Source: a virus | IMG/VR virus record: IMGVR_UViG_3300042878_001826 | Coordinates: 32,001 to 96,000 of that record | DNA: 64,000 nucleotides | Direction: 5' to 3' (one strand) | In this document: positions 1 to 64,000 of the stretch, in pieces | Position numbering within the stretch: position 1 is the stretch's first letter | Layout: each line of letters begins with the position of its first letter | Notes under the pieces: generated by a model | Databases searched by the model: none | What the model was told of the DNA's origin: nothing | What the model saw: the letters and a program-made list of their open reading frames with translations, nothing else | Program-made: the position numbers and the translations under genes

Positions 1-137
<137 letters not shown>

Positions 138-150
138 TTACTTTATACTT

Positions 151-190
151 TCAAATTACGTGCCAAAATATTTTTTATGACATTTTGTCA
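151..190 (-). promoter_or_regulatory. Putative sigma54-type -24/-12 promoter with adjacent palindrome, upstream of dnaK
   Basis: Minus strand TGGCAC-GTAAT-TTGA (165..151) versus consensus TGGCAC-N5-TTGC. Perfect palindrome TGACA-TTT-TGTCA at 178..190. Confidence 0.5.
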
Positions 191-364
191 GGCAATTGTC
201 AGTTTGCTTACAGATTGTTATATAAACAAAGGAAAAAAAGTTTAAAAAATATTCTGTCTACATGTCTTGCCATTGTTGACATGTTTTTCACAAACCCTTG
301 CCATGGTTGATAAATATCATTTTTTTTGATTTTTTTTTAATATATAATCAAAACTATTAAAAAG

Positions 365-2551
365 ATGGATAAATATAAAAACAAATCATCTATAAAAGCA
401 AAAATTGCACTTGGACTGGCAATTTTTGTCATGTCTATATTCTTCATCGTGAAGACTATGGTATTCATGGAAGAAATTCCATCAACTCCGATGACGAGAG
501 GAATAGAATATGGATGCTTTCTACTATTCATACCAATCTTTGGAGTATTCGCAAAGGAATTTCTAAAAAGAGGTAAAGAAGATGCCAAGCAAGGAATCTA
601 TCTAAAAAAACTAAACAATGTTCTTATAGAACAATCACATAATCATTTATTTTATGAAGGTGATGTAACTAATGGTGCAAAAGCTTTAGTAAAAGAAGTA
701 ACCAATTCAATCGATGCAGATAGATGTTCTATTTGGCTATACAACGAAGACAAGACTTCTATATTATGTGAACAGCTTTATGTAAAAGCAGAAGATAAGT
801 TCTACCAAAATATAGAACTTTTTGAAAAAGACTTTGGTGGATACTTTGAACATCTTACAATAGATCCTATAATAGTCGCAAATGATGCAGAGACACATCC
901 TGCAACAAAATGCTTTACAGAATCTTACTTAAAGCCACTTGGTATAAAGTCTATGCTAGACGTTCCAATCGTATATAAAGGAAAAGTTATAGGAGTTATC
1001 TGTATAGAAAACCTTATACTTAGAGAATGGCAAAAGGTAGAAGTTGACTTTGCACAAATGTTATCATCTTTATATTCGTTTGCTTATTCAGTAAGAGAAT
1101 CAAATATTGTTTCAAATGAACTTATTGAAATGGAGAGATTCATAGATGAGGCAAACATTATATCAAAGGCTGATAAAAATGGGAAGATAACATATGTGAA
1201 TAAAAAATTTACAGAAGTTTCTGGATGGACATTAGAAGAAGCTCTTGGTAAAGACCATAATAAAGTAAACTCCGATACATATACTAAAGATTCGGAAGAA
1301 GTACCATTTATCGCAATACCGCCAGAATTCTGGAATAACATGTATAATACCGTAATAAAAGATAAGAAAATCTGGAATGAAGTGGTTACCAACAAGAAAA
1401 AAGACGGAAGCCTTTACTATTTAGACACTTATATTAAGGCATCATTTGATAAGAATGATGTTCTAAAAGGGTTTACATCTATTAGACAAGATTTAACAGA
1501 ACTTAAAAATAAAGAAGTTGATATCAGCAACAGGATGAATGCGATAAACAGATCTAACGCAGTAATCGAATTTGATATGGAAGGAAACATAATATATGCA
1601 AATCATCAGTTCTTAGATACACTTGGATATTCTTTCGATGATATAAAGGGTAAAAAACATAAAATATTCTTAGAAGAAGAGTACAAAGACAGTAAAGAGT
1701 ATAAAGACTTTTGGCAAGTACTTAAAAATGGAGAATATTTTATGGGAGAAATAAGAAGAGTCAAAAAAGATGGTTCTATAGTATTTCTTCAAGCAACCTA
1801 CAATCCAATCATTGGAACGGATGGAAAGCCTTACCGAATAATGAAGATTGCAAACGATATAACACTTTCTGTAAAACAACAGATTGAGATTGAAAGAAAG
1901 AATACTTATTTAGAACACTCAGCTAAGATACTTAGACACGATATGCATAGTGGAATAAACACTTATATGCCAAGAGGTTTAAACTCATTAGAACGTAGAT
2001 TGACAGAAGACCAAATAAAAGAGTTAAAGATAGAAGCACCTATCAAAATGATTAAAGAAGGTCTTAGACATACACAAAAAGTTTATAAAGGTGTTTATGA
2101 GTTCACAAACCTTGTTAAGAAAGACGTTGTTTTAAATAAAGCAGAGTGTGATCTTAAAGCTATTTTAGAAGATTACTTATCAGCAACCGCTTATAAGAAC
2201 CAAGTAGTGATAGAGGATATTGGAACAGAGAATGTCAATGAAGCTCTTTTTTGTACGGCACTCGACAATCTTATCAGAAACGGATTGAAGTATAATGATA
2301 GTTCAAGTAAGGTTGTAAAGATATACAGAGTTGAAGATGTTCTTTTCGTAGAAGATAATGGTAGAGGAATGACTCAAGAAGATTTTAAAGCATTATCAGA
2401 ACCTTATACACGAAAAGAAGGACAGAAAGAAAGCGGGACCGGTTTAGGTTTAAATATATGTGTAGCAATTTTAGAAGAACATAAGTTCTCTATAACATGT
2501 GATAAACTACCTGAAGGTGGAACGCAACTAAAAATAAATATGAAAAAATGA
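365..2551 (+). CDS. Membrane-anchored sensor histidine kinase (2 TM, GAF, 2 PAS/PAC, HisKA, HATPase_c)
   Basis: GAF (ADRCSIWLY..LGIKSMLDVPI..VIGVICIE), two PAS/PAC domains (KKDGS), H-box ILRHDM, N-box LDNLIRNGLKY, G1 VEDNGRGM, G2 GTGLGLNIC. Confidence 0.95.
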   Translation: MDKYKNKSSIKAKIALGLAIFVMSIFFIVKTMVFMEEIPSTPMTRGIEYGCFLLFIPIFGVFAKEFLKRGKEDAKQGIYLKKLNNVLIEQSHNHLFYEGDVTNGAKALVKEVTNSIDADRCSIWLYNEDKTSILCEQLYVKAEDKFYQNIELFEKDFGGYFEHLTIDPIIVANDAETHPATKCFTESYLKPLGIKSMLDVPIVYKGKVIGVICIENLILREWQKVEVDFAQMLSSLYSFAYSVRESNIVSNELIEMERFIDEANIISKADKNGKITYVNKKFTEVSGWTLEEALGKDHNKVNSDTYTKDSEEVPFIAIPPEFWNNMYNTVIKDKKIWNEVVTNKKKDGSLYYLDTYIKASFDKNDVLKGFTSIRQDLTELKNKEVDISNRMNAINRSNAVIEFDMEGNIIYANHQFLDTLGYSFDDIKGKKHKIFLEEEYKDSKEYKDFWQVLKNGEYFMGEIRRVKKDGSIVFLQATYNPIIGTDGKPYRIMKIANDITLSVKQQIEIERKNTYLEHSAKILRHDMHSGINTYMPRGLNSLERRLTEDQIKELKIEAPIKMIKEGLRHTQKVYKGVYEFTNLVKKDVVLNKAECDLKAILEDYLSATAYKNQVVIEDIGTENVNEALFCTALDNLIRNGLKYNDSSSKVVKIYRVEDVLFVEDNGRGMTQEDFKALSEPYTRKEGQKESGTGLGLNICVAILEEHKFSITCDKLPEGGTQLKINMKK

Positions 2552-2985
2552 TAGATTCAATTTTATTAGTGGATGACGAAGATTTATTCCACTTAGTATT
2601 CGAAGACGCTTGTAGTCTTTTAGATATAACCCTTTCTTTACAAGGACTAAATAGTTCTGATGAAGCAGAAGGCCTTTTCAAAAAATGGTTTAATGAAGGA
2701 CCAATCGATGAAAAACCAGAGTGTGTATTCGTTGACTTAAACATTATTGGTTCATCTTTCGATGGGATTGAACTTATTCGTAAGATAAACTTTGAATATG
2801 GTAATCACGTAGTAATCGGAATTATATCTTCTTCTGACGAACCAACAGAACAAGCTAAAGCTATTTCAGCAGGTGCTCAATTCTGGATAATCAAATCTGA
2901 CGATATCGAACCAAGACTTGAAGAGTTCAGAAAAGACTATGATGGATATAAAAACAGAACGAACCCATTCAAGATTTATAAATAA
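2548..2985 (+). CDS. Single-domain response regulator (REC)
   Basis: ILLVDDED, phospho-Asp in FVDLN, ISSS and IIK motifs; overlaps the kinase stop (ATGA). Confidence 0.93.
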   Translation: MIDSILLVDDEDLFHLVFEDACSLLDITLSLQGLNSSDEAEGLFKKWFNEGPIDEKPECVFVDLNIIGSSFDGIELIRKINFEYGNHVVIGIISSSDEPTEQAKAISAGAQFWIIKSDDIEPRLEEFRKDYDGYKNRTNPFKIYK

Positions 2986-2988
2986 GTC

Positions 2989-3669
2989 ATGATAAAAATT
3001 GACAAAGCAACGAAAGAGGCATTATTGGATCTATATAAATCCAAAAAGATTGCATTAGAAGGAAATATCCTAAAGGTTATAGATTCTGATGGTGATTTAG
3101 AATTTGATACTTATGTAAAGGATTCGATTGAGAAAGACAAAGAGAATAGAAGAAAACGTCTTGATATAACCAAACAGATACAAAATAAAAACAAAGAGCT
3201 TTTAGAAGGTGAGGTTGAAAAAGAAAGAGTAAACTTAGAATTGGTTGCAGCTCTTGAAGAGGCGGAAGAATCTAAAAAAGAAGCAATAAGTGCTAAAGAA
3301 CAGGCAGAACTTGCCAAAGAAGAAGCTGAAACGGCTAGAGAAGAAGCTGAAGTTGCAAGAACAGAGGCAGAGAAGTCTAAGATTGAAGCAATAAACGCAA
3401 AGAATCTTGCAGAAGGTGATTTAGAACTTATGCAGAAAAGAACTCAGTTTGAGTTGATTGGAACTATTGTAAAGGTTGCACTTTGGGTTATCTTAGGAGT
3501 TGGTGTAATAACTACATTAGTTTTTATGATAGCACTCTTCGCCGGTAAGGATACCGCAGTTATTGGATCGACCTGGAGTAATATAATAGGAATACTTCTT
3601 ACGAACTCATTCAGTATTATAGGAACAATAATGGGTGTCAAATACGCATCCAGTGATAAAAAAGAATAA
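2989..3669 (+). CDS. Coiled-coil protein with two C-terminal transmembrane helices; third gene of the two-component operon
   Basis: E/A/K-rich heptads (EAEESKKEAISAKEQAELAKEEAE) followed by two hydrophobic segments; 3 nt after the regulator; followed by a terminator. Confidence 0.8.
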   Translation: MIKIDKATKEALLDLYKSKKIALEGNILKVIDSDGDLEFDTYVKDSIEKDKENRRKRLDITKQIQNKNKELLEGEVEKERVNLELVAALEEAEESKKEAISAKEQAELAKEEAETAREEAEVARTEAEKSKIEAINAKNLAEGDLELMQKRTQFELIGTIVKVALWVILGVGVITTLVFMIALFAGKDTAVIGSTWSNIIGILLTNSFSIIGTIMGVKYASSDKKE

Positions 3670-3700
3670 AAAAAAGTGTCAGATTTCTGACACTTTTTTT
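3668..3700. terminator. Bidirectional intrinsic terminator
   Basis: A-tract-GTGTCAGA-TT-TCTGACAC-T-tract between convergent genes. Confidence 0.85.
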
Positions 3701-3799
3701 ATTTTAACATCATATCCAGGTGCTGGACTATTCTTATTTGATATAGGAGTCCAAGCAGTTTCACCATCGGTGAATCTTTTAATACGTACTTTTCCTCGC

Positions 3800-4036
3800 T
3801 TACGATTTATTACACTGAACTTTCTTAACTTCATCTTCCCACTCTTTTTTTGATACAGACACCGTTGACTTATGAAAGTGTTCGTGTCCGATTCTTTGTG
3901 CTTCAGAACCTCTATCGAAGTCCCAAAACCTTGCTTCCGCCGAAGAACATTGTAGTGTGACCGTTTGTCCACCACCATCTGTCTTGTAAAGGTACTCTCC
4001 GCAAAGAGAGCACTTATACTTTTCGATCTTAGTCAT
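3800..4036 (-). CDS. Small Cys-containing (zinc-ribbon-like) hypothetical protein
   Basis: CSLC motif; TAATATATA-N4-ATG upstream (4049..4041). Confidence 0.65.
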   Translation of the reverse strand: MTKIEKYKCSLCGEYLYKTDGGGQTVTLQCSSAEARFWDFDRGSEAQRIGHEHFHKSTVSVSKKEWEDEVKKVQCNKS

Positions 4037-4046
4037 ATACTATATA

Positions 4047-5258
4047 TTAATCTGCGTTTTCGTCTTCTGCAACATCTATGAAGAAAAGAGACGCATCTCT
4101 TTCTTTCAAGAATTCTCTGGCGACTTTTAACTTTCTTGTTTGGTCTGAAACCCAGTCTTTAGCTAAGTCATAGACATCAGCATTTCCTTTTGATAAAGAC
4201 ATAACATATCCAAAGTTTCTTTCTTTCTTATATTTCAAAGCGAAAGTCTTTCTCATTAGTTGTAATCTTAAATCTCCAGTCCAGTCTTTACCTACACCAC
4301 CTTCTAAAAACAATTCGTAAGAGTTGTTTATATCTTTAACTTTTTCAGACACAGTGTGTTTTACAACAGCTATTATCTTTTCGATTCTAGCGTGTGCTTC
4401 AACTTCTTCTTCTGGTACTTGACCAAGAACGTCGTCTATTTTTTCATCCAAGACATATCTAACCAATACGTGTTCTCTGTATAAGTCGTTAGTCAATAAA
4501 CCATGTCTTTCACAATACCAAGCAGTCTTAACTTTTATGAAAAGTCCGTTGGAGAATTCTATGATCCATCCTTCTTTGTCCTCTACTGATTGAGACAAAT
4601 CAACAAGCTCGTCTAATGAAGCAACATCAGATGGTGCCACTTTCAAAGAACCTATTTCTTTAGAGAATTTAGACAAGTCTAAGTATTCTCCAGTTTTGTT
4701 ATCTCTTAATCTCAATAATATCAATTCTTCGTCTAAGTATCTTAAAACGATTCTGTTGTTTGGTGCAACATATTCGAATACAGCCACATAGTCTTTTTCT
4801 AAAGACCAGTCTACAAATCTTTTCAAATCTGCGTTTGATTTATACAATCTGTTCATACCGGCTGCTTGGTCAGATTCAAAAGACATTTTAGATTTACCCA
4901 ACACAGATCCGTTTGGTAATCTTATAAAGGACGCAACAGAACCATCTTCTTTGTTGTAGATAGATCTTATACCTAAATCAGCAACCAAAGAGTATTGAGA
5001 CTCTGGAACTTGGTTTAAGTTAAAGAATTTGTGTAGTAATAAATATCTGTTGAACAAAGAACCATCTTCGTTGAAGACAAAAGTCAAGCCTCTCATTTCG
5101 AATGCAGAGTTGTCTATGAAGTCAGAGTACATTGCTAAACGGTAGTTGAAGATAGATACATTATATCCTTCAACCACGAATTTTGATTCGTAGAATGGAG
5201 CATCTACACCTAAAGTAAGTGCAACCGCTTCGTCGTATGATAATAAGTATCTTTTCAT
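4047..5258 (-). CDS. T4 Rnl1/RnlA-like RNA ligase
   Basis: EMRGLTF, HKFFNLNQ, adenylation motif KEDGS, FEYVAPNNRIVLRY, EGWII, IKVKTAWY. Confidence 0.9.
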   Translation of the reverse strand: MKRYLLSYDEAVALTLGVDAPFYESKFVVEGYNVSIFNYRLAMYSDFIDNSAFEMRGLTFVFNEDGSLFNRYLLLHKFFNLNQVPESQYSLVADLGIRSIYNKEDGSVASFIRLPNGSVLGKSKMSFESDQAAGMNRLYKSNADLKRFVDWSLEKDYVAVFEYVAPNNRIVLRYLDEELILLRLRDNKTGEYLDLSKFSKEIGSLKVAPSDVASLDELVDLSQSVEDKEGWIIEFSNGLFIKVKTAWYCERHGLLTNDLYREHVLVRYVLDEKIDDVLGQVPEEEVEAHARIEKIIAVVKHTVSEKVKDINNSYELFLEGGVGKDWTGDLRLQLMRKTFALKYKKERNFGYVMSLSKGNADVYDLAKDWVSDQTRKLKVAREFLKERDASLFFIDVAEDENAD

Positions 5259-5279
5259 TTTCTATATATTTTTAATACA

Positions 5280-5309
5280 CAAAGATACGGATAATTTCGA
5301 TATATACAA
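5280..5309 (-). promoter_or_regulatory. Bacteroidota housekeeping-sigma promoter (TTG-N19-TAnnTTTG) for the RNA ligase
   Basis: Minus strand TTG (5309..5307), 19 nt, TATCTTTG (5287..5280). Confidence 0.75.
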
Positions 5310-5310
5310 T

Positions 5311-5820
5311 ATGAGTAGAAAATCATCAGTAAACAAAATAAAAAGAGATAACTCTAAGTCAAAAAACATCGAGTCTGCTATGTGTATGTATCTATATGAG
5401 AAATCACATTCACCAATCACTACAAGATTCACAGGAATGGGTCTTCAAGAGTGTGATGTAATATCTATATCAAAGTCTGACTACATATATGAATATGAGA
5501 TTAAAACCAGTAGAGCAGATTTCAAAAAGGATTTCATTAAAGAAAAACACACACATATAATAAACGAAAAGTACACACGAACTATAAAAGGACAGTTGAC
5601 ATATCTTCTTCCTAACTACTTTAGCTTCGTTACACCAAAGGATTTGATATCTGTCGATGAAGTTCCTGAGTATGCTGGTTTAATCTATATGAATGAAGAT
5701 TCTTCTTTTGAAGTTGTAAAGAAACCAAAGTTATTACATAAGACTAAGGCGAATGAAGAGTTCATAAGAAAATTAGCACATAATCTAAGTTGTAAACTAA
5801 TATTCAATAAGATTGCTTAG
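5311..5820 (+). CDS. PD-(D/E)xK nuclease-like protein (MmcB-like)
   Basis: ECDVISI..YEYEIKTSRADFKKDF..PNYFSFVTP..EVPEYAGLI pattern. Confidence 0.7.
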   Translation: MSRKSSVNKIKRDNSKSKNIESAMCMYLYEKSHSPITTRFTGMGLQECDVISISKSDYIYEYEIKTSRADFKKDFIKEKHTHIINEKYTRTIKGQLTYLLPNYFSFVTPKDLISVDEVPEYAGLIYMNEDSSFEVVKKPKLLHKTKANEEFIRKLAHNLSCKLIFNKIA

Positions 5821-6236
5821 GACTTCTTTTCTTTTTCGTATCTATCGATAACTCTTTTTCTAAGTTCTGTTGTAGAGAATGAATGTCTTCTGGTGTTATA
5901 GTACATTTCGATATGTTCTAAATTCTTACCAGTAAAATCTTTGTCTTTATATTCATCACCAACAACTCTTATATTTATAGGATAAGTGTATAAAATATCC
6001 AATAAATCTTTTTCTGTTGCATAAACAACCACTTCATCTACATACTTACACGAATCCAATTGTATAAATCTTTCGACAACACTTTGTATTGGTTTATTTT
6101 TTTCGGGTCTGTCAATAGTTGGGTCTGTTTGAAGTCCTACTATAAGATAATCGCATTTTGACTTTGCTTCTTTAAGCATCATTATGTGTCCTGCATGGAA
6201 TAAATCAAAGCAAGAGCAAGTGAATCCTGTCTTCAT
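5817..6236 (-). CDS. Cytidylyltransferase (TagD/glycerol-3-phosphate cytidylyltransferase-like)
   Basis: FDLFHAGH (HxGH), LIVGLQTD, YVDEVV, FSTTELR. Confidence 0.88.
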   Translation of the reverse strand: MKTGFTCSCFDLFHAGHIMMLKEAKSKCDYLIVGLQTDPTIDRPEKNKPIQSVVERFIQLDSCKYVDEVVVYATEKDLLDILYTYPINIRVVGDEYKDKDFTGKNLEHIEMYYNTRRHSFSTTELRKRVIDRYEKEKKS

Positions 6237-6472
6237 ATATTTAATAGGAATAGATTTATCATTCGATCAGTTTTATCGAATTGGTTTCCATCAGCATCTG
6301 TGATTTCTATAGTTCCAGTAGAGAAGTTCTCTATCAGAAAATAGTCGTTCAGTATGTCGTCGCTCTCACACTTCTCGAAAACAACATGTTCTTTGGTCTC
6401 CCAGACGTAGGAGATTCCAAGCTGTTCTTTTTGTCGGAACAGATTAGTGTTTGTTACCCTTTGTGAAATCAT
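6233..6472 (-). CDS. Hypothetical protein
   Basis: Part of a tightly coupled minus-strand gene run (ATGA overlaps). Confidence 0.6.
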   Translation of the reverse strand: MISQRVTNTNLFRQKEQLGISYVWETKEHVVFEKCESDDILNDYFLIENFSTGTIEITDADGNQFDKTDRMINLFLLNI

Positions 6473-6678
6473 AATATATTGATGTCTTTAGGTATCTGTT
6501 TTTCTGTTATTTCGTATTCCTTAACACCTGTTTTTGTGTTGTTTACAACAACAAATCTAAAAGTGGTTTTGTTCTCATATTTTCTTCGAACATGGTAATA
6601 CTCTTCTATAGAACTCGGTGTATGTACCGTGCCCAAATGCTTTCTATCTTCTGTATAATTCAATGTTTTCATAGTCAT
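6469..6678 (-). CDS. Hypothetical protein
   Basis: Coupled ORF with an AAAC-N15-CATATA element upstream. Confidence 0.6.
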   Translation of the reverse strand: MTMKTLNYTEDRKHLGTVHTPSSIEEYYHVRRKYENKTTFRFVVVNNTKTGVKEYEITEKQIPKDINIL

Positions 6679-6702
6679 TATATGATAAAATCCAAAAAGG
6701 TT

Positions 6703-6891
6703 TTATTCTATTGAAGACTTAGCCGCCTCATATTGCTTATCAGAAAGAACTTTTACGACTCTACCATTATGTTCTTCTTTTGTAAGATACTTGCTTGTTT
6801 TCAAAGTCTTTTGTAAAGAAAGCACGAAACTATTGTTTCCTTCATACTTTCTTATGAGCTTATTCATCTCAATTTTTTCTTCTATAGTCAT
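6703..6891 (-). CDS. Hypothetical protein (likely start MTIEEK at 6891)
   Basis: TTG-N19-TACTTTTG promoter (6937..6908) lies inside the longer predicted ORF, favouring the downstream ATG. Confidence 0.65.
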   Translation of the reverse strand: MTIEEKIEMNKLIRKYEGNNSFVLSLQKTLKTSKYLTKEEHNGRVVKVLSDKQYEAAKSSIE

Positions 6892-6968
6892 GTTATAGTA
6901 TTTTCCACAAAAGTATGAATAAACTTTGTACAATCAAACCTATATAAGAAGAAAAAATAGATTTATTT

Positions 6969-7457
6969 ATGATAATAAAAATACATCCAGAGGATATTAT
7001 TAAAAGATGCTTATGGGACCATTATGTTTACTACATATTGGGTGGGTCTGACAAAGAAGCAGAAAAGATTCTGAAGGAAAACGTTGAAGTTGAGGTTTCT
7101 GAAAAGGACGCGTTAGTTATCGGACTTTTAAAAGTAATCGAAACAGACAACCTTATACACAAGTTCAACGGATACGTAATGGAACTACTTACTAACAAAT
7201 CTTTAAAAGAAAAGGAACTTCTATTGGTAAGAAAGAAAGCTTTAGATGCTGCATTAGACAAGTTTGTAGATAAGTTTCCAGACTATTGGGAGCCGAGCAC
7301 AGGATACAGAAATGGATTGATAGACTTAGTAGAGTATGTAGAGAAGATTAAAAAGGACGTCGAAAAGTTAGAAGTTCATAAAATCGTAGATAAAAACGTT
7401 ACTTATGAGTTTTACAACTCAAACAACGTAAGAAAATTATTAAAATTCAATTATTAA
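6969..7457 (+). CDS. Hypothetical protein
   Basis: 162 aa ORF heading the grpE-dnaJ run. Confidence 0.75.
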   Translation: MIIKIHPEDIIKRCLWDHYVYYILGGSDKEAEKILKENVEVEVSEKDALVIGLLKVIETDNLIHKFNGYVMELLTNKSLKEKELLLVRKKALDAALDKFVDKFPDYWEPSTGYRNGLIDLVEYVEKIKKDVEKLEVHKIVDKNVTYEFYNSNNVRKLLKFNY

Positions 7458-7460
7458 GAA

Positions 7461-8000
7461 ATGAAAAAGGATAAAGTACAAGAACTAAATACCAAAGAGA
7501 TGAAAATAGATAGTAATACTATTGGACTTGATTTAACTGGTGAGAATGCTGTTGAGTTTGTATTAGAAGACAATCCAAGAGCACACGTTTCTGTTTTAGA
7601 AGAACAGTTGAAAGAAGAAAAGAATAAATATCTTCTTCTTTATGCAGACTTTGAAAACTACAAAAGAAGAGTTCATAAAGAGAAAGAAGAGTTGAAAAAC
7701 AATACCAAAGTTTCTATGATTACTTCTATCTTGGATATGGACAACGATATCGAACTTGCAATCAAAAACATCAAAGATGATTCTGCGAGAGATGGTGTTA
7801 TGCTTATATCGTCAAAAGTTCAGAACTTTTTGAAGACTCATGGTATTGAACCAATACAAACTGAAACTTATGACGAAGATCTTCACGAAGTAATCTCTGT
7901 TTTAGAGATTGGTGAGAATAAGATTGTCGATGTTGTTAGTAAAGGTTATACTTTAAACGAAAAACCTTTCAGATTCCCTAAAATCGTATTAGGAAAGTAA
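7461..8000 (+). CDS. grpE: Nucleotide exchange factor GrpE
   Basis: YLLLYADFENYKRR, YDEDLHEVIS, KGYTLNEKPFRFPKIVL. Confidence 0.92.
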   Translation: MKKDKVQELNTKEMKIDSNTIGLDLTGENAVEFVLEDNPRAHVSVLEEQLKEEKNKYLLLYADFENYKRRVHKEKEELKNNTKVSMITSILDMDNDIELAIKNIKDDSARDGVMLISSKVQNFLKTHGIEPIQTETYDEDLHEVISVLEIGENKIVDVVSKGYTLNEKPFRFPKIVLGK

Positions 8001-8525
8001 ATGGTTCCAAGAAGTCAGGATAGGAAAAGCATACTTGATCTGAAGAAGGATCCCGACTTCAGAAGCATGCTTGTCGACACGCTTTGTCAAGGAATAAGAC
8101 TTACTTCTGATTTCAGAGATATAGTAGACTATGTAATCGATAATAAGCTACACCTTTTTGAAACTGATGACTTCTCAGGCTCTTTCTACCCTGAAGATGA
8201 CGATACACTTGATTTAGTATTTCCTGCAATCAGGAGAGTCTGGGGAAAGGTGTTCGTTGATCCTCCAAAAATACTTAAAGACAAGAAGCTGGAATTGTTC
8301 CAGCTTCTTTTCGATATTGATGACTTTGTTGATTATTTGATTGAAATAATGCCTAAGGTCAAAACTTCTTTGATAGAATTTGATAAGTTAGATAGAACCG
8401 CAGAAACTTTGGTTCTAATCGTCGATAACTATATTGCAGGAATCTTAGAGTCAACTCGTAATAGAGACGATATACAAATGGAAATAAGGGATTTAAGAAT
8501 AAGTAAAACTTTGAAGAAATGGTAA
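8001..8525 (+). CDS. Hypothetical protein with C-terminal RDLRISKTL motif
   Basis: Operonic ORF carrying the shared C-terminal motif. Confidence 0.7.
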   Translation: MVPRSQDRKSILDLKKDPDFRSMLVDTLCQGIRLTSDFRDIVDYVIDNKLHLFETDDFSGSFYPEDDDTLDLVFPAIRRVWGKVFVDPPKILKDKKLELFQLLFDIDDFVDYLIEIMPKVKTSLIEFDKLDRTAETLVLIVDNYIAGILESTRNRDDIQMEIRDLRISKTLKKW

Positions 8526-8863
8526 GTTGGTATATAAAATGTAAAGGGTTTAAGAGTCAACAATATTTGAAGAAAGTAGAAGAGACTGTCGAACCATTTA
8601 TGGAATACTTTATAGGTAGAATCTCAGATATTGAAGAATATGACATCGACAAGATAGAAGAACTTTACAAAGAGATATTCGACGAACTACCAGTTATGAG
8701 ACTTCGTACAAATAAGGACTATAACTATTCTCCACAATCAAAGGAAATAGAAATATGGTTAGAATACAACAAAGAAACTGATATCATCTTTGTCGACCCT
8801 AAGAAGTCGATAAGAAGAGAGATACAACTAAACAACTTATTTAAGAATGATGAAAAAATATGA
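8519..8863 (+). CDS. Hypothetical protein with C-terminal RREIQLNNLF motif
   Basis: Operonic ORF carrying the shared C-terminal motif. Confidence 0.7.
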   Translation: MVSWYIKCKGFKSQQYLKKVEETVEPFMEYFIGRISDIEEYDIDKIEELYKEIFDELPVMRLRTNKDYNYSPQSKEIEIWLEYNKETDIIFVDPKKSIRREIQLNNLFKNDEKI

Positions 8864-9137
8864 TGACTTCAAAAAGGATAAAGAAGCTCTTTATCTTACG
8901 AAAGAAGAGATGACTACGGTCAAATGGACCAAATACGTTATCGTGGTACCCACAGAGGAAGACCGTAATGAACTTATGGAAGCATTTGAACACATTCACT
9001 ACTCTGACATAGATACAGACAACATAGCGGTCAACCAGCTTGCTCACGAGTATCTGGATGATGATAGAGAACCAGGAACCTACAACAATATAGTGGTAGA
9101 TCCGGCGGCCTATGAAAAACTAAGAGTAAAGAGATGA
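8847..9137 (+). CDS. Hypothetical protein
   Basis: Coupled ORF. Confidence 0.65.
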   Translation: MMKKYDDFKKDKEALYLTKEEMTTVKWTKYVIVVPTEEDRNELMEAFEHIHYSDIDTDNIAVNQLAHEYLDDDREPGTYNNIVVDPAAYEKLRVKR

Positions 9138-9373
9138 TTAGTAGAACTTATACTATAGATGTTGGTAAAATGAAACCATCTAAAAAGAAATGGTGGCAAA
9201 TCTGGAGAAAGAATGGAGATTCTGCTGAAGAAATCTTGAAAGATTTAGTTTCAATCTATTCCGAAAATATCAATTTCAAATCTTTTGAGAGAAAGAACTC
9301 TATACACAGAATATATAATATTGAACCAATACCATTAGATTTTAAAAAAGATTATTGGTTCCCTAACAGATAA
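9134..9373 (+). CDS. Hypothetical protein
   Basis: Coupled ORF; KKKWWQIW and RKNSIHRIY segments. Confidence 0.6.
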
Positions 9374-9389
9374 AAAAACAATACAATAT

Positions 9390-10460
9390 ATGAGCAAAGA
9401 CTACTACAGCGTTTTAGGAGTAGATAGAAACGCAACAGAAGAACAGATCAAAAAAGCTTATCGAAAGAAAGCGATGGAGTTCCATCCTGATAAAAATCCA
9501 GGAAACCCAGCGGCTGAAACAAAATTCAAAGAAGCTGCAGAAGCTTATGATGTACTTTCAGATGCTGGTAAAAAGTCTAACTACGACAACTTTGGTTCTG
9601 CAACAGGAAATCCTTTTGGTGGAGGTGGTGGAAACCCATTCGGTGGTGGAGGTCATGGATTCAATATGGATGACATCTTTTCACAATTTGGTGACATATT
9701 TGGAAACAGAGGTGGTGGAAAACAACAAAGAAGAAAAGCAAGAGGTTCTGATTTAAGAATCAAAGTTGTTTTGAATATTGATGAGATATTGAAAGGATGT
9801 ACTAAGAAACTTAGGTATAAAAGACATACTAAATGTGATCCTTGTGCTGGAAAAGGTGGTACTGACGTAAGAGAATGTTTGGCTTGTAAAGGAAGTGGAC
9901 ATAGAACGGTTGTTCAGAATACACCATTTGGACAAATGAGAACAGAAACAACTTGTCCTGATTGTAGAGGTACAGGAAGTATAATAAGAAATCAATGTAA
10001 TCATTGTCATGGAGAAGGAACTCAACTTAAAGAACAGGTTATTGATGTTGAAGTACCTGTAGGAGTATCAAACGGAATGCAACTTAATATGCAAGGGTAT
10101 GGTAATGATGTAAGAGATGGTGTTGCTGGCGACCTACATATATTAGTGGAAGAAGCACAAGACTTTTCATATAAGAGAGAAGGAAACAATTTGATAGTAG
10201 AAAAGACTATATCTGTTATAGATGCAATCTGTGGTGCACACGTCAAAGTATCTACTCCGCACGGAGAGCAATCTCTGTATATCGAACCAGGAACTGAACA
10301 TGGTAGAACTGCTAGAATAGGTGGTAAAGGTATTCCAGATATACATTATGGATTGGGAGATTTGTTTATAAAAATATCAATAAAGATTCCTAGAAACATA
10401 GATATGGACGAGCAACACATACTCGAAAAACTAAAAGATTCCAAAAACTTTCAAGTATAA
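9390..10460 (+). CDS. dnaJ: Class A J-domain chaperone DnaJ
   Basis: J domain with HPD, G/F-rich linker, four CxxCxGxG repeats, C-terminal domain. Confidence 0.97.
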
Positions 10461-10493
10461 GAAAAGCCACTCATTTGAGTGGCTTTCTTTTTT
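10461..10493. terminator. Bidirectional intrinsic terminator
   Basis: AAAGCCACTCA-TT-TGAGTGGCTTT followed by a T-tract, between convergent genes. Confidence 0.85.
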
Positions 10494-10668
10494 AGTAAGC
10501 TAATGCTTTATGTTTAGGATTTCTGTTATAATCCTTTGCAGATTTATGCACTTTATGTTTGGCAACCCAACCAGTAGAGTTTTCAAGTTCCATCTCTCTA
10601 GATGCTTTCTTGTACACAGTTAAGATTTGATCTTGTGTGATTTTTCCGATTTTGATTACTCCTTTCAT
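10492..10668 (-). CDS. 58 aa basic protein, ArfA-like ribosome rescue peptide candidate (missing from ORF track)
   Basis: MKGVIKIGKITQDQILTVYKKASREMELENSTGWVAKHKVHKSAKDYNRNPKHKALAY; own promoter TTG-N19-TATCTTTG at 10727..10698. Confidence 0.7.
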   Translation of the reverse strand: MKGVIKIGKITQDQILTVYKKASREMELENSTGWVAKHKVHKSAKDYNRNPKHKALAY

Positions 10669-10745
10669 AGTTTCTCTGTTGTTTGTTGTTTGTCTTACAA
10701 AGATACGGACAATATTCTAATATCCAAAAATATTTTATACATTTT

Positions 10746-13700
10746 CTATTCATACAAGCTACTTGTACGATAAATATTTCGATGAAAGACAAGACATCCT
10801 GTTGGATACGTCGCATATGTTGTCGGGCTCGTCGAGTATGTAGTTCCTACAGTTAGTAGAGTTGTACTATAGAGAGTATTATTAAAACCGTTGATGAAAT
10901 TTGAACAACGAATAGCACCACTATTTGAGCTGTAGTATGTTCCGGTTGCTGTAGTCAAGAATGCCCTTAGATAAACAAAGTGAATTGGGTATGGTGCACC
11001 GACAACACCATCCCAAGGAGTTCCTGGTAAAATACCCATAATATTTGGCGTTGTCGTCTTACCTGAGATGGCATATGCAACCGAATCGGATAAGGTAGGT
11101 GTAGTCGATGTAGTCGACCAACAAACTCCAGAGCTCAATACGGTTTCTCCACCATATATCGAATTAGAAAACGTCATAGAAACATATCCCTGTGGTGCAA
11201 CATAAGCAGAATTTACTGCCTGTTCTGCCATTTGATATACCAACGGTAAAGCGTCAATAGATATCGAAGTACGTCTCCAGTCTCTATTATAATCGAAGTC
11301 CCACGGACTATATGTTGCCGGCTCCCATTCTCGTTCCCACCAACCACGTCTCCACCAAGGAGTATATTCTTCATCCCATGTCGTATCCCAGACCCCTACA
11401 TCTACTGCGTTAGTTGCCAACCTGAAGGCCCTTACTTTTTTGATGCCTGACTTACCATCCGACTTTTGATATCCTACAGATGGAACTGATGCCTCTGAGC
11501 ACGAGTAATAGTATGCAGTGGCTGCGTTTATTTCTGTTGATGTCCAATATGAACCTGCCAATGAATCAGATCCGAGTACAGTATTTACTATACTCCCAGC
11601 GTTGAATGCTTGATTCATTTCAAATACAGATGGTAAATACCAATCTGTGAATCCACCACCAGTATAGTTGTCACATAACTTAGCTGCAGAAGTTGTGTGT
11701 CCACTTTGTCCGATTATACTTGTCTGATTATTTTCTCCTTTGAAGTCCGAAGTTGCATTAGAAACCACTGACGTTATGTTTGACCATTGAGAATTTGCAC
11801 TTACATCTTCTAAAGACATTATAAGATAGTTGAATATAGTTTTAGGATAATACCACATTGCGACTATTATTCCACCACCATATAGCTCCCCGATATATCT
11901 ATAGTTGTTAGGTCTTGAAAAAATTGAGTTTTTGTCTACCCATTTTGAATATCCAACGGAGTTTAGTTTTAATATCTTTTCGTTACTAATCTCACCTATT
12001 TCAAGTGATAAGTTTTGTGATATTGAGAATGTGGGATTTCCATTTATCTCATGAGAGAAGAATTTGTTTGCATCATTAAAGTTGTCAAATCTGAATTTAT
12101 CAGTATCGTAATTATTTCTTACTTCACCATAACTAATAGATTTGTTATATATCTGAATACTTGCCAATGATCCTTTTAGAGGATTTACTGCAGTTGAATA
12201 TCTACCGACAATAACATCACCGGCAATACCTGTTGCCATTGTGAATGTGGATGGAGCAGAAGAGTTTATATCAAGTACGGAATCTATATATGTCTTTAGA
12301 TTTTTAGTTGTATTGTCAAAAGTAGCACAGACATGAGTCCATTTGTTCAAATCTATACCTTTTGTACCAACCTTATCAACAATAACAGTTAAGTTTTTTA
12401 GTCTTACTCCTATTGTACTCAAAGTAGTTCCTAAAACTTGATAAACTTCCCATGGACCACTGGTTGCACCGGTTGTATTCCATCTTACTATTATCGTGGA
12501 ATTTCTTCTTTCTGTTAATTTTACCCAAAAAGAAACCGAAAGGTTCTGAATAGCTTGAAAGTCGACAGAGTTTGCCCATGCTAAATATGGATTTGTAGCA
12601 ATAGTTCCTGGAAAGATTAGTTCTTTTCCATTGTATAAAGTGTTTGTTCTTTGAACTGCAGGTATTGTTGTAGTACCTGAGATAGTAAGAGTTGCGCTTC
12701 TCACATTACCACTTAGGTCGGTAACCGTTCCACTTATTGTTCCATCACCAGAATAAGAGTTCGTATTGTCGAAGTCTATACTTGTAAAGATATTGTTGTC
12801 TAATAACTTAGGTAGAATCTCATATCTTTTCTTCTCTACGCTGTAGTTCTTCATTATTTCGTCTTTTGTAAGTGCTCTATTATAAATTCTAAACACAGAC
12901 ATATCCATTGGCATTATATAATTAAGGGCTGCTCTGAAACCACCAATTCTTCCTTGACCAGAATTGAAGTTTGCAGTGGTGGCACTTGGTGTTGATGTAG
13001 GAAACTGTTGAGAAAGTATCTGCTCGTTTCCATTTATATAAATCTTATTGTTTGATAAAATATTTGGAGCAGTTCCAAGGGCTGCCCCTGTCTTCATCTC
13101 AAAAACATAATGATTCCAGTTATCAACCAGATTAAGTTTAGCTACTTGAGTAGTCGATATTCCATATAAATCTGAACTATTTGTATTGAATCCTAAATGT
13201 CCGCTCGCGCAATATACATCATATTGATCCCAACCAAATATCATTTTTCCACTATATGCAGGTTTTAGTCTTACCCAAGCTTCTACAGTTACGGTAGTCG
13301 TGTTTCCAACGGTTGTCTGAAAATCTACATAGGAATTCCCATTAAATCTAATGAATCCGCTCTCACTTGGTAAGTATACCGGCCCTGTAGGTGGAGTTCC
13401 ACCAACATTTGTTCTTACATAGATGTTATCTACGCTAGGTCCGGATTTGGTTACCGAATCGACATAACTTGCATTTGGTGCTGTTATCTTTATGGATATG
13501 TTCTTTCCACTGAATTGACTCAATTGTATGTGCACTGATGCACCAGTACCACTATTGTTGTTTCCAACGGTATTTGTTATTTGGGTTAGTAGAAAGTATG
13601 CTCCAGGTGTTCCTCCCGAATTGATAGAGACATATACGTTTACAGTAGCACTTACAGTGCTTTTGACGGTACTTTGGTCGAGAGTATCGAATTGTAGGTA

Positions 13701-15824
13701 AGCATATGATGACCCTACTGCGAAATAGTTTGAAACCAAAGATGATTCTCCGGTATTGTTGTATAAAGTTGGAGTAGTCGTTCCGGTTATTTTTGTAAAA
13801 CCCCAAGCACCGACTAACCTATAAGCCAAGCTATCTAAGTTACCTCCAGTGTTTAGATCTGCAAGTATATTTGTAATAGTTCCTCCTGATACCGAATTAG
13901 GGAAAGCGGATAGATTGAACAAATATGATGAATTCAATCCACCATTAACCAAATCTTTCCATTTGGTATATACTCCTAGGTTTAGATAGTCTACATCAGA
14001 GAAAGACTTTTTGATTGTAGAATCTAGATTCATTATCAATCCGTCACCTGTATAGACAGACTCTTTTCTTACTGCTCTTACTCTTCCAAAGCTTGATTTG
14101 TTTTTAAAATAGTAATCAGCACCATTAGGAGTACCGGCAAAAGAATTAAAAGACATTGCAGCATTTGTGGAATTTGCTCCTCCAGATCCTGGTGGTCGAA
14201 AATATTCCGTTGATGTCCAATAATCTTTGATTAGGAAATTAAGACTATCATCCTTTAAAACTTTATTTATTATAGCTGCATTATTGAAGACTTGGTTTAG
14301 TTCGTAGTATGATGGTAGATACCAGTCATCATAACCAGAACCTCTATAATCAGCACAAACTTTTGCAGCACTATAGATTGTATTTAACGAGTTAGATTGT
14401 GCGATTATCACATCACTATTCAAATCTCCGTTATAAAGACTTTGTGCCAAAGCACCTACGGTTGTACCCTGTGCTGCACCTGCAGCCCATCTGATATCTT
14501 GTATATAGGTCAGAGGTTCATAGTTCAATCCTGTTCCTGTAGAGTCGAACGAAATATTTACCACCTCTTGTGCAGCAGGTACGTTCTGACCAACACCTGA
14601 TGTTATTGGAGTCGTTTCAGAACCGACATAGTCTACATATATTCTGAATACACCCATCGTTCCTTGTCCCTGATTGTATAGTATTCGGTAGTTTGCTGCA
14701 AGGTATTGAGCATTGGAAGACATCGCAGGATAATAAAAATCTACAGCAACCACACGAAAGACATTGACGACAGAAGTCGTAGTAGACTTTATTCTAAGCA
14801 ATCCTTTTTGTACAACATTTGAATAGGTATACCCACCAGGAATGGTAGTAAATGAACCAGCACCTGCCGCTTCATTTGGAACTAATCCAGATCCACCACC
14901 AGTTCCGTTTAAAGATAGGAAAAAGCCAGCCTGATCTACCAGATTTATATCTAAGTTGTGTATACATATAATAGCAACATTTTGAAGATTTCCACCACCA
15001 TATGGACCAGATCCATTTAAATCGTGATAGGTTAAGAATTTATTCGTTGAGGTGGATGTTCCAGGATTATCTAAAGTAGCATTAGTACCCATTTTGTATG
15101 GAATGGTTGTGATAGTTCCAATCGAGCCCGCACCATCTTCTGTAGTGATGTCCTCGTTCGATACGATAAGAACTTTTTCATCTTCTGCTTCTTTCCAAAC
15201 TGCCGCGACTATTCCTCCTCCATATTTCTCTCCTATGTAGTGACCAAATGAGAAAAGAGACTTTACTGGTTTCCAAGTAGCCAACCCTGAAGAATCGGAT
15301 GTCAATACTCTTTCAACACCCTCACTTGCATCTCTTATTTGTAAAGGATCGTAGAATCCTACCGTAGTATCTGATATATAGTATCCATGTGCATCGGATG
15401 CACCGTATGTAGATATAGAAAATTGTGCACCATACTTATTTACATTAGCGGCAAATATGTCGTAGTATCCAGAACAATATGCCCTAACATAGTAAGTAGT
15501 GTTTGGTAACAGAGTATCTATCTTCACACTATAGTCCCAATTTATTGAAGAAGCAGCGGCGCTATAAATTTCGGGTTTCATCAAAGAATCAATAACCTGT
15601 CCGGATATTGGTACTAAAGTATCAGTAGTGGTTGTATTTGAAATGGATTGTGCAGTTGTTATTGATATTGGTTGTGTACTATAAATAAAACCTAATCTTA
15701 TATTAGTAATTCCTGGTCCAAAAGAACTCGGAATAAAAAATCCTGTTCCTTTTGCGATTATCGAGCTATCTAATCTATTGGTTAATTCTATAGTTACTGA
15801 ACCTAATTGTGCTGATGTTGCCAT
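10746..15824 (-). CDS. Large adhesin/tail-fibre-like protein with two DUF1566 (Lcl/CLec-like) and two LamG-like domains
   Basis: Repeated YIGE(K/L)YGGGI, DWYLPS..E(L/M)NQ, YWTSTE, VRA(V/F)R; LamG-like W(N/T)H(Y/V) and (R/Q)IYN(R/K) motifs; S/T/G/N-rich. Confidence 0.8.
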   Translation of the reverse strand: MATSAQLGSVTIELTNRLDSSIIAKGTGFFIPSSFGPGITNIRLGFIYSTQPISITTAQSISNTTTTDTLVPISGQVIDSLMKPEIYSAAASSINWDYSVKIDTLLPNTTYYVRAYCSGYYDIFAANVNKYGAQFSISTYGASDAHGYYISDTTVGFYDPLQIRDASEGVERVLTSDSSGLATWKPVKSLFSFGHYIGEKYGGGIVAAVWKEAEDEKVLIVSNEDITTEDGAGSIGTITTIPYKMGTNATLDNPGTSTSTNKFLTYHDLNGSGPYGGGNLQNVAIICIHNLDINLVDQAGFFLSLNGTGGGSGLVPNEAAGAGSFTTIPGGYTYSNVVQKGLLRIKSTTTSVVNVFRVVAVDFYYPAMSSNAQYLAANYRILYNQGQGTMGVFRIYVDYVGSETTPITSGVGQNVPAAQEVVNISFDSTGTGLNYEPLTYIQDIRWAAGAAQGTTVGALAQSLYNGDLNSDVIIAQSNSLNTIYSAAKVCADYRGSGYDDWYLPSYYELNQVFNNAAIINKVLKDDSLNFLIKDYWTSTEYFRPPGSGGANSTNAAMSFNSFAGTPNGADYYFKNKSSFGRVRAVRKESVYTGDGLIMNLDSTIKKSFSDVDYLNLGVYTKWKDLVNGGLNSSYLFNLSAFPNSVSGGTITNILADLNTGGNLDSLAYRLVGAWGFTKITGTTTPTLYNNTGESSLVSNYFAVGSSYAYLQFDTLDQSTVKSTVSATVNVYVSINSGGTPGAYFLLTQITNTVGNNNSGTGASVHIQLSQFSGKNISIKITAPNASYVDSVTKSGPSVDNIYVRTNVGGTPPTGPVYLPSESGFIRFNGNSYVDFQTTVGNTTTVTVEAWVRLKPAYSGKMIFGWDQYDVYCASGHLGFNTNSSDLYGISTTQVAKLNLVDNWNHYVFEMKTGAALGTAPNILSNNKIYINGNEQILSQQFPTSTPSATTANFNSGQGRIGGFRAALNYIMPMDMSVFRIYNRALTKDEIMKNYSVEKKRYEILPKLLDNNIFTSIDFDNTNSYSGDGTISGTVTDLSGNVRSATLTISGTTTIPAVQRTNTLYNGKELIFPGTIATNPYLAWANSVDFQAIQNLSVSFWVKLTERRNSTIIVRWNTTGATSGPWEVYQVLGTTLSTIGVRLKNLTVIVDKVGTKGIDLNKWTHVCATFDNTTKNLKTYIDSVLDINSSAPSTFTMATGIAGDVIVGRYSTAVNPLKGSLASIQIYNKSISYGEVRNNYDTDKFRFDNFNDANKFFSHEINGNPTFSISQNLSLEIGEISNEKILKLNSVGYSKWVDKNSIFSRPNNYRYIGELYGGGIIVAMWYYPKTIFNYLIMSLEDVSANSQWSNITSVVSNATSDFKGENNQTSIIGQSGHTTSAAKLCDNYTGGGFTDWYLPSVFEMNQAFNAGSIVNTVLGSDSLAGSYWTSTEINAATAYYYSCSEASVPSVGYQKSDGKSGIKKVRAFRLATNAVDVGVWDTTWDEEYTPWWRRGWWEREWEPATYSPWDFDYNRDWRRTSISIDALPLVYQMAEQAVNSAYVAPQGYVSMTFSNSIYGGETVLSSGVCWSTTSTTPTLSDSVAYAISGKTTTPNIMGILPGTPWDGVVGAPYPIHFVYLRAFLTTATGTYYSSNSGAIRCSNFINGFNNTLYSTTLLTVGTTYSTSPTTYATYPTGCLVFHRNIYRTSSLYE

Positions 15825-15831
15825 AATTTAT

Positions 15832-17349
15832 TTAAGATTTATTTAGTATTTGACTTACGTTTGCCACAAATTCCTGTGAATAAAACGGTGCTCCTGATCC
15901 ATAATTGCTCGAAAGAAAGTTGAAATCAAGAACAACAACGATTGCACCTTTTGGTGCCAAAGACAAAGATCCGGTTTTCCAAACGACTGCGTGCCCTGTT
16001 AATGAATCTATTGGATTTTTTGTAATAGGAGTTCCTGTTCCTATCGAAGAAAATCTACCGATGGCTGCAAAAGTAACGGTATTTCTGTTGTTTGCGATAA
16101 GAAATTCACTTTCTATATTCAATGAATTGTTAATACTTTGATTGGAGGACTGTATGTTTCCACCACCGAGATTTGTTATGAAACTTGCCAAATCATTATT
16201 TCGTGGTGTATAGTTTTGTGCATTCTCACCTAATATGAAAAGACCACCACCCTGTTGAAGATATGTTGTGTATTTTGTGGCAGCCCCAGTAGGAACCAGT
16301 AATGTTTGCACAGCGGCACCACCCTCTTGGACGTTTATATCCCATATATGGTCGTATTGTGAAAGATTTGCAGGAATACTAGAATAACTAGTTATAACCG
16401 TAACTGTGTTACCAAGCGAAACCTCTGTTGCGGTTATATTAGCAACCATTGAAGTGGCAAAATATGGCGCTGGTTGATCATAAACTATCAATACCTTGCC
16501 GGTTTTGTTTCTATCCTGAACCCAAGTTATTCCGTTCCATCTCTTAACATCTTGTCGAAATGGTCTTGTAAACTTATAGGAGTTTTTAGAAGCTGTGGCG
16601 AACCTAACTCCACCAACAACACCCATATTTAGAAAGTGTGCACTTCCTGCATTATATTCCGTCGAAGTCCAATAGCCTGTTGTTAAAATTCCGGCAGATT
16701 CATTTGCATTTACGAATAGGTCCATATTCGAAAATGCTCCAGTTGAAATATTTTCAATAAGCGATAGTCCTTTATCAGTCGCATATTGAGAAATAACCCT
16801 ATCGACTATGGCCGCATTGTTTGCCAAACAGTTGAGCTCAAAGGTTGAAGGTAAATACCAATCACCATAAACACCCAGACCATAAAGATCCGCATTGATA
16901 TAGTTTGCACACTTTGAAGCAGCCTTGTCTGCAGGATTAGTTGTACCAAGAGGTAAACCTTGATTTATTATAGCTACACTATTGCTGGCACCAAAAGTAT
17001 TTGATCTTGCAGTAGCTCCAATCGCCAGATTTGCTATGTTAGACCATTGAAAATAAAAATACTCACCTTCACTATAAGGTTCACTATAGTTCTTTACAGA
17101 AGCGATTAGACATATTTCGTAAAGTGTCTCTCTCTGCTCTCTCCAAACCGCGACTACTATCCCACCACCATACAACTCTCCGATGAAATGATCCAATGGT
17201 TCTTCGTTACTACTATACTGATTAGGATTCTGCCAACTGGTATTACCATAGATGTCAGAAACGAGTATGTGTCCAGGATTGAAAGTCTTGTCGTCTATAA
17301 CCAAGTTTTGATTTATCCTAAAACTGGTTCTATTAAGTGAATGTCCCAT
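15832..17349 (-). CDS. DUF1566-domain virion/adhesin-like protein
   Basis: HFIGELYGGGIV, DWYLPSTFEL, YWTSTE, TRPFR; paralogous to the downstream gene; GAATATATA-N4-ATG upstream. Confidence 0.78.
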   Translation of the reverse strand: MGHSLNRTSFRINQNLVIDDKTFNPGHILVSDIYGNTSWQNPNQYSSNEEPLDHFIGELYGGGIVVAVWREQRETLYEICLIASVKNYSEPYSEGEYFYFQWSNIANLAIGATARSNTFGASNSVAIINQGLPLGTTNPADKAASKCANYINADLYGLGVYGDWYLPSTFELNCLANNAAIVDRVISQYATDKGLSLIENISTGAFSNMDLFVNANESAGILTTGYWTSTEYNAGSAHFLNMGVVGGVRFATASKNSYKFTRPFRQDVKRWNGITWVQDRNKTGKVLIVYDQPAPYFATSMVANITATEVSLGNTVTVITSYSSIPANLSQYDHIWDINVQEGGAAVQTLLVPTGAATKYTTYLQQGGGLFILGENAQNYTPRNNDLASFITNLGGGNIQSSNQSINNSLNIESEFLIANNRNTVTFAAIGRFSSIGTGTPITKNPIDSLTGHAVVWKTGSLSLAPKGAIVVVLDFNFLSSNYGSGAPFYSQEFVANVSQILNKS

Positions 17350-17417
17350 AGTCTATATATTCAAAAACTAAATCCCGAATTGGTTTTTTAATATATAAAA
17401 GAAACTAATATTTCAAT

Positions 17418-18200
17418 ATGGCAGATGAATACGTACCATACCAAGGAGGACTTACGATAGACGAGTTTATCGATAGTATAAACACTGAGCTTACAATAGG
17501 ATGTTCACTTCCAAGAACATTACCAGATGCTATGATCAGACAGATAGTAGAGAAAAGAGCTTTACCTTGGTTCTATAGATCCTACCAATACGCCGTTCAG
17601 AAGATGTACTTTCTTGTTAAAAAAGAAGCTTTCTTCTCTGAAGAGTTTACAAAATACAACTACGTACAGGTTCCATGTGAGATTCAATCTGTAATCTACT
17701 TATACGAAGTAAGAGGTGATAGTCTTTTTCAGTTAGGTATAAATACTCCTAACCTTTCTGTGAACTTAGGGGTTACTAACCAACCATACTTGTCTTCTTA
17801 TGTTACAACAATCGGGGAGTTAGGTATGTACAAAACTTTATTAGACAATATGTCTGACTTATTGAACCAATTGAACAAATATACTTTGAAGTATCAGTTC
17901 AACCAGTTGAACCATAGACTTCACATTTTAACAAATGTTAAATATGATGTGATTATGGAAGCTTATGCTAATATACCACAGGAAAATCTTTTCAATGACG
18001 ATTTGTTCTTCAAATATTGTGTTGGGTATGCAAAAACTGCATTAGGAAATATGGTTGGAAGATATGATTTTACTTTGCCCGGTGGTGTGAAGATAGCATC
18101 AGCAGACTTAATCTCACAAGGAAAAGAAGAAGTAAAAGAAGTTGAAGAAGAAGTAAAAGGACAATCAAACTCAGCATGGTTCTTTATGGTGAAGAAATGA
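17418..18200 (+). CDS. T4 gp13-like neck (head-completion) protein
   Basis: C-terminal LGNMVGRYDFTLPGGVKI..LISQGKEE..VEEE resembles gp13; TAATATATA upstream (17389..17397). Confidence 0.72.
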   Translation: MADEYVPYQGGLTIDEFIDSINTELTIGCSLPRTLPDAMIRQIVEKRALPWFYRSYQYAVQKMYFLVKKEAFFSEEFTKYNYVQVPCEIQSVIYLYEVRGDSLFQLGINTPNLSVNLGVTNQPYLSSYVTTIGELGMYKTLLDNMSDLLNQLNKYTLKYQFNQLNHRLHILTNVKYDVIMEAYANIPQENLFNDDLFFKYCVGYAKTALGNMVGRYDFTLPGGVKIASADLISQGKEEVKEVEEEVKGQSNSAWFFMVKK

Positions 18201-18293
18201 CTTAACCTATTAATAATCAATAAGTTAGTACGTCGTGCTTGGAATAGACAAGAGGTCCAGACTAAGTAGAGAAGAAATAAAAAACTTAATATC

Positions 18294-18956
18294 ATGAAAT
18301 ACTTAAAGAGATATAACGAAAATTTTAAAGGTTTTGCTAATGTTGATACTAGTCAAGAAGCTTTCAATAGATGTCAAAACTTATCAGAGGACGAATTATT
18401 AAAAATATTAAGAGAAAATTGTAAAAACTTTTCACTTAGTAATGACCTTTTATATAGAAATAAAGAATATTCTGGTGATTTTCAATTATTTAAACCATAT
18501 AAAAGAAGAGCAAACCCAGTAACTTTTCCAAAATTCTTTAATAGAATAGAAGACGATTCAAACTATCCCGTTAAAAGAAAGTTGTCTTTGATAGGTGGTA
18601 CGAATCCATCATTCATATCGGATTTGTTCCGGGATAAAATGGCAAGCAATATCAATAGCGATTCAGATTTTACAGTTTATATAGTTATACCATTTGATAA
18701 TTCTAAGATTGTTTTTTGTCCAGTTCCGGATTTATTATTTTTAGACGATAGAACAAAAGAAGAATATGTGAGTGGTGAGCCAGTTAGTGATAAAAACTTT
18801 GTGATGGTTGAATATACAAAAGACTTTAAAATTCCTGAGGAAGAGTTAAGTAAACTACCCGGTCATAAATCATCTCATTCGGGTTATGAGTTTTTTACAT
18901 CCAGTAATTGTTTACTAATTCATGAATCATATATAGATATTTTAAACCAAATTTAA
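18294..18956 (+). CDS. Hypothetical protein with capsid-targeting-like N-terminus (MKYLKRYNENF)
   Basis: Shared N-terminal motif; directly downstream of the neck gene. Confidence 0.7.
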   Translation: MKYLKRYNENFKGFANVDTSQEAFNRCQNLSEDELLKILRENCKNFSLSNDLLYRNKEYSGDFQLFKPYKRRANPVTFPKFFNRIEDDSNYPVKRKLSLIGGTNPSFISDLFRDKMASNINSDSDFTVYIVIPFDNSKIVFCPVPDLLFLDDRTKEEYVSGEPVSDKNFVMVEYTKDFKIPEEELSKLPGHKSSHSGYEFFTSSNCLLIHESYIDILNQI

Positions 18957-18970
18957 ATTAATAAAACCAG

Positions 18971-19222
18971 TCAATTGACTGGTTTTATTATTTCATCTAT
19001 TCTCATTTCTCTCCATTCGTCTAATGTAACGAAGTAGTTCGAAGCAGGCATGTATCTTTGTCCTTGATCGTTCATCACATCGACTATACTCATTCTATCA
19101 GGACCAAACTGATCCATAAGAACCGTATACTGCTTTCCGTAAGTAAATGTTTCCCAATTCTTTGTGATACAGACAATGATGTCGTCTCTTTTTAAGAGTT
19201 TAGTAGAAGATGTATTTTTCAT
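18971..19222 (-). CDS. Hypothetical protein with C-terminal REMRIDEII motif
   Basis: Coupled ORF carrying the shared C-terminal motif. Confidence 0.7.
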   Translation of the reverse strand: MKNTSSTKLLKRDDIIVCITKNWETFTYGKQYTVLMDQFGPDRMSIVDVMNDQGQRYMPASNYFVTLDEWREMRIDEIIKPVN

Positions 19223-19514
19223 CCTCTTTGATACAATAGATTGAGATAGGATAGATTCTCAAATCGTCGTTGCTTTCGTCAATCATAAATCTCATAGTAC
19301 CATCTATAATCTCAGGGTTGATTATCTTAACCGTTGCGTTGTGTAGTCCTTTAAGAACGGTATAAGAAACTTCATCCATTTCTTCAGTAAGAACCATATA
19401 GTTTTCTTTTCCCTGGATCTTTCCAGCCAATCCTTCGATGAAGTAAGACTTCTCGATTATTCCTCTGAGTGCATCTGTTGCAGAACACTCTACTTTAATT
19501 TCATGCTTTACCAT
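19200..19514 (-). CDS. Hypothetical protein
   Basis: 104 aa ORF. Confidence 0.65.
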   Translation of the reverse strand: MVKHEIKVECSATDALRGIIEKSYFIEGLAGKIQGKENYMVLTEEMDEVSYTVLKGLHNATVKIINPEIIDGTMRFMIDESNDDLRIYPISIYCIKEDEKYIFY

Positions 19515-19562
19515 TTCAAATCTTTTTGTTTATAGTCTTTGTATTGGTAAAATAGGAAAAGT

Positions 19563-19772
19563 TTACCCGTGATAAATGATGTTTATCGATGTTATCTCAG
19601 TATCATCACTTGGATAGATTTCTTTGAAGAGCTCATATCCTTCGTGTAAAGAATAGTTGTCAAATCCTTTGTTTATCTTTTTGATGATTGGGATAAGAGA
19701 ATTTATCTGCGTGTGTGTCACCTCAATCTTTTCACGACTCTCTTCTGTGTCTATTACTAAAAAACCTCTCAT
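19563..19772 (-). CDS. Hypothetical protein
   Basis: 69 aa ORF with AT-rich upstream element. Confidence 0.55.
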   Translation of the reverse strand: MRGFLVIDTEESREKIEVTHTQINSLIPIIKKINKGFDNYSLHEGYELFKEIYPSDDTEITSINIIYHG

Positions 19773-19808
19773 ATAAGTTCTTATTTTTACTTATATATAA
19801 GTTTTTTC

Positions 19809-20186
19809 TTACACCAATAGATTTTTTATTTCTTCAGAACCATCAGGATTCGCTGAATGTATTACGTATTCTGGGAATTTAATTTTTCTTTCATTACAAT
19901 AACTTAGCAAAAACTTAGCACAGTCTAATCCAGTATAAACACGATTCTCGTCAAGATTAAACCATTCTTCAAATGGTAGACTTTCTTTAAGTTCTACAAC
20001 ATCTGCTAAGTCATAATCAAATGTTACCAAATCTGGAACACCATTATCTTCTATCCATTTTATGAATTGACCATATGAACGAACTATTTCCCATTCTTCA
20101 TGGAATATACGACAATCTGCCCTATGATACATATAAGTAGCACAATCTCTGGGAATACGCCAATCGTCTAAAAATAATCGTTTCAT
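19809..20186 (-). CDS. Cyclic-phosphate-processing receiver-like domain protein
   Basis: LFLDDWRIP, WEIVRSY, TFDYDL, TGLDCAKFL, IHSANPDG; TATGTTTG box at 20198..20191. Confidence 0.78.
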   Translation of the reverse strand: MKRLFLDDWRIPRDCATYMYHRADCRIFHEEWEIVRSYGQFIKWIEDNGVPDLVTFDYDLADVVELKESLPFEEWFNLDENRVYTGLDCAKFLLSYCNERKIKFPEYVIHSANPDGSEEIKNLLV

Positions 20187-20226
20187 AGTGCAAACATAAG
20201 GATAAATTTTAATATATATATTATGA

Positions 20227-20311
20227 TCCGACTTAGGACCGGAATAGTTAGAAGCCCCAACGGGTAAACTATTGAAACCACTGAATTCGCTCCTCAGTGG
20301 TTTCGTTTTTT
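20227..20311 (+). ncRNA. Candidate small structured RNA (three hairpins ending in a terminator)
   Basis: TCCG-ACTTAGGAC-CGGA; AATAGTT..CCC-CAAC-GGG..AACTATT; GAAACCACTGA-ATTCGCTCC-TCAGTGGTTTC then a T-tract; preceded by TAATATATA at 20210. Confidence 0.45.
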
Positions 20312-20375
20312 AATAAACTTTTTTTATTTAAACTTTAATAAAAATAATATATAAAACAAATAATAAAAAACAATT

Positions 20376-21341
20376 ATGGAAAATACAGAACATATTTTAA
20401 AAGAAAACCCGGGAAGATTTGTACTTTTCCCGCTTAAGTACCACGATATCTGGGAGATGTATAAGACTGCTGAGCATTCATTTTGGACGGCCGAAGAGAT
20501 TGACCTAGCACAAGACTTAACTGACTGGGATGAAAAGTTGAATGACGATGAAAGACACTACATCAAAAATGTCCTTGCTTTCTTCGCAGCATCTGATGGT
20601 ATCGTAAACGAAAACTTAGCAGAGAACTTTGTGAAAGAAGTTCAATATCCAGAAGCGAAAAGCTTTTATGGTTTTCAAATCGCAATGGAGAACGTACACT
20701 CTGAGACTTACTCTCTTTTGATTGATACTTATATCAAAGACGAAAAAGAAAAGGATCATTTGTTTAACGCAATCGATACGGTTCCTTCTGTAAAGAAGAA
20801 AGCTGATTGGGCTTTAAAATGGATCGATTCAGAATCATTTGCAGAACGTTTAGTAGCTTTTGCTGCAGTAGAAGGTATCTTCTTCTCAGGATCATTCTGT
20901 TCTATCTTCTGGTTAAAGAAAAGAGGTTTAATGCCTGGTTTAGCTTTCTCTAATGAGTTGATTTCAAGAGATGAAGGTTTGCATTGCGAGTTTGCTTGTT
21001 TGTTACACAACAAACACATCACAAACAAAGTAAGTCAAGAAAGAATCACAGAGATTATTACTGAAGCTGTTGAGATTGAAAAAGAGTTTGTAACAGATTC
21101 TTTACCTGTATCTCTTATTGGAATGAATGCAAAGTTGATGCAACAATATATTGAGTTCGTTGCTGACTATTGGTTAAGTGAACTTGGTTGTAAAAAATTC
21201 TATAACGCTGAAAATCCTTTCGACTTTATGGATATGCTTTCTTTACAAAACAAATCAAACTTCTTTGAGAAAAGAGTGTCTGAATATCAAAAAGCATCTG
21301 ACAAGAATATCGACTTCGATAACATGGACGATGACTTCTAA
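20376..21341 (+). CDS. nrdB: Ribonucleotide reductase class Ia small (R2) subunit
   Basis: [54 protein letters not shown]. Confidence 0.97.
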
Positions 21342-21359
21342 ATATAAAGAAAATATAAA

Positions 21360-21392
21360 ATGCCTGCTTATATAAAGAGCAGGTATTTTTGT
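21360..21392 (+). terminator. Intrinsic terminator after nrdB
   Basis: ATGCCTGCT-loop-AGCAGGTAT followed by Ts. Confidence 0.7.
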
Positions 21393-21442
21393 TTAAACAT
21401 ATTATGTTGTTTTTAATATAATATAAAAAATAATAAATGTAA

Positions 21443-22753
21443 ATGACAGAAAAAGTAAACGAACGTGTGAGCTACAAAGTTAAAGACATCTCTCTTGCAG
21501 AATTTGGAAGAAAAGAGATTAGACTTGCAGAGGCGGAGATGCCAGGATTGATGGCAATACGTAAAGAATACGAAGAAAAACTTCCTTTAAAAGGAGCTAG
21601 AATCGCAGGATGTCTACATATGACTATCCAAACTGCAGTTCTGATTGAAACTCTTGTAGAATTAGGTGCAGAAGTATCTTGGAGTTCTTGTAATATTTTC
21701 TCTACACAAGATCACGCTGCGGCAGCAATCGCAGAAGCTGGAGTTCCAGTATATGCTTGGAAAGGAATGAATGAAGAAGAGTTTGATTGGTGTATCGAAC
21801 AAACAATCAACGCATTCGAAGGTGGTAAATACCTTAATATGATTTTAGATGACGGTGGTGATTTAACAAACTTAGTTTTTGACAAATATCCACATTTAGC
21901 AGAAGATATTAAAGGTTTATCTGAAGAAACTACAACAGGAGTTCACAGACTTTATGAAAGAATGAAAAACGGAACTCTTTTATTACCAGCAATCAATGTA
22001 AACGATTCTGTTACTAAATCTAAGTTTGACAACAAATACGGATGTAAAGAATCTTTAGTAGACTCTATTCGTAGAGCAACTGACGTTATGATGGCAGGTA
22101 AAGTTTCTGTTGTATGTGGATATGGTGATGTAGGAAAAGGTTCGGCGGCTTCTTTACAAGGTGCAGGTGCAAGAGTTATTGTTACTGAGATTGATCCTAT
22201 TTGTGCTTTACAAGCAGCAATGGATGGATTTGAAGTAAAAAAACTTGACAATGTAATCCATTTAGCAGACATCGTAGTTACTGCAACAGGAAACAAAGAC
22301 ATTATTAAAGGTAGACACTTTCTTGCGATGAAAGATAAGACTATCGTTTGTAATATTGGACACTTTGACAATGAGATTGATATGACTTGGTTAAATAAAA
22401 GCTATTCTAAGATTGAAGTTAAACCACAAGTTGATATCTATGATGTAGAAGGAAAAGACGTTATCGTATTGGCAGAAGGAAGACTTGTGAACTTAGGTTG
22501 TGCTACAGGACATCCATCATTCGTAATGTCAAACTCTTTCACAAACCAAGTTCTTGCACAGTTAGAACTTTGGAATAACTCTGATAAATATGAGAATAAA
22601 GTTTATACTTTACCTAAACATTTAGATGAGAAAGTAGCCAGACTTCACTTAGAGAAGATTGGTGTAGAATTAGATGAACTTTCTAAAGAACAGGCTGATT
22701 ATATTGGTGTTGCAGTAGAAGGACCATACAAAAACGACGAATACAGATACTAA
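21443..22753 (+). CDS. ahcY: S-adenosyl-L-homocysteine hydrolase
   Basis: [54 protein letters not shown]. Confidence 0.98.
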
Positions 22754-22754
22754 G

Positions 22755-23600
22755 ATGAACGTTCTTTCTTTATTTGATGGTATGTCTTGTGGACACATTG
22801 CTTTAGAAAAGCTTGGTATTGAAGTTGATCAATACTTTGCATCTGAGATAGAAGAAGCTTCTATTAAAGTAACTATGACAAACTATCCAAATACTATTCA
22901 AATAGGAGACGTTACTAAAGTGAATGGAAAAGATCTTCCAAAAATCGACTTGTTGATTGGAGGAAGTCCTTGTCAATCACTATCCAATGCTGGAAATGGC
23001 TCTGGTTTTGACGGTAAGAGTGGGTTGTTCTATGAATGGGTAAGACTTTTGAAAGAATGCCAACCAAAATACTTTATGCTTGAGAATGTAAAGATGAAGA
23101 AAGAATGGCAGGCGGTTATTACTGATATCTTAGGTGTAGAACCAATTCTTATCAATAGTAATCTTTTTTCCGCTCAGAATCGTCAGAGACTTTATTGGAC
23201 TAATATTCCAATGAATACTTTACCTGATGATAAAGAGATTTACATCGAAGACATATTAGAAAGTGGATTTGATAAAAAGTATTGGTTACCTGAAAAGAAC
23301 GCTGGATTGCTGAGCAAGAAAGTTGATATAACTGGTGCACCCGATATCTGTTGTATAGATGTTTACAACAAACGATATAAGAAGGATAGAAAAAGTCCTA
23401 CTTTAACACATCCTTGTCATAACTCTTTAAGACTTTTACAAGATGGTAAGTTCAGAAAGCTAACGCCCATTGAATGTGAGCGACTTCAAACTGTTCCGGA
23501 TGGATACACTAAAGGAGTTTCAGACACACATCGATATGCGATGCTTGGAAACGGCTGGACTGTAGATGTTATAGCACACATATTTAAAAACCTCGTTTAA
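22755..23600 (+). CDS. C5-cytosine DNA methyltransferase
   Basis: SLFDGM, GGSPCQ, LENV, QNRQRLYW, ECERLQ, LGNGW. Confidence 0.93.
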   Translation: MNVLSLFDGMSCGHIALEKLGIEVDQYFASEIEEASIKVTMTNYPNTIQIGDVTKVNGKDLPKIDLLIGGSPCQSLSNAGNGSGFDGKSGLFYEWVRLLKECQPKYFMLENVKMKKEWQAVITDILGVEPILINSNLFSAQNRQRLYWTNIPMNTLPDDKEIYIEDILESGFDKKYWLPEKNAGLLSKKVDITGAPDICCIDVYNKRYKKDRKSPTLTHPCHNSLRLLQDGKFRKLTPIECERLQTVPDGYTKGVSDTHRYAMLGNGWTVDVIAHIFKNLV

Positions 23601-23614
23601 GACGAGGTTTTTTT
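23586..23614 (+). terminator. Intrinsic terminator
   Basis: AAAAACCTCGT-TTAAG-ACGAGGTTTTTTT. Confidence 0.8.
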
Positions 23615-23639
23615 GTTTTTATAAAATAATATATAACGT

Positions 23640-23930
23640 ATGAAGATATTAAGATTTGAAGAGTTTGAAATAAACGAATCTCTACCTAATAAGAAAACGG
23701 TAAATCAGTTGAAAAAGGTTATGAAGCAGTCTGCTAAAACAGATATTGGAAATCGTATTTCGGACATGAACAAACAGGGAGCAAACCTACACTATATGCA
23801 AAATCCTATCGAGACTGGCATTGAATCGAAAGAAGACTATGACGAACACAACAAGAAATTCGTTTCTTCTTGGAACCTAAAAGGTATGTTAGGACCATTC
23901 AAAGGAGAAGACAATAAACAAAACAAATAA
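23640..23930 (+). CDS. Hypothetical protein with capsid-targeting-like N-terminus (MKILRFEEFEINES)
   Basis: Shared N-terminal motif; TAATATATA-N4-ATG. Confidence 0.72.
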   Translation: MKILRFEEFEINESLPNKKTVNQLKKVMKQSAKTDIGNRISDMNKQGANLHYMQNPIETGIESKEDYDEHNKKFVSSWNLKGMLGPFKGEDNKQNK

Positions 23931-23940
23931 ATATTTAAAA

Positions 23941-24702
23941 GTGATTTATTTAGAAAAATATTTGGATTTTATGAGTAAAGGAATATTAATACCTATTGGT
24001 GGGGCCGAAAGTAAAGGATCTAAAGTAGATATAGATAATAGTATTCTATCAGAAGTTATAAAAGTTTCTAAATTTGGAACGGATTCAAATATTATAATAA
24101 TTCCAACCGCATCATCTTATCAAAATGAAATAGATTCTGAATATAGAACTACTTTTGAAAGATTTGGATGTAAAAATATAAAAACATTATTCATATCATC
24201 AAAAGATGAAGTAGATTCTGCTGATAATTTGGATCTATTAAACAATTCAAATATTTTAATGTTTTCAGGTGGTAATCAATCAAAAATAAGTGAATGTTTT
24301 TTAGGTACTAAATTTTTAGAATGTTTAAAAAATAAATTTAACTCAGAACACTTTGTTTTGGTGGGTACATCAGCAGGAGCAATGTGTATGTCAGAAAACA
24401 TGATAACTGGCGGTGATAAAAATGTTAAATGTGGAATAGGTCTTTCTTTAATACCCGAATTTATAATTGATAGTCACTTTATCGAAAGAGATAGACTCGG
24501 TAGACTAGTTGAGGCAATTTCTATTTATCCAAATAGAATTGGTGTTGGTTTGGCAGAAGATACAGCAATCATAATAAAGAATGGTAAATTTAGGGTTATA
24601 GGATCTGGCAATGTTACCGTTTTCGATTCCAATGATTTGAAAAATGATTTAGAGTTTAGCGTTTTATCGTCAGGTGATACATTTAATATTAAAAATATAT
24701 AA
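23941..24702 (+). CDS. Cyanophycinase / peptidase S51 family protein
   Basis: IPIGGAE, IIPTAS, SGGNQ, catalytic GTSAGA, IDSHFIERDRLGRL, GLAEDT. Start may be GTG 23941 or ATG 23971. Confidence 0.88.
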   Translation: MIYLEKYLDFMSKGILIPIGGAESKGSKVDIDNSILSEVIKVSKFGTDSNIIIIPTASSYQNEIDSEYRTTFERFGCKNIKTLFISSKDEVDSADNLDLLNNSNILMFSGGNQSKISECFLGTKFLECLKNKFNSEHFVLVGTSAGAMCMSENMITGGDKNVKCGIGLSLIPEFIIDSHFIERDRLGRLVEAISIYPNRIGVGLAEDTAIIIKNGKFRVIGSGNVTVFDSNDLKNDLEFSVLSSGDTFNIKNI

Positions 24703-24707
24703 ATAAT

Positions 24708-25592
24708 ATGAAATATCTAAGCAAATACGAAAGTTTTTTAAATATCATAAAAGAGGCGGTATCCAATAGAAAGTTGATTCTTCTATCAGGACCTAGTGCT
24801 TCCGGAAAGTCATATCTGGCGGAAAAAACTTTAGGTGCAAAAAATTGGTACGAAGGAGATACTTCTGTAGCTTTGATTGGAACCGACAACTTTGGTGGTG
24901 AATCGAAGAAGACATTTCCAATGTTCTCAAAGTTGTTGAAGGAATTTGGTTGTCCGGAACTGGCTAAGTTTAAAGGAGACTGGTATTGGCTTATAGAGCT
25001 TTACAAAGATGACTACAAGAAATGGCAAGAAGTTGCATCAGATGAAGAGAAGAAGAAATACGAAGAACTAAAAAGAAAGCTTCCTTTTGAGAAGTCACAA
25101 GACGAAAGTAAAAACTTTCCACACTACGGAAAGGATGGTAGGATTTGTGGAATGGCTTGGACAGCACACCTGTTACCAGAATCAGTAACCACCATTATAT
25201 TCGACGACATATCAACAGGAATAGAAAACTATTTCAAAGTGCAAGACATTCTTGCTTTCACTCCATTGGATTGGATGATGAAGAACATCAAGTCTAGGGA
25301 AATCAATGTGAACGAAGAAGGAACTACCTTATATCAATATTGTGATTGGTTTATGGCAACAGACAAACCAGACTTAGATAATAAGATGTATACCGCAGAA
25401 ATACTGACTGAGCTTTTAACAGAAGCAGGTCATGACAATCCAAAAGAAATACTAATCAGATTAGGAGTAAAAGGAGAGTTAGAGAATGAATTTTATATAA
25501 CAACAAAACCAGGAGTTAAACCTGAAATTATTGTAAACACAAGAGACAAATCTACAGGAAGAGCAATCGGAATAGATGACTTATCGATATAA
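24708..25592 (+). CDS. P-loop NTPase/kinase-like protein with capsid-targeting-like N-terminus
   Basis: MKYLSKYESFL; Walker A GPSASGKS; IIFDD. Confidence 0.72.
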   Translation: MKYLSKYESFLNIIKEAVSNRKLILLSGPSASGKSYLAEKTLGAKNWYEGDTSVALIGTDNFGGESKKTFPMFSKLLKEFGCPELAKFKGDWYWLIELYKDDYKKWQEVASDEEKKKYEELKRKLPFEKSQDESKNFPHYGKDGRICGMAWTAHLLPESVTTIIFDDISTGIENYFKVQDILAFTPLDWMMKNIKSREINVNEEGTTLYQYCDWFMATDKPDLDNKMYTAEILTELLTEAGHDNPKEILIRLGVKGELENEFYITTKPGVKPEIIVNTRDKSTGRAIGIDDLSI

Positions 25593-25610
25593 AAAATTAA
25601 TATATAAACT

Positions 25611-25898
25611 ATGAAATATTTAAAAACATTTGAAGGCTACAACGATAAGAGTTTAGCAAGAGAGATTGCAGAAGACTTACTTCCACAACTACAAAAGATT
25701 AGAGACGAAAAAGGAATCTTTACCGTAAGTATGTTCGACAACTTCATGGAAGAAAGAAAAGGAGATATGAAATTGACTGACGAAGTTATTTCAGAACTTG
25801 TTGATTTAGGATTCCAATTCGACTATGATGATTCAGAAGACGAATATGACAGAGATCCTTTTGAAGGATACCCAGGAATGGAATACAGCTTAAACTAA
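25611..25898 (+). CDS. Acidic hypothetical protein with capsid-targeting-like N-terminus (MKYLKTFEGY)
   Basis: Shared N-terminal motif; TAATATATA-N4-ATG. Confidence 0.72.
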   Translation: MKYLKTFEGYNDKSLAREIAEDLLPQLQKIRDEKGIFTVSMFDNFMEERKGDMKLTDEVISELVDLGFQFDYDDSEDEYDRDPFEGYPGMEYSLN

Positions 25899-25900
25899 AT

Positions 25901-25929
25901 AAAAAAGAGACTCAACTGAGTCTCTTTTG
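25901..25929. terminator. Bidirectional intrinsic terminator
   Basis: AAAAGAGACTCA-AC-TGAGTCTCTTTT between convergent genes. Confidence 0.82.
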
Positions 25930-26100
25930 TTATTTTAAAACCATATATTTTACACCATCAACAATCTTAACGACATATTTACCAGTGTCTTTTTTCTCGA
26001 CTTTTTTAGTAGCACGCTTAGACGCAGTTGCACCTTTAACACTTTTTTCAGCCTCACCAAATTTGTTTTTTAAAACTTCCCTCATTGAATATCTTTCCAT
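25930..26100 (-). CDS. 56 aa basic hypothetical protein (missing from ORF track)
   Basis: MERYSMREVLKNKFGEAEKSVKGATASKRATKKVEKKDTGKYVVKIVDGVKYMVLK; TATCTTTG box at 26133..26126; terminator downstream. Confidence 0.7.
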   Translation of the reverse strand: MERYSMREVLKNKFGEAEKSVKGATASKRATKKVEKKDTGKYVVKIVDGVKYMVLK

Positions 26101-26171
26101 AGCTTTTCGTTTTTAGATTGTCTTACAAAGATAAGAATCTTTTTGAATGTGGTCACTATAATATATAGAAT

Positions 26172-26702
26172 ATGAAAATAAAGAAATATACACAGTTTTT
26201 AAACGAATCAAGTGGGTTTAGTCTTGGTTGTGTTATGATAGAAGTTCCGGTATCAAACTGGGAAGAAATAACATCATCTATTACAGAAGAAGATCTTTAT
26301 ACAGATGAAGGAAAGCCAGGTATTCAAGATAATCCTCATGTTACTATTCTTTATGGATTACACGAAGAAGTTTCTTTGAATCAAATAAAATCTGTATTTG
26401 AAGGACTAAATGAGCGTATAGATATAAAGATAGAAGGAATAGGAGTATTTGAAAATGAAAACTTTGATGTAGTAAAATTCAATGTTGTTCCAATCGGTAC
26501 TTTACAAAGTCTACACGACAAACTTTCCGAATTTCCAAACTCTAATGAGTATCCAGAATACGAACCACATATAACTATAGCTTATGTTAAAAAAGGAAGT
26601 GGTAAGAAATACGAAGACTTAGAATACAGACATAGTGTTGATAATGTTAATGAAGTATGTTATTCAATACCAGGTGGTTCCAAAGAATATTTCAAAATCT
26701 AA
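26172..26702 (+). CDS. 2H phosphoesterase, T4 gp57B/Acb1 (anti-CBASS nuclease)-like
   Basis: Two HxT motifs, PHVTILYG and YEPHITIAY; N-terminal MKIKKYTQFLNES. Confidence 0.8.
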   Translation: MKIKKYTQFLNESSGFSLGCVMIEVPVSNWEEITSSITEEDLYTDEGKPGIQDNPHVTILYGLHEEVSLNQIKSVFEGLNERIDIKIEGIGVFENENFDVVKFNVVPIGTLQSLHDKLSEFPNSNEYPEYEPHITIAYVKKGSGKKYEDLEYRHSVDNVNEVCYSIPGGSKEYFKI

Positions 26703-26884
26703 TAAACTTATACATCAAATATTTATAGAAAATAAAAAATGATTGAAAGTATTTTGTATCGTGTTATTTTTGGCCGAAAATATATGAAAAAAAATCGAAA
26801 TAACCTAAACTTTTAATCACATTTTTAATATAAATAATAACTAAACAGAGAGTTTAGTATTAAAAACAAATAAAAAGCAATATT

Positions 26885-27850
26885 ATGGCAAATGAAATGG
26901 ATGACCTATTTAATGGAGGTTTAGACAGCAAAATGGACTTCTTAAATGAAGTAAAATCAGGTAACAACAACGACGGAATCTACAGAGTGGATCTTAAATT
27001 GGCAAAAGACGAAAAACGTGGATGGAGATCTGTAGTAAGATTTTTACCTAACTTAACACAAGAAGGAAAGATTGGACAATCTGCGATTGAAAAAATCTCT
27101 CACTATGTAGACATCAAATCTGCGAAAGAATTAAGTGGATGGTTTGACTCAGCGAAAAACTTCAATGAGAAATGTGCATTGACAGATTTGTATTACCAAA
27201 TGCAAAACTCTAAAAATGCAGTATTGATTGAGAAATCAAAACAGTTAAAGTTTTCTAAAAAATACTACTCTTACGTTTTAGTATTAGAAGATGAGCAACA
27301 ACCAGAATTAGTTGGTAAGATCATGGTTTTCCAATACGGTAAAACTATTAAAGACAAAATCATGGCTGAGAAAAACGGAGAAATCTCTGGAGTACCTTGT
27401 AATGTTTTTGACTTATCAGCTGGTAAAGAATTCGTTCTTGTTGTTAAGAAAATCCAAACTGGTGATGAAACATACCCAGATTACAAAGCAAGTATGTTTA
27501 GAGGTGAAACAACTTCATTACCAATCTTCAAAGGTGGTGTTTTCAAAAACGCTCCATTAGAAAATGGTAAGATTGCACCAAACGTACAAGGTGTTGTTAA
27601 AAACTTCTTGTTAGAAAGAACTGTTGAGTTAGAAGATTTCGCTCCAAAGAAATTATCTGAAGAACAACAAGTTAAAATCACAGAGATTAGTAACTTCTTA
27701 ACTGGAAAAGCTAGTTCTTCTTTTTCAAGTGCGAAAGCTGAATCTAAGCCATCATCTGATGACTTCTCTTTTGAAGAAAACTTCTCAGAAAAAACACCAG
27801 CTACATCTACAGCATCTGCAGATGAAGATGATTTTTTCGCAGACATTTAA
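26885..27850 (+). CDS. T4 gp32-like single-stranded DNA-binding protein
   Basis: VVRFLP, YYSYVLVLED..PELVGKIMVFQYGKTIKDKI, FDLSAGKEFVL, acidic tail DEDDFFADI. Confidence 0.88.
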   Translation: MANEMDDLFNGGLDSKMDFLNEVKSGNNNDGIYRVDLKLAKDEKRGWRSVVRFLPNLTQEGKIGQSAIEKISHYVDIKSAKELSGWFDSAKNFNEKCALTDLYYQMQNSKNAVLIEKSKQLKFSKKYYSYVLVLEDEQQPELVGKIMVFQYGKTIKDKIMAEKNGEISGVPCNVFDLSAGKEFVLVVKKIQTGDETYPDYKASMFRGETTSLPIFKGGVFKNAPLENGKIAPNVQGVVKNFLLERTVELEDFAPKKLSEEQQVKITEISNFLTGKASSSFSSAKAESKPSSDDFSFEENFSEKTPATSTASADEDDFFADI

Positions 27851-27868
27851 TATTTTAAATATTGATAT

Positions 27869-27903
27869 AAAAATCCTTGGCAAAAAGTCAAGGATTTTTT
27901 TTT
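27869..27903 (+). terminator. Intrinsic terminator
   Basis: AAAATCCTTGGC-AAAAA-GTCAAGGATTTT followed by a T-tract. Confidence 0.75.
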
Positions 27904-27965
27904 ATACCTAAACAAAAGGAATATCAAACTATATAATAGATAGTAAAAAATATAATCATATTATT

Positions 27966-28964
27966 ATGAGCTTTAACAACAGGACATTTAAAGACAACAG
28001 AACAGGAGAAGTGGTAAAAGTAATCGATTCGTTCGAAAACATCGCTATTCTTGAAAACAAAACTAAAATTGATACAAGACGACTTATGGACCCAAATCAT
28101 TTTACGGAGCAAGTTGATCCATCTGCATTTTTTAACACACAAAACGCATACAATGATTTATTTGAAAAAATAAAAACTATTCCGTCAGAAAACATTCCAG
28201 ATGAGAATGGTGAGGTTAGACCAAACGTAAATATCGACAACAACTATAGACCTCCTGTGGAAGATGATAGTGCTGTGATATATGGTAGTATCGATGATGA
28301 GAAAGAAGAGTTGGCTAGAAAATATGGAATAAATCCAGACAACACACAATCAGTTGCTAGACAGAATGAAGCATTTGCAAAGATATTAGAAGATAGTGAA
28401 GAACTTGATGAACTACCAACTATACCTGAACCAAGAAAGATTGTCAATGATGAACCACCGGTTCAAAGAGTTGAAATTGATAGAGATAATGGAACAGTTG
28501 TAGTAAATGGACAAAATTCAGAACCAGTCTATACAAAACCTAAAGAAGATCCTATCTATACAATGTTTAGAGGTGTAAAAAGATCTGTTGAGTTTAGCTT
28601 AGACCTAAAACTAGAAAACAAAATACCTAGATTAGACTTTATAGAAATGATGGAAGACTCTTATGAGAAAAGCATCATTGACTTTTTAGCAGACGAATTT
28701 ATGTCAGAGCTTTTTAAAGATCCTAAGTCTTTAAAAGAAAGTATCAAGGTAAAAATAAAAGATATGGTTTATGGAAAACCAGTAGCTAAGAGATCTACTA
28801 CCAAAAAACCTGTTGCTAAAAAACCTGTCGCTAAACCTGTCGCTAAACGAACAACACCTAAAACGGATATATCAGAAACGCCAACAGACAACATGCCTGG
28901 ACATAGAAATCCACCGGCAGCACCTAAAAAAACTAGGGTAAAAAAAGAAACAGAACAGCAATGA
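27966..28964 (+). CDS. Hypothetical protein with Lys/Pro-rich (PVAKK) basic tail
   Basis: 332 aa ORF; KPVAK repeats near the C-terminus. Confidence 0.78.
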   Translation: MSFNNRTFKDNRTGEVVKVIDSFENIAILENKTKIDTRRLMDPNHFTEQVDPSAFFNTQNAYNDLFEKIKTIPSENIPDENGEVRPNVNIDNNYRPPVEDDSAVIYGSIDDEKEELARKYGINPDNTQSVARQNEAFAKILEDSEELDELPTIPEPRKIVNDEPPVQRVEIDRDNGTVVVNGQNSEPVYTKPKEDPIYTMFRGVKRSVEFSLDLKLENKIPRLDFIEMMEDSYEKSIIDFLADEFMSELFKDPKSLKESIKVKIKDMVYGKPVAKRSTTKKPVAKKPVAKPVAKRTTPKTDISETPTDNMPGHRNPPAAPKKTRVKKETEQQ

Positions 28965-29371
28965 TAGAAGAAAAATTCCTTGTGGCTGCGGTCAATATTA
29001 AAAGAAGTTATTTAAAGCTGACCTCAAACTTAGATTTCTATAAAAGAAGAGCAGAACAAACTTTAGAAAAACTACAAGACGCATATAATCAGGTAGAAGA
29101 TCTAGAAGGTGAAATAGCCGAATTGAAAAAGAAAAAAGATACAAACGTAGATCCAAACCTGACATCAAAGGTTTTGGATATATTGGCAGAGATAGAACGA
29201 GAAGGAAATAAGATTGAAAAGTTTGTCGAACCTCTAAACAAAGAGATAGAAAAACTTGCGATGGAAGAACAAGAGCTTTATCGAGTAATAGTCGAATCAC
29301 ATCCGAATCTATCAGAAGAACAGATTGTGGAATCTGTAGGACTTAGATTGAAAAAAGAAGGCCTCTCATAA
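28961..29371 (+). CDS. Coiled-coil hypothetical protein
   Basis: Coupled ORF with heptad pattern; hairpin terminator at about 29360..29392. Confidence 0.75.
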   Translation: MIEEKFLVAAVNIKRSYLKLTSNLDFYKRRAEQTLEKLQDAYNQVEDLEGEIAELKKKKDTNVDPNLTSKVLDILAEIEREGNKIEKFVEPLNKEIEKLAMEEQELYRVIVESHPNLSEEQIVESVGLRLKKEGLS

Positions 29372-29422
29372 TAATGAGAGGTTTTCTTTTTTTATATATA
29401 ACAAAAAGATTTCAATTCTCAA

Positions 29423-31411
29423 ATGGCTAAAATTTCAAAGTATGTAAAGTTAGATAAAGACATCTTATTGGAGTACATATACAACGATGGAAACATGATC
29501 GGTGATCAGTATAAAATACTCGTGGATTCTAGAGACAACAGAAGGTCTTATATTGCAGGAGATTTAAGTTCTACAGGAAATACAAACATCAAAGGTCAGG
29601 AAAACCAGTTATTTAGATTGGATCAAGTATCAGGAAGATACGGTATTGTAAACCCAGAATATTACTCTTATCTACAATACAAAGAATTTTCAGCGAGTAT
29701 TCCGGTAAGACACGATACAATAAAGGTTCATATACCGATAAACTGGACGTTTGGTGAACATTTAGGATTCTATATAAGAGTATATGGACTTGATGAGACG
29801 AACACAAACCCATTTGAGATATCCAACTTTTACTTTGACATGACTAACGTGTCTCAGCAGTATCTTTTAAACTATTCTGCACCACCACTTCTTTTTCAGG
29901 AAAAACTTTGGGGTAAAAATATACAGATAGAAGTTCCTGCGATAAACGAACTCGCGGCACAAAAGACAGATGGTCTACCTAAAGAAAATAGTATAAACTC
30001 AAATCTTTCTAATGGTATAGGATTAAGTATAACTGCACCTATATTCATAGACTTCTATTTTATCGATGGTATCCAGAAAGTAAACGGAATAACCAGTTAT
30101 ATACTTGCAGGAAAAGTAACGACTACTATTCCACAAGCACCAGAGTTTGAAAGATTGGCACTTATGGTACAACATTCAACTCAAGGAGACTTCTTTGAGA
30201 TATACGGAACATACAACGACAACATAGCAGAGTTCAAAAAGTTCATAGATGATTCTGTGAAGATGGGACATAGATACTACGTTCAATACAACATAACAAC
30301 ATACGAACAAAACATTAGGGGTAAGACTACTACAGTTACAGTTCATGATGGATTCAACGAATCTATCGAGTATAGACCTATTATAAAGTTCTCTACAACG
30401 ACAGCCATAATAGATGTCGAGATGAGACTTGTAGACTCTGTGGACGACTCTTACATACTTAGAAGAGCATCTTATGGTATGTTACAAGATGAAGTTTCTA
30501 AATATAGTACTAACATGCTTAAAATAAATCTTGTGAATGCATCTAAACCTAAAGTTTATAATGTTAAGAATGCAATCGATGCTTCTTTATTAGGTGTTAC
30601 AAATGCAATGGGTAGAACTACAAAACCAAGAGGAAGAATAAACCAAACAACATCAAGTGGTGCAGGTTTCAATGTAGGAATTGCAGTGAATAAAGGTGAT
30701 TTTGGTAGTGGAAATGGATTTGGTGCTGGAGTAGGTGCTAATGGTGGTGCTGGATTTGGTGGTAATGGAAGTGGAAATGGTAACGGAAATGGTAACGGAA
30801 ATGGTTTAGGTGGACAAGTTAAGATAGAGACTATAAAAGTTCCATATCCAGTTCTTATAGACAGAGCAAATATAATCGGTAAGTCTGATAACTCTATATT
30901 TAATAACAATGTTTTCTACGGAAACGCAAAGATGCAAATAAAGATTTATCCATATGACAACATAATCAAATTCATAATAGCATCTGGTGATCCACTAAAA
31001 CCTGACTATTTAGATATGACAGGATTGGGAGAAATAAAGATGACATTTAGAAACGATAATACTACAGAAGAGTTTACTCTTTTGGCAGAATCTACTGATA
31101 TAAACTTAAAATTAGGTCAGGTTGTATTTAAAGTACCACAATCTAAAGTGATATCTATAAAGAAAATATACGAATCAGGAGTAAATCTATTCTATATCAT
31201 AGCGAGTAGTCAAGAAAACGTTTCTGTAGTATATACAGGACTATTCCAGATATTCGACAATCTTGCAAATGTTTCTACTCTTAATAAAGATTCTGTTACA
31301 GAAGGAAACAAACCATCTATTAACCAAGATCCTAATTTACCGAAAGAAACTGCGGTTGTTACTAGAAAACTTATTACTGGAGAAACAGTACCAACTAAAA
31401 AGGGAGGATAA
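29423..31411 (+). CDS. Putative virion structural protein with a Gly/Asn-rich linker
   Basis: 662 aa, beta-rich, GNGNGNG tract; TTATATATA upstream; precedes the tail-terminator-like gene. Confidence 0.6.
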   Translation: MAKISKYVKLDKDILLEYIYNDGNMIGDQYKILVDSRDNRRSYIAGDLSSTGNTNIKGQENQLFRLDQVSGRYGIVNPEYYSYLQYKEFSASIPVRHDTIKVHIPINWTFGEHLGFYIRVYGLDETNTNPFEISNFYFDMTNVSQQYLLNYSAPPLLFQEKLWGKNIQIEVPAINELAAQKTDGLPKENSINSNLSNGIGLSITAPIFIDFYFIDGIQKVNGITSYILAGKVTTTIPQAPEFERLALMVQHSTQGDFFEIYGTYNDNIAEFKKFIDDSVKMGHRYYVQYNITTYEQNIRGKTTTVTVHDGFNESIEYRPIIKFSTTTAIIDVEMRLVDSVDDSYILRRASYGMLQDEVSKYSTNMLKINLVNASKPKVYNVKNAIDASLLGVTNAMGRTTKPRGRINQTTSSGAGFNVGIAVNKGDFGSGNGFGAGVGANGGAGFGGNGSGNGNGNGNGNGLGGQVKIETIKVPYPVLIDRANIIGKSDNSIFNNNVFYGNAKMQIKIYPYDNIIKFIIASGDPLKPDYLDMTGLGEIKMTFRNDNTTEEFTLLAESTDINLKLGQVVFKVPQSKVISIKKIYESGVNLFYIIASSQENVSVVYTGLFQIFDNLANVSTLNKDSVTEGNKPSINQDPNLPKETAVVTRKLITGETVPTKKGG

Positions 31412-31426
31412 AAATAATAAAAAACG

Positions 31427-32026
31427 ATGAGATTAAGTAGTCAGAATAGTCAGTTCATATTCAACCTTCCTGGTGATTTTATAAAACCAGAAACGATAAA
31501 CACGTATCAACCAATTTTGGAGAAGAACTGGGTTCAGTACGAAAATGTCATCGATTATCTAAATTCGACAATCAAATCTGTTAACTTTCCAGGTATGTCA
31601 TTTGAGATGCCGAAGCAGATTTTGATGAGAGGTAAGGAACGTCAGTTTAAGCCAGCAAAGAATGTTCAAGATATTACGACAACACACGATTTAACGATTA
31701 CTTTTAGATCTGTGGATTCCGATTTGAACTATTGGCTTATGTTTGATTTACTTTCTAAGCATTATATGGACGTAGAAAACTCGTTCTTGAACCCATTCAC
31801 AATAACGTGTGTGGATATACACAGAGATGCTTTGTATGTGATAAGATTCTATGAGATAATATTGAAGTCTTTGTCAGAAAACACATTTAACTATTCTTCA
31901 CAAAAAGTAACAAGTAAAGACTTCACTCTTGCCTTCCATTTTAACTTCTATGATATAGAGTTTATGTTAGACAAAAGTAAAGTTCTGGAACTTGGTGCGT
32001 TGCCACAGATTATTCAACGTCTTTAA
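31427..32026 (+). CDS. T4 gp3-like tail tube terminator / tube-fold protein
   Basis: IKSVNFPGMSF..DLTITFRSVDSDLNYWLMF resembles the gp3/gp19 tube family. Confidence 0.62.
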   Translation: MRLSSQNSQFIFNLPGDFIKPETINTYQPILEKNWVQYENVIDYLNSTIKSVNFPGMSFEMPKQILMRGKERQFKPAKNVQDITTTHDLTITFRSVDSDLNYWLMFDLLSKHYMDVENSFLNPFTITCVDIHRDALYVIRFYEIILKSLSENTFNYSSQKVTSKDFTLAFHFNFYDIEFMLDKSKVLELGALPQIIQRL

Positions 32027-32189
32027 TCTTTGGATAAAGCTTGTCGATAGAGTTCTTTCTTTTCCAAGATTTTGACAAGACGTAGTTTTTAAGGTTATTA
32101 CCTATTTCTAAATCTATGCTTTTAGAAATCTCTTGTGAAAGTATCTTCATAAGCTCGTCTTCTGCGTTTATACTATTTTTATTTTTCAT
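32010..32189 (-). CDS. Small hypothetical protein with RKNSIDKLY motif (likely start MKNKNS)
   Basis: Start overlaps the upstream gene stop (TAATG). Confidence 0.55.
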   Translation of the reverse strand: MKNKNSINAEDELMKILSQEISKSIDLEIGNNLKNYVLSKSWKRKNSIDKLYPKIKDVE

Positions 32190-32755
32190 TAGAGCCACCA
32201 AATTGCAGTCTTCCAATATTCACGTTCTGGGTGTTCATATACTTCTCCTTTATATTTAGAATTGAAATAGTCTTTGTTTGGTAAATCTGGATATCCTGAT
32301 GTATCTTGACAATAATTGTCAAAAATAATTATTCCACCTTTTTTTACAAACTCTTCGGATATCTGTAGAGCATCTGCTCTATATGATCCATCGACTATTA
32401 TACAATCCCACTTTTTATTCAGAGTTCTAATATAATTCAAATAGTTTTCTTTATTAGGATGTGCTTGTGTGGCGGAAAGTGGACATTGTACAACCTGCAT
32501 TGTATAGTTTTTCTTCTGATTTTCATTCAGATATTCTATTATTTCATCTGCCCAAACAGAGTCATTTTCTAATGTATCAACACTCTTACAATTATAAGAA
32601 TACCAAACCGTTGAGCAACCGCCTCCCCATTCGAATACATCCCAGTTTTTATAGTTCATTTTTAATAATACATCAAGACAAGGCTTGGTATACCAAGGTA
32701 AAATTAGACCACAACTCTGGTCTACAAACTGAATTTCATTAGGATTTTTAAACAT
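32189..32755 (-). CDS. Class I SAM-dependent methyltransferase
   Basis: VFEWGGGCST, TLEND, WDCIIVDG, GGIIIFDN. Confidence 0.82.
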   Translation of the reverse strand: MFKNPNEIQFVDQSCGLILPWYTKPCLDVLLKMNYKNWDVFEWGGGCSTVWYSYNCKSVDTLENDSVWADEIIEYLNENQKKNYTMQVVQCPLSATQAHPNKENYLNYIRTLNKKWDCIIVDGSYRADALQISEEFVKKGGIIIFDNYCQDTSGYPDLPNKDYFNSKYKGEVYEHPEREYWKTAIWWL

Positions 32756-32764
32756 TTTTAAATA

Positions 32765-33406
32765 TTATTTTTTTTGAAATAACGAGAAGCCATTCCTTAA
32801 ATTTAGATTATCATAAAGTGTATTGTAACAACCACTTTCAATTATCTCTTTTCTTATTTTGGAACATTTGAGAATAGAGCTATCATCCAACGCCACAATT
32901 CTTGTTCTGTCTTTAAGTTTTATCCATTCCGGGTAAGTAGTATATTCACCACCATCTAAAATTAAAAAATCGATTTGTTCTGGCAATTCGGATAATACTT
33001 TTTTTGAAATCTTTAGTAGTGAAAGGTCTTTATCATACCATAATCGTGCATGCTCATCTATGTTAAAATCTATTTCACTATGATTGAACCAAAAAACATC
33101 CTCAAAGTCTATTATAGAACCATTTAGTAATGTTACATAGTCGGATAATTGTTTATTCTGTCCTGATTTGTTTAAAACATTTACCGAGTTCAAATTTGCC
33201 AATGCGGTATTATACATATCTTCATACATCTCTATAGAGATAAAGTTTTTATTCTCATTACTTTCTATGATTGCTCTTATAACACAATTTGTAGAACCTA
33301 ATCCATTCCATGTACCAATCTCTACAATGTTTTTAACATCATCTCTTTTTGAAACTTCGAAAATTAAGTCTCCTGCAATATCACCTAAATTTATTTGACC
33401 ACTCAT
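32765..33406 (-). CDS. Class I SAM-dependent methyltransferase-like protein
   Basis: IVEIGTWNGLGST, IDFLILDGGE, VALDD. Confidence 0.72.
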   Translation of the reverse strand: MSGQINLGDIAGDLIFEVSKRDDVKNIVEIGTWNGLGSTNCVIRAIIESNENKNFISIEMYEDMYNTALANLNSVNVLNKSGQNKQLSDYVTLLNGSIIDFEDVFWFNHSEIDFNIDEHARLWYDKDLSLLKISKKVLSELPEQIDFLILDGGEYTTYPEWIKLKDRTRIVALDDSSILKCSKIRKEIIESGCYNTLYDNLNLRNGFSLFQKK

Positions 33407-33428
33407 TATTTATTTTTTATTTTTTTGT

Positions 33429-34004
33429 CTATTTGATTCTTTTTGCAGGAACTCCTACATAAGTACCGCTTTCTGTTATGTTTTTAACAACACCACTGTT
33501 TAGTCCTACGATTATATCGTCTGTTATTTTAGTTTTTTCTCTTACTGAACTATTTGATCCTAAATACACAGAGTCTCCTATTTTGCAATTTCCGGATATA
33601 ATCGAACCAGGCATGGCACTGAAGAAGTCGCCTATAACAGAATCATGTCCAATTTGTACTCCTCTGTTAAGAATACAATGACTTCCCAATTTTATGTTTG
33701 TTGTTAAAATAGAATATGGTCCAATATAGGTTCCTTCTCCTATTACTATATCGTCGGATATAATTGCGGTCGGATGCACAAACGAAAAGTATTTTGTATT
33801 CTTAGGAAGACTTTCTTTGACCTTTCTTCTTAAATTTGACTCTCCCAAACAAATCATCATTTCATATTTATCTGGATTAAAATCGCTTATAGGCTTTAAA
33901 AAATCGTTGCTGAAATCATCATCAACAAATATATCGACTTCCTCTTTCAAGAACAGAATCACTTCGCGCGCATGACCACCATATCCAAATATTGCTTTTT
34001 TCAT
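33429..34004 (-). CDS. Sugar N/O-acetyltransferase (PglD/NeuD/PerB-type, hexapeptide repeat)
   Basis: IFGYGGHAREV, VHPTAIIS, IGHDS, YVGVPAKRIK. Confidence 0.9.
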   Translation of the reverse strand: MKKAIFGYGGHAREVILFLKEEVDIFVDDDFSNDFLKPISDFNPDKYEMMICLGESNLRRKVKESLPKNTKYFSFVHPTAIISDDIVIGEGTYIGPYSILTTNIKLGSHCILNRGVQIGHDSVIGDFFSAMPGSIISGNCKIGDSVYLGSNSSVREKTKITDDIIVGLNSGVVKNITESGTYVGVPAKRIK

Positions 34005-34639
34005 TATCTTTCTTTTGTGTATATTTCAAATTTTGATAAATCAGGGTATGGTAATTCCAAATCTTCATTCTTTTTAGGAGTTCCATCAGTATTGTAAAAT
34101 TGACCCATCAATAACATACCTCTCGCCGCAAGCTCTGGCATCATATAGAAGTTCCAACCTAGCATATCAAGATTGTCATCATGATAAGAACATTCTCTCC
34201 TACCACTATAGCGCGCTCTTTTGAACCAGTGATATGCCTCTAGGCTATCGGTTAGTATTGCACCACCCTTACTCAGTTTAAAGTGCTTGTAAGGACCTGT
34301 AAATGATATACACATATGTGTTCCTTTTTTGTACATATTCGATGTAAATGATAGAGCGGAGTCCCAAACATTTGTTGGTTCTAATTGATATGCACCTTTT
34401 ATTGTTTTACCCTTAACTTCTTTGAACTTTACCTTAGCACCTGCGTGTATTATCTCACAAGGAACTGAAGGATATGTTCTTGAAGGAATTGTTATATCAA
34501 TTCCTTTAACATTTTCATACATTAATGCTAAGAATAATGCATTACTTTGATTATCGACTGTTACCACATAGGGTGCACCCGTGTAGATACTTAGAGCCTT
34601 TTCGAAATCTTCTGTTATTTTATAAACACCGTTTGACAT
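34004..34639 (-). CDS. Short DegT/DnrJ/EryC1/StrS-type PLP sugar aminotransferase
   Basis: FEKALSIYTGAPYVVTVDNQSNALFLAL, TYPSVP, DSA, SFTGPYKH (Schiff-base Lys), GGAILTD, GWNFYM. Confidence 0.85.
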   Translation of the reverse strand: MSNGVYKITEDFEKALSIYTGAPYVVTVDNQSNALFLALMYENVKGIDITIPSRTYPSVPCEIIHAGAKVKFKEVKGKTIKGAYQLEPTNVWDSALSFTSNMYKKGTHMCISFTGPYKHFKLSKGGAILTDSLEAYHWFKRARYSGRRECSYHDDNLDMLGWNFYMMPELAARGMLLMGQFYNTDGTPKKNEDLELPYPDLSKFEIYTKER

Positions 34640-34660
34640 ATATTTTTATTTTTATTTTTA

Positions 34661-35509
34661 TTACCAATAACAACCACCATCCATTAGGTTATGACCAGTC
34701 GGTATTTCATCTATAGATCTAGTCCAATGTTCGTTATAGTATTTATTTACTCTTTCCCAGTTATCCCATCGCGATCCTTTTATACCAAAAAGTATCTGAA
34801 GTTCCCCACCTACATAGATTGCCGATTTATTTAGACTATCTTTTATAAAAGAAACTAAAGGAATACCATAGTGTGAACATCCAAGAAGTGCAATATCAAA
34901 ATCCAACTCTGCAATTTCAGACTTCATAAAATCTAAAGATTCTTTCCAAGAAGAGTGAGGTCTATTTCCACCCAAAGTCCAAACCGGCTTATATGTTATA
35001 AGTTCAAAGTCTGGTAATTTTCCATCAGCCCATATAAGATTTCTTTTTTCATATTGCATTTTAATTGTTTCTTCAAAAGGGTAAATAACAAGAACTTTTT
35101 TACCTGCTAAACTTTTTGACCAAAAATCATTATGTCTAAATGAATAAAGTGACTCACAATCTATCTTAATAGATTCTGGAGATAGTGTATCAAAAATATT
35201 TTTTTGTTCGTCATAGACTAAATTAGATTCATCATCATTGAACCAAAATACCTGTAAGTCTGCATTAGATATACCATTACAGAATTCTTTGAAGAACTCT
35301 TCACCACATTGACCATAAACTCCACCTTGTTCTATTATAGAAGCTAAAGTATTACCATTAATAGTATAGTTTAATCCATGTTTTAAATACCAATCAACCC
35401 ATCTAACTTCTGCAAGTCCTATTCTGGTAAGTGCAAATGGTTTGTCATTTTTGATATGTTCTTTTATCAAAACATTCCCCGCAATTCCTTTATTTTTTAA
35501 ATATTTCAT
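34661..35509 (-). CDS. GT-D-fold-like glycosyltransferase candidate
   Basis: FALTRIGLAE, LAGKKVLVIYPF, FDIALLGC, AIYVGGELQILFGIKG. Confidence 0.6.
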   Translation of the reverse strand: MKYLKNKGIAGNVLIKEHIKNDKPFALTRIGLAEVRWVDWYLKHGLNYTINGNTLASIIEQGGVYGQCGEEFFKEFCNGISNADLQVFWFNDDESNLVYDEQKNIFDTLSPESIKIDCESLYSFRHNDFWSKSLAGKKVLVIYPFEETIKMQYEKRNLIWADGKLPDFELITYKPVWTLGGNRPHSSWKESLDFMKSEIAELDFDIALLGCSHYGIPLVSFIKDSLNKSAIYVGGELQILFGIKGSRWDNWERVNKYYNEHWTRSIDEIPTGHNLMDGGCYW

Positions 35510-36339
35510 ATTGTTTTTTTATTTTTCATTAGAGCCACCAAATTTATTTGACCATTATTTATTTTTTTGTCTATTTCTTTTATAGTATCAAGAAGCAATT
35601 GTTTATATTCATATCCACATTTGTTGGATTCTAAATAGTATTCCTTTCTTTTGTCATATTCACTATACTTTCCAATACTTTCTATTACGTATTTATCATA
35701 GTCCATATTATAGTGTTTATATAGGTCTCTTATGTAGTCGTTGACAAACGTAAGTCTTCCTGAACCTATTATCTTATGAGAGTTTGTTTTTATAGATTCA
35801 TCTACTACGTATTTGGGATGAACTATATCTCTATAGAAATAAGTATCTCCGATTTCTATTACTTTTTTGTTTATTATAGAGTCGAATATCTTACCAAAAA
35901 GAAAATTATCATTTCTATAAACAGAATTAAAGTTGAAAGGATACATAACAAAAACATTATGATATTTTTCGTTTTTTGTTACATACTTTGACATTTTGTA
36001 TTTTGATTGAAGATACAAAGAGGTGTAGAAGTTGTAGTTCATAGAAATGTTGATCTTACCATCATATTGATTCCAAAGTTCGCAAGTGGAATATACAACT
36101 ACGGACTTTGATATATCTTTAACCATATCAATAACTTTTATAGTAAGATTGAAGTTTATCTCATCATGCATAGTGACATCTTCTATAAACTTTCTGGATT
36201 CACCAAAACATATAAAAACTCTATTCCAATTTTCTCCTGAGATTAAATCATAATCGATTTCACGAGATGATATTTTTACATAATCTTCAGGAAAGTAGTA
36301 AGATAGTTGAGATGTGTTTCCTATTACAAGATTTCTCAT
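35506..36339 (-). CDS. NAD-dependent epimerase/dehydratase-like protein (likely start MRNLVIG)
   Basis: LVIGNTSQL, YSTCELW, YLQSK (YxxxK), YRDIVH. Confidence 0.65.
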   Translation of the reverse strand: MRNLVIGNTSQLSYYFPEDYVKISSREIDYDLISGENWNRVFICFGESRKFIEDVTMHDEINFNLTIKVIDMVKDISKSVVVYSTCELWNQYDGKINISMNYNFYTSLYLQSKYKMSKYVTKNEKYHNVFVMYPFNFNSVYRNDNFLFGKIFDSIINKKVIEIGDTYFYRDIVHPKYVVDESIKTNSHKIIGSGRLTFVNDYIRDLYKHYNMDYDKYVIESIGKYSEYDKRKEYYLESNKCGYEYKQLLLDTIKEIDKKINNGQINLVALMKNKKTI

Positions 36340-37397
36340 TTTATTTCTTCTATAGTTTTTTTCCAAAGATTGTAGATATCTTTCTTTCTTGTTTTGTTAA
36401 AATCCATCATTTTTGAGTGTATGTCCATTAAATCTGTTTCTTCAAGTTTTTTACCCAAGTCATCAAATGAATCAAAATAAACTATATGTGGCATCCAGTC
36501 TTTGTTGTAGAAGTCTGAATATTTTATCCATTTTGACATAATAGGAATGTTATCATATCTATTTGGATCATTTGATCTATCACATTCTATAGAGGATACT
36601 GGTTCTTTAGTACCAAAAGTTTTATTCCATGTAAGTTCACTTAAAACTTGATTACTATATTTTGAGTATAAATCAATCATGAATTCCTCAGAAGGACAGA
36701 ATATAGGTATACCTGAGGTATAATATTCAAAAATAGACATGGTTGAACAGTTATAAGGTATTATAATTATTCCTTTGTATCCAGATATATCTTCCCATTT
36801 ATATCTATGTAGTGTATCTTTATCCGTTATAAAACTAGTATCAAAATTTATTTTTAATCTACTAGAATATAAGAAAGTATTTTTTATTGGTGACCATATA
36901 GTATTAGTATAATCGCATATATTTGGTATCAACTTACATTCTCTTTCTACAAAAAATTCAAAGTATCTTTTATCATATTCTGAATTTGCAACAGGTATTA
37001 TCATACCAGAATCTATTCCATTTCTAAGATACTCATTAAAGTATTCCCACTTATTTATATCTGATTGAAATGGAACTTCATATCTAATAGGTATTTGTAG
37101 TATAATCGGCTTTTTGAATTTTTCATAAATCATACTAAAAGCAGGTGGGTATGTACATATAAATCCATCATATTCAGATAATTCATCTTTATATCTTTGG
37201 TAAAACTCATCACACATGTCTTGATTCAAAGATTGCCAATTGTTTTGATTAACTACATCAACAGATGTAGGCATTCTATCAAAAACCCAATTATGACCAG
37301 ATACCGACCAACTTGTTACTTCATGGCCTAAATACTCAAATGTTTTTTTTAAATCTGCTATAACAGATATATGACAATCTAAATTAAAAAATTTCAT
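36336..37397 (-). CDS. Putative glycosyltransferase
   Basis: IIIPYNCSTMSIFEYYTSGIPIF resembles the GT-B C-terminal motif; glycosylation locus context. Confidence 0.6.
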   Translation of the reverse strand: MKFFNLDCHISVIADLKKTFEYLGHEVTSWSVSGHNWVFDRMPTSVDVVNQNNWQSLNQDMCDEFYQRYKDELSEYDGFICTYPPAFSMIYEKFKKPIILQIPIRYEVPFQSDINKWEYFNEYLRNGIDSGMIIPVANSEYDKRYFEFFVERECKLIPNICDYTNTIWSPIKNTFLYSSRLKINFDTSFITDKDTLHRYKWEDISGYKGIIIIPYNCSTMSIFEYYTSGIPIFCPSEEFMIDLYSKYSNQVLSELTWNKTFGTKEPVSSIECDRSNDPNRYDNIPIMSKWIKYSDFYNKDWMPHIVYFDSFDDLGKKLEETDLMDIHSKMMDFNKTRKKDIYNLWKKTIEEIK

Positions 37398-38108
37398 TTA
37401 TCCTAATATATTTTTTATTATTTTCCAATAGTCTGGATGTCTTTCATCATTTTCATCAAATGCATCACCAACAAACTCATAGTCTTTTCTTTGTGTTGGA
37501 AAAGGTCTTATTTCAGCACCGTATTTTAATCCAAACTCTGAATGTTCAAATGATTTACCAACAACCAACGGGTAAACTATCTGTCCCAAAAAATCCTGAT
37601 CCTCTGCTTGATACTTTCCTTTTCCTTGGTGTGCGTTCCACATCGCAAAAAGATTTGATATGTTTGATAGTATTCCGTTTCTGGAACCCCACATTCCTGT
37701 TAGTATAGGAACTTGATGATGTGGATGATCTCTCATTATATGAAAGTCTTTGTCAGATTTTAACCATTCGTTTATAGCCTCAACTTCTCTTAAAGATAAT
37801 CTAGAATCACAATCTCTTGATATCAATACATCAATTTCTGTATCTGCTAATGCGTTAAATCTCCAGAAAAGTCCACTATGGTTAAATCTTTCATACTCCG
37901 AAAATCTACCTTCTTTTCTTTTTAGAAGTATTATCTCTGTGTTGTCGGATTCCAATGACTTTATTAGATTCTCATCACATGAATCGTCTACATAGAATCT
38001 ACATATCCAACCAGGAAAATACTTTTTCGCTTGTTCAATGTTTTTACGTGCACCTATCCAATAGATTGGCTTGTCACCCCATAAGCTATATACTATTACT
38101 TTTTTCAT
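37398..38108 (-). CDS. Putative GT-A glycosyltransferase
   Basis: YSLWG, FWRF, ISRDCDSRL (DxD), FHIMRDHP, GMWG, DQDFL. Confidence 0.65.
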   Translation of the reverse strand: MKKVIVYSLWGDKPIYWIGARKNIEQAKKYFPGWICRFYVDDSCDENLIKSLESDNTEIILLKRKEGRFSEYERFNHSGLFWRFNALADTEIDVLISRDCDSRLSLREVEAINEWLKSDKDFHIMRDHPHHQVPILTGMWGSRNGILSNISNLFAMWNAHQGKGKYQAEDQDFLGQIVYPLVVGKSFEHSEFGLKYGAEIRPFPTQRKDYEFVGDAFDENDERHPDYWKIIKNILG

Positions 38109-38142
38109 AATACCGATATTATATCACATCTAATAATTTTTA

Positions 38143-38856
38143 TTATTGTCTTATTCTTGTTGCCAAAATAGGCATGTTTTTCAAATCATTCCAGTTCTCT
38201 GAATATGTTTCGTCTTTGATTATTAAGCTTTTATATCTCTTTCTTAAAATACCTAAAATAGATTGATCATGTCTGTGATCTCTAAACTCTGATGTTCTCT
38301 TATAGTCATTCCATATATCAGAAAAAAGATCTGGATGTTCACAAGCCATTCTATAATACTCATTTATTATCTTTGTGGAGTTTTCACACTTTCTAAAAAT
38401 CAAAACACCACCGACAATCTGACTTGTTTTTCTCATTTCGTCATTATCATCTATTCCAAAATGTTCAAAAACTTTCTCATTTGTGTACATACTTTCAGTT
38501 AGTCCCGTAATTTCAAAAGACATAACACCACAATCATCTTCTTTTATCATTTCTAAATACTCTTCGAGTCTTTGTTTACCGTTTATGTTTATGTGACATC
38601 CGGCGTCCGCATAAATACAATAATCACCATCATTCATTCTATCAAAAGTACTCTTCAAAAAGTGAGATTTCCATAACCAATACCCGGCTCCTCTTGGTTG
38701 AAATAAATGTGGTACGGTTTTTTCTATAAACTCTTTTGGTAGATTTTCAGGTCCGTAAACACTAACCTCATCAAATCCCATACTTATAGCTTCTTGTCTT
38801 ATACGTTGCTTACTTTGTACGTATTTTGAATCACCGTAAGAAAAAAAATATATCAT
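38143..38856 (-). CDS. Putative GT-A glycosyltransferase (likely start MIYFFSY)
   Basis: GAGYWLWK, YADAGC, HRHDQSIL. Confidence 0.68.
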   Translation of the reverse strand: MIYFFSYGDSKYVQSKQRIRQEAISMGFDEVSVYGPENLPKEFIEKTVPHLFQPRGAGYWLWKSHFLKSTFDRMNDGDYCIYADAGCHININGKQRLEEYLEMIKEDDCGVMSFEITGLTESMYTNEKVFEHFGIDDNDEMRKTSQIVGGVLIFRKCENSTKIINEYYRMACEHPDLFSDIWNDYKRTSEFRDHRHDQSILGILRKRYKSLIIKDETYSENWNDLKNMPILATRIRQ

Positions 38857-38857
38857 T

Positions 38858-39688
38858 TTATTTTTCAAATATTTTATACAAGAATGATTTAATATTCTCA
38901 ATCTTGTTGTTGTCTGGTATATTATACTCTTCGAACCATGGTTTGTTTAACATCTTTAAATATCTACTATCATCTTTATCAAGTGCGATAATATAGTCAA
39001 TCATATCATCTTCACTTGCAAAATCATAAAAGTTTATGAAAGATTCTGTATTAAACTCTTTCCCTATCAAAGGATTACCCCAATATAAAGGAATTGAATT
39101 CACAGTCATCGGCTCCATTATTTTTTCAGTTGTATAACCAGGATGTTGTGGTCTATATGCGTTGTTCTCAAATGCAATAGAAAACTTATATTCGGATTGA
39201 AACTTTCTTTTGTCAGGTACTGCATAACCAATGTTGTTAGCAAATCTACCACCAGAATCAATCTTTTTATATTTAGAAAGTTTGGCAAAGAAGTTGTTTC
39301 GCTGCTGGCAATCTCCGTTAGAAACCACGAAGTTGCAGAACTTTCTTTTGGTCAACGATTCTTCTATCTTCTTTTCCAAAGCCAGTTCGTAGTATCCGTC
39401 GTATAAAAGATAGTGTGGTAGTCTATAGTTTCTGGAATCTTCCAAATAGTCGAAAGAGAAAGAATAGTCACAATATTCTAAAGGCGGTGCTATGTTCTCT
39501 CCGGTATAAAATATCTTCTTACAACTGTATCTTTGATGGTTCTGTCCAAACAAAGAAAAGAACAGAAAGTCAGGATTGTTTGAAATCTCTACTTCGAATT
39601 CTTCTTTAAGAAGATTGTAGAAATAGTTATCTGTCTTGTCGAATCCTCCCCAGAAGTCAGAGAAGTCTATCTTTATTTTTCTTTTCAT
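38858..39688 (-). CDS. Alpha-1,3/1,4-fucosyltransferase (GT10) (likely start MKRKIKI)
   Basis: KIFYTGEN, RLPHY, KFCNFVVSN, YKFSIAFEN..GYTTEKI..IPLYWG. Confidence 0.92.
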   Translation of the reverse strand: MKRKIKIDFSDFWGGFDKTDNYFYNLLKEEFEVEISNNPDFLFFSLFGQNHQRYSCKKIFYTGENIAPPLEYCDYSFSFDYLEDSRNYRLPHYLLYDGYYELALEKKIEESLTKRKFCNFVVSNGDCQQRNNFFAKLSKYKKIDSGGRFANNIGYAVPDKRKFQSEYKFSIAFENNAYRPQHPGYTTEKIMEPMTVNSIPLYWGNPLIGKEFNTESFINFYDFASEDDMIDYIIALDKDDSRYLKMLNKPWFEEYNIPDNNKIENIKSFLYKIFEK

Positions 39689-40386
39689 ACTATTATTCTT
39701 TCTTCTATTGACATAGACTGTCTTTTTTTCCATGTCAAATCATCTTCTGCCCATTTTGCATTATAAGCCTGATCCGCTTGATCTACTTCTCTTTTACCAG
39801 CAGCGTAGTGTAGATGTTCAAACATTGTCTCATCGTTCAACCTATCGTCGTAAAGAAGGTTTAAATCTTTTAGATTGTTGTATAACTCACAATCCGAAAA
39901 CATATGATTATATGCTGGGTGGTATATAACTCCATTCATTTTTCTTAAACAACCATAAGTCATTATAGGAATAGTGATTGCGGCATGAAGCATATTTGAA
40001 GAGTCTGGTAGTTGATAACCATCTCTAACCATCAAACCTACATCTCCTTTCCCTTCTAACTTATTCTTCAAATAAGTGTCCCATCCTTGTGGTGCCATAA
40101 AGTCGTCGCTCGCAAATACGACTATATCACCATCTTCACATTTACCCATCTTAATTCCTAAGTTGGAAGAAAGTTGATATGAAGGATAACAAACACCAAT
40201 CTTATTAGTGTTCAATGTTATCAAAAAGTTTTTACTTAGATATTCTCTAAGTTCGTCTGCTTGTTCTTTCCAGTTGACAGCGACGTATGTCTGTATGTTT
40301 TCTGGATTGTCAGCTCTCTTAATCCATTCAGAATGTGCTGACTGAAATTGTGCAGGTCTAAGCGTGCACCATAGTATGTGTATCAT
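39685..40386 (-). CDS. GT2-like glycosyltransferase
   Basis: VFASDDF, IYHPAYNHMFSDCEL, FEHLH. Confidence 0.72.
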   Translation of the reverse strand: MIHILWCTLRPAQFQSAHSEWIKRADNPENIQTYVAVNWKEQADELREYLSKNFLITLNTNKIGVCYPSYQLSSNLGIKMGKCEDGDIVVFASDDFMAPQGWDTYLKNKLEGKGDVGLMVRDGYQLPDSSNMLHAAITIPIMTYGCLRKMNGVIYHPAYNHMFSDCELYNNLKDLNLLYDDRLNDETMFEHLHYAAGKREVDQADQAYNAKWAEDDLTWKKRQSMSIEERIIV

Positions 40387-41422
40387 CTTTTAATATATTT
40401 TTATTGTCATGCCAAATCATCAGCTTGACTAAAGATTCGAATTTTACCTGTGGTTCCCAACCCAAAACTTCTTTGGCTTTAGAGTAGTCACCTAATAAAG
40501 TATCGACTTCTGCAGGTCTATAATACTTACTATCTATCTCAACGATTACTTTTCTACCAGATTTAGTTACTAGTTTTTCATCAATACCTTCACCAACCCA
40601 TTCTACATCTACACCACATTGTTCTATAGCCAAATCAACAAATTCTTTAATACTATGTGTTTCATTTGTTGCAAGAACATAATCATCTGGTGTATCATGT
40701 TGTAACATTCTCCACATTCCCTCTACATAATCTTTAGCATAACCCCAATCTCTTTTAGAATAAAGATTACCTAATTTTAAAGGTTCAAATTCTGTTTTAT
40801 CGAGTAATGATTTCTTTATCTTAGAAAGGCCGATTGTTATCTTTCTAGTTACAAAAGTCTCACCTCTGCGTTCTCCTTCGTGGTTGAAAAGTATTCCGTT
40901 ACATATAAACATTCCGTAAGACTCTCTGTAGTTCTTTGTTATCCAAAGACCATACATCTTTGCACAGCCATAAGGAGATCTTGGATGCATAACAGATGTT
41001 TCTGTATATCCAGTTTCGGGCATATTGTAACTCATCCCACCATAAAGTTCTGATGTAGATGCTTGATATACTCTTGCCTTAGGACAATGATTTTTAACCG
41101 CCTCTAATATCACAAGAGTTCCCATCGCGTCTACCTGTCCTGTGTAATAAGGTTCTTCAAAAGAAACCTTCACATGTGATTGTGCTGCAAGGTTATATAC
41201 CTCGTCTGGTTGTATTTTTGATATTAAGTTTGAAATCACCAACGGATCGGTAACGTCTCCATGATGTAGATTTAGTCTATCAAATATGTGGTCAATTCTT
41301 CCAGTATTGAAGGAAGATGATCTTCTGATAACTCCGTGTACTTCATATCCTTTTTCTAAAAGTAGTTCTGCTAAATGTGAACCATCTTGTCCCGTTATTC
41401 CTGTTATTAAAGCCTTTTTCAT
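40358..41422 (-). CDS. gmd: GDP-mannose 4,6-dehydratase
   Basis: LITGITGQDGS, NLAAQSHV, QASTSELYG, SPYGCAK, ETFVTRKIT, RDWG, RPAEVD. Confidence 0.97.
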   Translation of the reverse strand: MKKALITGITGQDGSHLAELLLEKGYEVHGVIRRSSSFNTGRIDHIFDRLNLHHGDVTDPLVISNLISKIQPDEVYNLAAQSHVKVSFEEPYYTGQVDAMGTLVILEAVKNHCPKARVYQASTSELYGGMSYNMPETGYTETSVMHPRSPYGCAKMYGLWITKNYRESYGMFICNGILFNHEGERRGETFVTRKITIGLSKIKKSLLDKTEFEPLKLGNLYSKRDWGYAKDYVEGMWRMLQHDTPDDYVLATNETHSIKEFVDLAIEQCGVDVEWVGEGIDEKLVTKSGRKVIVEIDSKYYRPAEVDTLLGDYSKAKEVLGWEPQVKFESLVKLMIWHDNKNILKDDTHTMVHA

Positions 41423-41626
41423 TTATATTTTGTTTTTTAAATAAGCATTTACAATCTTTCCATCTTCTAACTCATAGGTTACTACTCTTAAATCATAAGA
41501 TTCTTTTATAGATTCACTATTATATAATAAGTATCCATTGAATTGGCATATTTCATTAGCGATTGCAAAATCTTTTCCTATAATCTCATCTGTTATACTG
41601 AAGATAAATCTTTTACTTTTTTTCAT
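41423..41626 (-). CDS. Hypothetical protein between fcl and gmd
   Basis: 67 aa ORF that fills the gap exactly. Confidence 0.55.
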   Translation of the reverse strand: MKKSKRFIFSITDEIIGKDFAIANEICQFNGYLLYNSESIKESYDLRVVTYELEDGKIVNAYLKNKI

Positions 41627-42536
41627 AGTCTCTGTATGTTTTTTCTATTCCATCTTTCAGTGAAGTAGTATACTTCCATCCAATCCCTTCTAATCTAGAT
41701 ACATCGAGTAACTTTCTTGGTGTTCCATCAGGCATACTGGTATTAAAGTGTATTCCTCCTTCATATCCAACAACTTTTGATATACCTACTGCAAGCTCTG
41801 CTATAGTAACATCTTGTCCAGTTCCGATATTCAAAATCTCATTTCCAGAATAGTTGTTCATTAAGAATACACAAGCATCTGCTAAATCTTCTACATAAAG
41901 AAACTCTCTCTTTGGTGTTCCTGTACCCCAGATCTCTACGGATTCCTTTCCTTCTAACTTTGCCTCATGAAACTTTCTAATCATCGCAGGAAGAACGTGA
42001 GAGTTATTTAGGTCGTAGTTGTCGTTGGGGCCATATAGGTTCGTTGGCATCACCGAAATAAAGTTTGTTCCATATTGTTCGTTGTAACTTTGACACATTT
42101 TGATACCAGCTATTTTGGCAATTGCATAAGCGTCATTTGTAGATTCAAGTTCACCAGTCATAAGATATTCTTCTTTTATAGGTTGTTCACAGAACTTTGG
42201 ATAGATACAAGAACTTCCTAAAAATATAAGTTTCTTTACATCATAAGAATATGAAGACTTGATAATGTTTGTCTGTATCATAATGTTTTCGTAGATGAAG
42301 TCGGCTTTCATATCACGATTTGCTTTAATACCACCAACTTTAGCAGCAGCTAAAAAGACATATTCAGGTCCTATCTTTCTAAAGAAGTTGTCTACTTCAG
42401 ATTGGTCGAGCAGGTTTAATTTACTTTTTGACATTGTTATTATGTTTGTATAACCGAGTTGTTCAAGTCTTCTTACTATGGCGGAGCCGACCATTCCGTT
42501 GTGTCCAGCCACAAATATTCTAGAATCTAAATTCAT
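41613..42536 (-). CDS. fcl: GDP-L-fucose synthase
   Basis: VAGHNGMVGSA, AAAKVGGI, LGSSCIYPK, YAIAK, PTNLYGP, WGTGTPKREFL, PDGTPRK. Confidence 0.97.
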   Translation of the reverse strand: MNLDSRIFVAGHNGMVGSAIVRRLEQLGYTNIITMSKSKLNLLDQSEVDNFFRKIGPEYVFLAAAKVGGIKANRDMKADFIYENIMIQTNIIKSSYSYDVKKLIFLGSSCIYPKFCEQPIKEEYLMTGELESTNDAYAIAKIAGIKMCQSYNEQYGTNFISVMPTNLYGPNDNYDLNNSHVLPAMIRKFHEAKLEGKESVEIWGTGTPKREFLYVEDLADACVFLMNNYSGNEILNIGTGQDVTIAELAVGISKVVGYEGGIHFNTSMPDGTPRKLLDVSRLEGIGWKYTTSLKDGIEKTYRDYEKK

Positions 42537-42566
42537 TTATAGTTTTTACGTTTTTTAGTTATATAG

Positions 42567-42603
42567 AAAAAAAAAGAGAGAGTTTAAAACTCTCTCTTTT
42601 TTA
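42567..42603 (-). terminator. Intrinsic terminator after clpC
   Basis: A-tract-GAGAGAGTTT-A-AAACTCTCTC-T-tract inverted repeat. Confidence 0.75.
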
Positions 42604-44730
42604 TTATTCGTCTTTTTTCTTTCTTACCTTTTTGACTGGCTTTTCAAGAATAACAAATGACTTATCGTCTTCTTTGTTGTAGTCCATTAAGAAACTTGTT
42701 CCTTCTTTAGGATTGTTCTCAATGATATAGTCAGTGATGATATCATCAACCCATCTTTGAATGGCTCTCTTTAAAGGTCGAGCACCATACTTAGGATCAT
42801 ATCCTACTTCTACCAAATGCTCTTTTAAAGCTTCTGTGATTTGTGTAGGGTATCCAATGTCTGAAGCTCTTTTGATAGTCTTAACAAGCTCAAGATCTAC
42901 GATTTTAAGAATCTCTTCTTTACCTAAATCTTTGAAGTAGATAATCTCGTCAAGTCTGTTAATGAACTCAGGAGCAAACTTGTTTTTAAGTTCTTTCTCT
43001 AAAATTCCTTTAATCTCTTCTTCTCTTACGTTTTCTTTGTTCTTCGTAGAGAATCCAACACCAGTTCCAAAGTCTTTTATCAATTTAGTTCCTACGTTAG
43101 AAGTCATCAAAATGATACAGTTTTTAAAACTTACCTTTCTTCCGTGTGAATCTGTTACGTGGCCGTCATCTAACATTTGAAGAAAGATGTTGAATACTTC
43201 AGGATGTGCTTTCTCAATCTCATCAAAAAGAACTACTGAATAAGGTTTTCTTCTGATTCTATCAAGAACATTTGCGTCATCGTATCCAACGTATCCAGGT
43301 GCAGAACCTTGTATTTTAGAGATAGATATTTTATCCATATACTCAGACATATCTAATCTAATCAAAGAATCTTCTGAATCGAATAAGTATTTAGCAATCT
43401 GTTTAGCTAACTCAGTCTTACCAACACCAGAGTTTCCAATAAGCATTCCACTAAAAACTGGTTTGTTTTCGTCTTTCATACCAACACGACCTCTTTGAAT
43501 AGCTCTAACGACTTTCTTAACAGCTTCGTCTTGACCAACAACTTTACCAGAGATTTCAGTTCCCATCTTAGCAAGTCTTGTGTTTTCTTTCTCACCAACT
43601 TTCTGTAATGGAATACCAGTCATCATAGAAACAACTTCAGCAACATTGTCTTCAGTAACAGTTTGTCTGTTTCTAGAAGATTCGTCTTCCCAATCTTTTC
43701 TAGCTTTCTCTAAACTCTCATTAAGTTGACGTTCAACGTCTCTTAATTTAGCAGCTTCTTCATACTTTTGAGAACGGATAACTTCGTTCTTTTTATCTTT
43801 GATGTCAGAAATCTTTTTCTCGATATCTGTAATCTCTTTAGGAACTACAATGTTAGAGATATGAACTCTTGATCCAGCTTCATCTAAAGCATCAATCGCT
43901 TTGTCTGGTAAGAATCTGTCGGTCATATATCTACTTGTTAAATCAACACAAGCTTTGATTGCTTCTGGTGTGTATTCAACATTGTGGTGTGATTCGTATT
44001 TGTCTTTGATGTTATTCAAAATTTCCATACTTTCTTCCGGAGAAGCAGCTTCGATGATTACTTTTTGAAATCTTCTTTCTAAAGCACCATCTTTCTCAAT
44101 GTGTTTTCTGTACTCATCAAGAGTAGTAGCACCAATGATTTGTATCTCACCTCTAGCCAATGCTGGCTTGAACATATTACTAGCATCCATAGAACCTGAA
44201 GCACCACCTGCACCAATCATAGTGTGAATCTCATCGATGAAAAGAATCACATCAGGATTTTTCTCCATCTCTCCCATAAGAGCTTTGATTCTTTCTTCAA
44301 ACTGACCTCTGTATTTAGTACCGGCAACCATAGAAGCTAAGTCTAACATAACAACTCTTTTGTTAAAAAGAATTCTACTAACTTTTCTTTGTATAATTCT
44401 AAGTGCCAATCCTTCTGCTACAGAAGATTTACCAACACCTGGCTCTCCTATTAAGATAGGGTTGTTCTTTTTTCTTCTCGCCAAGATTTGAGAAACTCTT
44501 TCGATTTCTTTCTCACGTCCTACGATAGGATCAAGTTTTCCTTCTTCTGCCATCTTCGTAAGATCACGGCTATAAGTATCCAATACTGGAGTCTTTGTCT
44601 TAGCATCGGTCTTTTTGTTTCCTGAACTGTAAGAAGATTTTTCATCGTCGTCGTCGTCATCTATCGCAGACTTGATGTTAGGCAGCCTTTTAAGGTATTC
44701 GCTGTCTTCTGATTTTTTATTTTTTCCCAT
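42604..44730 (-). CDS. clpC: ClpC-type AAA+ unfoldase lacking the Clp-N domain
   Basis: [24 protein letters not shown] middle domain [25 protein letters not shown], ClpP-docking VGF loop, GARPLKR. Confidence 0.93.
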
Positions 44731-44762
44731 ATATTCTTTTTTGTTTTAATATGTATTGATAT

Positions 44763-45116
44763 TTATATTTTTATAATAATAAAAGTTGTTTTGTCGTCTA
44801 ATATATCATCTATGATTGTGTCTCTTCTATTTGATATGTTATGAGCGTCCAGATTCTCACATCTGATGCTCATAGATATTTTTTTACCAAAGTCTATGTC
44901 CATTGTTTTTATTCTACAATTCTGTGCCGCAAACTTTACGGTTGATATGTCAAAGCTTTTCCTTCCTTCGTATATATTTATAAATTCATCGTAGTATTTC
45001 GGATATGTACTTATGTCTAATGTAAGGTATAGAATAGCCCATTTCTCAAAAGAAAGTTGTACATCACATTCCTTTACATAGAATGTATCGTTTGCTATTT
45101 TTAACCAGTTGTTCAT
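44763..45116 (-). CDS. Hypothetical protein with C-terminal RRDTIIDDIL motif
   Basis: Coupled ORF carrying the shared C-terminal motif. Confidence 0.7.
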   Translation of the reverse strand: MNNWLKIANDTFYVKECDVQLSFEKWAILYLTLDISTYPKYYDEFINIYEGRKSFDISTVKFAAQNCRIKTMDIDFGKKISMSIRCENLDAHNISNRRDTIIDDILDDKTTFIIIKI

Positions 45117-45700
45117 TATGCCAGTTTTACTTTATTTGGATTTAAAAAGTCTCTAAGAAAAGCATTCTTCTCACCACCAACAAAATCTACCCAGTCAGAA
45201 TAAAGTTTTCTTTCTTTATCACTACCGTTAAGAAAGTATCCATCTTTTCTCATTTTTTCTATCTTGTTACTATTCATCATGTTATCTTGAAGATATGAGA
45301 AGTGATTTGTCATAACCCAATCTCCAAAGTCTGGATAGTCTTTTCTATTGAATACTCTTTCATCTATGATAAAAACTATTGCAGAAAGCATATCATTTAG
45401 ATCCGGTTCGTAGAACGTCGCTAGATTTACTTCATTAAGCATAAGAACTTCTAAAGTATCTTCCATCGTTCCCTGATATTCGTTTTCGTCGTGGTGATAT
45501 CTATTCATTGAGTGATTGGATGTTCCTCCATTTAGTATGATGAATGTCTTCCAATATTTGGCCCAATCAAGGTATTGTCCGACGTTGAAGTTTTCCAACG
45601 CATATTCAACTACTGCATGTCCGAATTGAATTCCTTTCTGTATCTCGCTGATATTGTAAGGAACGAATCCATACATTCTAAGTTCTAGTTCATTTTTCAT
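45116..45700 (-). CDS. Peptidyl-tRNA hydrolase 2 (Pth2)-like phage protein
   Basis: MYGFV..IQKGIQFGHAVVEY, W..KTFIILNGG, FYEPDLNDMLSAI resemble Pth2 motifs. Confidence 0.6.
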   Translation of the reverse strand: MKNELELRMYGFVPYNISEIQKGIQFGHAVVEYALENFNVGQYLDWAKYWKTFIILNGGTSNHSMNRYHHDENEYQGTMEDTLEVLMLNEVNLATFYEPDLNDMLSAIVFIIDERVFNRKDYPDFGDWVMTNHFSYLQDNMMNSNKIEKMRKDGYFLNGSDKERKLYSDWVDFVGGEKNAFLRDFLNPNKVKLA

Positions 45701-45729
45701 AGATTTTATATAGTGAAAACTTCAAAAGT

Positions 45730-46215
45730 TTATTTAACCCTATTAGAAAGGCTTCTATTACTGAACTGTTTTAATCCTGTTACTTCAAGTAGATTTTTCT
45801 TTTGTATAAACTCTGGAATCTCTAACTCATAGTCTTCACTAGGTATTTCAATCTCTGCCACTATAATATGACATTTTTGAGAGAACACGTCGACTTCCCA
45901 CTTTAGTTCTCCGTCTGGATATATTCTTCTTTCTTTTGTGATGTATCTTGCATTTTGTTTTGCGGATTTACAACGCTTTACGAAATCATCAAATTCATCT
46001 TTGTCCATATCATATTCATCTTCAATATTCGAAATATCTGATATTCTAGTTTTTATCGTATGAACCCATTTAATTCCATAGATGTTAGAGTCCATTGAGC
46101 GAGCTCTTTCCCATATACCATCTACTTTAAGATACCATTGTTTTATTTTTATAACTTCCGTAGGCTTTAAATCCGGAACTGCCTTTAGTAAAAACTTTCT
46201 TTCAATCTCTATCAT
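45730..46215 (-). CDS. CYTH-domain (triphosphate tunnel) protein
   Basis: EIERKFL, KERR, WEVDVF, VAEIEI, EVTG..FSN. Confidence 0.9.
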   Translation of the reverse strand: MIEIERKFLLKAVPDLKPTEVIKIKQWYLKVDGIWERARSMDSNIYGIKWVHTIKTRISDISNIEDEYDMDKDEFDDFVKRCKSAKQNARYITKERRIYPDGELKWEVDVFSQKCHIIVAEIEIPSEDYELEIPEFIQKKNLLEVTGLKQFSNRSLSNRVK

Positions 46216-46657
46216 CCTCTGTGTCTTTTTTCATCCATCTTTCTACCTTCTCAAAAAAGTGAGATATAAATATAAGTCCAATAGTAAGTACTATCGGTGT
46301 TAGTGTAAGTCCCATTCCACATAGTATTCCTATGGCCGATATGGTCCAAATGAATGCTGCTGTAGTAAGTCCTATTATTTTGTCTTTATTTTGTATTATC
46401 GCTCCAGCACCTAAGAATCCAATCCCGGTTACTATAGTAGAAAGGATTCTGGTTGGATCAGATAAACTGAATTGTTGTGCTGCCAAAAAAGAAACAATTG
46501 TAAAGATACAAGATCCTACACATATAAGTATGTTGGTTCTTATACCAGCCACTTTGTTTCTTCGTTCTCTTTCCCAACCGACTAGCGCACCACATATAGT
46601 AGCAACTCCCACTTTTGGAAGTATAGTTGCAAGTGCTATTATTTCGTTTATGAACAT
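46202..46657 (-). CDS. mgtC: MgtC/SapB family membrane protein (likely start MFINEI)
   Basis: VGWERE, AGIRT, DPTRI, GIGFLGAGAI, GLTTAA; TATCTTTG box at 46701..46694. Confidence 0.88.
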   Translation of the reverse strand: MFINEIIALATILPKVGVATICGALVGWERERRNKVAGIRTNILICVGSCIFTIVSFLAAQQFSLSDPTRILSTIVTGIGFLGAGAIIQNKDKIIGLTTAAFIWTISAIGILCGMGLTLTPIVLTIGLIFISHFFEKVERWMKKDTEDDRD

Positions 46658-46740
46658 AAGAGTATTTATAAAAAACAGATGTTTATGTTTTGACAAAGAT
46701 ACAAAATTTAATATTAGATTTCAGATTTAATATATAATGT

Positions 46741-46971
46741 ATGGAAAACTTCATGGAAATAATGGCATACATTGGCTCACTTATCATATTGATTAGCTTT
46801 TGTACGAAAAACGTGAATCTACTTAGAGTTTTAAATAACGTAGGATGTGTTATATTTTTATTCTACGCTTTCTATCACGGAAGACTGCCGTTGATAATTT
46901 TAAATTCGATGGTGATTGTAGTAAATATGTATCACATATGGTCAGATAAAAAACAAGTAATAAAAAGATGA
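46741..46971 (+). CDS. Small inner-membrane protein (YgjV-like)
   Basis: YIGSLIILISF..LRVLNNVGC..LNSMVIVVN hydrophobic pattern. Confidence 0.65.
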   Translation: MENFMEIMAYIGSLIILISFCTKNVNLLRVLNNVGCVIFLFYAFYHGRLPLIILNSMVIVVNMYHIWSDKKQVIKR

Positions 46972-47168
46972 AATACTTGAAAAGATTCAACGAATCCAAA
47001 AAAGATAAAGTTGAAATATCTGAATTGATAAAACGTAAAAATGCTGGAGAGAAATTGACTGATGATGAAATGTATTTAGTACACCGTCATTTTTATGAAA
47101 CTAGTAAAGAATATAAAGATCATTATAATAAAATGATAAATAAATTATTAAATAAAGATAAAAAATAA
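46968..47168 (+). CDS. Small protein with capsid-targeting-like N-terminus (MKYLKRFNES)
   Basis: Shared N-terminal motif. Confidence 0.68.
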   Translation: MKYLKRFNESKKDKVEISELIKRKNAGEKLTDDEMYLVHRHFYETSKEYKDHYNKMINKLLNKDKK

Positions 47169-47176
47169 ATAATAAA

Positions 47177-47359
47177 ATGAAACACTTAAAAAGATTCAAC
47201 GAAGCTGTTAAGACAGAGAAAACATCTAAGAAAGATGAAATCGAAGACTTTATCGGTAAAAACAAAAAAAACAAATCTTCTTACGAAATGTATAAAGTAT
47301 TAAGAGAGAAAGGTTATACTGAAGCTAATCTTAAAGATTATTTTCACGATAACTATTAA
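47177..47359 (+). CDS. Small protein with capsid-targeting-like N-terminus (MKHLKRFNEA)
   Basis: Shared N-terminal motif; 5' DNA nearly identical to that of the previous gene. Confidence 0.68.
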   Translation: MKHLKRFNEAVKTEKTSKKDEIEDFIGKNKKNKSSYEMYKVLREKGYTEANLKDYFHDNY

Positions 47360-47374
47360 AAATAAATATACATT

Positions 47375-47977
47375 ATGTTAAAGAGTAAATCAAAAATGAT
47401 TAAACCGATTTCACTTCCTGAATACAGAGGTGATCAAGTTTATATGCACGAATTCGATATGGCCAATCCTTCTTTACCAAAAGGTTATGAAAGATGGAAT
47501 ACTACATTAAAAGAAATAGTTGCTGCTTCTCCTAAACAAACAGGGAAAGCTTATATCACTATCGATGAAAAGATTGTAAGAGCAGGTAAATCTCATAGAA
47601 GAGGTGGACCACATACTGATGGAAACTACCTATTTGGATGGGGCGGTGGCGGCGGTGGCTGGTTAACTGGTGAAGATGGAAGATTATTACCAAGAGAACA
47701 ACACGAAGAACAATATTGTTCTGAAAAGGGTGGAATGCTTATTGTTTCTTCCTATGAAGCTTGTAAAGGATGGAATGGAGAATTTGAAGGTCAGCCAAAC
47801 CAAGGTGGAGATTGCACTCATTTAGATCTTTCTAATATGAATAGCTTTAACTTAAAAAGCCATACTTTATATTGGGGAAATAGTACATTCATTCATGAAT
47901 CACTTCCATTAGAAGAAGATGTTGAAAGACAACTTGTAAGGATTACATTACCTGCAGATGCAGAAGATTTAGTATAA
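47375..47977 (+). CDS. 2OG-Fe(II) oxygenase-like (DSBH) protein
   Basis: HxD (PHTDG), distal His (IHESLP) and Arg (RQLVRIT). Confidence 0.65.
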   Translation: MLKSKSKMIKPISLPEYRGDQVYMHEFDMANPSLPKGYERWNTTLKEIVAASPKQTGKAYITIDEKIVRAGKSHRRGGPHTDGNYLFGWGGGGGGWLTGEDGRLLPREQHEEQYCSEKGGMLIVSSYEACKGWNGEFEGQPNQGGDCTHLDLSNMNSFNLKSHTLYWGNSTFIHESLPLEEDVERQLVRITLPADAEDLV

Positions 47978-48007
47978 CAAAAAACCACTCATTGAGTGGT
48001 TTTTTTT
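47978..48007. terminator. Bidirectional intrinsic terminator
   Basis: AAAAAACCACTCA-T-TGAGTGGTTTTTT between convergent genes. Confidence 0.85.
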
Positions 48008-48863
48008 ATTGATTGTTTTTATCTAAATAGTCCATTAGATTTTCCATTAAAAGAACTGCTCTTTCAAAGGGCTCTTTGTTTCTTCTTAACTCTTTATTGG
48101 CAGTGTTGTAGTCTACACCTTTATTCATATAGAATGCTTGTATAAGTTCATCAGGAACAAACACACCAGAGTATTTCATCTGAAGTACGAATGGCATAAC
48201 TACACTCTTTGGATCGATTGAAAAGTTATCAACCAAAACATCATTATAAGATTCAGGTAGATTCTTTCCTTCATAATCATCAGCACCATCATCACCGTGT
48301 GCGTAGAATCCACATACTTTTCCCTCTAAATGATTTCTCAACATATTATCATACTTTCCAGATCTGGCGAATTTTCCAGTGATATCGGCATTCTTTATGT
48401 TTCCGTCTCCCATTATCTTTTTTGCATCATCTACAGTAAGAGTTTGATTTACACAAACAAGTCTATCGAAAAGTGTTTTTATCTGAGAGCTTAGTGAGTG
48501 CCAATGTATTGGTGAGAATACTAAAAATGCGTCACACTCTTGAAGAAGTGTATAAACGTCTAGTTCTTTTAGTAAGTCTGGTTTCTTTTCATCACCTTTG
48601 AAATAGCAAGAGCATTGAAAATGACAATGATATCCACCAGATGTTGATATACACCCCTTACAAGGTTGTATGTTCGGCTTCTTAGAAAGGTTTATAGAAA
48701 GATCTATTACTTTGAAGTCTATGAATGGAGACCATTTCTCCACGATGAACTCAACTATTTTATGAGTCTTTGATTCCATTCCAGGACATGTGTCTTTGTC
48801 TCTTGGTGAACCTTGAAATAAAACCACCTTTGGTTTTCTGTCTCCTAGCTTTCTTATCTTCAT
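48006..48863 (-). CDS. Flavodoxin-like NAD(P)H-dependent FMN reductase / iron-sulfur flavoprotein
   Basis: FQGSPR, PCKGC..C..CSC, DAFLVFSPIHW, KTLFDRL. Confidence 0.8.
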   Translation of the reverse strand: MKIRKLGDRKPKVVLFQGSPRDKDTCPGMESKTHKIVEFIVEKWSPFIDFKVIDLSINLSKKPNIQPCKGCISTSGGYHCHFQCSCYFKGDEKKPDLLKELDVYTLLQECDAFLVFSPIHWHSLSSQIKTLFDRLVCVNQTLTVDDAKKIMGDGNIKNADITGKFARSGKYDNMLRNHLEGKVCGFYAHGDDGADDYEGKNLPESYNDVLVDNFSIDPKSVVMPFVLQMKYSGVFVPDELIQAFYMNKGVDYNTANKELRRNKEPFERAVLLMENLMDYLDKNNQ

Positions 48864-48889
48864 ATTATGTATATATTAAAAAAGTCGGA

Positions 48890-49177
48890 CTATAAATCCG
48901 GTCCTTTCAATATTTCTTCTAATCTAATATCTCGATATTCGGCGATTGCTTTTTCAACGTTGATTGCTATATTTTTTGTGTACCACTTTCTCCATTTTGG
49001 ATTTATTCTGGAAATATATTCGACTTCATATCCTATTTGATGTCGACCCGAACCGACTATTGTTCCAGGATCGAGCAGTATTTCTGGATTTATGTCGTAG
49101 TGGGGGTTCATAGTCACTTCGTGCTGGTAGATGACTCTCTTCACCGCGGTGATTCTATTCAATATATCTTTTCCCAT
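48890..49177 (-). CDS. Hypothetical protein with C-terminal RDIRLEEIL motif
   Basis: Shared C-terminal motif. Confidence 0.68.
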   Translation of the reverse strand: MGKDILNRITAVKRVIYQHEVTMNPHYDINPEILLDPGTIVGSGRHQIGYEVEYISRINPKWRKWYTKNIAINVEKAIAEYRDIRLEEILKGPDL

Positions 49178-49838
49178 CGTAGATTTTTCCTTCTATTATA
49201 GACATTCCTTCATGTTGATAGGTTACTGTCTCTTTAGATACCGCAAATCTTTTTGGTGGAATATTAGTAGCAGTACGAAATGCCCAGTTGAGCCATATAT
49301 CGAGACCGTCCCAAGTACCTGTTTTTAGTTGTCTCAAAAGATATTCTCTCGAATGTCTTGGAAACATTATACAATGTGTCATTATTATTTTATCTGTGAG
49401 ATAAAAACTTAAATAATTAGGATGTTCTTCTATAACAGGAGACCAAACTAAACCATCTACAGATCCTGGTGCACCAAAAGATACGTAGTTTATAAGATGA
49501 TCTTTACATACAGTTACCGCCTCTTTAGCCATTTCTGCAAAACGAGAATGTGGAACGGTTATTATACAATCACATTCACATATGATTATTCCATCCAAAT
49601 CTTCTGTGAATTCCTCTTCGATTGCTCTTTTAAATGATTGAAATAAGCCATAGTGACCAGGTCCGTGATTTCCGGTGTAAATAGGTATATTCTTTATGTG
49701 ACCATCACCTCGGTATATCTCATTTATATGAGGTGTGTACTCTATACCATACTCTTTGAGTGGTGAAAGAGATTGAATAGAAGCTTTCTCTCGTGTGGCT
49801 TCTATATCCGTTAGTAAATGAACTAATTTTATTTTCAT
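49155..49838 (-). CDS. Glycosyltransferase-like protein (GT25/GT-A-like)
   Basis: GHYGLFQSF, IICECDC (ExD), THCIMF, WDGLDIWL. Confidence 0.55.
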   Translation of the reverse strand: MKIKLVHLLTDIEATREKASIQSLSPLKEYGIEYTPHINEIYRGDGHIKNIPIYTGNHGPGHYGLFQSFKRAIEEEFTEDLDGIIICECDCIITVPHSRFAEMAKEAVTVCKDHLINYVSFGAPGSVDGLVWSPVIEEHPNYLSFYLTDKIIMTHCIMFPRHSREYLLRQLKTGTWDGLDIWLNWAFRTATNIPPKRFAVSKETVTYQHEGMSIIEGKIYDGKRYIE

Positions 49839-50158
49839 AATTTTCTTGTTTCTCCTACAAAAACCACATTGTGGTCTCTTACTAATCTTTCTAAGTGCAT
49901 GTTGTCCTTTGCATAAAGGTAGAACTTTCCTTCTTTATATGTCTCAACGAAATGATATTCTTCGTCAAATAACTCGACACCGTACAAACGATCTTCTTCA
50001 CCGATACCAACATCGGTATGGTCATTACGTTTAAGCCAAGTAAGTATTCCGGTTTGTTCTTCGTTGTTCATTATATCAATATACTTGAACGAATACATTT
50101 CGTCAAGATCATCTAATATCCAACTTTTTGAATCAACTTCAAAATATACTTTTTTCAT
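49835..50158 (-). CDS. Hypothetical protein
   Basis: Coupled ORF. Confidence 0.65.
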   Translation of the reverse strand: MKKVYFEVDSKSWILDDLDEMYSFKYIDIMNNEEQTGILTWLKRNDHTDVGIGEEDRLYGVELFDEEYHFVETYKEGKFYLYAKDNMHLERLVRDHNVVFVGETRKL

Positions 50159-50379
50159 ATTCCTATTTTGTTAAGTTTATAATCTCTTATTTCATCTAGA
50201 TTCAATTCTTTAAGATGTCTTTCATGAACAACTAAGTCGTATTCTTCATCATCGATAAAAAAGAATACTCTCATATAATATTTATTTTCAAAAGAAGCTT
50301 TATAGATACCACCGTATTTTAGAGGTTCGTAACAAAAATCCTTTATTTCTCTATCACTTGATATTACTTTAACATACAT
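50155..50379 (-). CDS. Hypothetical protein with C-terminal RDYKLNKI motif (likely start MYVKVI)
   Basis: Shared C-terminal motif. Confidence 0.65.
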   Translation of the reverse strand: MYVKVISSDREIKDFCYEPLKYGGIYKASFENKYYMRVFFFIDDEEYDLVVHERHLKELNLDEIRDYKLNKIGI

Positions 50380-50380
50380 A

Positions 50381-50752
50381 TTACATTCCAATTTGTTTCT
50401 CAACCATACCTTCAAGAAATCTTTCCATTTCTTTAGACAATTCTACTTCAACATCATCAATAAGGAATCTGTTGATAGAAACCGTTGCTTCGTCTAAACA
50501 AAAATCAGATGCAGGTGGAGTCCAATAGTCGCCAGGACATTCGTCAAAGTATCCACTCAACTCAAGTGTGTATTCGATAACGATGCAAACGTCGTCGTTT
50601 CCAACAGGATTGAAAGAAATCCATTCTTCTTCTCTACAAACTGATCCATCATTTTCATAGATTAACTCACTGAAGTCTTCAGATTTTTTAAAGTCTCCAT
50701 CATAGAATGATAAGTTGTTGAAATCAATCGTGTATGTTTGGTCTAAGCTCAT
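50381..50752 (-). CDS. Acidic hypothetical protein
   Basis: TATATTTG box at 50776..50769; PGDYWTPP segment. Confidence 0.7.
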   Translation of the reverse strand: MSLDQTYTIDFNNLSFYDGDFKKSEDFSELIYENDGSVCREEEWISFNPVGNDDVCIVIEYTLELSGYFDECPGDYWTPPASDFCLDEATVSINRFLIDDVEVELSKEMERFLEGMVEKQIGM

Positions 50753-50801
50753 ATCGTTTTTATTTCTACAAATATACGCAAGAAATGCCGGGTAGACAAA
50801 T

Positions 50802-51110
50802 CTATCCGGCTATTTTTTTGATCTCTGAGAATAATTTTTTCCTTGGCTCTCGATGCTTGACATCGCTAGGTATATTTTCTGAGTAGTTATGTGTACTCTT
50901 TGAACCAATGGCATCTTCTACATAGGAAGTGTATGGATCTCCGATTCCATGAATATTCCGAAGCTTTTCGTAGAGTCCTTCCCAAAGGTTCTTCGGAGTC
51001 TCGTTTCTTTTCAGAAACTCAAATATGGGTTCTTTTCCAATCTCACTTAAACTTTTTCCGGAGGCGGTGACCGCGTCGGAAAGTGTCTGCAATAGTTCTT
51101 TCGTGTTCAT
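50802..51110 (-). CDS. Hypothetical protein
   Basis: 102 aa ORF following the kinase gene. Confidence 0.6.
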   Translation of the reverse strand: MNTKELLQTLSDAVTASGKSLSEIGKEPIFEFLKRNETPKNLWEGLYEKLRNIHGIGDPYTSYVEDAIGSKSTHNYSENIPSDVKHREPRKKLFSEIKKIAG

Positions 51111-51115
51111 CTTTT

Positions 51116-51595
51116 CTATAGTATAATTGTTGTATCATATCCTTCTTCTAAAGTTGGCTCTTGATATGAGTCAATCATAGATTTGATTACGAATGGTGGT
51201 ATCCATTTGTTTTCCTTTGCATTACGGTCGATGTTTCTTCGAGTGTATTCTTCATCCGATAAGATTGGAAATACTACTGCAACTCTTGAAAAGTCCTTTC
51301 CAAAGTTTCTTAAAGTCGCCATTCTTCTTTTAACGGTCATGTTGGTCATGTCGATTATGACGCTGGTCTTTAAGTCGTTTGCTTCTTTTAATCTGGTGGC
51401 CAATACTCTGTCTACTTCTTTTTGGTCAACTTCTTTGAACGCGAGGTTGTAGTCTCTCGATCCAAATACTTCCATAACAATCTCGTCACGAGAAATGACC
51501 TGCGTGTTTGGATAGTTGTTTCTTATATAAGTAGACTTACCTGAAAGAGTAGGTCCAATTAACATCATTACAAAAGGCTCTTTAATATTTTTCAT
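51116..51595 (-). CDS. Polynucleotide kinase-like P-loop kinase (AAA_33)
   Basis: IGPTLSGKST, ISRDEI, VIIDMTN..RR, IP..VIKSM..EPTLEEG; TTG-N19-TATCTTTG promoter at 51629..51600. Confidence 0.85.
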   Translation of the reverse strand: MKNIKEPFVMMLIGPTLSGKSTYIRNNYPNTQVISRDEIVMEVFGSRDYNLAFKEVDQKEVDRVLATRLKEANDLKTSVIIDMTNMTVKRRMATLRNFGKDFSRVAVVFPILSDEEYTRRNIDRNAKENKWIPPFVIKSMIDSYQEPTLEEGYDTTIIL

Positions 51596-51647
51596 ATATC
51601 AAAGATAAGGAATATTTTTCGAGTAACAAAATTTAATATATAAACTT

Positions 51648-52496
51648 ATGAGTGGAATAATAAGCAAACAAATAAATAACAAGAACATTTTGTTCTATTT
51701 TGATGCTGCAAACCTAAAATCATATAATGGAACCAGTAATGTTGGATATAGCCTTGTTCTTGGAACTACAGCATCTTTGTTAACAGGTGTTACTTGGAGT
51801 ACGGTAAATAGTGGTGTTATGAGGTTCAATGGAACGTATTCTGCCGTTCCAAATATAACTACTTATACTGGATATACAAAAGATTCTTGGATAACATGTG
51901 GAGACAGAATACCTAAACTTGGATTATCATTTCCATTTACTTTAGAAGCATGGATAAATCCAAAGAAGCTAAATGGTCTAACTACAACAATACCCTATGG
52001 AGTATTCGCACTAGATTCGACAGAGTCTTTTTCGCTCAATGGCTCTATTTCCTATTATTATGGTTTAGATTTAGGTCTTTCTACAAACGATGGGACAGAC
52101 ACGCATAATTTTACATGTGGGTACTACAACGGTACTGGGTATGGGTCTGGTGCTAGGAGGTCTACAATTACATTAGAAAGGCCTGTTATATGTGGAAATT
52201 GGAACCATGTAGTTGCTGTAGTTTCCGCACTTAACACGTTTACATTTTATATAAATGGAGAGTCTACACCAATCGAACTTGTGGGTTCCGAATTCGGATC
52301 GGGAGAGAACACTTCAGGAATAGTATGGAGTGGTGGAATTGGAAAGACGGTAATCGGAAAGGGTGCAGGATACTACAAATACATATTCAACGGAGATATA
52401 GCAATGGTAAGAGCTTACAACTCAGCACTAAGTGCGGATAATATAAAGCAAAACTACAACCTTCATGCAGTAAGGTTTGGACTTAATATAAAATAG
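51648..52496 (+). CDS. LamG/concanavalin-like domain protein (putative virion)
   Basis: YFDAANLKSY, FTLEAWINP, WNHVVAV, YINGE, VRAYNSALS. Confidence 0.8.
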   Translation: MSGIISKQINNKNILFYFDAANLKSYNGTSNVGYSLVLGTTASLLTGVTWSTVNSGVMRFNGTYSAVPNITTYTGYTKDSWITCGDRIPKLGLSFPFTLEAWINPKKLNGLTTTIPYGVFALDSTESFSLNGSISYYYGLDLGLSTNDGTDTHNFTCGYYNGTGYGSGARRSTITLERPVICGNWNHVVAVVSALNTFTFYINGESTPIELVGSEFGSGENTSGIVWSGGIGKTVIGKGAGYYKYIFNGDIAMVRAYNSALSADNIKQNYNLHAVRFGLNIK

Positions 52497-52504
52497 ATTT
52501 AAAA

Positions 52505-55210
52505 ATGGGAGTAAGAGGAATATACTACGGAGGAATAGTCTTGGATGGCTTGGTATTCCATATCGACGCAGCAAAACAAGAGTCTTACGCGAAGAGAGGA
52601 CTTAGATACATGCAGAACGGAAACAGCAACCTGTTCATAGATTTCGCGGATACTTCTAAAAGTCCATCTACGGAAAATGCCACAGGTACTATAATAAATG
52701 GTGTTACTTTTAGTAACTTTGCACCATATCATCTATCAACCACACCATATTGGCACAATCCTGCAACGACTGCATGGAAAGATAGTGCAGGAATAGGAAC
52801 TTTCTACGGAAACTTAGAGTTTGATGGTGTAAATGACTATGTGAGTTTTGGATCGACACCTGAGATGGATGGAATAAAGGATATAACGGTATCTGCGTGG
52901 TTCTATGTAAATAAATTTAAAAGTGGTGCTGTTCCTGCCGGTGGAACAACAAGTATCATAGCGTCTCGATACAACGGTGTTAATGGATGGGCTCTTGGTT
53001 ATAATAATCAAGGAGTGGTTTATTTTGATGGAAGAGAAAGTGGTGCAGAATATCTGTCAGTAACTGCAAGTATTCCAGTAAAGTCTTCAAATAGTACTAC
53101 GAATGGTGGTTGGTACAACGCGGTTGGAACAAAACAAGGAAGTGTTTGGAGTATATACGTTGCAGAAACCAATAGGTATATTGTCGATGGAGATAGAAGT
53201 ATATATGTAGCAGCGTACCAACAATCTCTTTTAGGTACTCGAACAATGGGAGTTGGAACTACTACATTCACAACAAACAATCTATATTTAGGTTGTGTTG
53301 TATTTGGCACACCTACTTTACACATGGATGGAAGGTTGATGTCTTTGTCGGTATACAACAGAGCACTATCTCTTAGTGAGATAAACCAAAACTACGATTC
53401 TGTAACAAAGAGAATAATAAAAAATTCTGTTCCTGCAAGTCCTGAGTTCATAACAAAATGGAATACAAGCATTCCAATAATGGAAACAGCAACCGGTATT
53501 ATAGAGATACCTATAAATCCCTCATATACCTACAACTACACAGTCGACTGGGGAGATGGAATAACTACTACCGGACACACAGGAAATGCGACACATACAT
53601 ATGCTACGAATGGTATATACACAGTAAAGATAACCGGAACTTTTCCTGCGATTTTTACATCTAACAATATTTATAAAGTTAGGATGATTGAGGTGAGTCA
53701 ATGGGGAACAAATGTTTGGCAAACAATGGAGAGTGCATTCTATGAATGTTCAAATATGAACGTGACTGCAACGGATGCACCTAATCTTTCTGTAGTTACA
53801 AATATGTTTGCAATGTTTAGAGGATGTATATCCATGAATGGTAATATATCGAGCTGGGACGTATCTAATGTTACGAGAATGATTGATATGTTCTCTCAAG
53901 CAACTTCGTTTAATCAGCCACTTAATTCTTGGAATGTTTCGGCGGTTACTGAAATGCAAGGTATGTTTGCAGGAGCAACGTCTTTTAATATGCCACTTTA
54001 TTCTTGGAATACGATGTCAGTAATAAGTATGGCGGGTATGTTCGGAAATGCGGTATTATTTAATCAGAATATATCTGCTTGGAATACCTCGGCTGTTACT
54101 GAAATGTCTAGTATGTTCGATGGGGCGACCGATTTCAATAATGGTGGACAACCGATGCTTACTAGCGGAAATAGCTGGAATACATCGGCGGTTACAGATA
54201 TGAGTACCATGTTCTATCAGGCCAGTTCTTTCAATGCGAACATAAGCAATTGGAATACTGCAAATGTGACTAATATGGGTGCTATGTTCTATGAGGCAAG
54301 TGTTTTTAATTCGAACATAAGTAGTTGGAATACTGTAAATGTGACTGCAATGTATAGTATGTTCTTTAACGCATATTCCTTCAACAGACCAATCGGTTCT
54401 TGGAACACTGCAAATGTGACTGGTATGGGTAGTATGTTCTGGGGTGCAACATTGTTCAATCAGAATATATCCGCTTGGAATACCGCTGCGGTTGTAGATA
54501 TGAGTGGTATGTTCTTTAGTTCTGCATTCAACAATGGTGGACAGCCAATGCCTACTAACGGAAATAGCTGGAATACATCGTCGGTTCAATATATGAGCAA
54601 TATGTTCAATCAAGCTACAAACTTCAATCAAAATATAGCAACATGGAACACTTTGAGTGTTATTTCTATGAGACAGATGTTCTATGGTGCTTCTGCTTTC
54701 AACAATGGTGGACAACCGATGCCGACTAATGGAAATAGTTGGAATACCACGAATGTTACAGATATGTGGGGTATGTTCTCTTACACTACAAACTTTAATC
54801 AAAACATAGCAACATGGAATACTGCAAATGTTACTACTATGGGTCCTATGTTCAACGGTAGTATATTCAACAATGGAGGACAACCAATACCAAGAAATGG
54901 AAGTAGCTGGAACACCGCATTGGTTACGGATATGAACTCAATGTTCTATATGAACGACGCGTTCAACCAAAACATAGGAACTTGGAATGTTTCTAACGTA
55001 ACAGACTTCACAAATTTCATGTCGACAAAAACTCCGACTACGTTATCAACTGCGAATCTTGATGCTATATATATAGGATGGGTTAGTAGACCAGTTAAAC
55101 CAAATATCATCATCTCGTTTGGAACGGCGAATAGAACTTCCGCGAGTACAAGTGCAAGAAACGCATTAATAGTTGCTAATTTATGGACTATAACAGATGG
55201 TGGAATATAA
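52505..55210 (+). CDS. LamG + PKD + DUF285/BspA-like repeat surface/adhesin protein
   Basis: LamG N-terminal half, VDWGDG/HTYA PKD-like module, about 15 repeats of WNTxxVTxMxxMFxxAxxFNxxI. Confidence 0.88.
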   Translation: MGVRGIYYGGIVLDGLVFHIDAAKQESYAKRGLRYMQNGNSNLFIDFADTSKSPSTENATGTIINGVTFSNFAPYHLSTTPYWHNPATTAWKDSAGIGTFYGNLEFDGVNDYVSFGSTPEMDGIKDITVSAWFYVNKFKSGAVPAGGTTSIIASRYNGVNGWALGYNNQGVVYFDGRESGAEYLSVTASIPVKSSNSTTNGGWYNAVGTKQGSVWSIYVAETNRYIVDGDRSIYVAAYQQSLLGTRTMGVGTTTFTTNNLYLGCVVFGTPTLHMDGRLMSLSVYNRALSLSEINQNYDSVTKRIIKNSVPASPEFITKWNTSIPIMETATGIIEIPINPSYTYNYTVDWGDGITTTGHTGNATHTYATNGIYTVKITGTFPAIFTSNNIYKVRMIEVSQWGTNVWQTMESAFYECSNMNVTATDAPNLSVVTNMFAMFRGCISMNGNISSWDVSNVTRMIDMFSQATSFNQPLNSWNVSAVTEMQGMFAGATSFNMPLYSWNTMSVISMAGMFGNAVLFNQNISAWNTSAVTEMSSMFDGATDFNNGGQPMLTSGNSWNTSAVTDMSTMFYQASSFNANISNWNTANVTNMGAMFYEASVFNSNISSWNTVNVTAMYSMFFNAYSFNRPIGSWNTANVTGMGSMFWGATLFNQNISAWNTAAVVDMSGMFFSSAFNNGGQPMPTNGNSWNTSSVQYMSNMFNQATNFNQNIATWNTLSVISMRQMFYGASAFNNGGQPMPTNGNSWNTTNVTDMWGMFSYTTNFNQNIATWNTANVTTMGPMFNGSIFNNGGQPIPRNGSSWNTALVTDMNSMFYMNDAFNQNIGTWNVSNVTDFTNFMSTKTPTTLSTANLDAIYIGWVSRPVKPNIIISFGTANRTSASTSARNALIVANLWTITDGGI
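53760..55020 (+). repeat. Tandem coding repeats (about 25 aa DUF285 units, four carrying an NNGGQP insertion)
   Basis: Recurrent TGGAATAC..ATGTTC and AACAATGGTGGACA units. Confidence 0.85.
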
Positions 55211-55220
55211 TATATAGTAT

Positions 55221-57005
55221 ATGATATCAAAATATAATAACTTTATTTTAGAAAAAGCTTTAAACGAGTCTACTTTATATGTTTCTCCTGAGATACTTAA
55301 AAGGCTACAAAAGATTGGTAGTGAAATATCAAGAGATTTAATAAATCAGTTAGGACAGGATATAAAGCCAGATGCAACATTCTTGGACGAAAGTGATAAA
55401 GAAGGTGAACTTACTTTCATCACGATAAGAAATGCAATCAAAAAACTAAGTGATATATATCATGGTGATCCAGATTTCGTTAAGAGTATTGGGGAGCCAG
55501 CAGTTGATACTTTTGCAATAAATATTTCAACCATGTTAAAGAACAACGAACCTGATTTCTGGACTCAATCAAGAAATCCTATAAAGATAGGTAGATTCAT
55601 AAGACAGGTATTTCCAGGTAAATATTCAGATGTTGATATTGAGAAGTTTGTTAACGCATTCAAAAGCTCCGATGAAAAGGATCTACAGAAGTTCATTCTA
55701 GTAGAAGGAGAAGATATTGCAAAATACTATTGGCACGAAAACTATAAAGAGATGGCAGGAGACTTAGGAAGATCTTGTATGGCAAGAAAGAAATTCTTCA
55801 ACATCTATACTCAAAATCCAGAAGTTTGTAGACTTTTAGTTCTTTTAGAAGATGACAAAGTGATAGGAAGGTCTCTTATATGGAAGTTAGATAGAAACAA
55901 CGGAGAAAGTGAGATTGAGTATTTCATGGATAGACAATATACCATAGAGCAATCAGATGTCATCAAGTTCACAAACTACGCAAAAGAAAACGGATGGGCA
56001 TATAAAACATACAACAACCACCATAGCTATTCAAACATAACCCATTTAGGAAGAGAGATGAACTGTGAGATAGTCGTAAAGATAGAAAAGAAGAATTATG
56101 ATGAGTATCCTTATATGGATACACTCAAAAGATTTAATCCAAAGACAGGAGAACTTTTCAACGATACGGATAAAGATGGAAATGAAGGTCAGTTTCTATT
56201 AGAAGATACTGATGGAGACTACACGGAAATAAAATCGGGAAAATGGTCTGAATATTATGATACAGAAATAGATGAAGATGATGCTGTATGGTCTAATGCA
56301 TATGGCGACTGGTTACCTGAGAACAGAGCAGTTCACATAGAAACAGGAAGAGGTAGAAGTAATACTGGATGGTTTCCAGAAGATGACGAAAACATCTACT
56401 ACTCGGAATGGGAAGATGAATATCTACACATAGACGACTGTAGATATTCTGAAGACAAAGACGAATACATACTGAGTAGAAATTCTATATCGGCTGCATA
56501 TAAAATATATGAAGATGGAAGTATAGAAACAAGCTGGTATCACCAAGACGACGACCATTGCATAGATATAGACAGAACGATGAGATGGTATGAAATACTA
56601 TCGGAAAAAAATTCTGATTGGGAAGATGTTTCTAGAATGAATCTAAAAATCACAGATAGATGGAGTACAGTATATAAAGAATTCTATCCTAAGATATTCA
56701 AAGTATTCTTATATAGAATGAAAAATTCAAAAGATAAAATCTATCTAAGCGTAAGAGATGCGAAGATACTTGGATTTGAATATGACAAAGATGATATGAT
56801 TGAGATAGATGACTTCGAATACCACAAGAGATTGAATGAAGCTTATGTAAATGATAAAAGTTTATTTGATACTTTAACAGAGAAATTGGAGAATGATCTT
56901 ATTCCGAATACAGAAAGAATCGCGGATGAAGGCGAAGAAGATATGAAACAAATGTATGTCAATAGGCTTCAAAGAGCTTGGGACAAAATGGGTTATGATA
57001 AATAA
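55221..57005 (+). CDS. 594 aa hypothetical protein with capsid-targeting-like N-terminus and acidic repeats
   Basis: MISKYNNFILEKALNES; IKIGRFI, LGRSCM, GRSLIW, FMDRQY, YPYMDT; TAATATATA-N4-ATG. Confidence 0.75.
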   Translation: MISKYNNFILEKALNESTLYVSPEILKRLQKIGSEISRDLINQLGQDIKPDATFLDESDKEGELTFITIRNAIKKLSDIYHGDPDFVKSIGEPAVDTFAINISTMLKNNEPDFWTQSRNPIKIGRFIRQVFPGKYSDVDIEKFVNAFKSSDEKDLQKFILVEGEDIAKYYWHENYKEMAGDLGRSCMARKKFFNIYTQNPEVCRLLVLLEDDKVIGRSLIWKLDRNNGESEIEYFMDRQYTIEQSDVIKFTNYAKENGWAYKTYNNHHSYSNITHLGREMNCEIVVKIEKKNYDEYPYMDTLKRFNPKTGELFNDTDKDGNEGQFLLEDTDGDYTEIKSGKWSEYYDTEIDEDDAVWSNAYGDWLPENRAVHIETGRGRSNTGWFPEDDENIYYSEWEDEYLHIDDCRYSEDKDEYILSRNSISAAYKIYEDGSIETSWYHQDDDHCIDIDRTMRWYEILSEKNSDWEDVSRMNLKITDRWSTVYKEFYPKIFKVFLYRMKNSKDKIYLSVRDAKILGFEYDKDDMIEIDDFEYHKRLNEAYVNDKSLFDTLTEKLENDLIPNTERIADEGEEDMKQMYVNRLQRAWDKMGYDK

Positions 57006-57006
57006 G

Positions 57007-57035
57007 AAAAGTCGAAGAGAAATCTTCGACTTTTT
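57007..57035. terminator. Bidirectional intrinsic terminator
   Basis: AAAAGTCGAAGA-GAAA-TCTTCGACTTTT with a GNRA loop. Confidence 0.85.
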
Positions 57036-57038
57036 GAT

Positions 57039-57755
57039 TTATTTGGTGGCTACTAATACTTTTACTCTTGGAAACTTCGTGCTGAATATTCTATGGTATC
57101 CATCAATCACTCGCCATTTGTCTCCAGACTTCTTTACAATCCCTCTGATACCATTGTAGTTTTTATCAGAATAAAAATCTAAGTCTTTTTTCATTACTTT
57201 ATCTAAATGCTTTTCGGTACCGAATATGATGTCGTCTTTATCGATTGTAATAGATTCGTAGTTTGAATCTGTAATCTCTGGAAGAATCTTACCGTATTCT
57301 ACTTTCAAAAGATACTCAATCTTTTCTTTTAAACTAGGTAATGAAAATACAGTCATAAGCTCTTCTTCAATCTTGTCTGCAATAGATTCTTTTATTCTGA
57401 CATCGTTTACTTCTTGTCCATAGTACCCACCTTCAACTTCAATATCCCAGTTATCAGATTCCCATATTTTATAGGATCTAATAATTCTATCAATCGTATA
57501 GATGTCTATGTCTTTTCCAATACCATAAAGAACTTCGTTGATTGTGTTGTTTCTATTAGCAGCCTTTCCTTCTTCGAAAAATTCGTCGTATATTTTTTTG
57601 ACTATTAAAGATACATCAACAGACTCAACAGACTCATTATGAATACTACCACATCTACATATACCTTCTTCATCACACCCATAATTTTCACAATCATAAG
57701 TATAGCTATAGTCTACGTAAACACCGTTGTATTGAAATTTTATGTCTTTGAGCAT
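57039..57755 (-). CDS. ParB/Srx-like domain protein with an N-terminal Cys cluster
   Basis: C-terminal WRVIDGYHRI; CENYGC..ICRC. Confidence 0.62.
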   Translation of the reverse strand: MLKDIKFQYNGVYVDYSYTYDCENYGCDEEGICRCGSIHNESVESVDVSLIVKKIYDEFFEEGKAANRNNTINEVLYGIGKDIDIYTIDRIIRSYKIWESDNWDIEVEGGYYGQEVNDVRIKESIADKIEEELMTVFSLPSLKEKIEYLLKVEYGKILPEITDSNYESITIDKDDIIFGTEKHLDKVMKKDLDFYSDKNYNGIRGIVKKSGDKWRVIDGYHRIFSTKFPRVKVLVATK

Positions 57756-58045
57756 CTTCTTCTTAGTTTATATTTTCTACCCTCTATTGTTTTGTAGCCA
57801 TAAAACTTACCGTCTCTCATAGAGATATAGATTTCTTTGAGTATGTTTCCTGAAAGGTCGTGCCAGCCAGAATGAACCAGTTCTTCCTCACAGAATGGAT
57901 ACCATTGATTCAGTCTGTTGACTTTTCTCTTACCATCAACATTGATTGGATTATCTAAATAAAGAAACTTAGAATCACCAAGATTCTCGTTCTTCTTATA
58001 CATCATCTTTATTCTTGAAACAAGGTGTGCCTTTATGAAATTCAT
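57740..58045 (-). CDS. Hypothetical protein
   Basis: Coupled ORF. Confidence 0.6.
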   Translation of the reverse strand: MNFIKAHLVSRIKMMYKKNENLGDSKFLYLDNPINVDGKRKVNRLNQWYPFCEEELVHSGWHDLSGNILKEIYISMRDGKFYGYKTIEGRKYKLRRRCSKT

Positions 58046-58461
58046 ACTGCTTGCCCGTTTACGACTCCTTTGTGGTATCCTCTGAAGTCTGGATAGGTAA
58101 TACCTTCTACTTTGTCTAAGTAGTTGGTGATTGCCCCAATGATGTTTTGACGACCATTAGTATTGTCAGAGTGAACGTACCAGCTTTTAGGAAATGATTT
58201 GTCATTATCTAAGCAGTATCCGATTACATAGTCGACTGCATTTTTTCCCGTCATTTCGTTTCCGTCCGCGTCAAAGCAAGCCAAGTCGTGGTCGAAAGAG
58301 ATCAAGTCAATGTCGTCGAATTTCGCGTTTACAACGTCTACAAAGTCGTCGTAGGTTCTAACAATAGTCCAGTCAGAATCTTTGGAATAAGCTACTCCTA
58401 ACCCTTTAGAAGAGTTGTGTGCCATGTTCGCGGATCTGATGTCGTCTAAAAATAAGTTCAT
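58042..58461 (-). CDS. Cyclic-phosphate-processing receiver-like domain protein (second paralog)
   Basis: LFLDDIR, WTIVRTY, ISFDHDL, TGKNA, VHSDNTNG. Confidence 0.8.
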   Translation of the reverse strand: MNLFLDDIRSANMAHNSSKGLGVAYSKDSDWTIVRTYDDFVDVVNAKFDDIDLISFDHDLACFDADGNEMTGKNAVDYVIGYCLDNDKSFPKSWYVHSDNTNGRQNIIGAITNYLDKVEGITYPDFRGYHKGVVNGQAV

Positions 58462-58462
58462 T

Positions 58463-58633
58463 TTAGTCTAAGTAAATGTCTAAGTATTCAGTGAAGCAAT
58501 AGTCTAATAGTACGCCTTGGTACATCAGCTGTTCGTATTCAAAAAGGTTATCACACTTTGACAATCTGTCGATGATGAAGTTCGCGTAGATTTGTCCAAA
58601 GTATTGAGCGATTTGTTTTAGTTTATTTTTCAT
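58463..58633 (-). CDS. Small hypothetical protein (likely start MKNKLK)
   Basis: ATGA overlap with the upstream gene. Confidence 0.55.
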   Translation of the reverse strand: MKNKLKQIAQYFGQIYANFIIDRLSKCDNLFEYEQLMYQGVLLDYCFTEYLDIYLD

Positions 58634-58884
58634 TGTTCGTTTTTTAAAAGTTCTTCTAATTGATTGATAGTTATTACAGACTCTACGTTTGTTAGGTTCT
58701 GCTCGCCTAGTGGTCTTGAAAGCTGAGATTTTAACCAAGTCTCTCTAGTACTATTCTTAATCTGCGTTGCCTTTTCAAAGGAAGTTGGATCGGAAGATAC
58801 AATGTCCCATTCTTTTTTCCCAAAGTTTTCGCTAAACGGATCTGTTTCGGTCCAGCTGCAGATAACAACATATATATTTTCCAT
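58630..58884 (-). CDS. Hypothetical protein
   Basis: TATCTTTG box at 58908..58901. Confidence 0.65.
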   Translation of the reverse strand: MENIYVVICSWTETDPFSENFGKKEWDIVSSDPTSFEKATQIKNSTRETWLKSQLSRPLGEQNLTNVESVITINQLEELLKNEQ

Positions 58885-58919
58885 AGTGTTTTATTTTAAA
58901 CAAAGATAAGGAATGTTTG

Positions 58920-59372
58920 CTAGTTTTGAAAGTTTCTAAGAAATTTCTTTTCGACTGGTCTCAAACCATCCATTCCGCACTGTCCGATTCTGTCCAGAAC
59001 GAGGTCCATGTCGAGGTTGTCGTAGATCCATTGGTCGAGCTTGGCCTTGTACGTGTTCCATCTGAAACGGTTTAAGGCGTTCACGAATGGCTTAAGCGAG
59101 CTTTCGACACAGAGCTTGTTGTCCAGAACTCTTTCTGAAACATCTTCTGTTGTGTGCTCGATAAGGTTGTTGTCCAATATCTTAGAATACTTCTCTATGT
59201 CTAACGGAGAGAATATAAGATAAAGAGTATAACGTTCCTTGTCGTTGAAGTCAAAGAACGAATCCGGGTTCATAGAAGATATAGCAAGTTTCTCTTGCTC
59301 GGAAAACCTTTCGTAGTCTTTGTCAAGCTCGAAAGAGGATTTGTTGAATTCTATTTTGTATACTCTGTTCAT
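58920..59372 (-). CDS. Hypothetical protein with DUF6576-like C-terminus
   Basis: MDLVLDRIGQCGMDGLRPVEKKFL resembles the ID.ILDKI..G..SL..EK.FL motif. Confidence 0.6.
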   Translation of the reverse strand: MNRVYKIEFNKSSFELDKDYERFSEQEKLAISSMNPDSFFDFNDKERYTLYLIFSPLDIEKYSKILDNNLIEHTTEDVSERVLDNKLCVESSLKPFVNALNRFRWNTYKAKLDQWIYDNLDMDLVLDRIGQCGMDGLRPVEKKFLRNFQN

Positions 59373-59411
59373 ATGGTATATATATTAAAAACATGTAACA
59401 TCATGATATAC

Positions 59412-60065
59412 TTATAACTCTATAATATCATTATGTTCTTGTCCTAAGATTTCGAAAGATTTCCAATCATATCCTGATTGTCTAGAATCTTTTGTCAATG
59501 CCACATAGTAAATAGTGCCACCTAAATCTGCTTTTATTACTTTTGGTATAAGGTGATTCTTTACTTTCTTAAACTTCTCACAAAGTTTTTCGTTTACAGC
59601 TTCTTCGATTATACCAAATACATGACGATCAAAAACAGACTTCATCTTCTCTAATCTTCTAAGCTCTTCACCAAGCTCGAATTGTTTTTGTTTGCTTAAA
59701 ATAAAGTTTATCTTTTCTTCTCTTGCGAGAACTTTTTCTTTAGAGAAAGTAACTCTGTCAGTAGAGTAAGCCCATCCAAAATGTTCGTCTTTTCTTATAG
59801 AGTATTTATAAGTAATTCCATCTCTATCAAAATAGACTTGCATAGATCCTTTTTCACCTGGATTCATACTATCAATAGGTTCGACTTCATTGATTATCTT
59901 ATCGATGAAATCTGAAAAGTCTTTTCTTCTCCTATCCGCTCTTTCTTTTGCACGAAGATAAAGTTCATGTAGCTCTTTGAAGCTCCAAGTCTTTGGATCT
60001 CTATCGAATTTACATTCAAACTCCCATCTTCTCAAAAAGTTTACTCCCAGGTTTTTATTGTACAT
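59412..60065 (-). CDS. Hypothetical protein with internal REEKINFIL motif
   Basis: 217 aa ORF. Confidence 0.7.
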   Translation of the reverse strand: MYNKNLGVNFLRRWEFECKFDRDPKTWSFKELHELYLRAKERADRRRKDFSDFIDKIINEVEPIDSMNPGEKGSMQVYFDRDGITYKYSIRKDEHFGWAYSTDRVTFSKEKVLAREEKINFILSKQKQFELGEELRRLEKMKSVFDRHVFGIIEEAVNEKLCEKFKKVKNHLIPKVIKADLGGTIYYVALTKDSRQSGYDWKSFEILGQEHNDIIEL

Positions 60066-60068
60066 TGC

Positions 60069-60311
60069 TTATTTTTTTAAAGTCTCGTCAATCTTGATGT
60101 CTCTCTCAATCGCTTCTTTATTTTGATGATACCAAATTCTAAAGTCACATCCGTAGTAGATGAACTCTTTGATAGTTTTACCATCTTCTTCATATTCAGC
60201 ACAACAAGTTTGACCAAACATGAATCTACTAAAACTTTCTTTCCAGATATCCGGAATTTCAGAATCTTTGATGTCTCTACCTTCTTCGTATATTTCTTTT
60301 AGATTTTTCAT
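60069..60311 (-). CDS. Hypothetical protein with C-terminal RDIKIDETL motif
   Basis: Tandem TAnnTTTG boxes at 60338..60331 and 60358..60351. Confidence 0.7.
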   Translation of the reverse strand: MKNLKEIYEEGRDIKDSEIPDIWKESFSRFMFGQTCCAEYEEDGKTIKEFIYYGCDFRIWYHQNKEAIERDIKIDETLKK

Positions 60312-60358
60312 GTACTTTTCTTTTAGTCTACAAATATACGGATTTTATTTCAAAGATA

Positions 60359-60961
60359 TTATCTTTTTATGAAATTGTCTAATATTATGAACGTGTCTCT
60401 TTTATTTTCTGGATGAAAAAGAAGTCCGTATCTTTTTTTAGAATCACTTAGTATTGCAGCAATCTTTCCGTTTATTGTTGCATGAACTTCAAATTCTTTA
60501 GGACAATCGATAGGATTATCGTTGAACGCAAACGAAACAGGAGTTGAATCTAAATCTATTCCTTCAAAAAGCCAATGTTCTTTTATGTTGCCTAATATAG
60601 ATTCTCCTATAGTAAGTTCAGTTCCACTATTTACCTTTGCACCATAGTGTATTGCCATGGTCTGCATACCAAAACATATACCTAATAAAGGACAGTCTAG
60701 TTTATCCATTGCCAACGCGGCCAAAGAATAGTCGTCTTTGTTTGCTCTATAGTCAGATCCGGTTGATATAGCACATAATATTTTTTCTGCACCCAAAATT
60801 TCATTTAGCTTCGCCACATCGTCCACTACAATGTGTTCGATATTCCTATCTTTTAGATAAAGAACTATGTTTTCTAAATACTTTTTTTCAGGTGGTTTAC
60901 TGTTATCTATTACTAACACCTTTCCTATATCAAAACTTTCAAATCTTTTTATCCATCTCAT
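60359..60961 (-). CDS. Class I glutamine amidotransferase-like protein with capsid-targeting-like N-terminus
   Basis: LLGICFGMQ nucleophile elbow, FHPE; starts MRWIKRFESF; TAATATATA-N4-ATG. Confidence 0.85.
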   Translation of the reverse strand: MRWIKRFESFDIGKVLVIDNSKPPEKKYLENIVLYLKDRNIEHIVVDDVAKLNEILGAEKILCAISTGSDYRANKDDYSLAALAMDKLDCPLLGICFGMQTMAIHYGAKVNSGTELTIGESILGNIKEHWLFEGIDLDSTPVSFAFNDNPIDCPKEFEVHATINGKIAAILSDSKKRYGLLFHPENKRDTFIILDNFIKR

Positions 60962-61007
60962 ATACTATATATTATTTATATGAAATAAAAAAAGAGCCGA
61001 AGCTCTT

Positions 61008-61166
61008 TTATTTGTTTTCTTTTATTTGCTCTACACCGTAGAATATCATTAGTTCATCTATCCATCTTTTTATGATAGCCGCCTTTTCATATTCCTCAAT
61101 CTCTACTACATAATCTAATCTCATTTTTAAAAAGACTATATCGTATGGTAAATCTTCGTTTTTCAT
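61008..61166 (-). CDS. Small UVR (UvrB/C)-motif protein (likely start MKNEDL)
   Basis: LDYVVEIEEYEKAAIIKRWIDEL; hairpin AAAAGAGC-CGAA-GCTCTTTT downstream. Confidence 0.68.
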   Translation of the reverse strand: MKNEDLPYDIVFLKMRLDYVVEIEEYEKAAIIKRWIDELMIFYGVEQIKENK

Positions 61167-61167
61167 T

Positions 61168-62391
61168 TTAGTCCCAAATATCGTCGCAGTATCCGTAGTT
61201 GTCTGCGTAGTCATTTACATTTTTACCTTTGTACTCTCCTAAGTCTCCACCATTTGAGTAGTCTAACTCTGGTAAGAACTCTAACAAATCGTTTCGAGTA
61301 CATTCAGTTTTGTGCTCACCATTTTTGTAGTAAGCAGTAAGGTTCATTCCATCCCACTCTACACTTATATATTCAATGTCAAGAGATTTCAACAAGTCTT
61401 CGATAAGAGATTTCTCATACTCTTTTCGGTCTTTACAAAGGTCTACTTTCACTACTTTTTTAGTAGTGGCATTTATTTCAATGTTAGAAACATAACCGTA
61501 CTTATTGTCGTAGAACCAGATTGGCTCTATTTTATCTACTGGTTTTCCCCAGTTAGAAGTTTTTGATCTACTGTAGTCGTAGTCGTATTCATCATCATCG
61601 TATCCACCTCGACTCCAACCACCGTAAGACCCGTAAGAAGATCCGTAAGATTTGTACTCTGTTGTTTTTGGGTCACGTTCTACCGGTAATGCGTTCCAAT
61701 CTACTTTCAAACAAGCTTCTGCAAGTTTAGTTAAGTGTTCAATATCTTGTTTCTCAGAAAATGTGTGCTCGTTTTGGTAACCTACTGATATGTTTGTACA
61801 CTCAGCATAGATACTTACAAACTGAACAGAGTCAGTTAAGATACCTGTGTCGTCATTTTCGTATTTGAAAGTAGAGTCTACATCGTTTAAAGCTTTTGCT
61901 AAAGCAGAACCGAATGTATCAGAGCAACATCTAGCACCACTTTGGTAAGTAATGATTGAGTTATTACCTCTACGGTCGAAAGATATTACTTTGTTGATAC
62001 CTTCAATCTTATTTTCTTTTTGAACAGTTGCAACTTTTCTAGAACCGATACAACCAACTTCTTCACCTAAGAAGAAGTAATAAAGTCCTGCTATGTTATT
62101 CTCAATCATATTAAGCATGATTGCAACACCAGCTTTATCATCTGCACCTAAGATAGATTTACCATCAGTTTTGATTATATTTCCTTCGAATACGTGAGTA
62201 ACATCCGTAAGTGCAGAAGTGGCAGTATCTAAGTGAGCAGTAAACATAACGTCGCTCTCACCTATTTTGATAAACAAGTTTCCGAACTCGTCAGCTTGAA
62301 GACCTTCACCTAAAAGTGGAAAGATCTCAGACTCAGTCCCGTGTGGGTATGTTCTGCTTGTCAATTCTAAAAACTTATCTTTAATATTCAT
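61168..62391 (-). CDS. Zn-dependent M20/M28 family peptidase-like protein (likely start MNIKDK)
   Basis: AHLDT, LGADDKAG, GEEVG, SFDRRG, NISVGYQNEHT; TATCTTTG box at 62421..62414. Confidence 0.85.
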   Translation of the reverse strand: MNIKDKFLELTSRTYPHGTESEIFPLLGEGLQADEFGNLFIKIGESDVMFTAHLDTATSALTDVTHVFEGNIIKTDGKSILGADDKAGVAIMLNMIENNIAGLYYFFLGEEVGCIGSRKVATVQKENKIEGINKVISFDRRGNNSIITYQSGARCCSDTFGSALAKALNDVDSTFKYENDDTGILTDSVQFVSIYAECTNISVGYQNEHTFSEKQDIEHLTKLAEACLKVDWNALPVERDPKTTEYKSYGSSYGSYGGWSRGGYDDDEYDYDYSRSKTSNWGKPVDKIEPIWFYDNKYGYVSNIEINATTKKVVKVDLCKDRKEYEKSLIEDLLKSLDIEYISVEWDGMNLTAYYKNGEHKTECTRNDLLEFLPELDYSNGGDLGEYKGKNVNDYADNYGYCDDIWD

Positions 62392-62481
62392 CTTGCTTAT
62401 TTTATTTGTTTTACAAAGATATGGATAAATAAAGTTATTAACAAATATTTTAAATAGATTTTCTTTTTTAATATATACTCT

Positions 62482-64000
62482 ATGCAACAAAATTCTGACC
62501 TTCTAAACGGAACAATACAAATATTCGACAAGTTCGATATTGGTGCGACACAATCTGGTGATTACAATTTCACACCTACATTTCCTTCTATAGGAAGTGA
62601 ATACATATTGACATTCGATAATCTGACGAATGTAATAAAGTTTGAGAAGTTTCAATACGACACGCTTGGAATGACAAGTGAAAGGTTCTTAAATAACTTT
62701 TATAGAATATCAAGAGACAAAACAAACTGGAGTGCATGGCTTCCTTTAAATAGGAATATTGAAAACTTTCCTGTAATCGATCCTAACGATCCACTTTACT
62801 TAGATATTAAATGGGTAAGAGCAGGAAGTTCTACTATAGGAACTATCAGACTTTTAGAATATGCAATCGAAGGCAAACTTAATAGAGTTGTAGTAGATGA
62901 CGGAAGTGTAGTTCAGGTTCCTCCTGGAAAGACTTTGATAATGAAAGCACCTTTTATCTATAAAGTATTCTCTGTAAACGATATTGAAATATTGTCTGGA
63001 TCAGACCTTTCTAATACAATAATAAAATACAGATACTCACAAGATAATGAAAGAACATGGTCTGAGTGGGAATTGTTCACAAAAGAAAACGTAACCACTA
63101 CAAGAATAAATCCTATTAGATTCTTTCAAGTAGAATATTCTATACACAACAACTCTGGCTCTAACATATCGATACAAGATATCAATATAATAGGTGATGT
63201 TCAAAATGTTAGTAAAGACTATTTCAAATCTAACCTTATGGGAATAAGAGAATGTTGTACTTCTAATATGACAGGATATACTGATGCTAATGGAAACTTC
63301 GTGGCTAGTACTGGTGCAAATGTTGGGGCTGGAGGAAATACACTTGGTGGAAGTGGAGTAGGTGGTGGTAGTGCATGTGCAACCGATGGTAATGGAAGTT
63401 CTCTTCCTAAGATGACAAGTGAGGACAAAGCAGGACTTTATAATCCCTATCAACAAAACACTGCTATGGATCTTCTTACTAAACTTAGTACGGACGCACA
63501 GGAAGTATTTGGACACGCGACTATATACTTCTGTACCGATCCTGATAAGAAAGGACAAGATCACACAATGCATGAGTATCAACTATTCAATGTAGTATGT
63601 GAAGGAAACATAAAAGTATCTGTTGATAATAATGCATTCCCGGATAGTCAGATAGTAATGAATCAATTTGATTTGAATCTATTTGAACAAATGGAAGTAC
63701 ATATAACGAAACAAGCATTCAAAGAAATATTTGGACCTCAAAGAAGACCTTCGAAAGAAGACTTTTTATATTTCTGTAATCTTAATAGAATGTATCAGGT
63801 AGATCACGCACAACAATTTAGAAACTTTAACAATGCTGCGGTGTACTACAAACTACATCTGAAAAAATACAGTCAAAAAGCAAACGTCAGGGCAGGTACT
63901 GCAGATATTGCAGATACACTTAAAAATCTTACTAAGAACACAACTCTTGATGAACTTATGGGAATCGAGATGGCTCAAGATAAAGCGGCCATCGCTAACA
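62482..64000 (+). CDS. Large virion protein containing a T4 gp14-like neck domain (runs off window end; not in ORF track)
   Basis: Manual translation MQQNSDLLNGTIQIFDKF.. stays open to the window end. Later part EVFGHATIYF..DPD..HEY..NQFDLNLFEQMEVHITKQAFKEIFG..RPSKEDFLYF..RMYQV..YYKLHLKKY resembles gp14. TAATATATA-N4-ATG upstream. Confidence 0.7.
   Translation, partial: MQQNSDLLNGTIQIFDKFDIGATQSGDYNFTPTFPSIGSEYILTFDNLTNVIKFEKFQYDTLGMTSERFLNNFYRISRDKTNWSAWLPLNRNIENFPVIDPNDPLYLDIKWVRAGSSTIGTIRLLEYAIEGKLNRVVVDDGSVVQVPPGKTLIMKAPFIYKVFSVNDIEILSGSDLSNTIIKYRYSQDNERTWSEWELFTKENVTTTRINPIRFFQVEYSIHNNSGSNISIQDINIIGDVQNVSKDYFKSNLMGIRECCTSNMTGYTDANGNFVASTGANVGAGGNTLGGSGVGGGSACATDGNGSSLPKMTSEDKAGLYNPYQQNTAMDLLTKLSTDAQEVFGHATIYFCTDPDKKGQDHTMHEYQLFNVVCEGNIKVSVDNNAFPDSQIVMNQFDLNLFEQMEVHITKQAFKEIFGPQRRPSKEDFLYFCNLNRMYQVDHAQQFRNFNNAAVYYKLHLKKYSQKANVRAGTADIADTLKNLTKNTTLDELMGIEMAQDKAAIAN

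Follow-up and report, generated by a model that had tools for sequence, protein, structure and literature searches.

A coupled three-gene cassette

The DNA that we analyzed (hereafter, the window) is a 64,000-nucleotide stretch of a 150-kb IMG/VR virus record. On its + strand lies a cassette of three coupled genes, with a recurrent promoter-like motif ahead of it and a hairpin terminator behind. The first gene (365..2551) encodes a sensor histidine kinase of 728 amino acids, the second (2548..2985) a receiver-only response regulator of 145 amino acids, and the third (2989..3669) a phage-only membrane protein of 226 amino acids that we have named T3. The stop codon of the kinase gene overlaps the start codon of the receiver gene in the tetranucleotide ATGA, and only 3 nucleotides separate the receiver gene from that of T3. 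Immediately downstream, the terminator (3669..3700) comprises a 14-bp stem with an A-run on one side and a T-run on the other, an arrangement that could allow it to act in both directions, and it is common to the cassette and the convergent gene that follows. The initial annotation had described three coupled genes bounded by a motif and a terminator, and our analysis confirmed the open reading frames (ORFs), the overlaps, and both flanking elements.

The promoter-like motif (327..346, + strand) consists of a T-run followed by TAATATATA (338–346) and ends 18 nucleotides upstream of the kinase ATG. The presence of TAATATATA was confirmed, and its frequency is not random: the window has 16 copies versus 2.4 expected, a count that none of 100 shuffles reached. 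The 150-kb contig contains 32 copies, nearly all of them upstream of an ORF start, with spacings to the ATG that fall into two classes (5 nucleotides and 19–30 nucleotides). Because the genes behind these copies are of mixed function, the motif is not a late-specific mark. The proposal that the circuit acts late in infection was not borne out, in that ribonucleotide reductase, a 2'-5' RNA ligase/Acb1-like gene, FMN reductase, and GATase are among the genes that the motif precedes. Reading the motif as a late promoter was likewise unsupported, given this mixture and the lack in the window of recognizable head or tail genes that could anchor a late class.

A kinase with conserved motifs and a stand-alone receiver

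The kinase begins with two transmembrane (TM) helices (nucleotides 404–562) joined by a loop of ~15 amino acids. It continues through a GAF domain (680–1084; residues 106–238), a first PAS domain (PAS1, about 1148–1504; residues ~262–380), a second (PAS2, 1559–1864; residues 399–500), a DHp region with the predicted phospho-acceptor His525 (1934–1948), and a CA domain (2249–2539; HATPase_c at residues 629–725). The Pfam models that matched were GAF, PAS_3, and HATPase_c, the last at 54.5 bits versus a cut-off of 26.4. No Pfam HisKA model matched the DHp, which is the most conserved segment of the kinase, with a mean pairwise identity of 0.83, followed by CA (0.71), GAF (0.69), the PAS domains (0.61–0.66), and the TM region (0.37). 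The H-box RHDMH (His525), the N box (634), G1 (664), and G2 (691) are all present and at least 95% conserved among 70 homologous kinases, as is the longer motif around the putative phospho-acceptor, RHDMHSGINTY; the ATP-site boxes, which read DNLIRNG, DNGRG, and GTGLGL, are conserved in the same 70 homologues.

Compared with solved flavin-PAS domains, PAS1 matched that of MmoS type (3EWK, E = 9e-12), that of Aer (8DIK, 2.7e-9), and that of NifL (2GJ3, 3e-5). It carries an insertion of 12–14 amino acids that interrupts the segment in which Aer has RHPDMP, and Aer R57 and H58, which we take to be flavin-contact residues, align to N and S in PAS1, as they do in MmoS (VNS). The original assignment of PAS1 to the flavin-binding type thus holds as a resemblance to MmoS, Aer, and NifL but is qualified by the insertion and the two substitutions, and flavin binding by the PAS domains of the kinase is plausible. 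PAS2 matched the same solved relatives, together with LOV domains, which leaves no demonstrable distinction by which to class it separately as a BdlA/MCP-type domain.

The receiver scored 29.8 bits against Pfam Response_reg, just below the cut-off of 30.2, and a six-frame search of the genome returned no Response_reg match over the cut-off; NCBIfam and PADLOC hold no specific family for it. Its AF2 model (pLDDT 89, pTM 0.84) has a (beta-alpha)5 fold and matched 479 PDB chains at E<=0.001, with all matches listed being response-regulator receiver domains. The best fold matches include phytochrome-type single-domain regulators and 3ILH, with TM-scores of 0.68–0.79. Residues D9, D10, E11, D63, S94, and K116 are 100% conserved among 62 unique homologues, and Asp63 (nucleotides 2734–2736, + strand) is the predicted phospho-acceptor. 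Mean column identity of the receiver was 82% across 49 phages, which makes it, together with the DHp (83%), the best-conserved part of the whole cassette. With both the kinase boxes and the receiver residues present and conserved, the description of a self-contained, phage-borne module with intact catalytic residues stands. The absence of a DNA-binding output was also correctly called: because the 145-amino-acid regulator is receiver-only, its output must be protein–protein.

T3, a coiled-coil membrane protein

T3 comprises an N-domain (2989–3096), a coiled-coil stalk (3097–3468) that runs straight into TM1 (3469–3543), a short loop, and TM2 (3553–3654). In its AF2 model (pLDDT 87.8), the N-domain (residues 1–36) is followed by one continuous helix (37–185) and a second helix (189–222). 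Alignments showed that the hairpin formed by the two TM segments is the best-conserved part of the protein, and TM2 bears an invariant stripe of polar and small residues (T205, N206, S209, G212, T213, and G216). T3 falls into no family of Pfam, NCBIfam, PADLOC, or PHROG, and a Foldseek search of the PDB with the model gave no match at E<=0.001, returning generic helical hairpins only. Comparison with the holin families of Pfam and PHROG yielded nothing significant; 5 of 28 T3 members gave faint Pfam matches to Phage_holin_9, the best at E = 0.028. We also considered kinship between the hairpin and two neighboring small TM proteins, tm98 and tm88, and rejected it when hhalign found no homology.

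The length of the stalk, taken from RL.ITK to QKKTQ, was 49, 56, 63, 77, 84, 91, or 98 residues in all 195 of the 195 unique sequences. Because this length changes by whole heptads only, the stalk looks like an in-register signaling helix. On several contigs a PAS or GAF domain like those of the kinase is fused directly to the T3 stalk, and in the PAS–T3 fusions the distance from D(I/L/V)T to the juxtamembrane motif was 40, 47, or 82, all equal to 5 modulo 7. The one exception was locus L092, with a distance of 34, in which the DLT match apparently lies inside the stalk and not at the end of the PAS domain.

A constant receiver–T3 pair behind varied sensors

We compared 60 loci from relatives, after dereplication at 90% identity of T3. 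In 51 of the 60 the receiver adjoins T3, in 51 a kinase is adjacent, and seven loci have two kinases. The receiver–T3 pair is constant while the sensor domains of the kinase vary, being TM-GAF-PAS-PAS, TM-PAS-PAS, TM only, or an unannotated N-terminal region. At loci L016 and L040, T3 stands alone. The third gene had been proposed as the likely endpoint of the pathway, and this claim was strengthened by the adjacency of receiver and T3, by the sensor–T3 fusions that bypass both kinase and receiver, and by the heptad register that the stalks keep.

Distribution among viruses

A scan with the T3 alignment found the protein encoded by at least 569 IMG/VR viral contigs, versus only eight matches among 185,579 species genomes, all of them on metagenome-assembled (MAG) contigs scattered over eight different phyla or classes. 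The conservation of the family thus lies with phages and not with bacteria, and the earlier remark that complete two-component systems are unusual in phages is true for cultured phages only. Atlas clusters for T3 were 94–100% viral. A receiver profile gave four weak matches (27–33 bits) in 401 Bacteroidota genomes; the receivers of the two trio-bearing MAG contigs score 183–225 bits. T3-family contigs range in GC from 0.28 to 0.66, T3 identity extends down to about 40%, and there are thousands of metagenomic homologues. To judge from these sequences, the T3 family is virus-restricted and old.

The window shares synteny with a contig of 616,881 bp bearing the same trio, and its RNA ligase ties it to uncultured megaphages of 634–642 kb. 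Judged by RNA ligase, its nearest phage records are the megaphages that have been placed closest to Mar_Mega_1 (PMC9723777). The supplementary annotation of Mar_Mega_1 gives a run of four consecutive genes, with SLAVMIC_00238 as hypothetical, 00239 as CheY-like, 00240 as a sensor kinase, and 00241 as GAF/PAS-like (PMC9723777), a gene order that matches the cassette; the two are alike by annotation, with the Mar_Mega_1 kinase appearing split into two ORFs. The paper itself does not discuss the cassette, the terms for which occur only in its supplementary files (PMC9723777). Searched against GenBank phages, the DNA of the locus gave a chance 77-bp match only and the kinase (by tblastn) PAS/HATPase fragments only, with none in LR756502, LR745206, or LR756504. 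When IMG/VR was scanned with a pattern built from the kinase alone, nothing matched. Our literature search found no relevant paper on a phage two-component system linked to lysis and none describing the module.

Lysis genes around the cassette

Endolysins of three types, GH19+PG_binding_1 (phrog_181), GH24 lysozyme, and M15 peptidase, accompany the cassette in relatives. An endolysin is directly adjacent in 25 of the 60 loci, within two genes in 33, and somewhere in the locus in 39, and gene order and orientation differ among the lysin-linked loci. Pam3-type holins and small 2-TM proteins also lie alongside the cassette in relatives, and in a 97%-complete genome of 291 kb T3 is followed directly on its 3' side by the sole strong GH19 endolysin gene, with a holin gene next in line. 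On the T3 tree, lysin adjacency appears in all deep branches outside the clade of the window.

Within that well-supported clade of 11 loci, the window included, no lysin lies within two genes of the cassette. In the 150-kb fragment we looked for PG_binding_1, GH108, Phage_lysozyme, and the GH108 protein of L003 and found none; clade members L003 and L006 have a GH108 gene 3–4 kb from the cassette. Because no lysis gene adjoins the cassette in this clade, where it sits beside dnaK, we infer a lysis role there by homology. Of the three outputs offered by the initial annotation (lysis timing, superinfection exclusion, and host motility), lysis timing gains support from the endolysins and holins of relatives, tempered by the lack of a nearby lysin in the clade of the window. 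Because some relatives encode a canonical holin as well, the hole need not be formed by T3. A cytoplasmic stalk of 160 amino acids is also atypical for holins. Because hundreds of large phages keep the three-gene set, mostly among genes for bursting the cell, the phage probably uses the cassette to match the moment of lysis to the condition of the cell that it infects.

A model for the cassette and its alternatives

Our main reading, to which we assign a probability of about 0.5, is that the cassette is a phage-specific, self-contained phosphorelay ending in a membrane hairpin that most likely determines or gates when lysis occurs. The membrane-anchored kinase would read a cytoplasmic signal, probably redox, energy, or a small metabolite, through its GAF domain and its two PAS domains, which resemble those of flavin type. 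It would then autophosphorylate on His525, from which the phosphate would move to Asp63 of the receiver, a transfer that we infer, as we do the signal, the contact between receiver and T3, and the role in lysis. Having no output domain of its own, the receiver would act on T3, most likely at the N-domain and the adjacent basic stretch. T3 is predicted to be a coiled-coil dimer, the stalk of which would relay the change in fixed heptad register to the conserved two-helix membrane hairpin, and the hairpin would most likely determine or gate when the host lyses, whether by serving as a regulated holin itself or by partnering the holin of the phage in the manner of an antiholin. More tentatively, we suggest that T3 is a phosphorylation-gated part of the lysis clock, a holin or antiholin with a hairpin switched through the in-register coiled coil by the viral kinase–receiver pair.

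The same relay might instead drive a non-lytic membrane event, with the T3 hairpin acting as a gated ion leak or as a blocker of a host membrane machine in the service of superinfection exclusion, host energy shut-down, or an abortive or dormancy decision of Rex-like or Imm-like logic. Such a role would fit the position of the cassette in the clade of the window, away from lysis genes and adjoining dnaK (HSP70 being a recurrent neighbor, in 20 loci), as well as the lack of a holin-family match for T3, and the invariant polar stripe of TM2 is as compatible with a channel as with a holin. We nonetheless consider it unlikely, as a cassette with no role in lysis would hardly be expected to lie, in most other clades, with holins and with endolysins of three non-orthologous types, and PADLOC gave no match to an exclusion or defense family.

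Single-domain receivers often have several targets, and a further alternative, less likely still, is that the true target of this one is a host component, such as a kinase or regulator, the gliding or flagellar apparatus, or a protease adaptor, with T3 a mere anchor, scaffold, or phosphate sink. The nearest folds to the receiver are phytochrome-type single-domain regulators, and the receiver is far more conserved than T3 (82% versus 59% identity), as expected if several partners must fit. However, what the PAS–T3 and GAF–T3 fusions retain is the stalk with its hairpin, kinase and receiver being lost, and this singles out the hairpin as the endpoint; conservation within T3 is highest in the hairpin, which speaks against its being a simple anchor; the heptad-exact stalks argue for signal transmission; and T3 can occur without the other two genes. 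Finally, GAF, PAS, and HATPase domains are typical of bacterial proteins, which would suit a host two-component operon captured recently, or a mis-binned bacterial contig, with no role in infection. This reading, the first part of which the initial annotation had itself raised, is highly improbable and is already contradicted at the sequence level by the viral restriction and age of the family, with its spread of GC and T3 identity and its many metagenomic homologues. Moreover, no close cellular receiver or T3 was found, and the cassette lies behind the phage's own recurrent promoter motif.

Comparison with known systems

For a lytic phage, the timing of lysis is the main life-history trait, and it is known to be controlled by holin clocks and by a few antiholins. 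In staphylococci, the two-component system LytSR, with LrgAB/CidAB, is linked by holin/antiholin-like membrane proteins to the activity of murein hydrolases and to cell death (PMC2996381). Our cassette resembles LytSR in combining a membrane-anchored sensor kinase, a regulator, and a membrane protein, and would resemble it in its role in lysis. LytR, however, is a DNA-binding transcription regulator, and the cassette contains no LytTR DNA-binding regulator, its own being receiver-only, so the likeness is functional only. T3 has no sequence relation to LrgA or CidA, and the cassette is encoded by a virus whereas LytSR is cellular.

In T4 lysis inhibition, which involves holin T and the antiholins RI and RIII, sensory input encoded by the phage delays or sets the triggering of the holin (PMC8385771, PMC11413866). 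The proposed mechanism would be similar in that the holin is controlled through direct binding of a regulator protein, which in the case of RIII takes place on the cytoplasmic side. Unlike the cassette, T4 has neither a kinase nor a receiver, and its RI senses superinfection in the periplasm, whereas the input here would be cytoplasmic, through GAF and PAS domains. Stand-alone receivers with a C-terminal extension that are found beside GAF/PAS kinases include the phytochrome-type regulators Rcp1, RcpA/B, RPA3017, and the DrBphP regulator, as well as 3ILH of Cytophaga hutchinsonii. Their identity to the cassette receiver is only 17–24%, and they lack a dedicated coiled-coil/TM partner gene.

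Implications

If the main reading is true, a viral two-component relay that works by protein contact with a membrane effector would be a new route by which host sensing informs the choice to lyse, and a transmembrane hairpin would be a new kind of two-component output. Huge phages would then time bursting by direct, post-translational reading of the redox, energy, or metabolite state of the host. Were T3 indeed part of the lysis clock, the input to that clock would be modular, supplied by PAS, GAF, intramembrane, or periplasmic sensors or by a sensor fused to the effector, and in some versions two kinases would converge on one receiver. A module this compact (three genes) and input-modular is attractive for synthetic biology as a sensor-to-membrane switch. 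Given how widespread the module is among uncultured large phages, it may influence when cells burst in microbial communities, aquatic and otherwise.

Gene organization of the cassette

Three translationally coupled genes had been proposed in the initial annotation, and the ORFs agree with that description: on the plus strand, the gene for a 728-aa histidine kinase (365–2551) overlaps through an ATGA the gene for a 145-aa receiver-only regulator (2548–2985), which is followed after a 3-nt gap by the gene for a 226-aa protein that we call T3 (2989–3669). The proposed boundaries, a motif element and a terminator, also held up: the kinase ATG is preceded, at a distance of 18 nt, by a T-run plus TAATATATA, and a 14-bp hairpin (3669–3700) set between an A-run and a T-run separates the cassette from the convergent downstream gene. 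The TAATATATA motif is non-random, occurring 16 times in the window versus 2.4 expected; besides the copy before the kinase, T-run plus TAATATATA sites lie at 4041–4049, 17389, 20345, 23627, 25598, 26159, 46728, 48870, 51634, 55208, 59379, 60966 and 62469, among others. Because nearly all of the 32 copies in the 150-kb contig fall either 5 nt or 19–30 nt upstream of an ORF start, the element looks like the phage's own promoter, used partly for leaderless messages; the 5-nt spacing implies leaderless or near-leaderless mRNAs, and the two spacing classes may represent two expression modes. The genes behind the motif include those for a ribonucleotide reductase small subunit, a 2′-5′ RNA ligase/Acb1-like protein, an FMN reductase, a GATase, a lectin-like protein and an adaptor-like protein, a mixture that leaves unsupported the earlier claim that the module acts late in infection.

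The kinase comprises two N-terminal TM helices joined by a ~15-residue loop, a GAF domain, two PAS domains, a DHp domain with the motif RHDMH (His525), and a HATPase_c domain with its N, G1 and G2 boxes all present. Its catalytic motifs are ≥95% conserved among 70 homologues, and receiver residues D9, D10, E11, D63, S94 and K116 are invariant across 62 sequences, consistent with the intact active sites originally described. The DHp domain (mean identity 83%) and the receiver (82%) are the slowest-evolving parts of the cassette. The receiver scored marginally below the Pfam threshold (29.8 versus 30.2 bits), and its model (pLDDT 89) has a receiver fold whose best matches include single-domain phytochrome-type regulators and 3ILH. 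It carries no output domain, as expected from the claim that the regulator lacks a DNA-binding domain. Both PAS domains match the same solved structures, namely MmoS PAS-A (3EWK), Aer (8DIK), NifL (2GJ3) and LOV domains, so the likeness of PAS1 to Aer/NifL stands and a separate BdlA/MCP type for PAS2 was not confirmed. PAS1 has a 12–14-residue insertion at the exact position of Aer RHPDMP and N/S at the positions of Aer R57/H58, which keeps flavin binding by the kinase PAS domains at the level of the plausible.

The module is viral

The initial annotation proposed comparing conservation of the trio in phages and bacteria. T3 is encoded in at least 569 IMG/VR contigs, whereas 185,579 species genomes yielded eight matches, all on MAG contigs assigned to eight unrelated phyla/classes. 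A search of 1.84 billion representative proteins yielded only 216 T3 clusters (E ≤ 0.001), the atlas clusters were 94–100% viral, and none of Pfam, NCBIfam and PADLOC provides a family for the protein. A receiver profile found only four weak matches (27–33 bits) in 401 Bacteroidota genomes, and in two MAGs with trio contigs the contig's receiver (183–225 bits) was the sole genome-wide match at E ≤ 0.001. The GC content of T3-carrying contigs spans 0.28–0.66, implying an old module with a wide distribution in large phages. The window itself belongs to a 150,251-bp IMG/VR virus record. The viral restriction of T3, together with the weak Bacteroidota receiver matches, thus rules out a captured host operon for practical purposes, and we give that explanation next to no weight.

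The window's RNA ligase is closest to those of 634–642-kb uncultured megaphages. The trio also occurs on a 616,881-bp metagenomic contig, where the kinase is 85% identical and the neighborhood is that of the window (HSP70, RNA ligase, a cytidylyltransferase-like gene, GrpE and DnaJ), and on a 591,103-bp contig among different neighbors. On this basis the phage is probably one of the Mar_Mega_1-like megaphages (PMC9723777). A supplementary table of that study lists four consecutive genes (hypothetical, CheY-like, sensor kinase, GAF/PAS protein) that match the cassette by annotated order alone; the CheY-like and sensor kinase terms occur only in its supplementary files, and our literature search found no paper describing the kinase–receiver–T3 module. 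CheckV rated the record 61% complete; because the closest syntenic relatives are 591–617 kb, this figure may underestimate genome size, and the true genome may be several times larger.

The cassette adjoins dnaK (minus strand, 1–117, start at ~117, running off the window; read by eye), and HSP70 is a recurrent neighbor, in 20 loci. With GrpE and DnaJ-like genes (7461–8000 and 9390–10460, both plus strand) assigned by synteny with L002, the 617-kb relative, the phage appears to encode its own chaperone set. L002 also has a GIY-YIG/HTH gene (LEM-3-like; 7192–7965) between HSP70 and the kinase, absent from the window and probably a homing-endonuclease insertion polymorphism. Elsewhere in the window lie a 708-aa ATP-dependent protease/ATPase gene (42604–44730, minus; phrog_4871, E 4e-231), a 1692-aa ORF whose single, weak PHROG match is to a family of unknown function (10746–15824, minus), and a minus-strand run of sugar-nucleotide/glycan genes at ~32–41 kb, including a nucleotide-sugar epimerase (40358–41422). 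The 2′-5′ RNA ligase/LigT-like gene (26172–26702, plus) has a second match, to the anti-CBASS Acb1 family (Pfam 29.1 bits, cut-off 27), making a cyclic-nucleotide-degrading counter-defence role possible.

A predicted relay ending in a membrane hairpin

An AF2 model of T3 (pLDDT 87.8) shows a small N-domain, an unbroken helix (residues 37–185) that begins in the cytoplasm and continues as TM1, and, after a short turn, TM2, in line with the long coiled coil and two TM helices originally described. Mean identity is 59%, the hairpin is nearly invariant, and TM2 bears a polar/small-residue stripe (T205, N206, S209, G212, T213, G216). The spacing from RL.ITK at the stalk top to QKKTQ at the membrane was 49, 56, 63, 77, 84, 91 or 98 residues, a multiple of seven in 195 of 195 unique sequences; the chance of this is ~(1/7)^6 if the six other length classes are taken as independent and random. 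In PAS–T3 fusions, the membrane motif lies 40, 47 or 82 residues beyond the D(I/L/V)T connector of the PAS domain, and each of these values is 5 mod 7; the exception, L092 (spacing 34), has a DLT match that apparently falls within the stalk and not where the PAS ends. These spacings indicate a stalk held in exact heptad register, as would be expected of a signaling helix and not of a spacer.

We gathered T3 neighborhoods from 92 loci, and collapsing these at 90% T3 identity left 60. The receiver adjoins T3 in 51 of these 60, and a kinase is likewise adjacent in 51. Kinase inputs comprise TM-GAF-PAS-PAS (~710 aa), TM-PAS-PAS (~540), TM only (294–369) and an unannotated N-terminal part; the receiver–T3 pair is constant and the kinase input variable. 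At seven loci there are two kinases, between which lies a ~200-aa secreted coiled-coil protein of no known family, and the second kinase has an unannotated ~300-aa N-terminal sensor; two kinases with one receiver occur at L031, L033, L037, L042, L045, L050, L082 and L086. The receiver–T3 pair has no detectable adjacent kinase at L043, L047 and L009 (at the first two, a divergent GH19 endolysin lies immediately upstream), and T3 occurs without either partner at L016 (3150–3806) and L040 (5001–5657). In several contigs a PAS, a PAS-PAS or a GAF, resembling those of the kinase, is joined straight to the stalk and hairpin of T3; these fusions lack the N-domain, and neither a kinase nor a receiver is encoded close by. 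What the fusions retain marks the hairpin as the likely endpoint of the module, and what they lose marks the N-domain as its predicted signal receiver.

Some cassettes contain additional genes. A patatin-like phospholipase (E 4e-21) lies between kinase and receiver at L062 (3003–3990), L067 and L078, and such a lipid-degrading enzyme would be in keeping with an envelope-disruption theme. YceI-like proteins (E 1e-44), of a polyisoprenoid- or quinone-binding family, sit beside kinases, notably minimal TM-only ones (L053, 3159–3680; L085, 3166–3702; L062, 617–1147), and at L006 in the gap separating kinase from receiver; they might serve as co-sensors for the pool of quinones or lipids in the membrane.

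Linkage to lysis genes

Peptidoglycan hydrolases recur as neighbors of the cassette and fall into three types with no relation to one another: GH19+PG_binding_1 (phrog_181 endolysin, E 2.5e-61), GH24 phage lysozyme and peptidase M15; an Amidase_2 gene is also found close to one of the fusions. In 25 of 60 loci the cassette has a lysin as its immediate neighbor; the lysin is at most two genes away in 33 and anywhere in the locus in 39, in varying order and orientation; we estimate chance adjacency at ~1–2% for a phage with several hundred genes and one to three lysins. Cassette and lysins are separated or flanked by Pam3-gp28-type holins and small 2-TM proteins, and a 291-kb genome that is 97% complete has its sole strong GH19 endolysin immediately 3′ of T3, followed by a holin. 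On the T3 tree, the window falls in a well-supported 11-locus clade in which no member has a lysin within two genes, whereas all other deep branches do. A position next to a lysin is probably the ancestral state, from which the cassette would have moved in the window's clade. Two clade members have a GH108 gene 3–4 kb away; searches of the 150-kb fragment for PG_binding_1, GH108, Phage_lysozyme and the GH108 protein of L003, a ~0.6-Mb relative, detected no endolysin.

We thus have high confidence in a phage-specific relay, predicted to pass from kinase through receiver to T3 and to end in the membrane hairpin. What the hairpin does is less certain. T3 matches no holin family and shows no hhalign homology to neighboring small TM proteins. 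At some loci it is the only membrane protein beside the lysins, and others encode a separate holin, so T3 may be either a holin or an antiholin. We consider a non-lytic membrane switch unlikely, given the linkage to three endolysin types and to holins in most other clades. The receiver might instead target a host component with T3 serving as an anchor, an arrangement we regard as more doubtful still, the fusions having kept the hairpin with no receiver nearby. The known systems most like the module are LytSR with LrgAB/CidAB (PMC2996381) and lysis inhibition in T4 (PMC8385771, PMC11413866), both of them analogies and not relatives. With moderate confidence, at a probability of about 0.5, we favor a relay through which these large phages would tune the timing of lysis.

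Follow-up and report, generated by a model that had tools for sequence, protein, structure and literature searches.

Small unrelated proteins of a very large phage share a C-terminal helical tag that may serve as a common docking peptide

Many small proteins encoded in the window (the 64,000 nucleotides analysed here, positions 32,001 to 96,000 of IMG/VR record IMGVR_UViG_3300042878_001826) were described as ending in a shared short motif, R-[DEK]-x-x-[IL]-x-x-[IL]-[LI], which raises the question whether this motif is a genuine peptide module and, if so, how it is used. The stretch belongs to a 150,251-bp contig with 209 ORFs that derives from a very large uncultured phage. The shared C-terminal motif was confirmed and proved to be much more widespread than first reported: in this phage and its relatives, roughly one fifth to one third of the small, unrelated and unannotatable proteins carry at their extreme C-terminus a tag of 10-14 residues whose consensus reads (hydrophobic)-R-[DE]-x-[KQR]-[LI]-[NK]-[EKDQ]-[LI]-[GL]-[I]-stop, the short form of which comprises the ten residues R-D/E-x-K-L-x-x-L-G-I-stop. 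The tag is a real peptide module under selection at the level of the protein. No description of such a C-terminal tag was found in the literature.

All eleven strings listed in the preliminary description were located in the sequence at the ORFs given. They were scored with a PSSM derived from 71 tagged IMG/VR loci, all of them outside this genome, under which shuffled C-termini reached 7.2 bits at the 99.9th percentile and 12.0 bits at the maximum. The loci are as follows.

50155..50379, minus strand: 74-aa tagged protein with the canonical end RDYKLNKIGI-stop (28.1 bits; tag codons 50158..50187)
48890..49177, minus strand: 95-aa tagged protein, RDIRLEEILK followed by GPDL (21.0 bits; tag codons 48905..48934)
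8519..8863, plus strand: 114-aa tagged protein of the grpE-dnaJ operon, REIQLNNLFK followed by NDEKI (19.7 bits; tag codons 8816..8845)
18971..19222, minus strand: 83-aa SH3-like protein, REMRIDEIIK followed by PVN (15.6 bits; tag codons 18983..19012)
60069..60311, minus strand: 80-aa tagged protein, RDIKIDETLK followed by K (11.2 bits; tag codons 60075..60104)
8001..8525, plus strand: 174-aa tagged protein right behind grpE, RDLRISKTLK followed by KW (9.6 bits; tag codons 8487..8516)
44763..45116, minus strand: 117-aa protein with the weak variant RDTIIDDILD plus 10 residues (5.4 bits; tag codons 44796..44825)
32010..32189, minus strand: 59-aa mini-protein with the basic weak variant RKNSIDKLY (3.8 bits; variant codons 32031..32060)
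9134..9373, plus strand: 79-aa protein of the grpE-dnaJ operon with a claimed variant 18 residues before the end (score not above the 99th percentile; codons 9290..9319)
59412..60065, minus strand: 217-aa protein whose internal residues 115-124, REEKINFILS, resemble the tag helix (12.5 bits; codons 59694..59723)

Six of the nine C-terminal examples are thus strong, two are weak and one, at 9134..9373, fails. The canonical tag at 50155..50379 is retained in 47 metagenomic homologues, and the protein at 48890..49177 belongs to no Pfam or PHROG family. The syntenic homologues in L025 of the two tagged proteins between grpE and dnaJ end in REKKLNFLTK (8001..8525, 40% identity) and RDIKLTKILA (8519..8863). 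As for the weaker cases, the score of 44763..45116, the gene directly upstream of the ClpC-like gene, falls between the 99th and the 99.9th percentiles of the shuffled set, and the body of 32010..32189 resembles a piece of a T4-type major capsid protein, with a sub-threshold match to positions 162-195 of Pfam Gp23 (E=5e-4). A basic RK-x-x-I-x-x-I-Y/F subtype is seen on 43-66-aa proteins in related contigs; it is doubtful that 9134..9373 is a member of it. Among the two internal cases, AREEKINFIL in 59412..60065 is plausible and may represent a tagged module with an appended C-terminal extension, while the string in 57039..57755 found no support. In line with the preliminary description, no tagged protein was seen to start with an N-terminal capsid tag of the MK-x-L-K-x-F type.

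Genome-wide, the originally reported pattern was present within the last 20 residues of 15 of the 209 ORFs, compared with a mean of 0.13 and a maximum of 2 in 500 shuffles. A pattern that retains only the register (R with hydrophobic residues at +4 and +7, placed 8-13 residues before the end) matched 26 of the 116 small ORFs of this genome, where 1.7 were expected, and even without any motif R was 7.5 times overrepresented at position -10 from the end, where 29% of 789 small ORFs have it; this latter signal was absent in ORFs of at least 250 aa. The tag is restricted to proteins shorter than 250 aa: it occurs on 38-48% of the ORFs of 60-130 aa and on none of the 117 ORFs of at least 250 aa. 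Its end coincides with the stop codon in 160 of 228 cases and lies at most two residues from it in 212.

What, then, could such a tag be for? We tentatively favour, without considering it established, a docking or degron peptide with one common putative reader. A reader of phage or host origin would recognise the R1/L5/L8 face of the helix and handle every tagged protein as one class, either by timed removal of the tagged small proteins or, alternatively, by using them as adaptors that carry their own targets to it. The data establish the motif and its enrichment, the selection on the protein, the helical form, the confinement to phages and to small proteins, the fact that tag and body can be separated, and the dialects of the lineages, whereas the single reader and its identity are inferred.

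The most serious competitor, although unlikely, holds that there is no common reader and that the tag is an inherited self-capping helix that stabilises, or packs against, the small domains of one or a few rapidly evolving superfamilies, which expanded by tandem duplication, so that the motif and its dialects would reflect common descent and founder effects. At the level of sequence the bodies are dissimilar, as the preliminary description had stated: BLAST clustering sorts the bodies of 252 tagged proteins into about 200 families, BLASTP among tagged proteins revealed no pair at E<0.01, and none of about 40 carriers tested has a Pfam domain. The bodies measure 46-174 aa in this genome and 60-240 aa across the clade. 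At the level of fold, however, both modelled bodies, although unrelated by BLAST or HMM, are small SH3-like barrels followed by a helix. The AF2 model of 50155..50379 (pLDDT 90) runs from a small beta-barrel into a helix at residues 61-71 and an I-G-I cap (pLDDT 78-90 for helix and cap), which bears out the proposed amphipathic helix with L5, L8 and I10 sharing one face; in this model the L-x-x-L-G-I end corresponds to a Schellman-type helix cap, and the helix, with a pLDDT of 90, could pack on the barrel. The model of 18971..19222 likewise shows an SH3-like beta-barrel with a terminal helix, yet the pLDDT of this helix is low (65, falling to 44), which speaks against the structural explanation, and the best Foldseek E-value was just 1e-2.

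The family of 18971..19222, which has the signature MKVVCI...LTxGKxY...FxTLEEWRE, also lends weight to the structural explanation, since its profile alone comprises 3,895 clusters and the tag ends nearly all of the small hits (123/130). The same applies to the finding that 43% of tagged genes precede another tagged gene in ATGA-coupled arrays. On the other hand, just 18% of the tagged bodies (45/252) could be assigned to the SH3-like family by iterated HMM search, and the tag is also found on a protein with an N-terminal hydrophobic, transmembrane-like stretch, on capsid-protein fragments and on bodies of 46-174 aa. Moreover, tag and body are separable, as long multi-repeat proteins contain several copies of the SH3-like body that lack the helix; these proteins, retrieved with the profile of 18971..19222, match DUF6501 (73 bits) and DUF7244, and 18971..19222 itself gave no Pfam match at E<=1. 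In addition, the tag is better conserved than the body in eight of nine divergent families (identity 0.60 vs 0.46), and packing alone hardly accounts for an invariant R, D/E and K across unrelated bodies.

All 90 matches of an RDxKLxxLGI-stop DNA pattern in IMG/VR were in-frame ends of small ORFs. The same pattern gave 26 matches in 596 Gb of prokaryote genomes (GTDB), a number expected by chance and with no credible ORF end among them, and the tag is thus confined to phages, namely to a clade of very large phages with Bacteroidota as predicted hosts. Neither of two control phages showed an excess: in LR756511.1, 2 of 158 were tagged against an expectation of 2.8, and in pT24, an AT-rich Tenacibaculum phage, 0 of 42. 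Megaphage LR756504.1, by contrast, carries a different version, R-K-x-[KI]-I-x-x-L-L-stop, on 78 of its 224 small ORFs. Position 2 is K in 60% and D or E in at most 5% each, as opposed to 64-76% D/E and 3% K in the RD clade; I occupies position 5 in 97%, position 9 carries no Gly, and the length is reduced by one residue. Homologues of the SH3-like body bear the dialect of their own lineage. The sister lineage has changed the tags of tens of proteins together, a concerted change that fits the prediction of a common reader. However, lineage-specific gene expansions could also have produced the switch through a founder effect, with no co-evolving reader involved. Within the RD clade no finer co-variation was observed, LGI and ILK endings being mixed in every genome. 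Furthermore, 33 of 50 K2 tags have an acidic residue at position 6, a pairing that looks like a flipped intrahelical salt bridge, so that helix stability alone can explain this part of the switch.

Returning to the common docking peptide, one specific and improbable form of this reading is that a phage ClpC-type unfoldase without an N-domain, the leading candidate for the reader, would use the tag to grip, together with ClpP, over 100 early ORFans in each genome. The tagged proteins would be destroyed on schedule or would act as interchangeable adaptors delivering host proteins for unfolding or degradation, and reader and tag would have evolved together into two dialects or more, among them R-D/E...L-G-I and R-K...L-L. 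If this is true, the tag would provide the grip for a targeting network that the virus itself encodes. The phage ClpC-like protein contains the Pfam domains AAA, AAA_lid_9, UVR, AAA_2 and ClpB_D2-small but no Clp_N, and it has a VGF loop of the ClpP-docking type. It is encoded in all six near-complete tag-bearing genomes; these represent one clade, and its presence therefore does not discriminate. The preliminary description was also right to place motif genes beside grpE, dnaJ and clpC, and the order GrpE-tag-tag-DnaJ is kept in one relative. Given that about one gene in eight is tagged, this adjacency is weak evidence for a hub.

A reader may be dispensable if the tags bind one another and thereby form mixed oligomers or a condensate-like body without any hub. 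An amphipathic helix with its hydrophobic residues on one face would suit such binding, mutual recognition would also yield a concerted switch of dialect, and the tag is limited to small proteins. Nevertheless, two to three turns are short for a stable coiled coil, there is no upstream heptad continuity, and we know of no precedent for over 100 proteins mixing indiscriminately, which makes this explanation very unlikely.

We see only a slim chance that the tag acts in translation, that is, that restart at ATGA overlaps, in a host without Shine-Dalgarno initiation, constrains the final ten codons or the nascent chain. Tags are two to three times commoner on small genes with an ATGA overlap (51% vs 14-28% in other contexts), and 59 of 66 tags of ATGA-coupled genes run right up to the stop codon. 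The codons at positions 8-10 favour A-ending forms (ATA 92% vs 46%, GGA 66% vs 38%), and the tag may have some tie to gene packing or translation. Yet uncoupled or convergent small genes are still tagged at 14-28%, and large genes with overlapping starts are untagged. Likewise, an AGAGAT...GG nucleotide pattern is absent before other starts, including ATGA overlaps behind untagged genes. Codon usage at positions 1-4 equals the background, and both codon families are used for R (AGA, CGT, CGA) and L (TTA, CTA, CTT, TTG), indicating that selection acts on the protein.

Host-type TAnnTTTG boxes were found upstream of tagged units, as exemplified by the host-like -7 boxes TATCTTTG and TATATTTG immediately upstream of 60069..60311. 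These boxes suggest early expression, and tagged genes are probably expressed early. A signal that loads the small proteins into the virion for co-injection with the DNA deserves the least credence: the carriers are all small and some resemble head-protein fragments, but a distinct N-terminal tag of the T4 capsid-targeting type, associated with the phage-type promoter motif TTTTTAATATATA, marks another and larger set of proteins, the promoter boxes of the tagged units suggest early rather than late expression, and one fifth to one third of the small genes is in our judgement far more than virion cargo would account for.

Among known systems, the C-terminal signals of AAA+ proteases, such as the LAA tail of ssrA, the basic C-terminus of the MuA type and the XB peptide of SspB that engages the ClpX N-domain, resemble the tag in being short peptides at the extreme C-terminus of unrelated proteins that one machine reads. 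The tag shares the free C-terminus (160/228 at the stop), and a ClpC-type unfoldase bearing a ClpP-docking loop is among the phage gene products. However, the tag is modelled as a Gly-capped helix, whose conserved R, D/E and K have helical spacing, and not as an unstructured non-polar tail, which argues against an ssrA- or MuA-type degron. Tethering of the SspB type to the phage ClpC-like protein was rejected because Pfam, applied to the phage protein alone, finds no N-domain to dock on. Peptides binding the sliding clamp, including QL[SD]LF, QLxLxL (as in the C-terminal QLVLGL of Pol IV), the PIP box and the C-termini that bind T4 gp45, are likewise short, mostly C-terminal and used by many proteins to dock on one hub, and a tag ending in K/Q-L-x-x-L-G-I superficially looks like QLVLGL. 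Here, Q accounts for just 8-11% and K for 58-84% at the corresponding position, the tag has L-x-x-L and not L-x-L or L-x-x-FF so that the Leu spacing is off by one, R1 and D/E2 have no counterpart, and more than 100 ORFan clients per genome are unlike a replisome client list.

The T4 capsid targeting sequence, too, is short, terminal and used to sort phage proteins that are unrelated, but it is N-terminal and cleaved at L/I-x-E. The present tag is C-terminal and sits on other proteins, in units with host-type -7 boxes, whereas the N-tagged genes lie behind TTTTTAATATATA. Encapsulation peptides of bacterial microcompartments and the cargo-loading peptides of encapsulins are terminal amphipathic helices of about 10-18 residues that, comparably, recruit varied cargo to one assembly; they are found on enzymes beside shell genes, unlike the tag carriers, among which 0 of about 40 have a known domain and for which no shell or compartment gene is known. 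Sets of RiPP-like precursors were discarded, as the bodies fold into domains of 60-240 aa conserved in homologues and no maturase or other modifying enzyme recurs next to the tag arrays. Finally, the account of the standalone SH3-clan phage proteins DUF7244 and DUF6501 mentions no shared C-terminal helix (PMC13164509). The 83-aa family of 18971..19222 is like them in its modelled SH3-like barrel, but these two families cover the body alone, and the tag is also carried by many bodies outside that family.

The motif is confirmed as a feature of the small proteins of this phage, and it recurs across its clade, exclusively in phages and on small proteins, in more than one dialect. We refer to it as the tag (R-[DE]-x-[KQR]-[LI]-x-x-[LI]-[GL]-I-stop, with the arginine as position 1). 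All eleven strings from which it had been described, nine C-terminal and two internal, are present where they had been located, and the C-terminal enrichment holds for the whole contig: the original regex matched 15 C-termini versus 0.13 in 500 within-protein shuffles (maximum 2 matches), and a looser regex 29 versus 0.85. Approximately 30 small proteins of the contig end in R-[DE]-x-[KR]-[LI]-x-x-[LI]-[LG]-[IK]-stop, so the tag is far commoner than previously listed, and beyond the window dense tag arrays occupy 12.7-19.5 kb and 110.2-118.3 kb. When the window was scored with a position matrix derived from other genomes only (99.9th percentile of shuffles, 7.2 bits), six of the nine C-terminal examples reached 9.6-28.1 bits, those at 44763..45116 and 32010..32189 were weak, and 9134..9373 failed; of the internal sites, 59412..60065 is plausible and 57039..57755 is not. 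As had been claimed, the bodies of the tagged proteins (46-174 aa in this genome) are dissimilar, with no tagged pair similar at BLASTP E<0.01. A composition artefact of AT-rich DNA is ruled out by the shuffles and by the cultured, AT-rich Tenacibaculum phage pT24, in which none of 42 small ORFs is tagged.

The window covers bases 32,001-96,000 of a single IMG/VR virus contig that comprises 150,251 bp with approximately 33% G+C and is 61% complete according to CheckV; by simple longest-ORF gene calling, its coding density under the standard code is 95%. Among database records, the uncultured megaphages LR745206.1 and LR756502.1 (634-642 kb) are closest, with approximately 84% identity in a YeaG/PrkA-like protein, followed by LR756504.1 with 65% in the same comparison. 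These genomes have been placed in the Mahaphage clade, with predicted Bacteroidetes hosts (PMC7162821; PMC9723777). The YeaG-like protein lies in a trio resembling PrkA/YeaG kinase, YeaH and SpoVR/YcgB, as judged from PHROG matches, including a 'sporulation protein' PHROG, and from tblastn matches annotated as YeaG or serine kinase. This trio and two further loci of the contig (L001 and L002 denote stretches of it) are as follows.

L002:870-5644 (genome 20870..25647), - strand: PrkA/YeaG-type trio.
L001:15610-16161, + strand: NusG-like protein (Pfam NusG and KOW), directly followed by three mini-genes of 51-66 aa with basic tag variants.
Window 10746..15824, - strand: 1,692-aa protein with Laminin_G_3 and Lcl_C domains.

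Internal paralogy links the 1,692-aa protein with the adjacent gene 15832..17349 and with 52505..55210, and the three probably constitute a fibre or adhesin set.

A degenerate DNA pattern for RDxKLxxLGI-stop yielded 90 matches on 71 IMG/VR stretches, all of them in frame at the ends of small ORFs; many of these contigs are 170-483 kb in length and often contain several matches. The search of one GTDB genome per species (185,579 species, 596 Gb) returned 26 prokaryotic matches, as many as chance would give, and no credible ORF terminates in any of them; a bacterial counterpart of the tag was thus not found. The 71 viral loci contain 955 distinct ORFs, of which 228 (24%) are tagged. Without any motif imposed, 29% of 789 small ORFs have arginine at position -10 counted from the C-terminus, and no such excess was seen in ORFs of at least 250 aa. 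The tag is found on 38-48% of the ORFs of 60-130 aa versus none of 117 ORFs of at least 250 aa. The published genome LR745206.1 has 21 tagged ORFs within 90 kb, and in the control megaphage LR756511.1 two of 158 small ORFs match, versus 2.8 expected. A literature search with the tag sequences yielded no description of the motif, and the term 'C-terminal' does not occur in PMC7162821 or PMC9723777.

The tag reads R1, D/E2, any residue at position 3, K4 (sometimes Q or R), L/I5, N/K6, E/K/D/Q7, L/I8, G/L9 and I10 before the stop, and is preceded by a hydrophobic residue (I, L, W or Y). When it is placed on a helix, R1, L5 and L8 form one face. The AlphaFold2 model of the 74-aa protein encoded at 50155..50379 (20 homologues, pLDDT 90) shows a small beta-barrel followed by a helix (LDEIRDYKLNK, residues 61-71) and an I-G-I end that is not helical; the L-x-x-L-G-I ending is presumably a Schellman-type helix cap. 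Likewise, the model of the 83-aa protein encoded at 18971..19222 shows an SH3-like barrel with a terminal helix, the pLDDT of the tag being lower and falling from 65 to 44. The modelled helix is in line with the preliminary proposal of a helical docking peptide or degron that recruits many proteins to one hub, and the hub itself is a putative partner. Such a peptide, read by a common partner (the reader protein), is the best-supported reading of the tag, and we hold it tentatively.

The main rival is that the tag is a structural helix inherited within superfamilies of small proteins that evolve fast, which we regard as rather unlikely. Association of tags with one another, a role in translation and packaging into virions are less likely. 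Both folded bodies are barrels, and the SH3-like family typified by 'MKVVCI...LTxGKxY...FxTLEEWRE' comprises 3,895 clusters at 50% identity, with 123 of its 130 small matches ending in the tag. However, long proteins matching the same profile, as well as Pfam DUF6501 and DUF7244, contain the barrel repeated 3-12 times and no helix, and therefore the body does not need the tag. Both DUFs are families of the SH3 clan (PMC13164509). After removal of the tag, 252 tagged proteins fall into approximately 200 BLAST clusters, whose seemingly untagged members are nearly all tag variants missed by the regex. Iterated HMM searches assign 45 of the 252 bodies to the SH3-like family; since the two folded bodies are barrels without a sequence link between them, barrel-type carriers probably exceed 18%. 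The tag is better conserved than the body in eight of the nine divergent families compared. Among approximately 40 tagged proteins, Pfam revealed no domain except sub-threshold Gp23 pieces, and PHROGs nothing beyond one PHROG without a known function. For tagged bodies, no usable match came from the ESM Atlas, and those that Foldseek returned from PDB and BFVD were all of a generic SH3, KOW or Tudor kind, at E above 0.008.

The Gly-type tag is missing from LR756504.1 (636 kb, 25% G+C). Within 100 kb of this genome, 78 of 224 small ORFs end in R-K-x-[K/I/R]-I-[E/N/D]-[N/E/D]-L-[L/I]-stop, a clearly related dialect in unchanged register that is one residue shorter, lacks Gly at position 9 and has I at position 5 in 97% of the tags. 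At position 2, K accounts for 60% of these tags and D and E for no more than 5% each, versus 64-76% D/E and 3% K in the genome of the window, LR745206.1 and the IMG/VR loci. An SH3-body profile with the tags removed matched five LR756504.1 proteins, at least four of which end in the K-type dialect. A shared reader protein predicts such a concerted change on tens of proteins; the switch could also stem from expansions specific to the LR756504.1 lineage. In 33 of 50 cases K2 has an acidic partner at position 6, pointing to a flipped intra-helix salt bridge as part of the dialect change. Among the genomes with the R-D/E...L-G-I tag (the RD clade) there is no finer co-variation of tag and genome, and every genome mixes LGI and ILK endings. 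Two LR756504.1 loci (L114 and L115) show a second abundant ending, [ND]-R-K-[NDS]-R-I-[DEN]-N-L-N-[IL]-(D/E), in arrays of ORFs of approximately 70-100 aa; it possibly corresponds to the basic R-K-x-K-I-x-x-I-[FY] subtype on RD-clade ORFs of 43-66 aa.

Tagged genes form tight arrays, a tagged gene being directly followed by another in 43% of cases. Small genes with an ATGA stop/start overlap are tagged in 51% of cases versus 14-28% in other contexts, and the motif is also kept in the tags of uncoupled genes. Some carriers deserve separate mention:

L001:313-552, - strand: tagged 79-aa protein with a hydrophobic, transmembrane-like N-terminal stretch (residues ~8-30).
32010..32189, - strand: 59-aa mini-protein ending in a basic tag variant.
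L001:16161-16361, + strand: 66-aa mini-protein ending in a basic tag variant.

The first would be a membrane-anchored tag carrier. The mini-proteins correspond to successive parts of the Pfam Gp23 model for the T4-type major capsid protein, positions 162-195 and 220-262, at E values of approximately 1e-3, below the cut-off, and no full-length capsid gene is present on this contig. Host-type Bacteroidota -7 boxes TAnnTTTG (TATCTTTG, TATATTTG) lie 5-25 nt upstream of many small-gene units, including tagged ones, and TTTTTAATATATA directly precedes genes starting with MK-x-L-K-x-F/Y...NE, the N-terminal capsid-type tag; example sites of these upstream motif classes lie upstream of window 26172, L001:9547 and L002:5814. 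By a crude count, tagged genes have 12 host-type versus 3 phage-type promoters. The host-type boxes before C-tagged units point to early expression of this set, and TTTTTAATATATA and TAnnTTTG may represent late and early promoters, respectively.

A DNA-level element (promoter, terminator, recombination linker or start-region constraint) was rejected. Codon usage at tag positions 1-4 equals the genome background, with AGA, CGT and CGA in use for Arg and TTA, CTA, CTT and TTG for Leu, and the AGAGAT...GG pattern is not found upstream of other start codons, where the DNA is A-rich; therefore, selection acts on the peptide. Only the last three codons are biased to A-ending forms (ATA 92% versus 46%), a consequence of the frequent ATA-TGA overlap between the stop and the start codon that follows. 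The start region of the downstream gene thus has a further influence on how the tag ends.

Candidate hubs for the putative docking peptide are encoded in the window:

6969..10460, + strand: operon of a 162-aa ORF, GrpE, tagged 174-aa and 114-aa proteins, 96-aa and 79-aa ORFs and DnaJ.
7461..8000, + strand: GrpE.
9390..10460, + strand: full type-I DnaJ.
42604..44730, - strand: ClpC-type double-AAA+ protein.

Several operon junctions overlap or abut. Motif genes had been reported to flank grpE and dnaJ, and indeed two tagged genes lie between them; the order GrpE-tag-tag-DnaJ, followed by a 61-aa ORF with a basic tag variant, is kept with 35-40% identity at a locus (L025) of a related 312-kb contig. 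In the ClpC-type protein, an acidic low-complexity N-terminus replaces the Clp_N domain; the middle domain is of the UVR type, and residues 557-560 form a G-V-G-F ClpP-docking loop. It is present in all six near-complete tag-bearing genomes (69-74% identical, among the best conserved proteins compared) and in LR756504.1 with the other dialect (41%); it is missing from both tag-less controls and from a tag-rich 155-kb contig rated 83% complete. Full-length DnaJ was found in four of five tag-bearing genomes searched. This pattern fits ClpC as a candidate hub, and shared ancestry explains it equally well: the tag-bearing genomes are one clade, so hub presence or absence does not discriminate. It is unlikely that LGI mimics the ClpP-docking [LIV]-G-[FL] loop, since Gly-less ILK and LLK endings interchange freely inside single families. 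Adjacent to the window, a 630-aa ORF (genome 30227..32119, - strand, reaching window 1..119), which from its N-terminal residues we take to be a putative phage DnaK, ends in ...DTDFEEVK. This end recalls the EEVD co-chaperone docking tail of eukaryotic Hsp70; to our knowledge, such a tail would be unusual on a bacterial-type DnaK.

Megaphages of the Mahaphage group contain hundreds of small genes without detectable relatives or function, and one short peptide on a fifth to a third of the small genes makes this dark matter accessible to experiment from a single starting point. Membership of one functional class can be predicted for ORFs from the tag, the peptide can be used as bait for the reader protein, and the two dialects provide a built-in specificity control. 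Even if the helix is purely structural, it marks a very large undescribed family signature, with 3,895 clusters for one body type alone. If the reader protein exists, it would show how very large phages organise host takeover, and few linear motifs known from any virus would have a larger set of clients.

Follow-up and report, generated by a model that had tools for sequence, protein, structure and literature searches.

The N-termini of about ten otherwise unrelated proteins of a large uncultured megaphage with Flavobacteria-type hosts carry a short common tag, which is best read as a capsid-targeting signal resembling the CTS of bacteriophage T4; the probability that we attach to this reading is about 0.55. 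The tagged genes lie within a window of 64,000 nucleotides, i.e., the whole stretch of DNA that was analysed (Table 1). All of the ten starts (10/10) listed in the earlier note translate as written there, nine of the tags are clear, and the count of about ten is correct for the window.

Table 1. Tagged genes of the window, and the protease gene considered as a candidate degron reader (window coordinates; an arrow marks the candidate cut)
Position	Strand	Product	Tag and candidate cut	AATATATA element
18294..18956	+	220 aa, no known domain	form A, residues 1-9; Y-N-E↓N	
23640..23930	+	96 aa	form B, residues 1-13; I-N-E↓S	23628-23635, ends 4 nt before ATG
23941..24702	+	S51 peptidase (cyanophycinase-like), 253 aa, GTG start	degenerate 10-residue tag-like extension ahead of domain; no Glu cut site	
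24708..25592	+	294 aa, P-loop NTPase-like (weak)	form A; I-K-E↓A at residue 16	24694-24701, ends 6 nt before ATG
25611..25898	+	95 aa, no domain	form A	25599-25606, ends 4 nt before ATG
26172..26702	+	2H phosphoesterase (Acb1/LigT-like), 176 aa	form B, residues 1-12; L-N-E↓S	26160-26167, ends 4 nt before ATG
42604-44730	-	phage ATP-dependent protease	candidate degron reader	
46968..47168	+	mini-protein, 66 aa	form A; F-N-E↓S	
47177..47359	+	mini-protein, 60 aa	form A; F-N-E↓A	
55221..57005	+	594 aa, no domain	form B; two candidates, I-L-E↓K and L-N-E↓S	55209-55216, ends 4 nt before ATG
60359..60961	-	class-I glutamine amidotransferase (GATase), 200 aa	form A, residues 1-10	60966-60973, ends 4 nt before ATG

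Across the 150-kb contig, the tag is present on 20–21 of 203 ORFs (approximately one in ten proteins), with 0.26 expected. Two tag regexes match 17 of the 203 called N-termini genome-wide, and two further matches are found at in-frame ATGs, which are probably the true gene starts. Column-preserving shuffles gave a mean of 0.26 regex matches and a maximum of 4 in 2000, so that codon bias in AT-rich 5′ ends, which the earlier note had named as the background to be exceeded, does not explain the family. A six-frame scan of 5334 ATGs yielded 21 tag matches, 19 of which are gene starts. The regexes were built from the same data, and three independent checks concur with them. A neighbour count in a reduced alphabet, made with no prior motif, recovered the family on this contig and in a relative, and found no tag family in the AT-rich phage PTm1. 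A DNA pattern matched 6 times on this contig and 15 times in the relative LR745206.1 (reversed control, 0), and the tag core occurred 54 times at N-termini and twice internally.

The tag comes in two forms, a split absent from the earlier note. The consensus of form A is M-K-[YH]-L-K-x-[FY]-[NE]-E, and that of form B is M-[KI]-I-x-[KR]-[FYW]-x-x-[FY]-[ILV]-x-E. Since synonymous codons vary within the tag, and Phe, Tyr and Trp replace one another at position 7, selection on the tag is purifying and acts at the level of the peptide. Orthologues agree in whether they are tagged or not. Within residues 6–20, a [hydrophobic]-x-E-[S/A/N/G] site was found in 59% of the tagged versus 9% of the untagged proteins, and candidate cut sites are present in eight of the ten proteins of the window. 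The hydrophobic-x-Glu site is absent from the tags of the GATase, in which Glu8 is preceded by R-F with no hydrophobic residue at P3, and of the S51 peptidase; in form A tags, P3 is mostly Phe rather than Leu or Ile.

Most of the tagged proteins have no known domain, which fits accessory cargo, and no core replication or structural protein with a tag was found among the tagged sets examined. The tagged proteins are soluble, with TM-like segments in 3 of 119 compared to 87 of 801 untagged proteins, and markedly acidic (median pI of 4.9 versus 5.7–6.1).

The description of the tag as portable and strictly N-terminal was borne out by the 54 of 56 N-terminal occurrences and by the unrelated bodies that follow it, namely a 2H phosphoesterase, a GATase, an S51 peptidase, a P-loop protein (Pfam Zeta_toxin, E-value 0.008, below cut-off) and proteins without domains. 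The phosphoesterase matches 2_5_RNA_ligase2 in Pfam (E-value, 6e-10), which scores higher than the model of the anti-CBASS phosphodiesterase Acb1 (PF23474; 29.1 bits, cut-off 27), and Usb1, LigT and Acb1 rank about equal in Foldseek; the name Acb1-like is thus fair by Pfam, but the fold is that of a generic 2H phosphoesterase. The tag was kept in 120 of 120 of its orthologues, with M1, Y6, F9 and E12 invariant in the 57 orthologues that are 56–95% identical, and it is better conserved than the enzyme body. In the AlphaFold model, residues 1–15 have a pLDDT below 50 and the fold begins at about residue 18; low pLDDT together with invariant residues is what a motif recognised by a partner protein should show.

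The S51 peptidase (Pfam S51; E-value, 2e-21) had been called a weak member of the family. Its extension is indeed weak in this phage, but in many, and indeed most, phage orthologues it is conserved and starts with ATG, while other phage copies have a full form A tag and a linker, giving three different tag versions among phage cyanophycinases. As for whether cellular homologues lack the tag, a question raised in the earlier note, the Flavobacteriaceae cyanophycinases carry no N-terminal extension. Tagged homologues of the GATase (Pfam GATase; E-value, 2e-14) have a variable linker of 5–25 residues before the conserved domain start, and four homologues begin directly at the domain; a tagless copy is located mid-operon in a phage-like contig. 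The body of the 96-residue protein (23640) matches the C-terminal part of a 211-residue protein of LR745206.1; the same domain is therefore found behind a form B tag in this phage and behind a form A tag with 115 extra residues in the relative. The LR745206.1 orthologues of the 25611 and 55221 proteins (the latter of 656 residues) are likewise tagged. Sequence comparisons and the predicted model together indicate that the tag is a modular add-on outside the folded domain.

The likeness to T4 goes beyond an M-K start on a peptide of about ten residues that is attached to otherwise unrelated proteins. The T4 CTS is MKTYQEFIAE (10.1101/2021.01.19.427310), and mutagenesis assigned targeting to residues 4 and 7 and processing to residues 8 and 10 (PMC9026906). 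In form B, Y6, F9, [ILV]10 and E12 have the same spacing, shifted by two, whereas form A fits loosely, with an aliphatic residue at 4, an aromatic one at 7 and Glu at 8 or 9. The Glu followed by a small residue agrees with the T4 cleavage C-terminal to Glu, T4 Alt is a precedent for enzyme cargo, and the portal, protease, scaffold and Gp23 capsid genes of the relatives are of the T4 type. Unlike in T4, where a handful of proteins is tagged, about 20 are tagged on this fragment and about 107 in a complete 634-kb relative, which has a T4-type head module; there are two tag forms side by side, Phe is frequent at P3, the tagged genes are spread across the genome, the cargo is acidic and not basic like the T4 internal proteins, and the system is known here from sequence alone. 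In the phiKZ-like giant phages (phiKZ, 201phi2-1 and SPN3US), propeptides of head and ejection proteins are cut by gp21-like proteases (PMC5694885, PMC9026906). These phages are also large, with many internal head proteins, cleavage after Glu at a three-residue motif and conserved N-termini common to paralogues (SPN3US gp53 and gp54), but most of their propeptides exceed 100 residues and have S/A-x-E sites, and no single short consensus extends across many families, whereas the tag of this phage is stereotyped and 8–16 residues long.

In the relative LR745206.1, the tagged proteins constitute about 12% of the proteome. Its head module is of the T4 type and encodes a portal, a fusion of protease and scaffold, and a capsid protein of the Gp23 type (Pfam Gp23; E-value, 7e-26). 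The protease domain shares 32% identity with the capsid maturation protease of phage PAU (E-value, 3e-22), and its Pfam match to S77 reaches 20 bits, under the cut-off of 27; the scaffold part contains 10 repeats of Y-[ST]-E-Y-[ILV]-[AS]-E. No protease, scaffold or capsid gene of this kind was found on the contig studied here, which is 61% complete according to CheckV.

PAU, a Sphingomonas (Sphingobacterium) phage with a T4-type head, whose host is reported as a member of Bacteroidota, has a sister tag, M-K-[TS]-[LI]-x-x-L-[YF]-E, in many cases with K-L-N-E-[AS] behind it. It was found on 18 genes (0 in the control), 10 of which belong to the head module, and the tagged products include the scaffold gp152 as well as gp142, gp154 and gp199, all three labelled "internal capsid protein" in GenBank, labels for which we found no published basis. 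The tags of the two phages agree in position, length and layout (M-K, an aliphatic residue at 4, a hydrophobic or aromatic one at 7–8, Glu at 9) and in the L-N-E-[SA] ending of form B, and in PAU too the carriers are unrelated small proteins, with no similarity past the first 16 residues. They differ in that PAU has Thr and Gln where Lys and Arg stand here, and in that most of the tagged PAU genes lie within the head module. No publication on the PAU tag was found in the literature searched. N-terminal sequencing shows that about 65 residues are removed from the PAU capsid protein (PMC5646251), and this puts the cleavage at L-M-E64, a site of the L-x-E kind, or directly beside it. The T4-type head module, and the sister tag on a scaffold and on annotated internal capsid proteins, are thus documented in relatives only, and they favour head loading.

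For this phage, core binding, cutting and retention in the head are steps that we infer. The tag would act as a short linear motif of 8–16 residues, basic, aromatic and helix-prone, on a flexible linker; during prohead assembly it would attach newly synthesised proteins to the scaffolding core, which in the relatives is a protease-scaffold fusion. A prohead protease of the T4 gp21 type (S77) would then cut past the conserved Glu in the context [F/I/L/V]-x-E↓[S/A/N], the tag peptide would leave and the mature protein would be retained. Against this reading count the tagged share of the proteome, which is far above the handful of T4, the tags without a good cut site, the prevalence of Phe at P3 in form A, the acidic cargo, the lack of protease and capsid genes on the contig, the S77 match below cut-off in the relative, the AATATATA element, which is not confined to late genes, and phage PTm1, which has the same kind of head module and no such tag, so that heads of this type can do without it. 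The T4 head holds approximately 1000 internal-protein copies and 40 copies of Alt (PMC5694885); by analogy, a head with about four times the T4 DNA could plausibly accommodate around 100 different proteins, each in tens of copies.

The tag might instead be recognised in trans by a machine unrelated to the capsid, serving for Hsp70 recruitment, as an N-terminal degron for the phage ATP-dependent protease or as an intracellular localisation signal. DnaK generally prefers basic peptides with large hydrophobic residues, as the tag is; the contig encodes the protease and proteins with DnaK-like and DnaJ-like N-termini, the cargo is acidic, and a tenth or so of the proteome (~12%) is an easier share for a regulatory or folding tag. 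As such a machine leaves unexplained the invariant Glu with its small neighbour, the match to the T4 CTS determinants, and the PAU sister tag on a scaffold, annotated internal capsid proteins and ten head-module genes, we regard it as rather unlikely. Less probable still is that the tag does direct the proteins to the prohead, but that most of them serve there as disposable filler of the core or scaffold, which is degraded or expelled when the head matures, and not as effectors. The components of the T4 core are acidic, and the tagged proteins, which are also hydrophilic, mostly small and devoid of known domains, resemble these degraded and expelled components more than injected cargo. The T4 core proteins are cut to fragments and removed (PMC9026906), the PAU scaffold is itself tagged, and LR756502.1 has tandem arrays of tagged genes of about 150 residues. 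Folded enzymes make little sense as filler, though, and the tag is found on the phosphoesterase, the GATase and the cyanophycinase-like peptidase here and on GH16, M15 peptidase, NUDIX and methyltransferase proteins in the relative; the internal capsid labels of PAU gp142, gp154 and gp199 also speak against filler.

Two further explanations concern the origin of the common start. The element AATATATA ends 4–6 nt before the ATG of six tagged genes of the window, as the earlier note had it, but its label as late-type is unjustified, since it is found ahead of nrdB and a sensor kinase as well. On this contig about 22 genes have it 4–6 nt before ATG, of which 10 are tagged, and in LR745206.1 the motif 3–7 nt before ATG marks 80 genes, of which 32 are tagged, versus 11.6% of all genes. 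This enrichment would suit a nucleic-acid or translation feature, e.g., efficient initiation on leaderless or nearly leaderless mRNAs, which is nevertheless very improbable: about half of the tagged genes are without this promoter context, the PAU tags occur in operon contexts, residue classes are kept while synonymous codons vary, and conserved positions, with the Tyr, Phe and Glu invariant, are found as far as residue 12. Least credible is common descent of one expanded gene family whose shared start would itself be without function. Some of the tagged proteins do form a paralogue family with a further common segment after the tag, and the tandem arrays exist; against this stand the unrelated folds with tagless cellular homologues, the PAU proteins that share nothing past residue 16, and a tag more conserved than the enzyme behind it.

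Capsid targeting thus remains our preferred reading, and ejection of the tagged proteins into the host as effectors is inferred with less certainty. It is a tentative and rather doubtful extension that the whole packaged proteome of an uncultured Bacteroidota megaphage clade is marked by the T4-like tag, at about 100 proteins per 630-kb genome, and that the tagged proteins, including the 2H/Acb1-like phosphodiesterase, the cyanophycinase-like peptidase, cell-wall hydrolases and the GATase, are packaged in the head and enter the host together with the DNA, ready to serve in takeover and counter-defence. If this were true, sequences alone would reveal which proteins uncultivated phages inject.

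For cultured PAU, the capsid reading predicts that the 18 tagged proteins are present in virions and have been cut after Glu9 or Glu14. Head proteins are normally identified by mass spectrometry of purified virions; should the tag be a capsid label, the head contents of very large uncultured phages could be listed from genome data, and a short portable tag would be available with which phages of Bacteroidota could be loaded with foreign proteins. A T4 mechanism known for a handful of proteins would then have been scaled to approximately a tenth of the proteome, enzymes included.

The earlier note had likened a short N-terminal peptide (the tag), which heads otherwise unrelated ORFs of the window, to the capsid-targeting sequence (CTS) of phage T4, and all ten of the N-termini it listed translate as written there. 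Among the 203 ORFs predicted on the contig by a crude ORF caller of our own, 17 N-termini match two tag regular expressions, and two more ORFs match when read from in-frame ATGs, which are probably their true starts. Column-preserving shuffles yielded 0.26 matches on average (maximum 4 across 2000 trials), and 19 of the 21 matches among 5334 six-frame ATGs are gene starts. The family was also recovered independently of these expressions: a reduced-alphabet neighbour count with no prior motif found it on the contig and in the uncultured huge phage LR745206.1, and found nothing in the AT-rich phage PTm1, while a degenerate DNA pattern matched 6 times on the contig and 15 times in LR745206.1 (reversed control, 0). 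In a third check independent of the expressions, 54 copies of the tag core were N-terminal versus 2 internal. Two forms were distinguished, form A (M-K-[YH]-L-K-x-[FY]-[NE]-E) and form B (M-[KI]-I-x-[KR]-[FYW]-x-x-[FY]-[ILV]-x-E). Synonymous codons alternate within the tag (AAA/AAG, AGA/AGG, five Leu codons, TTT/TTC, TAT/TAC), and position 7 accepts Phe, Tyr or Trp interchangeably. Thus, the conserved object is the peptide, and neither a nucleotide element nor a codon-bias effect; AT-rich 5' codon bias, which the earlier note had named as a possible cause, is ruled out by the shuffles and the synonymous variation. The original observation holds, and the case for it is stronger than first stated. 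Searches against Pfam and PHROGs gave no match for most tagged proteins.

The short DNA element AATATATA, found upstream of several tagged genes, occurs 47 times on the contig, with about 22 copies ending 4–6 nt before an ATG; this close spacing suggests leaderless or near-leaderless transcripts. Other copies lie 18–29 nt upstream, e.g., of nrdB, a sensor kinase gene and large structural-like genes. In LR745206.1, the element is located 19–31 nt before the portal, protease-scaffold and capsid genes, and it is enriched at tagged genes, lying within 37 nt of 47 of 107 tagged versus 117 of 813 untagged genes; 80 genes of this phage carry it 3–7 nt before the ATG, 32 of which are tagged. A late-promoter role was rejected, as the element precedes nrdB and the sensor kinase gene on the contig besides the head genes of LR745206.1, and the description "late-type" is not substantiated.

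Coordinates of the tagged genes, AATATATA copies and other features discussed
Sequence	Feature	Position	Strand	Remark
Window	AATATATA near an ATG (examples)	23628-23643, 25599-25614, 26160-26175, 55209-55224, 60958-60973		
Window	S51 peptidase (cyanophycinase-like)	23941-24702		
Window	2H phosphoesterase	26172-26702		
Window	T4 gp32-like single-strand DNA-binding protein	26885-27850		PHROG 224
Window	ATP-dependent protease	42604-44730	minus	708 residues; PHROG 4871
Window	Class-I glutamine amidotransferase (GATase)	60359-60961	minus	
Window	Genes with C-terminal second tag (examples)	ending 18971, 48890, 50155	minus	
Contig	Tagged protein with tag-like C-terminus	107594-108343	minus	249 residues; outside the window
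LR745206.1	Protease-scaffold fusion	198546-200669		
LR756502.1	Tandem arrays of tagged genes	11122-15638, 21672-25108, 28053-32285, 418463-425568		up to nine genes, ~150 residues each

The T4 CTS reads MKTYQEFIAE (10.1101/2021.01.19.427310). For packaging, the N-terminal ten residues of T4 IPIII suffice; residues 4 and 7 of the CTS are responsible for targeting and residues 8 and 10 for processing, and cleavage by the T4 protease gp21 follows the Glu of an L/I-x-E motif (PMC9026906). Form B shows the aromatic, aromatic, aliphatic and Glu positions at exactly the T4 spacing, shifted by two residues, whereas form A is a looser fit. A candidate cleavage site, [hydrophobic]-x-E-[S/A/N/G] within residues 6–20, is present in 59% of tagged versus 9% of untagged proteins, its Glu peaking at positions 9, 11 and 12; the GATase tag has R-F-E, outside this pattern, and no site of this kind is present in the S51 tag.

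The tag behaves as a modular addition to its carrier proteins. Form B is kept in all 120 orthologues found of the 2H phosphoesterase; in an alignment of 57 of these (56–95% identical), M1, Y6, F9 and E12 are invariant, and the aliphatic position holds only Ile, Leu, Val or Met. In the AlphaFold model, residues 1–15 have pLDDT values below 50 and the fold begins at about residue 18. Being strictly conserved without folding, this tag looks like a short motif that a second protein recognises. Most homologues of the GATase consist of the tag, a linker of 5–25 residues and then the conserved domain start, while four homologues start right at the domain; one tagless copy is encoded mid-operon on a phage-like contig. 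The check proposed in the earlier note, that cellular homologues should lack the tag, is passed for the S51 peptidase: Flavobacteriaceae cyanophycinases have no extension and start right at the domain, whereas among the phage copies some have a short degenerate tag, as does the window protein (many orthologues have an ATG start), and others a complete form A with a long linker. Twelve tagged contig proteins have a homologue in LR745206.1, and 11 of these homologues are also tagged at the start (8 recognised by regular expression, 3 with tag-like starts judged by eye; the twelfth is a partial match only). No untagged contig protein has a tagged homologue there. Tag status is thus stable between orthologues of the two phages, and one domain bears form B on the contig versus form A plus about 115 extra residues in LR745206.1.

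The whole genome of LR745206.1 (920 ORFs) was read, and N-termini were scored by a position matrix. In all, 97 N-termini were of form A and 10 of form B (together 11.6% of the ORFs), while the same matrix matched only 3–6 of 3075 internal Met positions. The head module of this phage is T4-like, comprising a portal-sized gene, a 707-residue protease-scaffold fusion and a Gp23-type capsid protein (Pfam E-value, 7e-26), with a tagged acidic protein of 169 residues encoded two genes beyond the capsid gene. Over its first 250 residues, the fusion shares 32% identity with the capsid maturation protease of Sphingomonas phage PAU (E-value, 3e-22); the fusion scores only 20 bits against Pfam S77, and a PDB sequence search with the protease domain returned nothing useful. 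The scaffold-like part contains 10 tandem repeats of Y-[ST]-E-Y-[ILV]-[AS]-E-[NH], which closely resemble the T4 CTS core, and each repeat is a candidate protease site. Searches of the contig, which is 61% complete, for the S77 protease and Gp23 capsid protein gave sub-threshold fragments only. Among the 60 largest tagged proteins of LR745206.1, about seven have a Pfam domain (GH16, NUDIX, M15 peptidase, methyltransferase, Toprim-like and two DUFs), none of a core replication or structural family.

The tag is likewise abundant in LR756502.1 (84 matches; control, 2), whose tagged genes frequently form tandem arrays reminiscent of the hypervariable loci for internal proteins in T-even phages, and it is found in LR756504.1 (34 versus 3) and LR756500.1 (15 versus 0). 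The 735-kb LR756501.1 and Lak-B5 lack this version of the tag. In IMG/VR, the strict form A pattern matches 32 stretches on 29 contigs, many of them 100–600 kb long.

A sister tag was found in the cultured phage PAU, in which 18 genes start with M-K-[TS]-[LI]-x-x-L-[YF]-E (control, 0), many continuing with K-L-N-E-[AS], the ending of form B on the contig. Ten of the tagged genes are found in the region of the portal, protease, scaffold and capsid genes, including those of the scaffold gp152 and of gp142 and gp154, both annotated as "internal capsid protein"; gp199, the third protein so labelled, is tagged too, though its gene is distant from the head genes. When residues 1–16 were masked, eleven tagged PAU proteins that were compared, including the scaffold and the three labelled ones, show no mutual similarity, therefore the labels were not copied between paralogues. 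A literature search found neither the basis of these labels nor any paper describing the virion proteome of PAU or dealing with capsid targeting among huge phages, and the MA9V-1 paper contains an SDS-PAGE gel only, without protein identifications. N-terminal sequencing of the PAU capsid protein showed its shortening from 585 to 520 residues (PMC5646251), so that the cut falls on L-M-E64, which has the L-x-E pattern, or directly beside it. No recurrent N-terminal tag was seen in the negative control, Tenacibaculum phage PTm1, which is in culture and has a related capsid protein. As PTm1 possesses the same kind of head module, the tag is accessory, as are the internal proteins in T4.

The best explanation is that the tag would serve as a CTS-like propeptide docking its carriers in the prohead (probability about 0.55). 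Recognition in trans for another purpose, e.g., as a chaperone, degron or localisation signal, is rather unlikely and explains neither the tagged PAU scaffold nor the candidate cleavage sites. Simple paralogy would explain a shared start and is scarcely credible next to the tagless GATase homologues and the dissimilar PAU proteins. A leaderless-translation signal, for which the close AATATATA spacing might speak, is very unlikely where the peptide itself is conserved.

The earlier note proposed that enzymes are loaded for injection before phage gene expression; that the tagged cargo, with its enzymes, would form such an injected effector set is a further step and less likely than not. Tagged proteins are hydrophilic, almost never have membrane segments and are acidic (median pI, 4.9 versus 5.7–6.1), whereas T4 internal proteins are basic. 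In T4, core components are degraded and expelled, and the acidic tagged proteins resemble these; targeting of expendable core filler instead of effectors is nevertheless improbable.

The tagged protein with a C-terminal end resembling the tag core (S-L-K-R-F-N-N-F) belongs to a tandem array of five tagged genes, and the tag of the next gene begins directly after this end; the arrangement may be a scar of recombination, left when genes were shuffled by way of their tags. About 30 small proteins across the contig have a second tag, R-[DE]-x-K-[LI]-x-x-[LI]-[LG], at the C-terminus, and this set has no member in common with the N-tagged set. Proteins with DnaK-like and DnaJ-like N-termini are also encoded on the contig.

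The window covers bases 32001-96000 of one IMG/VR virus contig of 150,251 bp, which is linear, with a CheckV completeness of 61% and a GC content of about 33%. The nearest phage DNA is that of LR745206.1 (634 kb) and LR756502.1 (642 kb), which capsid-protein searches group with Lak phages and other LR7565xx megaphages; the relatives in culture are more distant and comprise Tenacibaculum phages PTm1, PTm5 and pT24, phage PAU, and Flavobacterium and Chryseobacterium phages. A flavobacterial host is pointed to, because the closest cellular homologues of the S51 cargo enzyme are Flavobacteriaceae cyanophycinases (45–48% identity). A peptidase of this type is an unusual auxiliary gene for a phage.

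T4 packages about 1000 copies of its internal proteins and 40 of Alt (PMC5694885). By extrapolation, 100 protein species, each present in tens of copies, could fit into a head that takes about four times more DNA, so the abundance of tagged proteins raises no difficulty by itself. T4 already provides an example of such a system; the present case is set apart by its scale, by having two tag forms side by side, by cargo that includes enzymes and by its host group.
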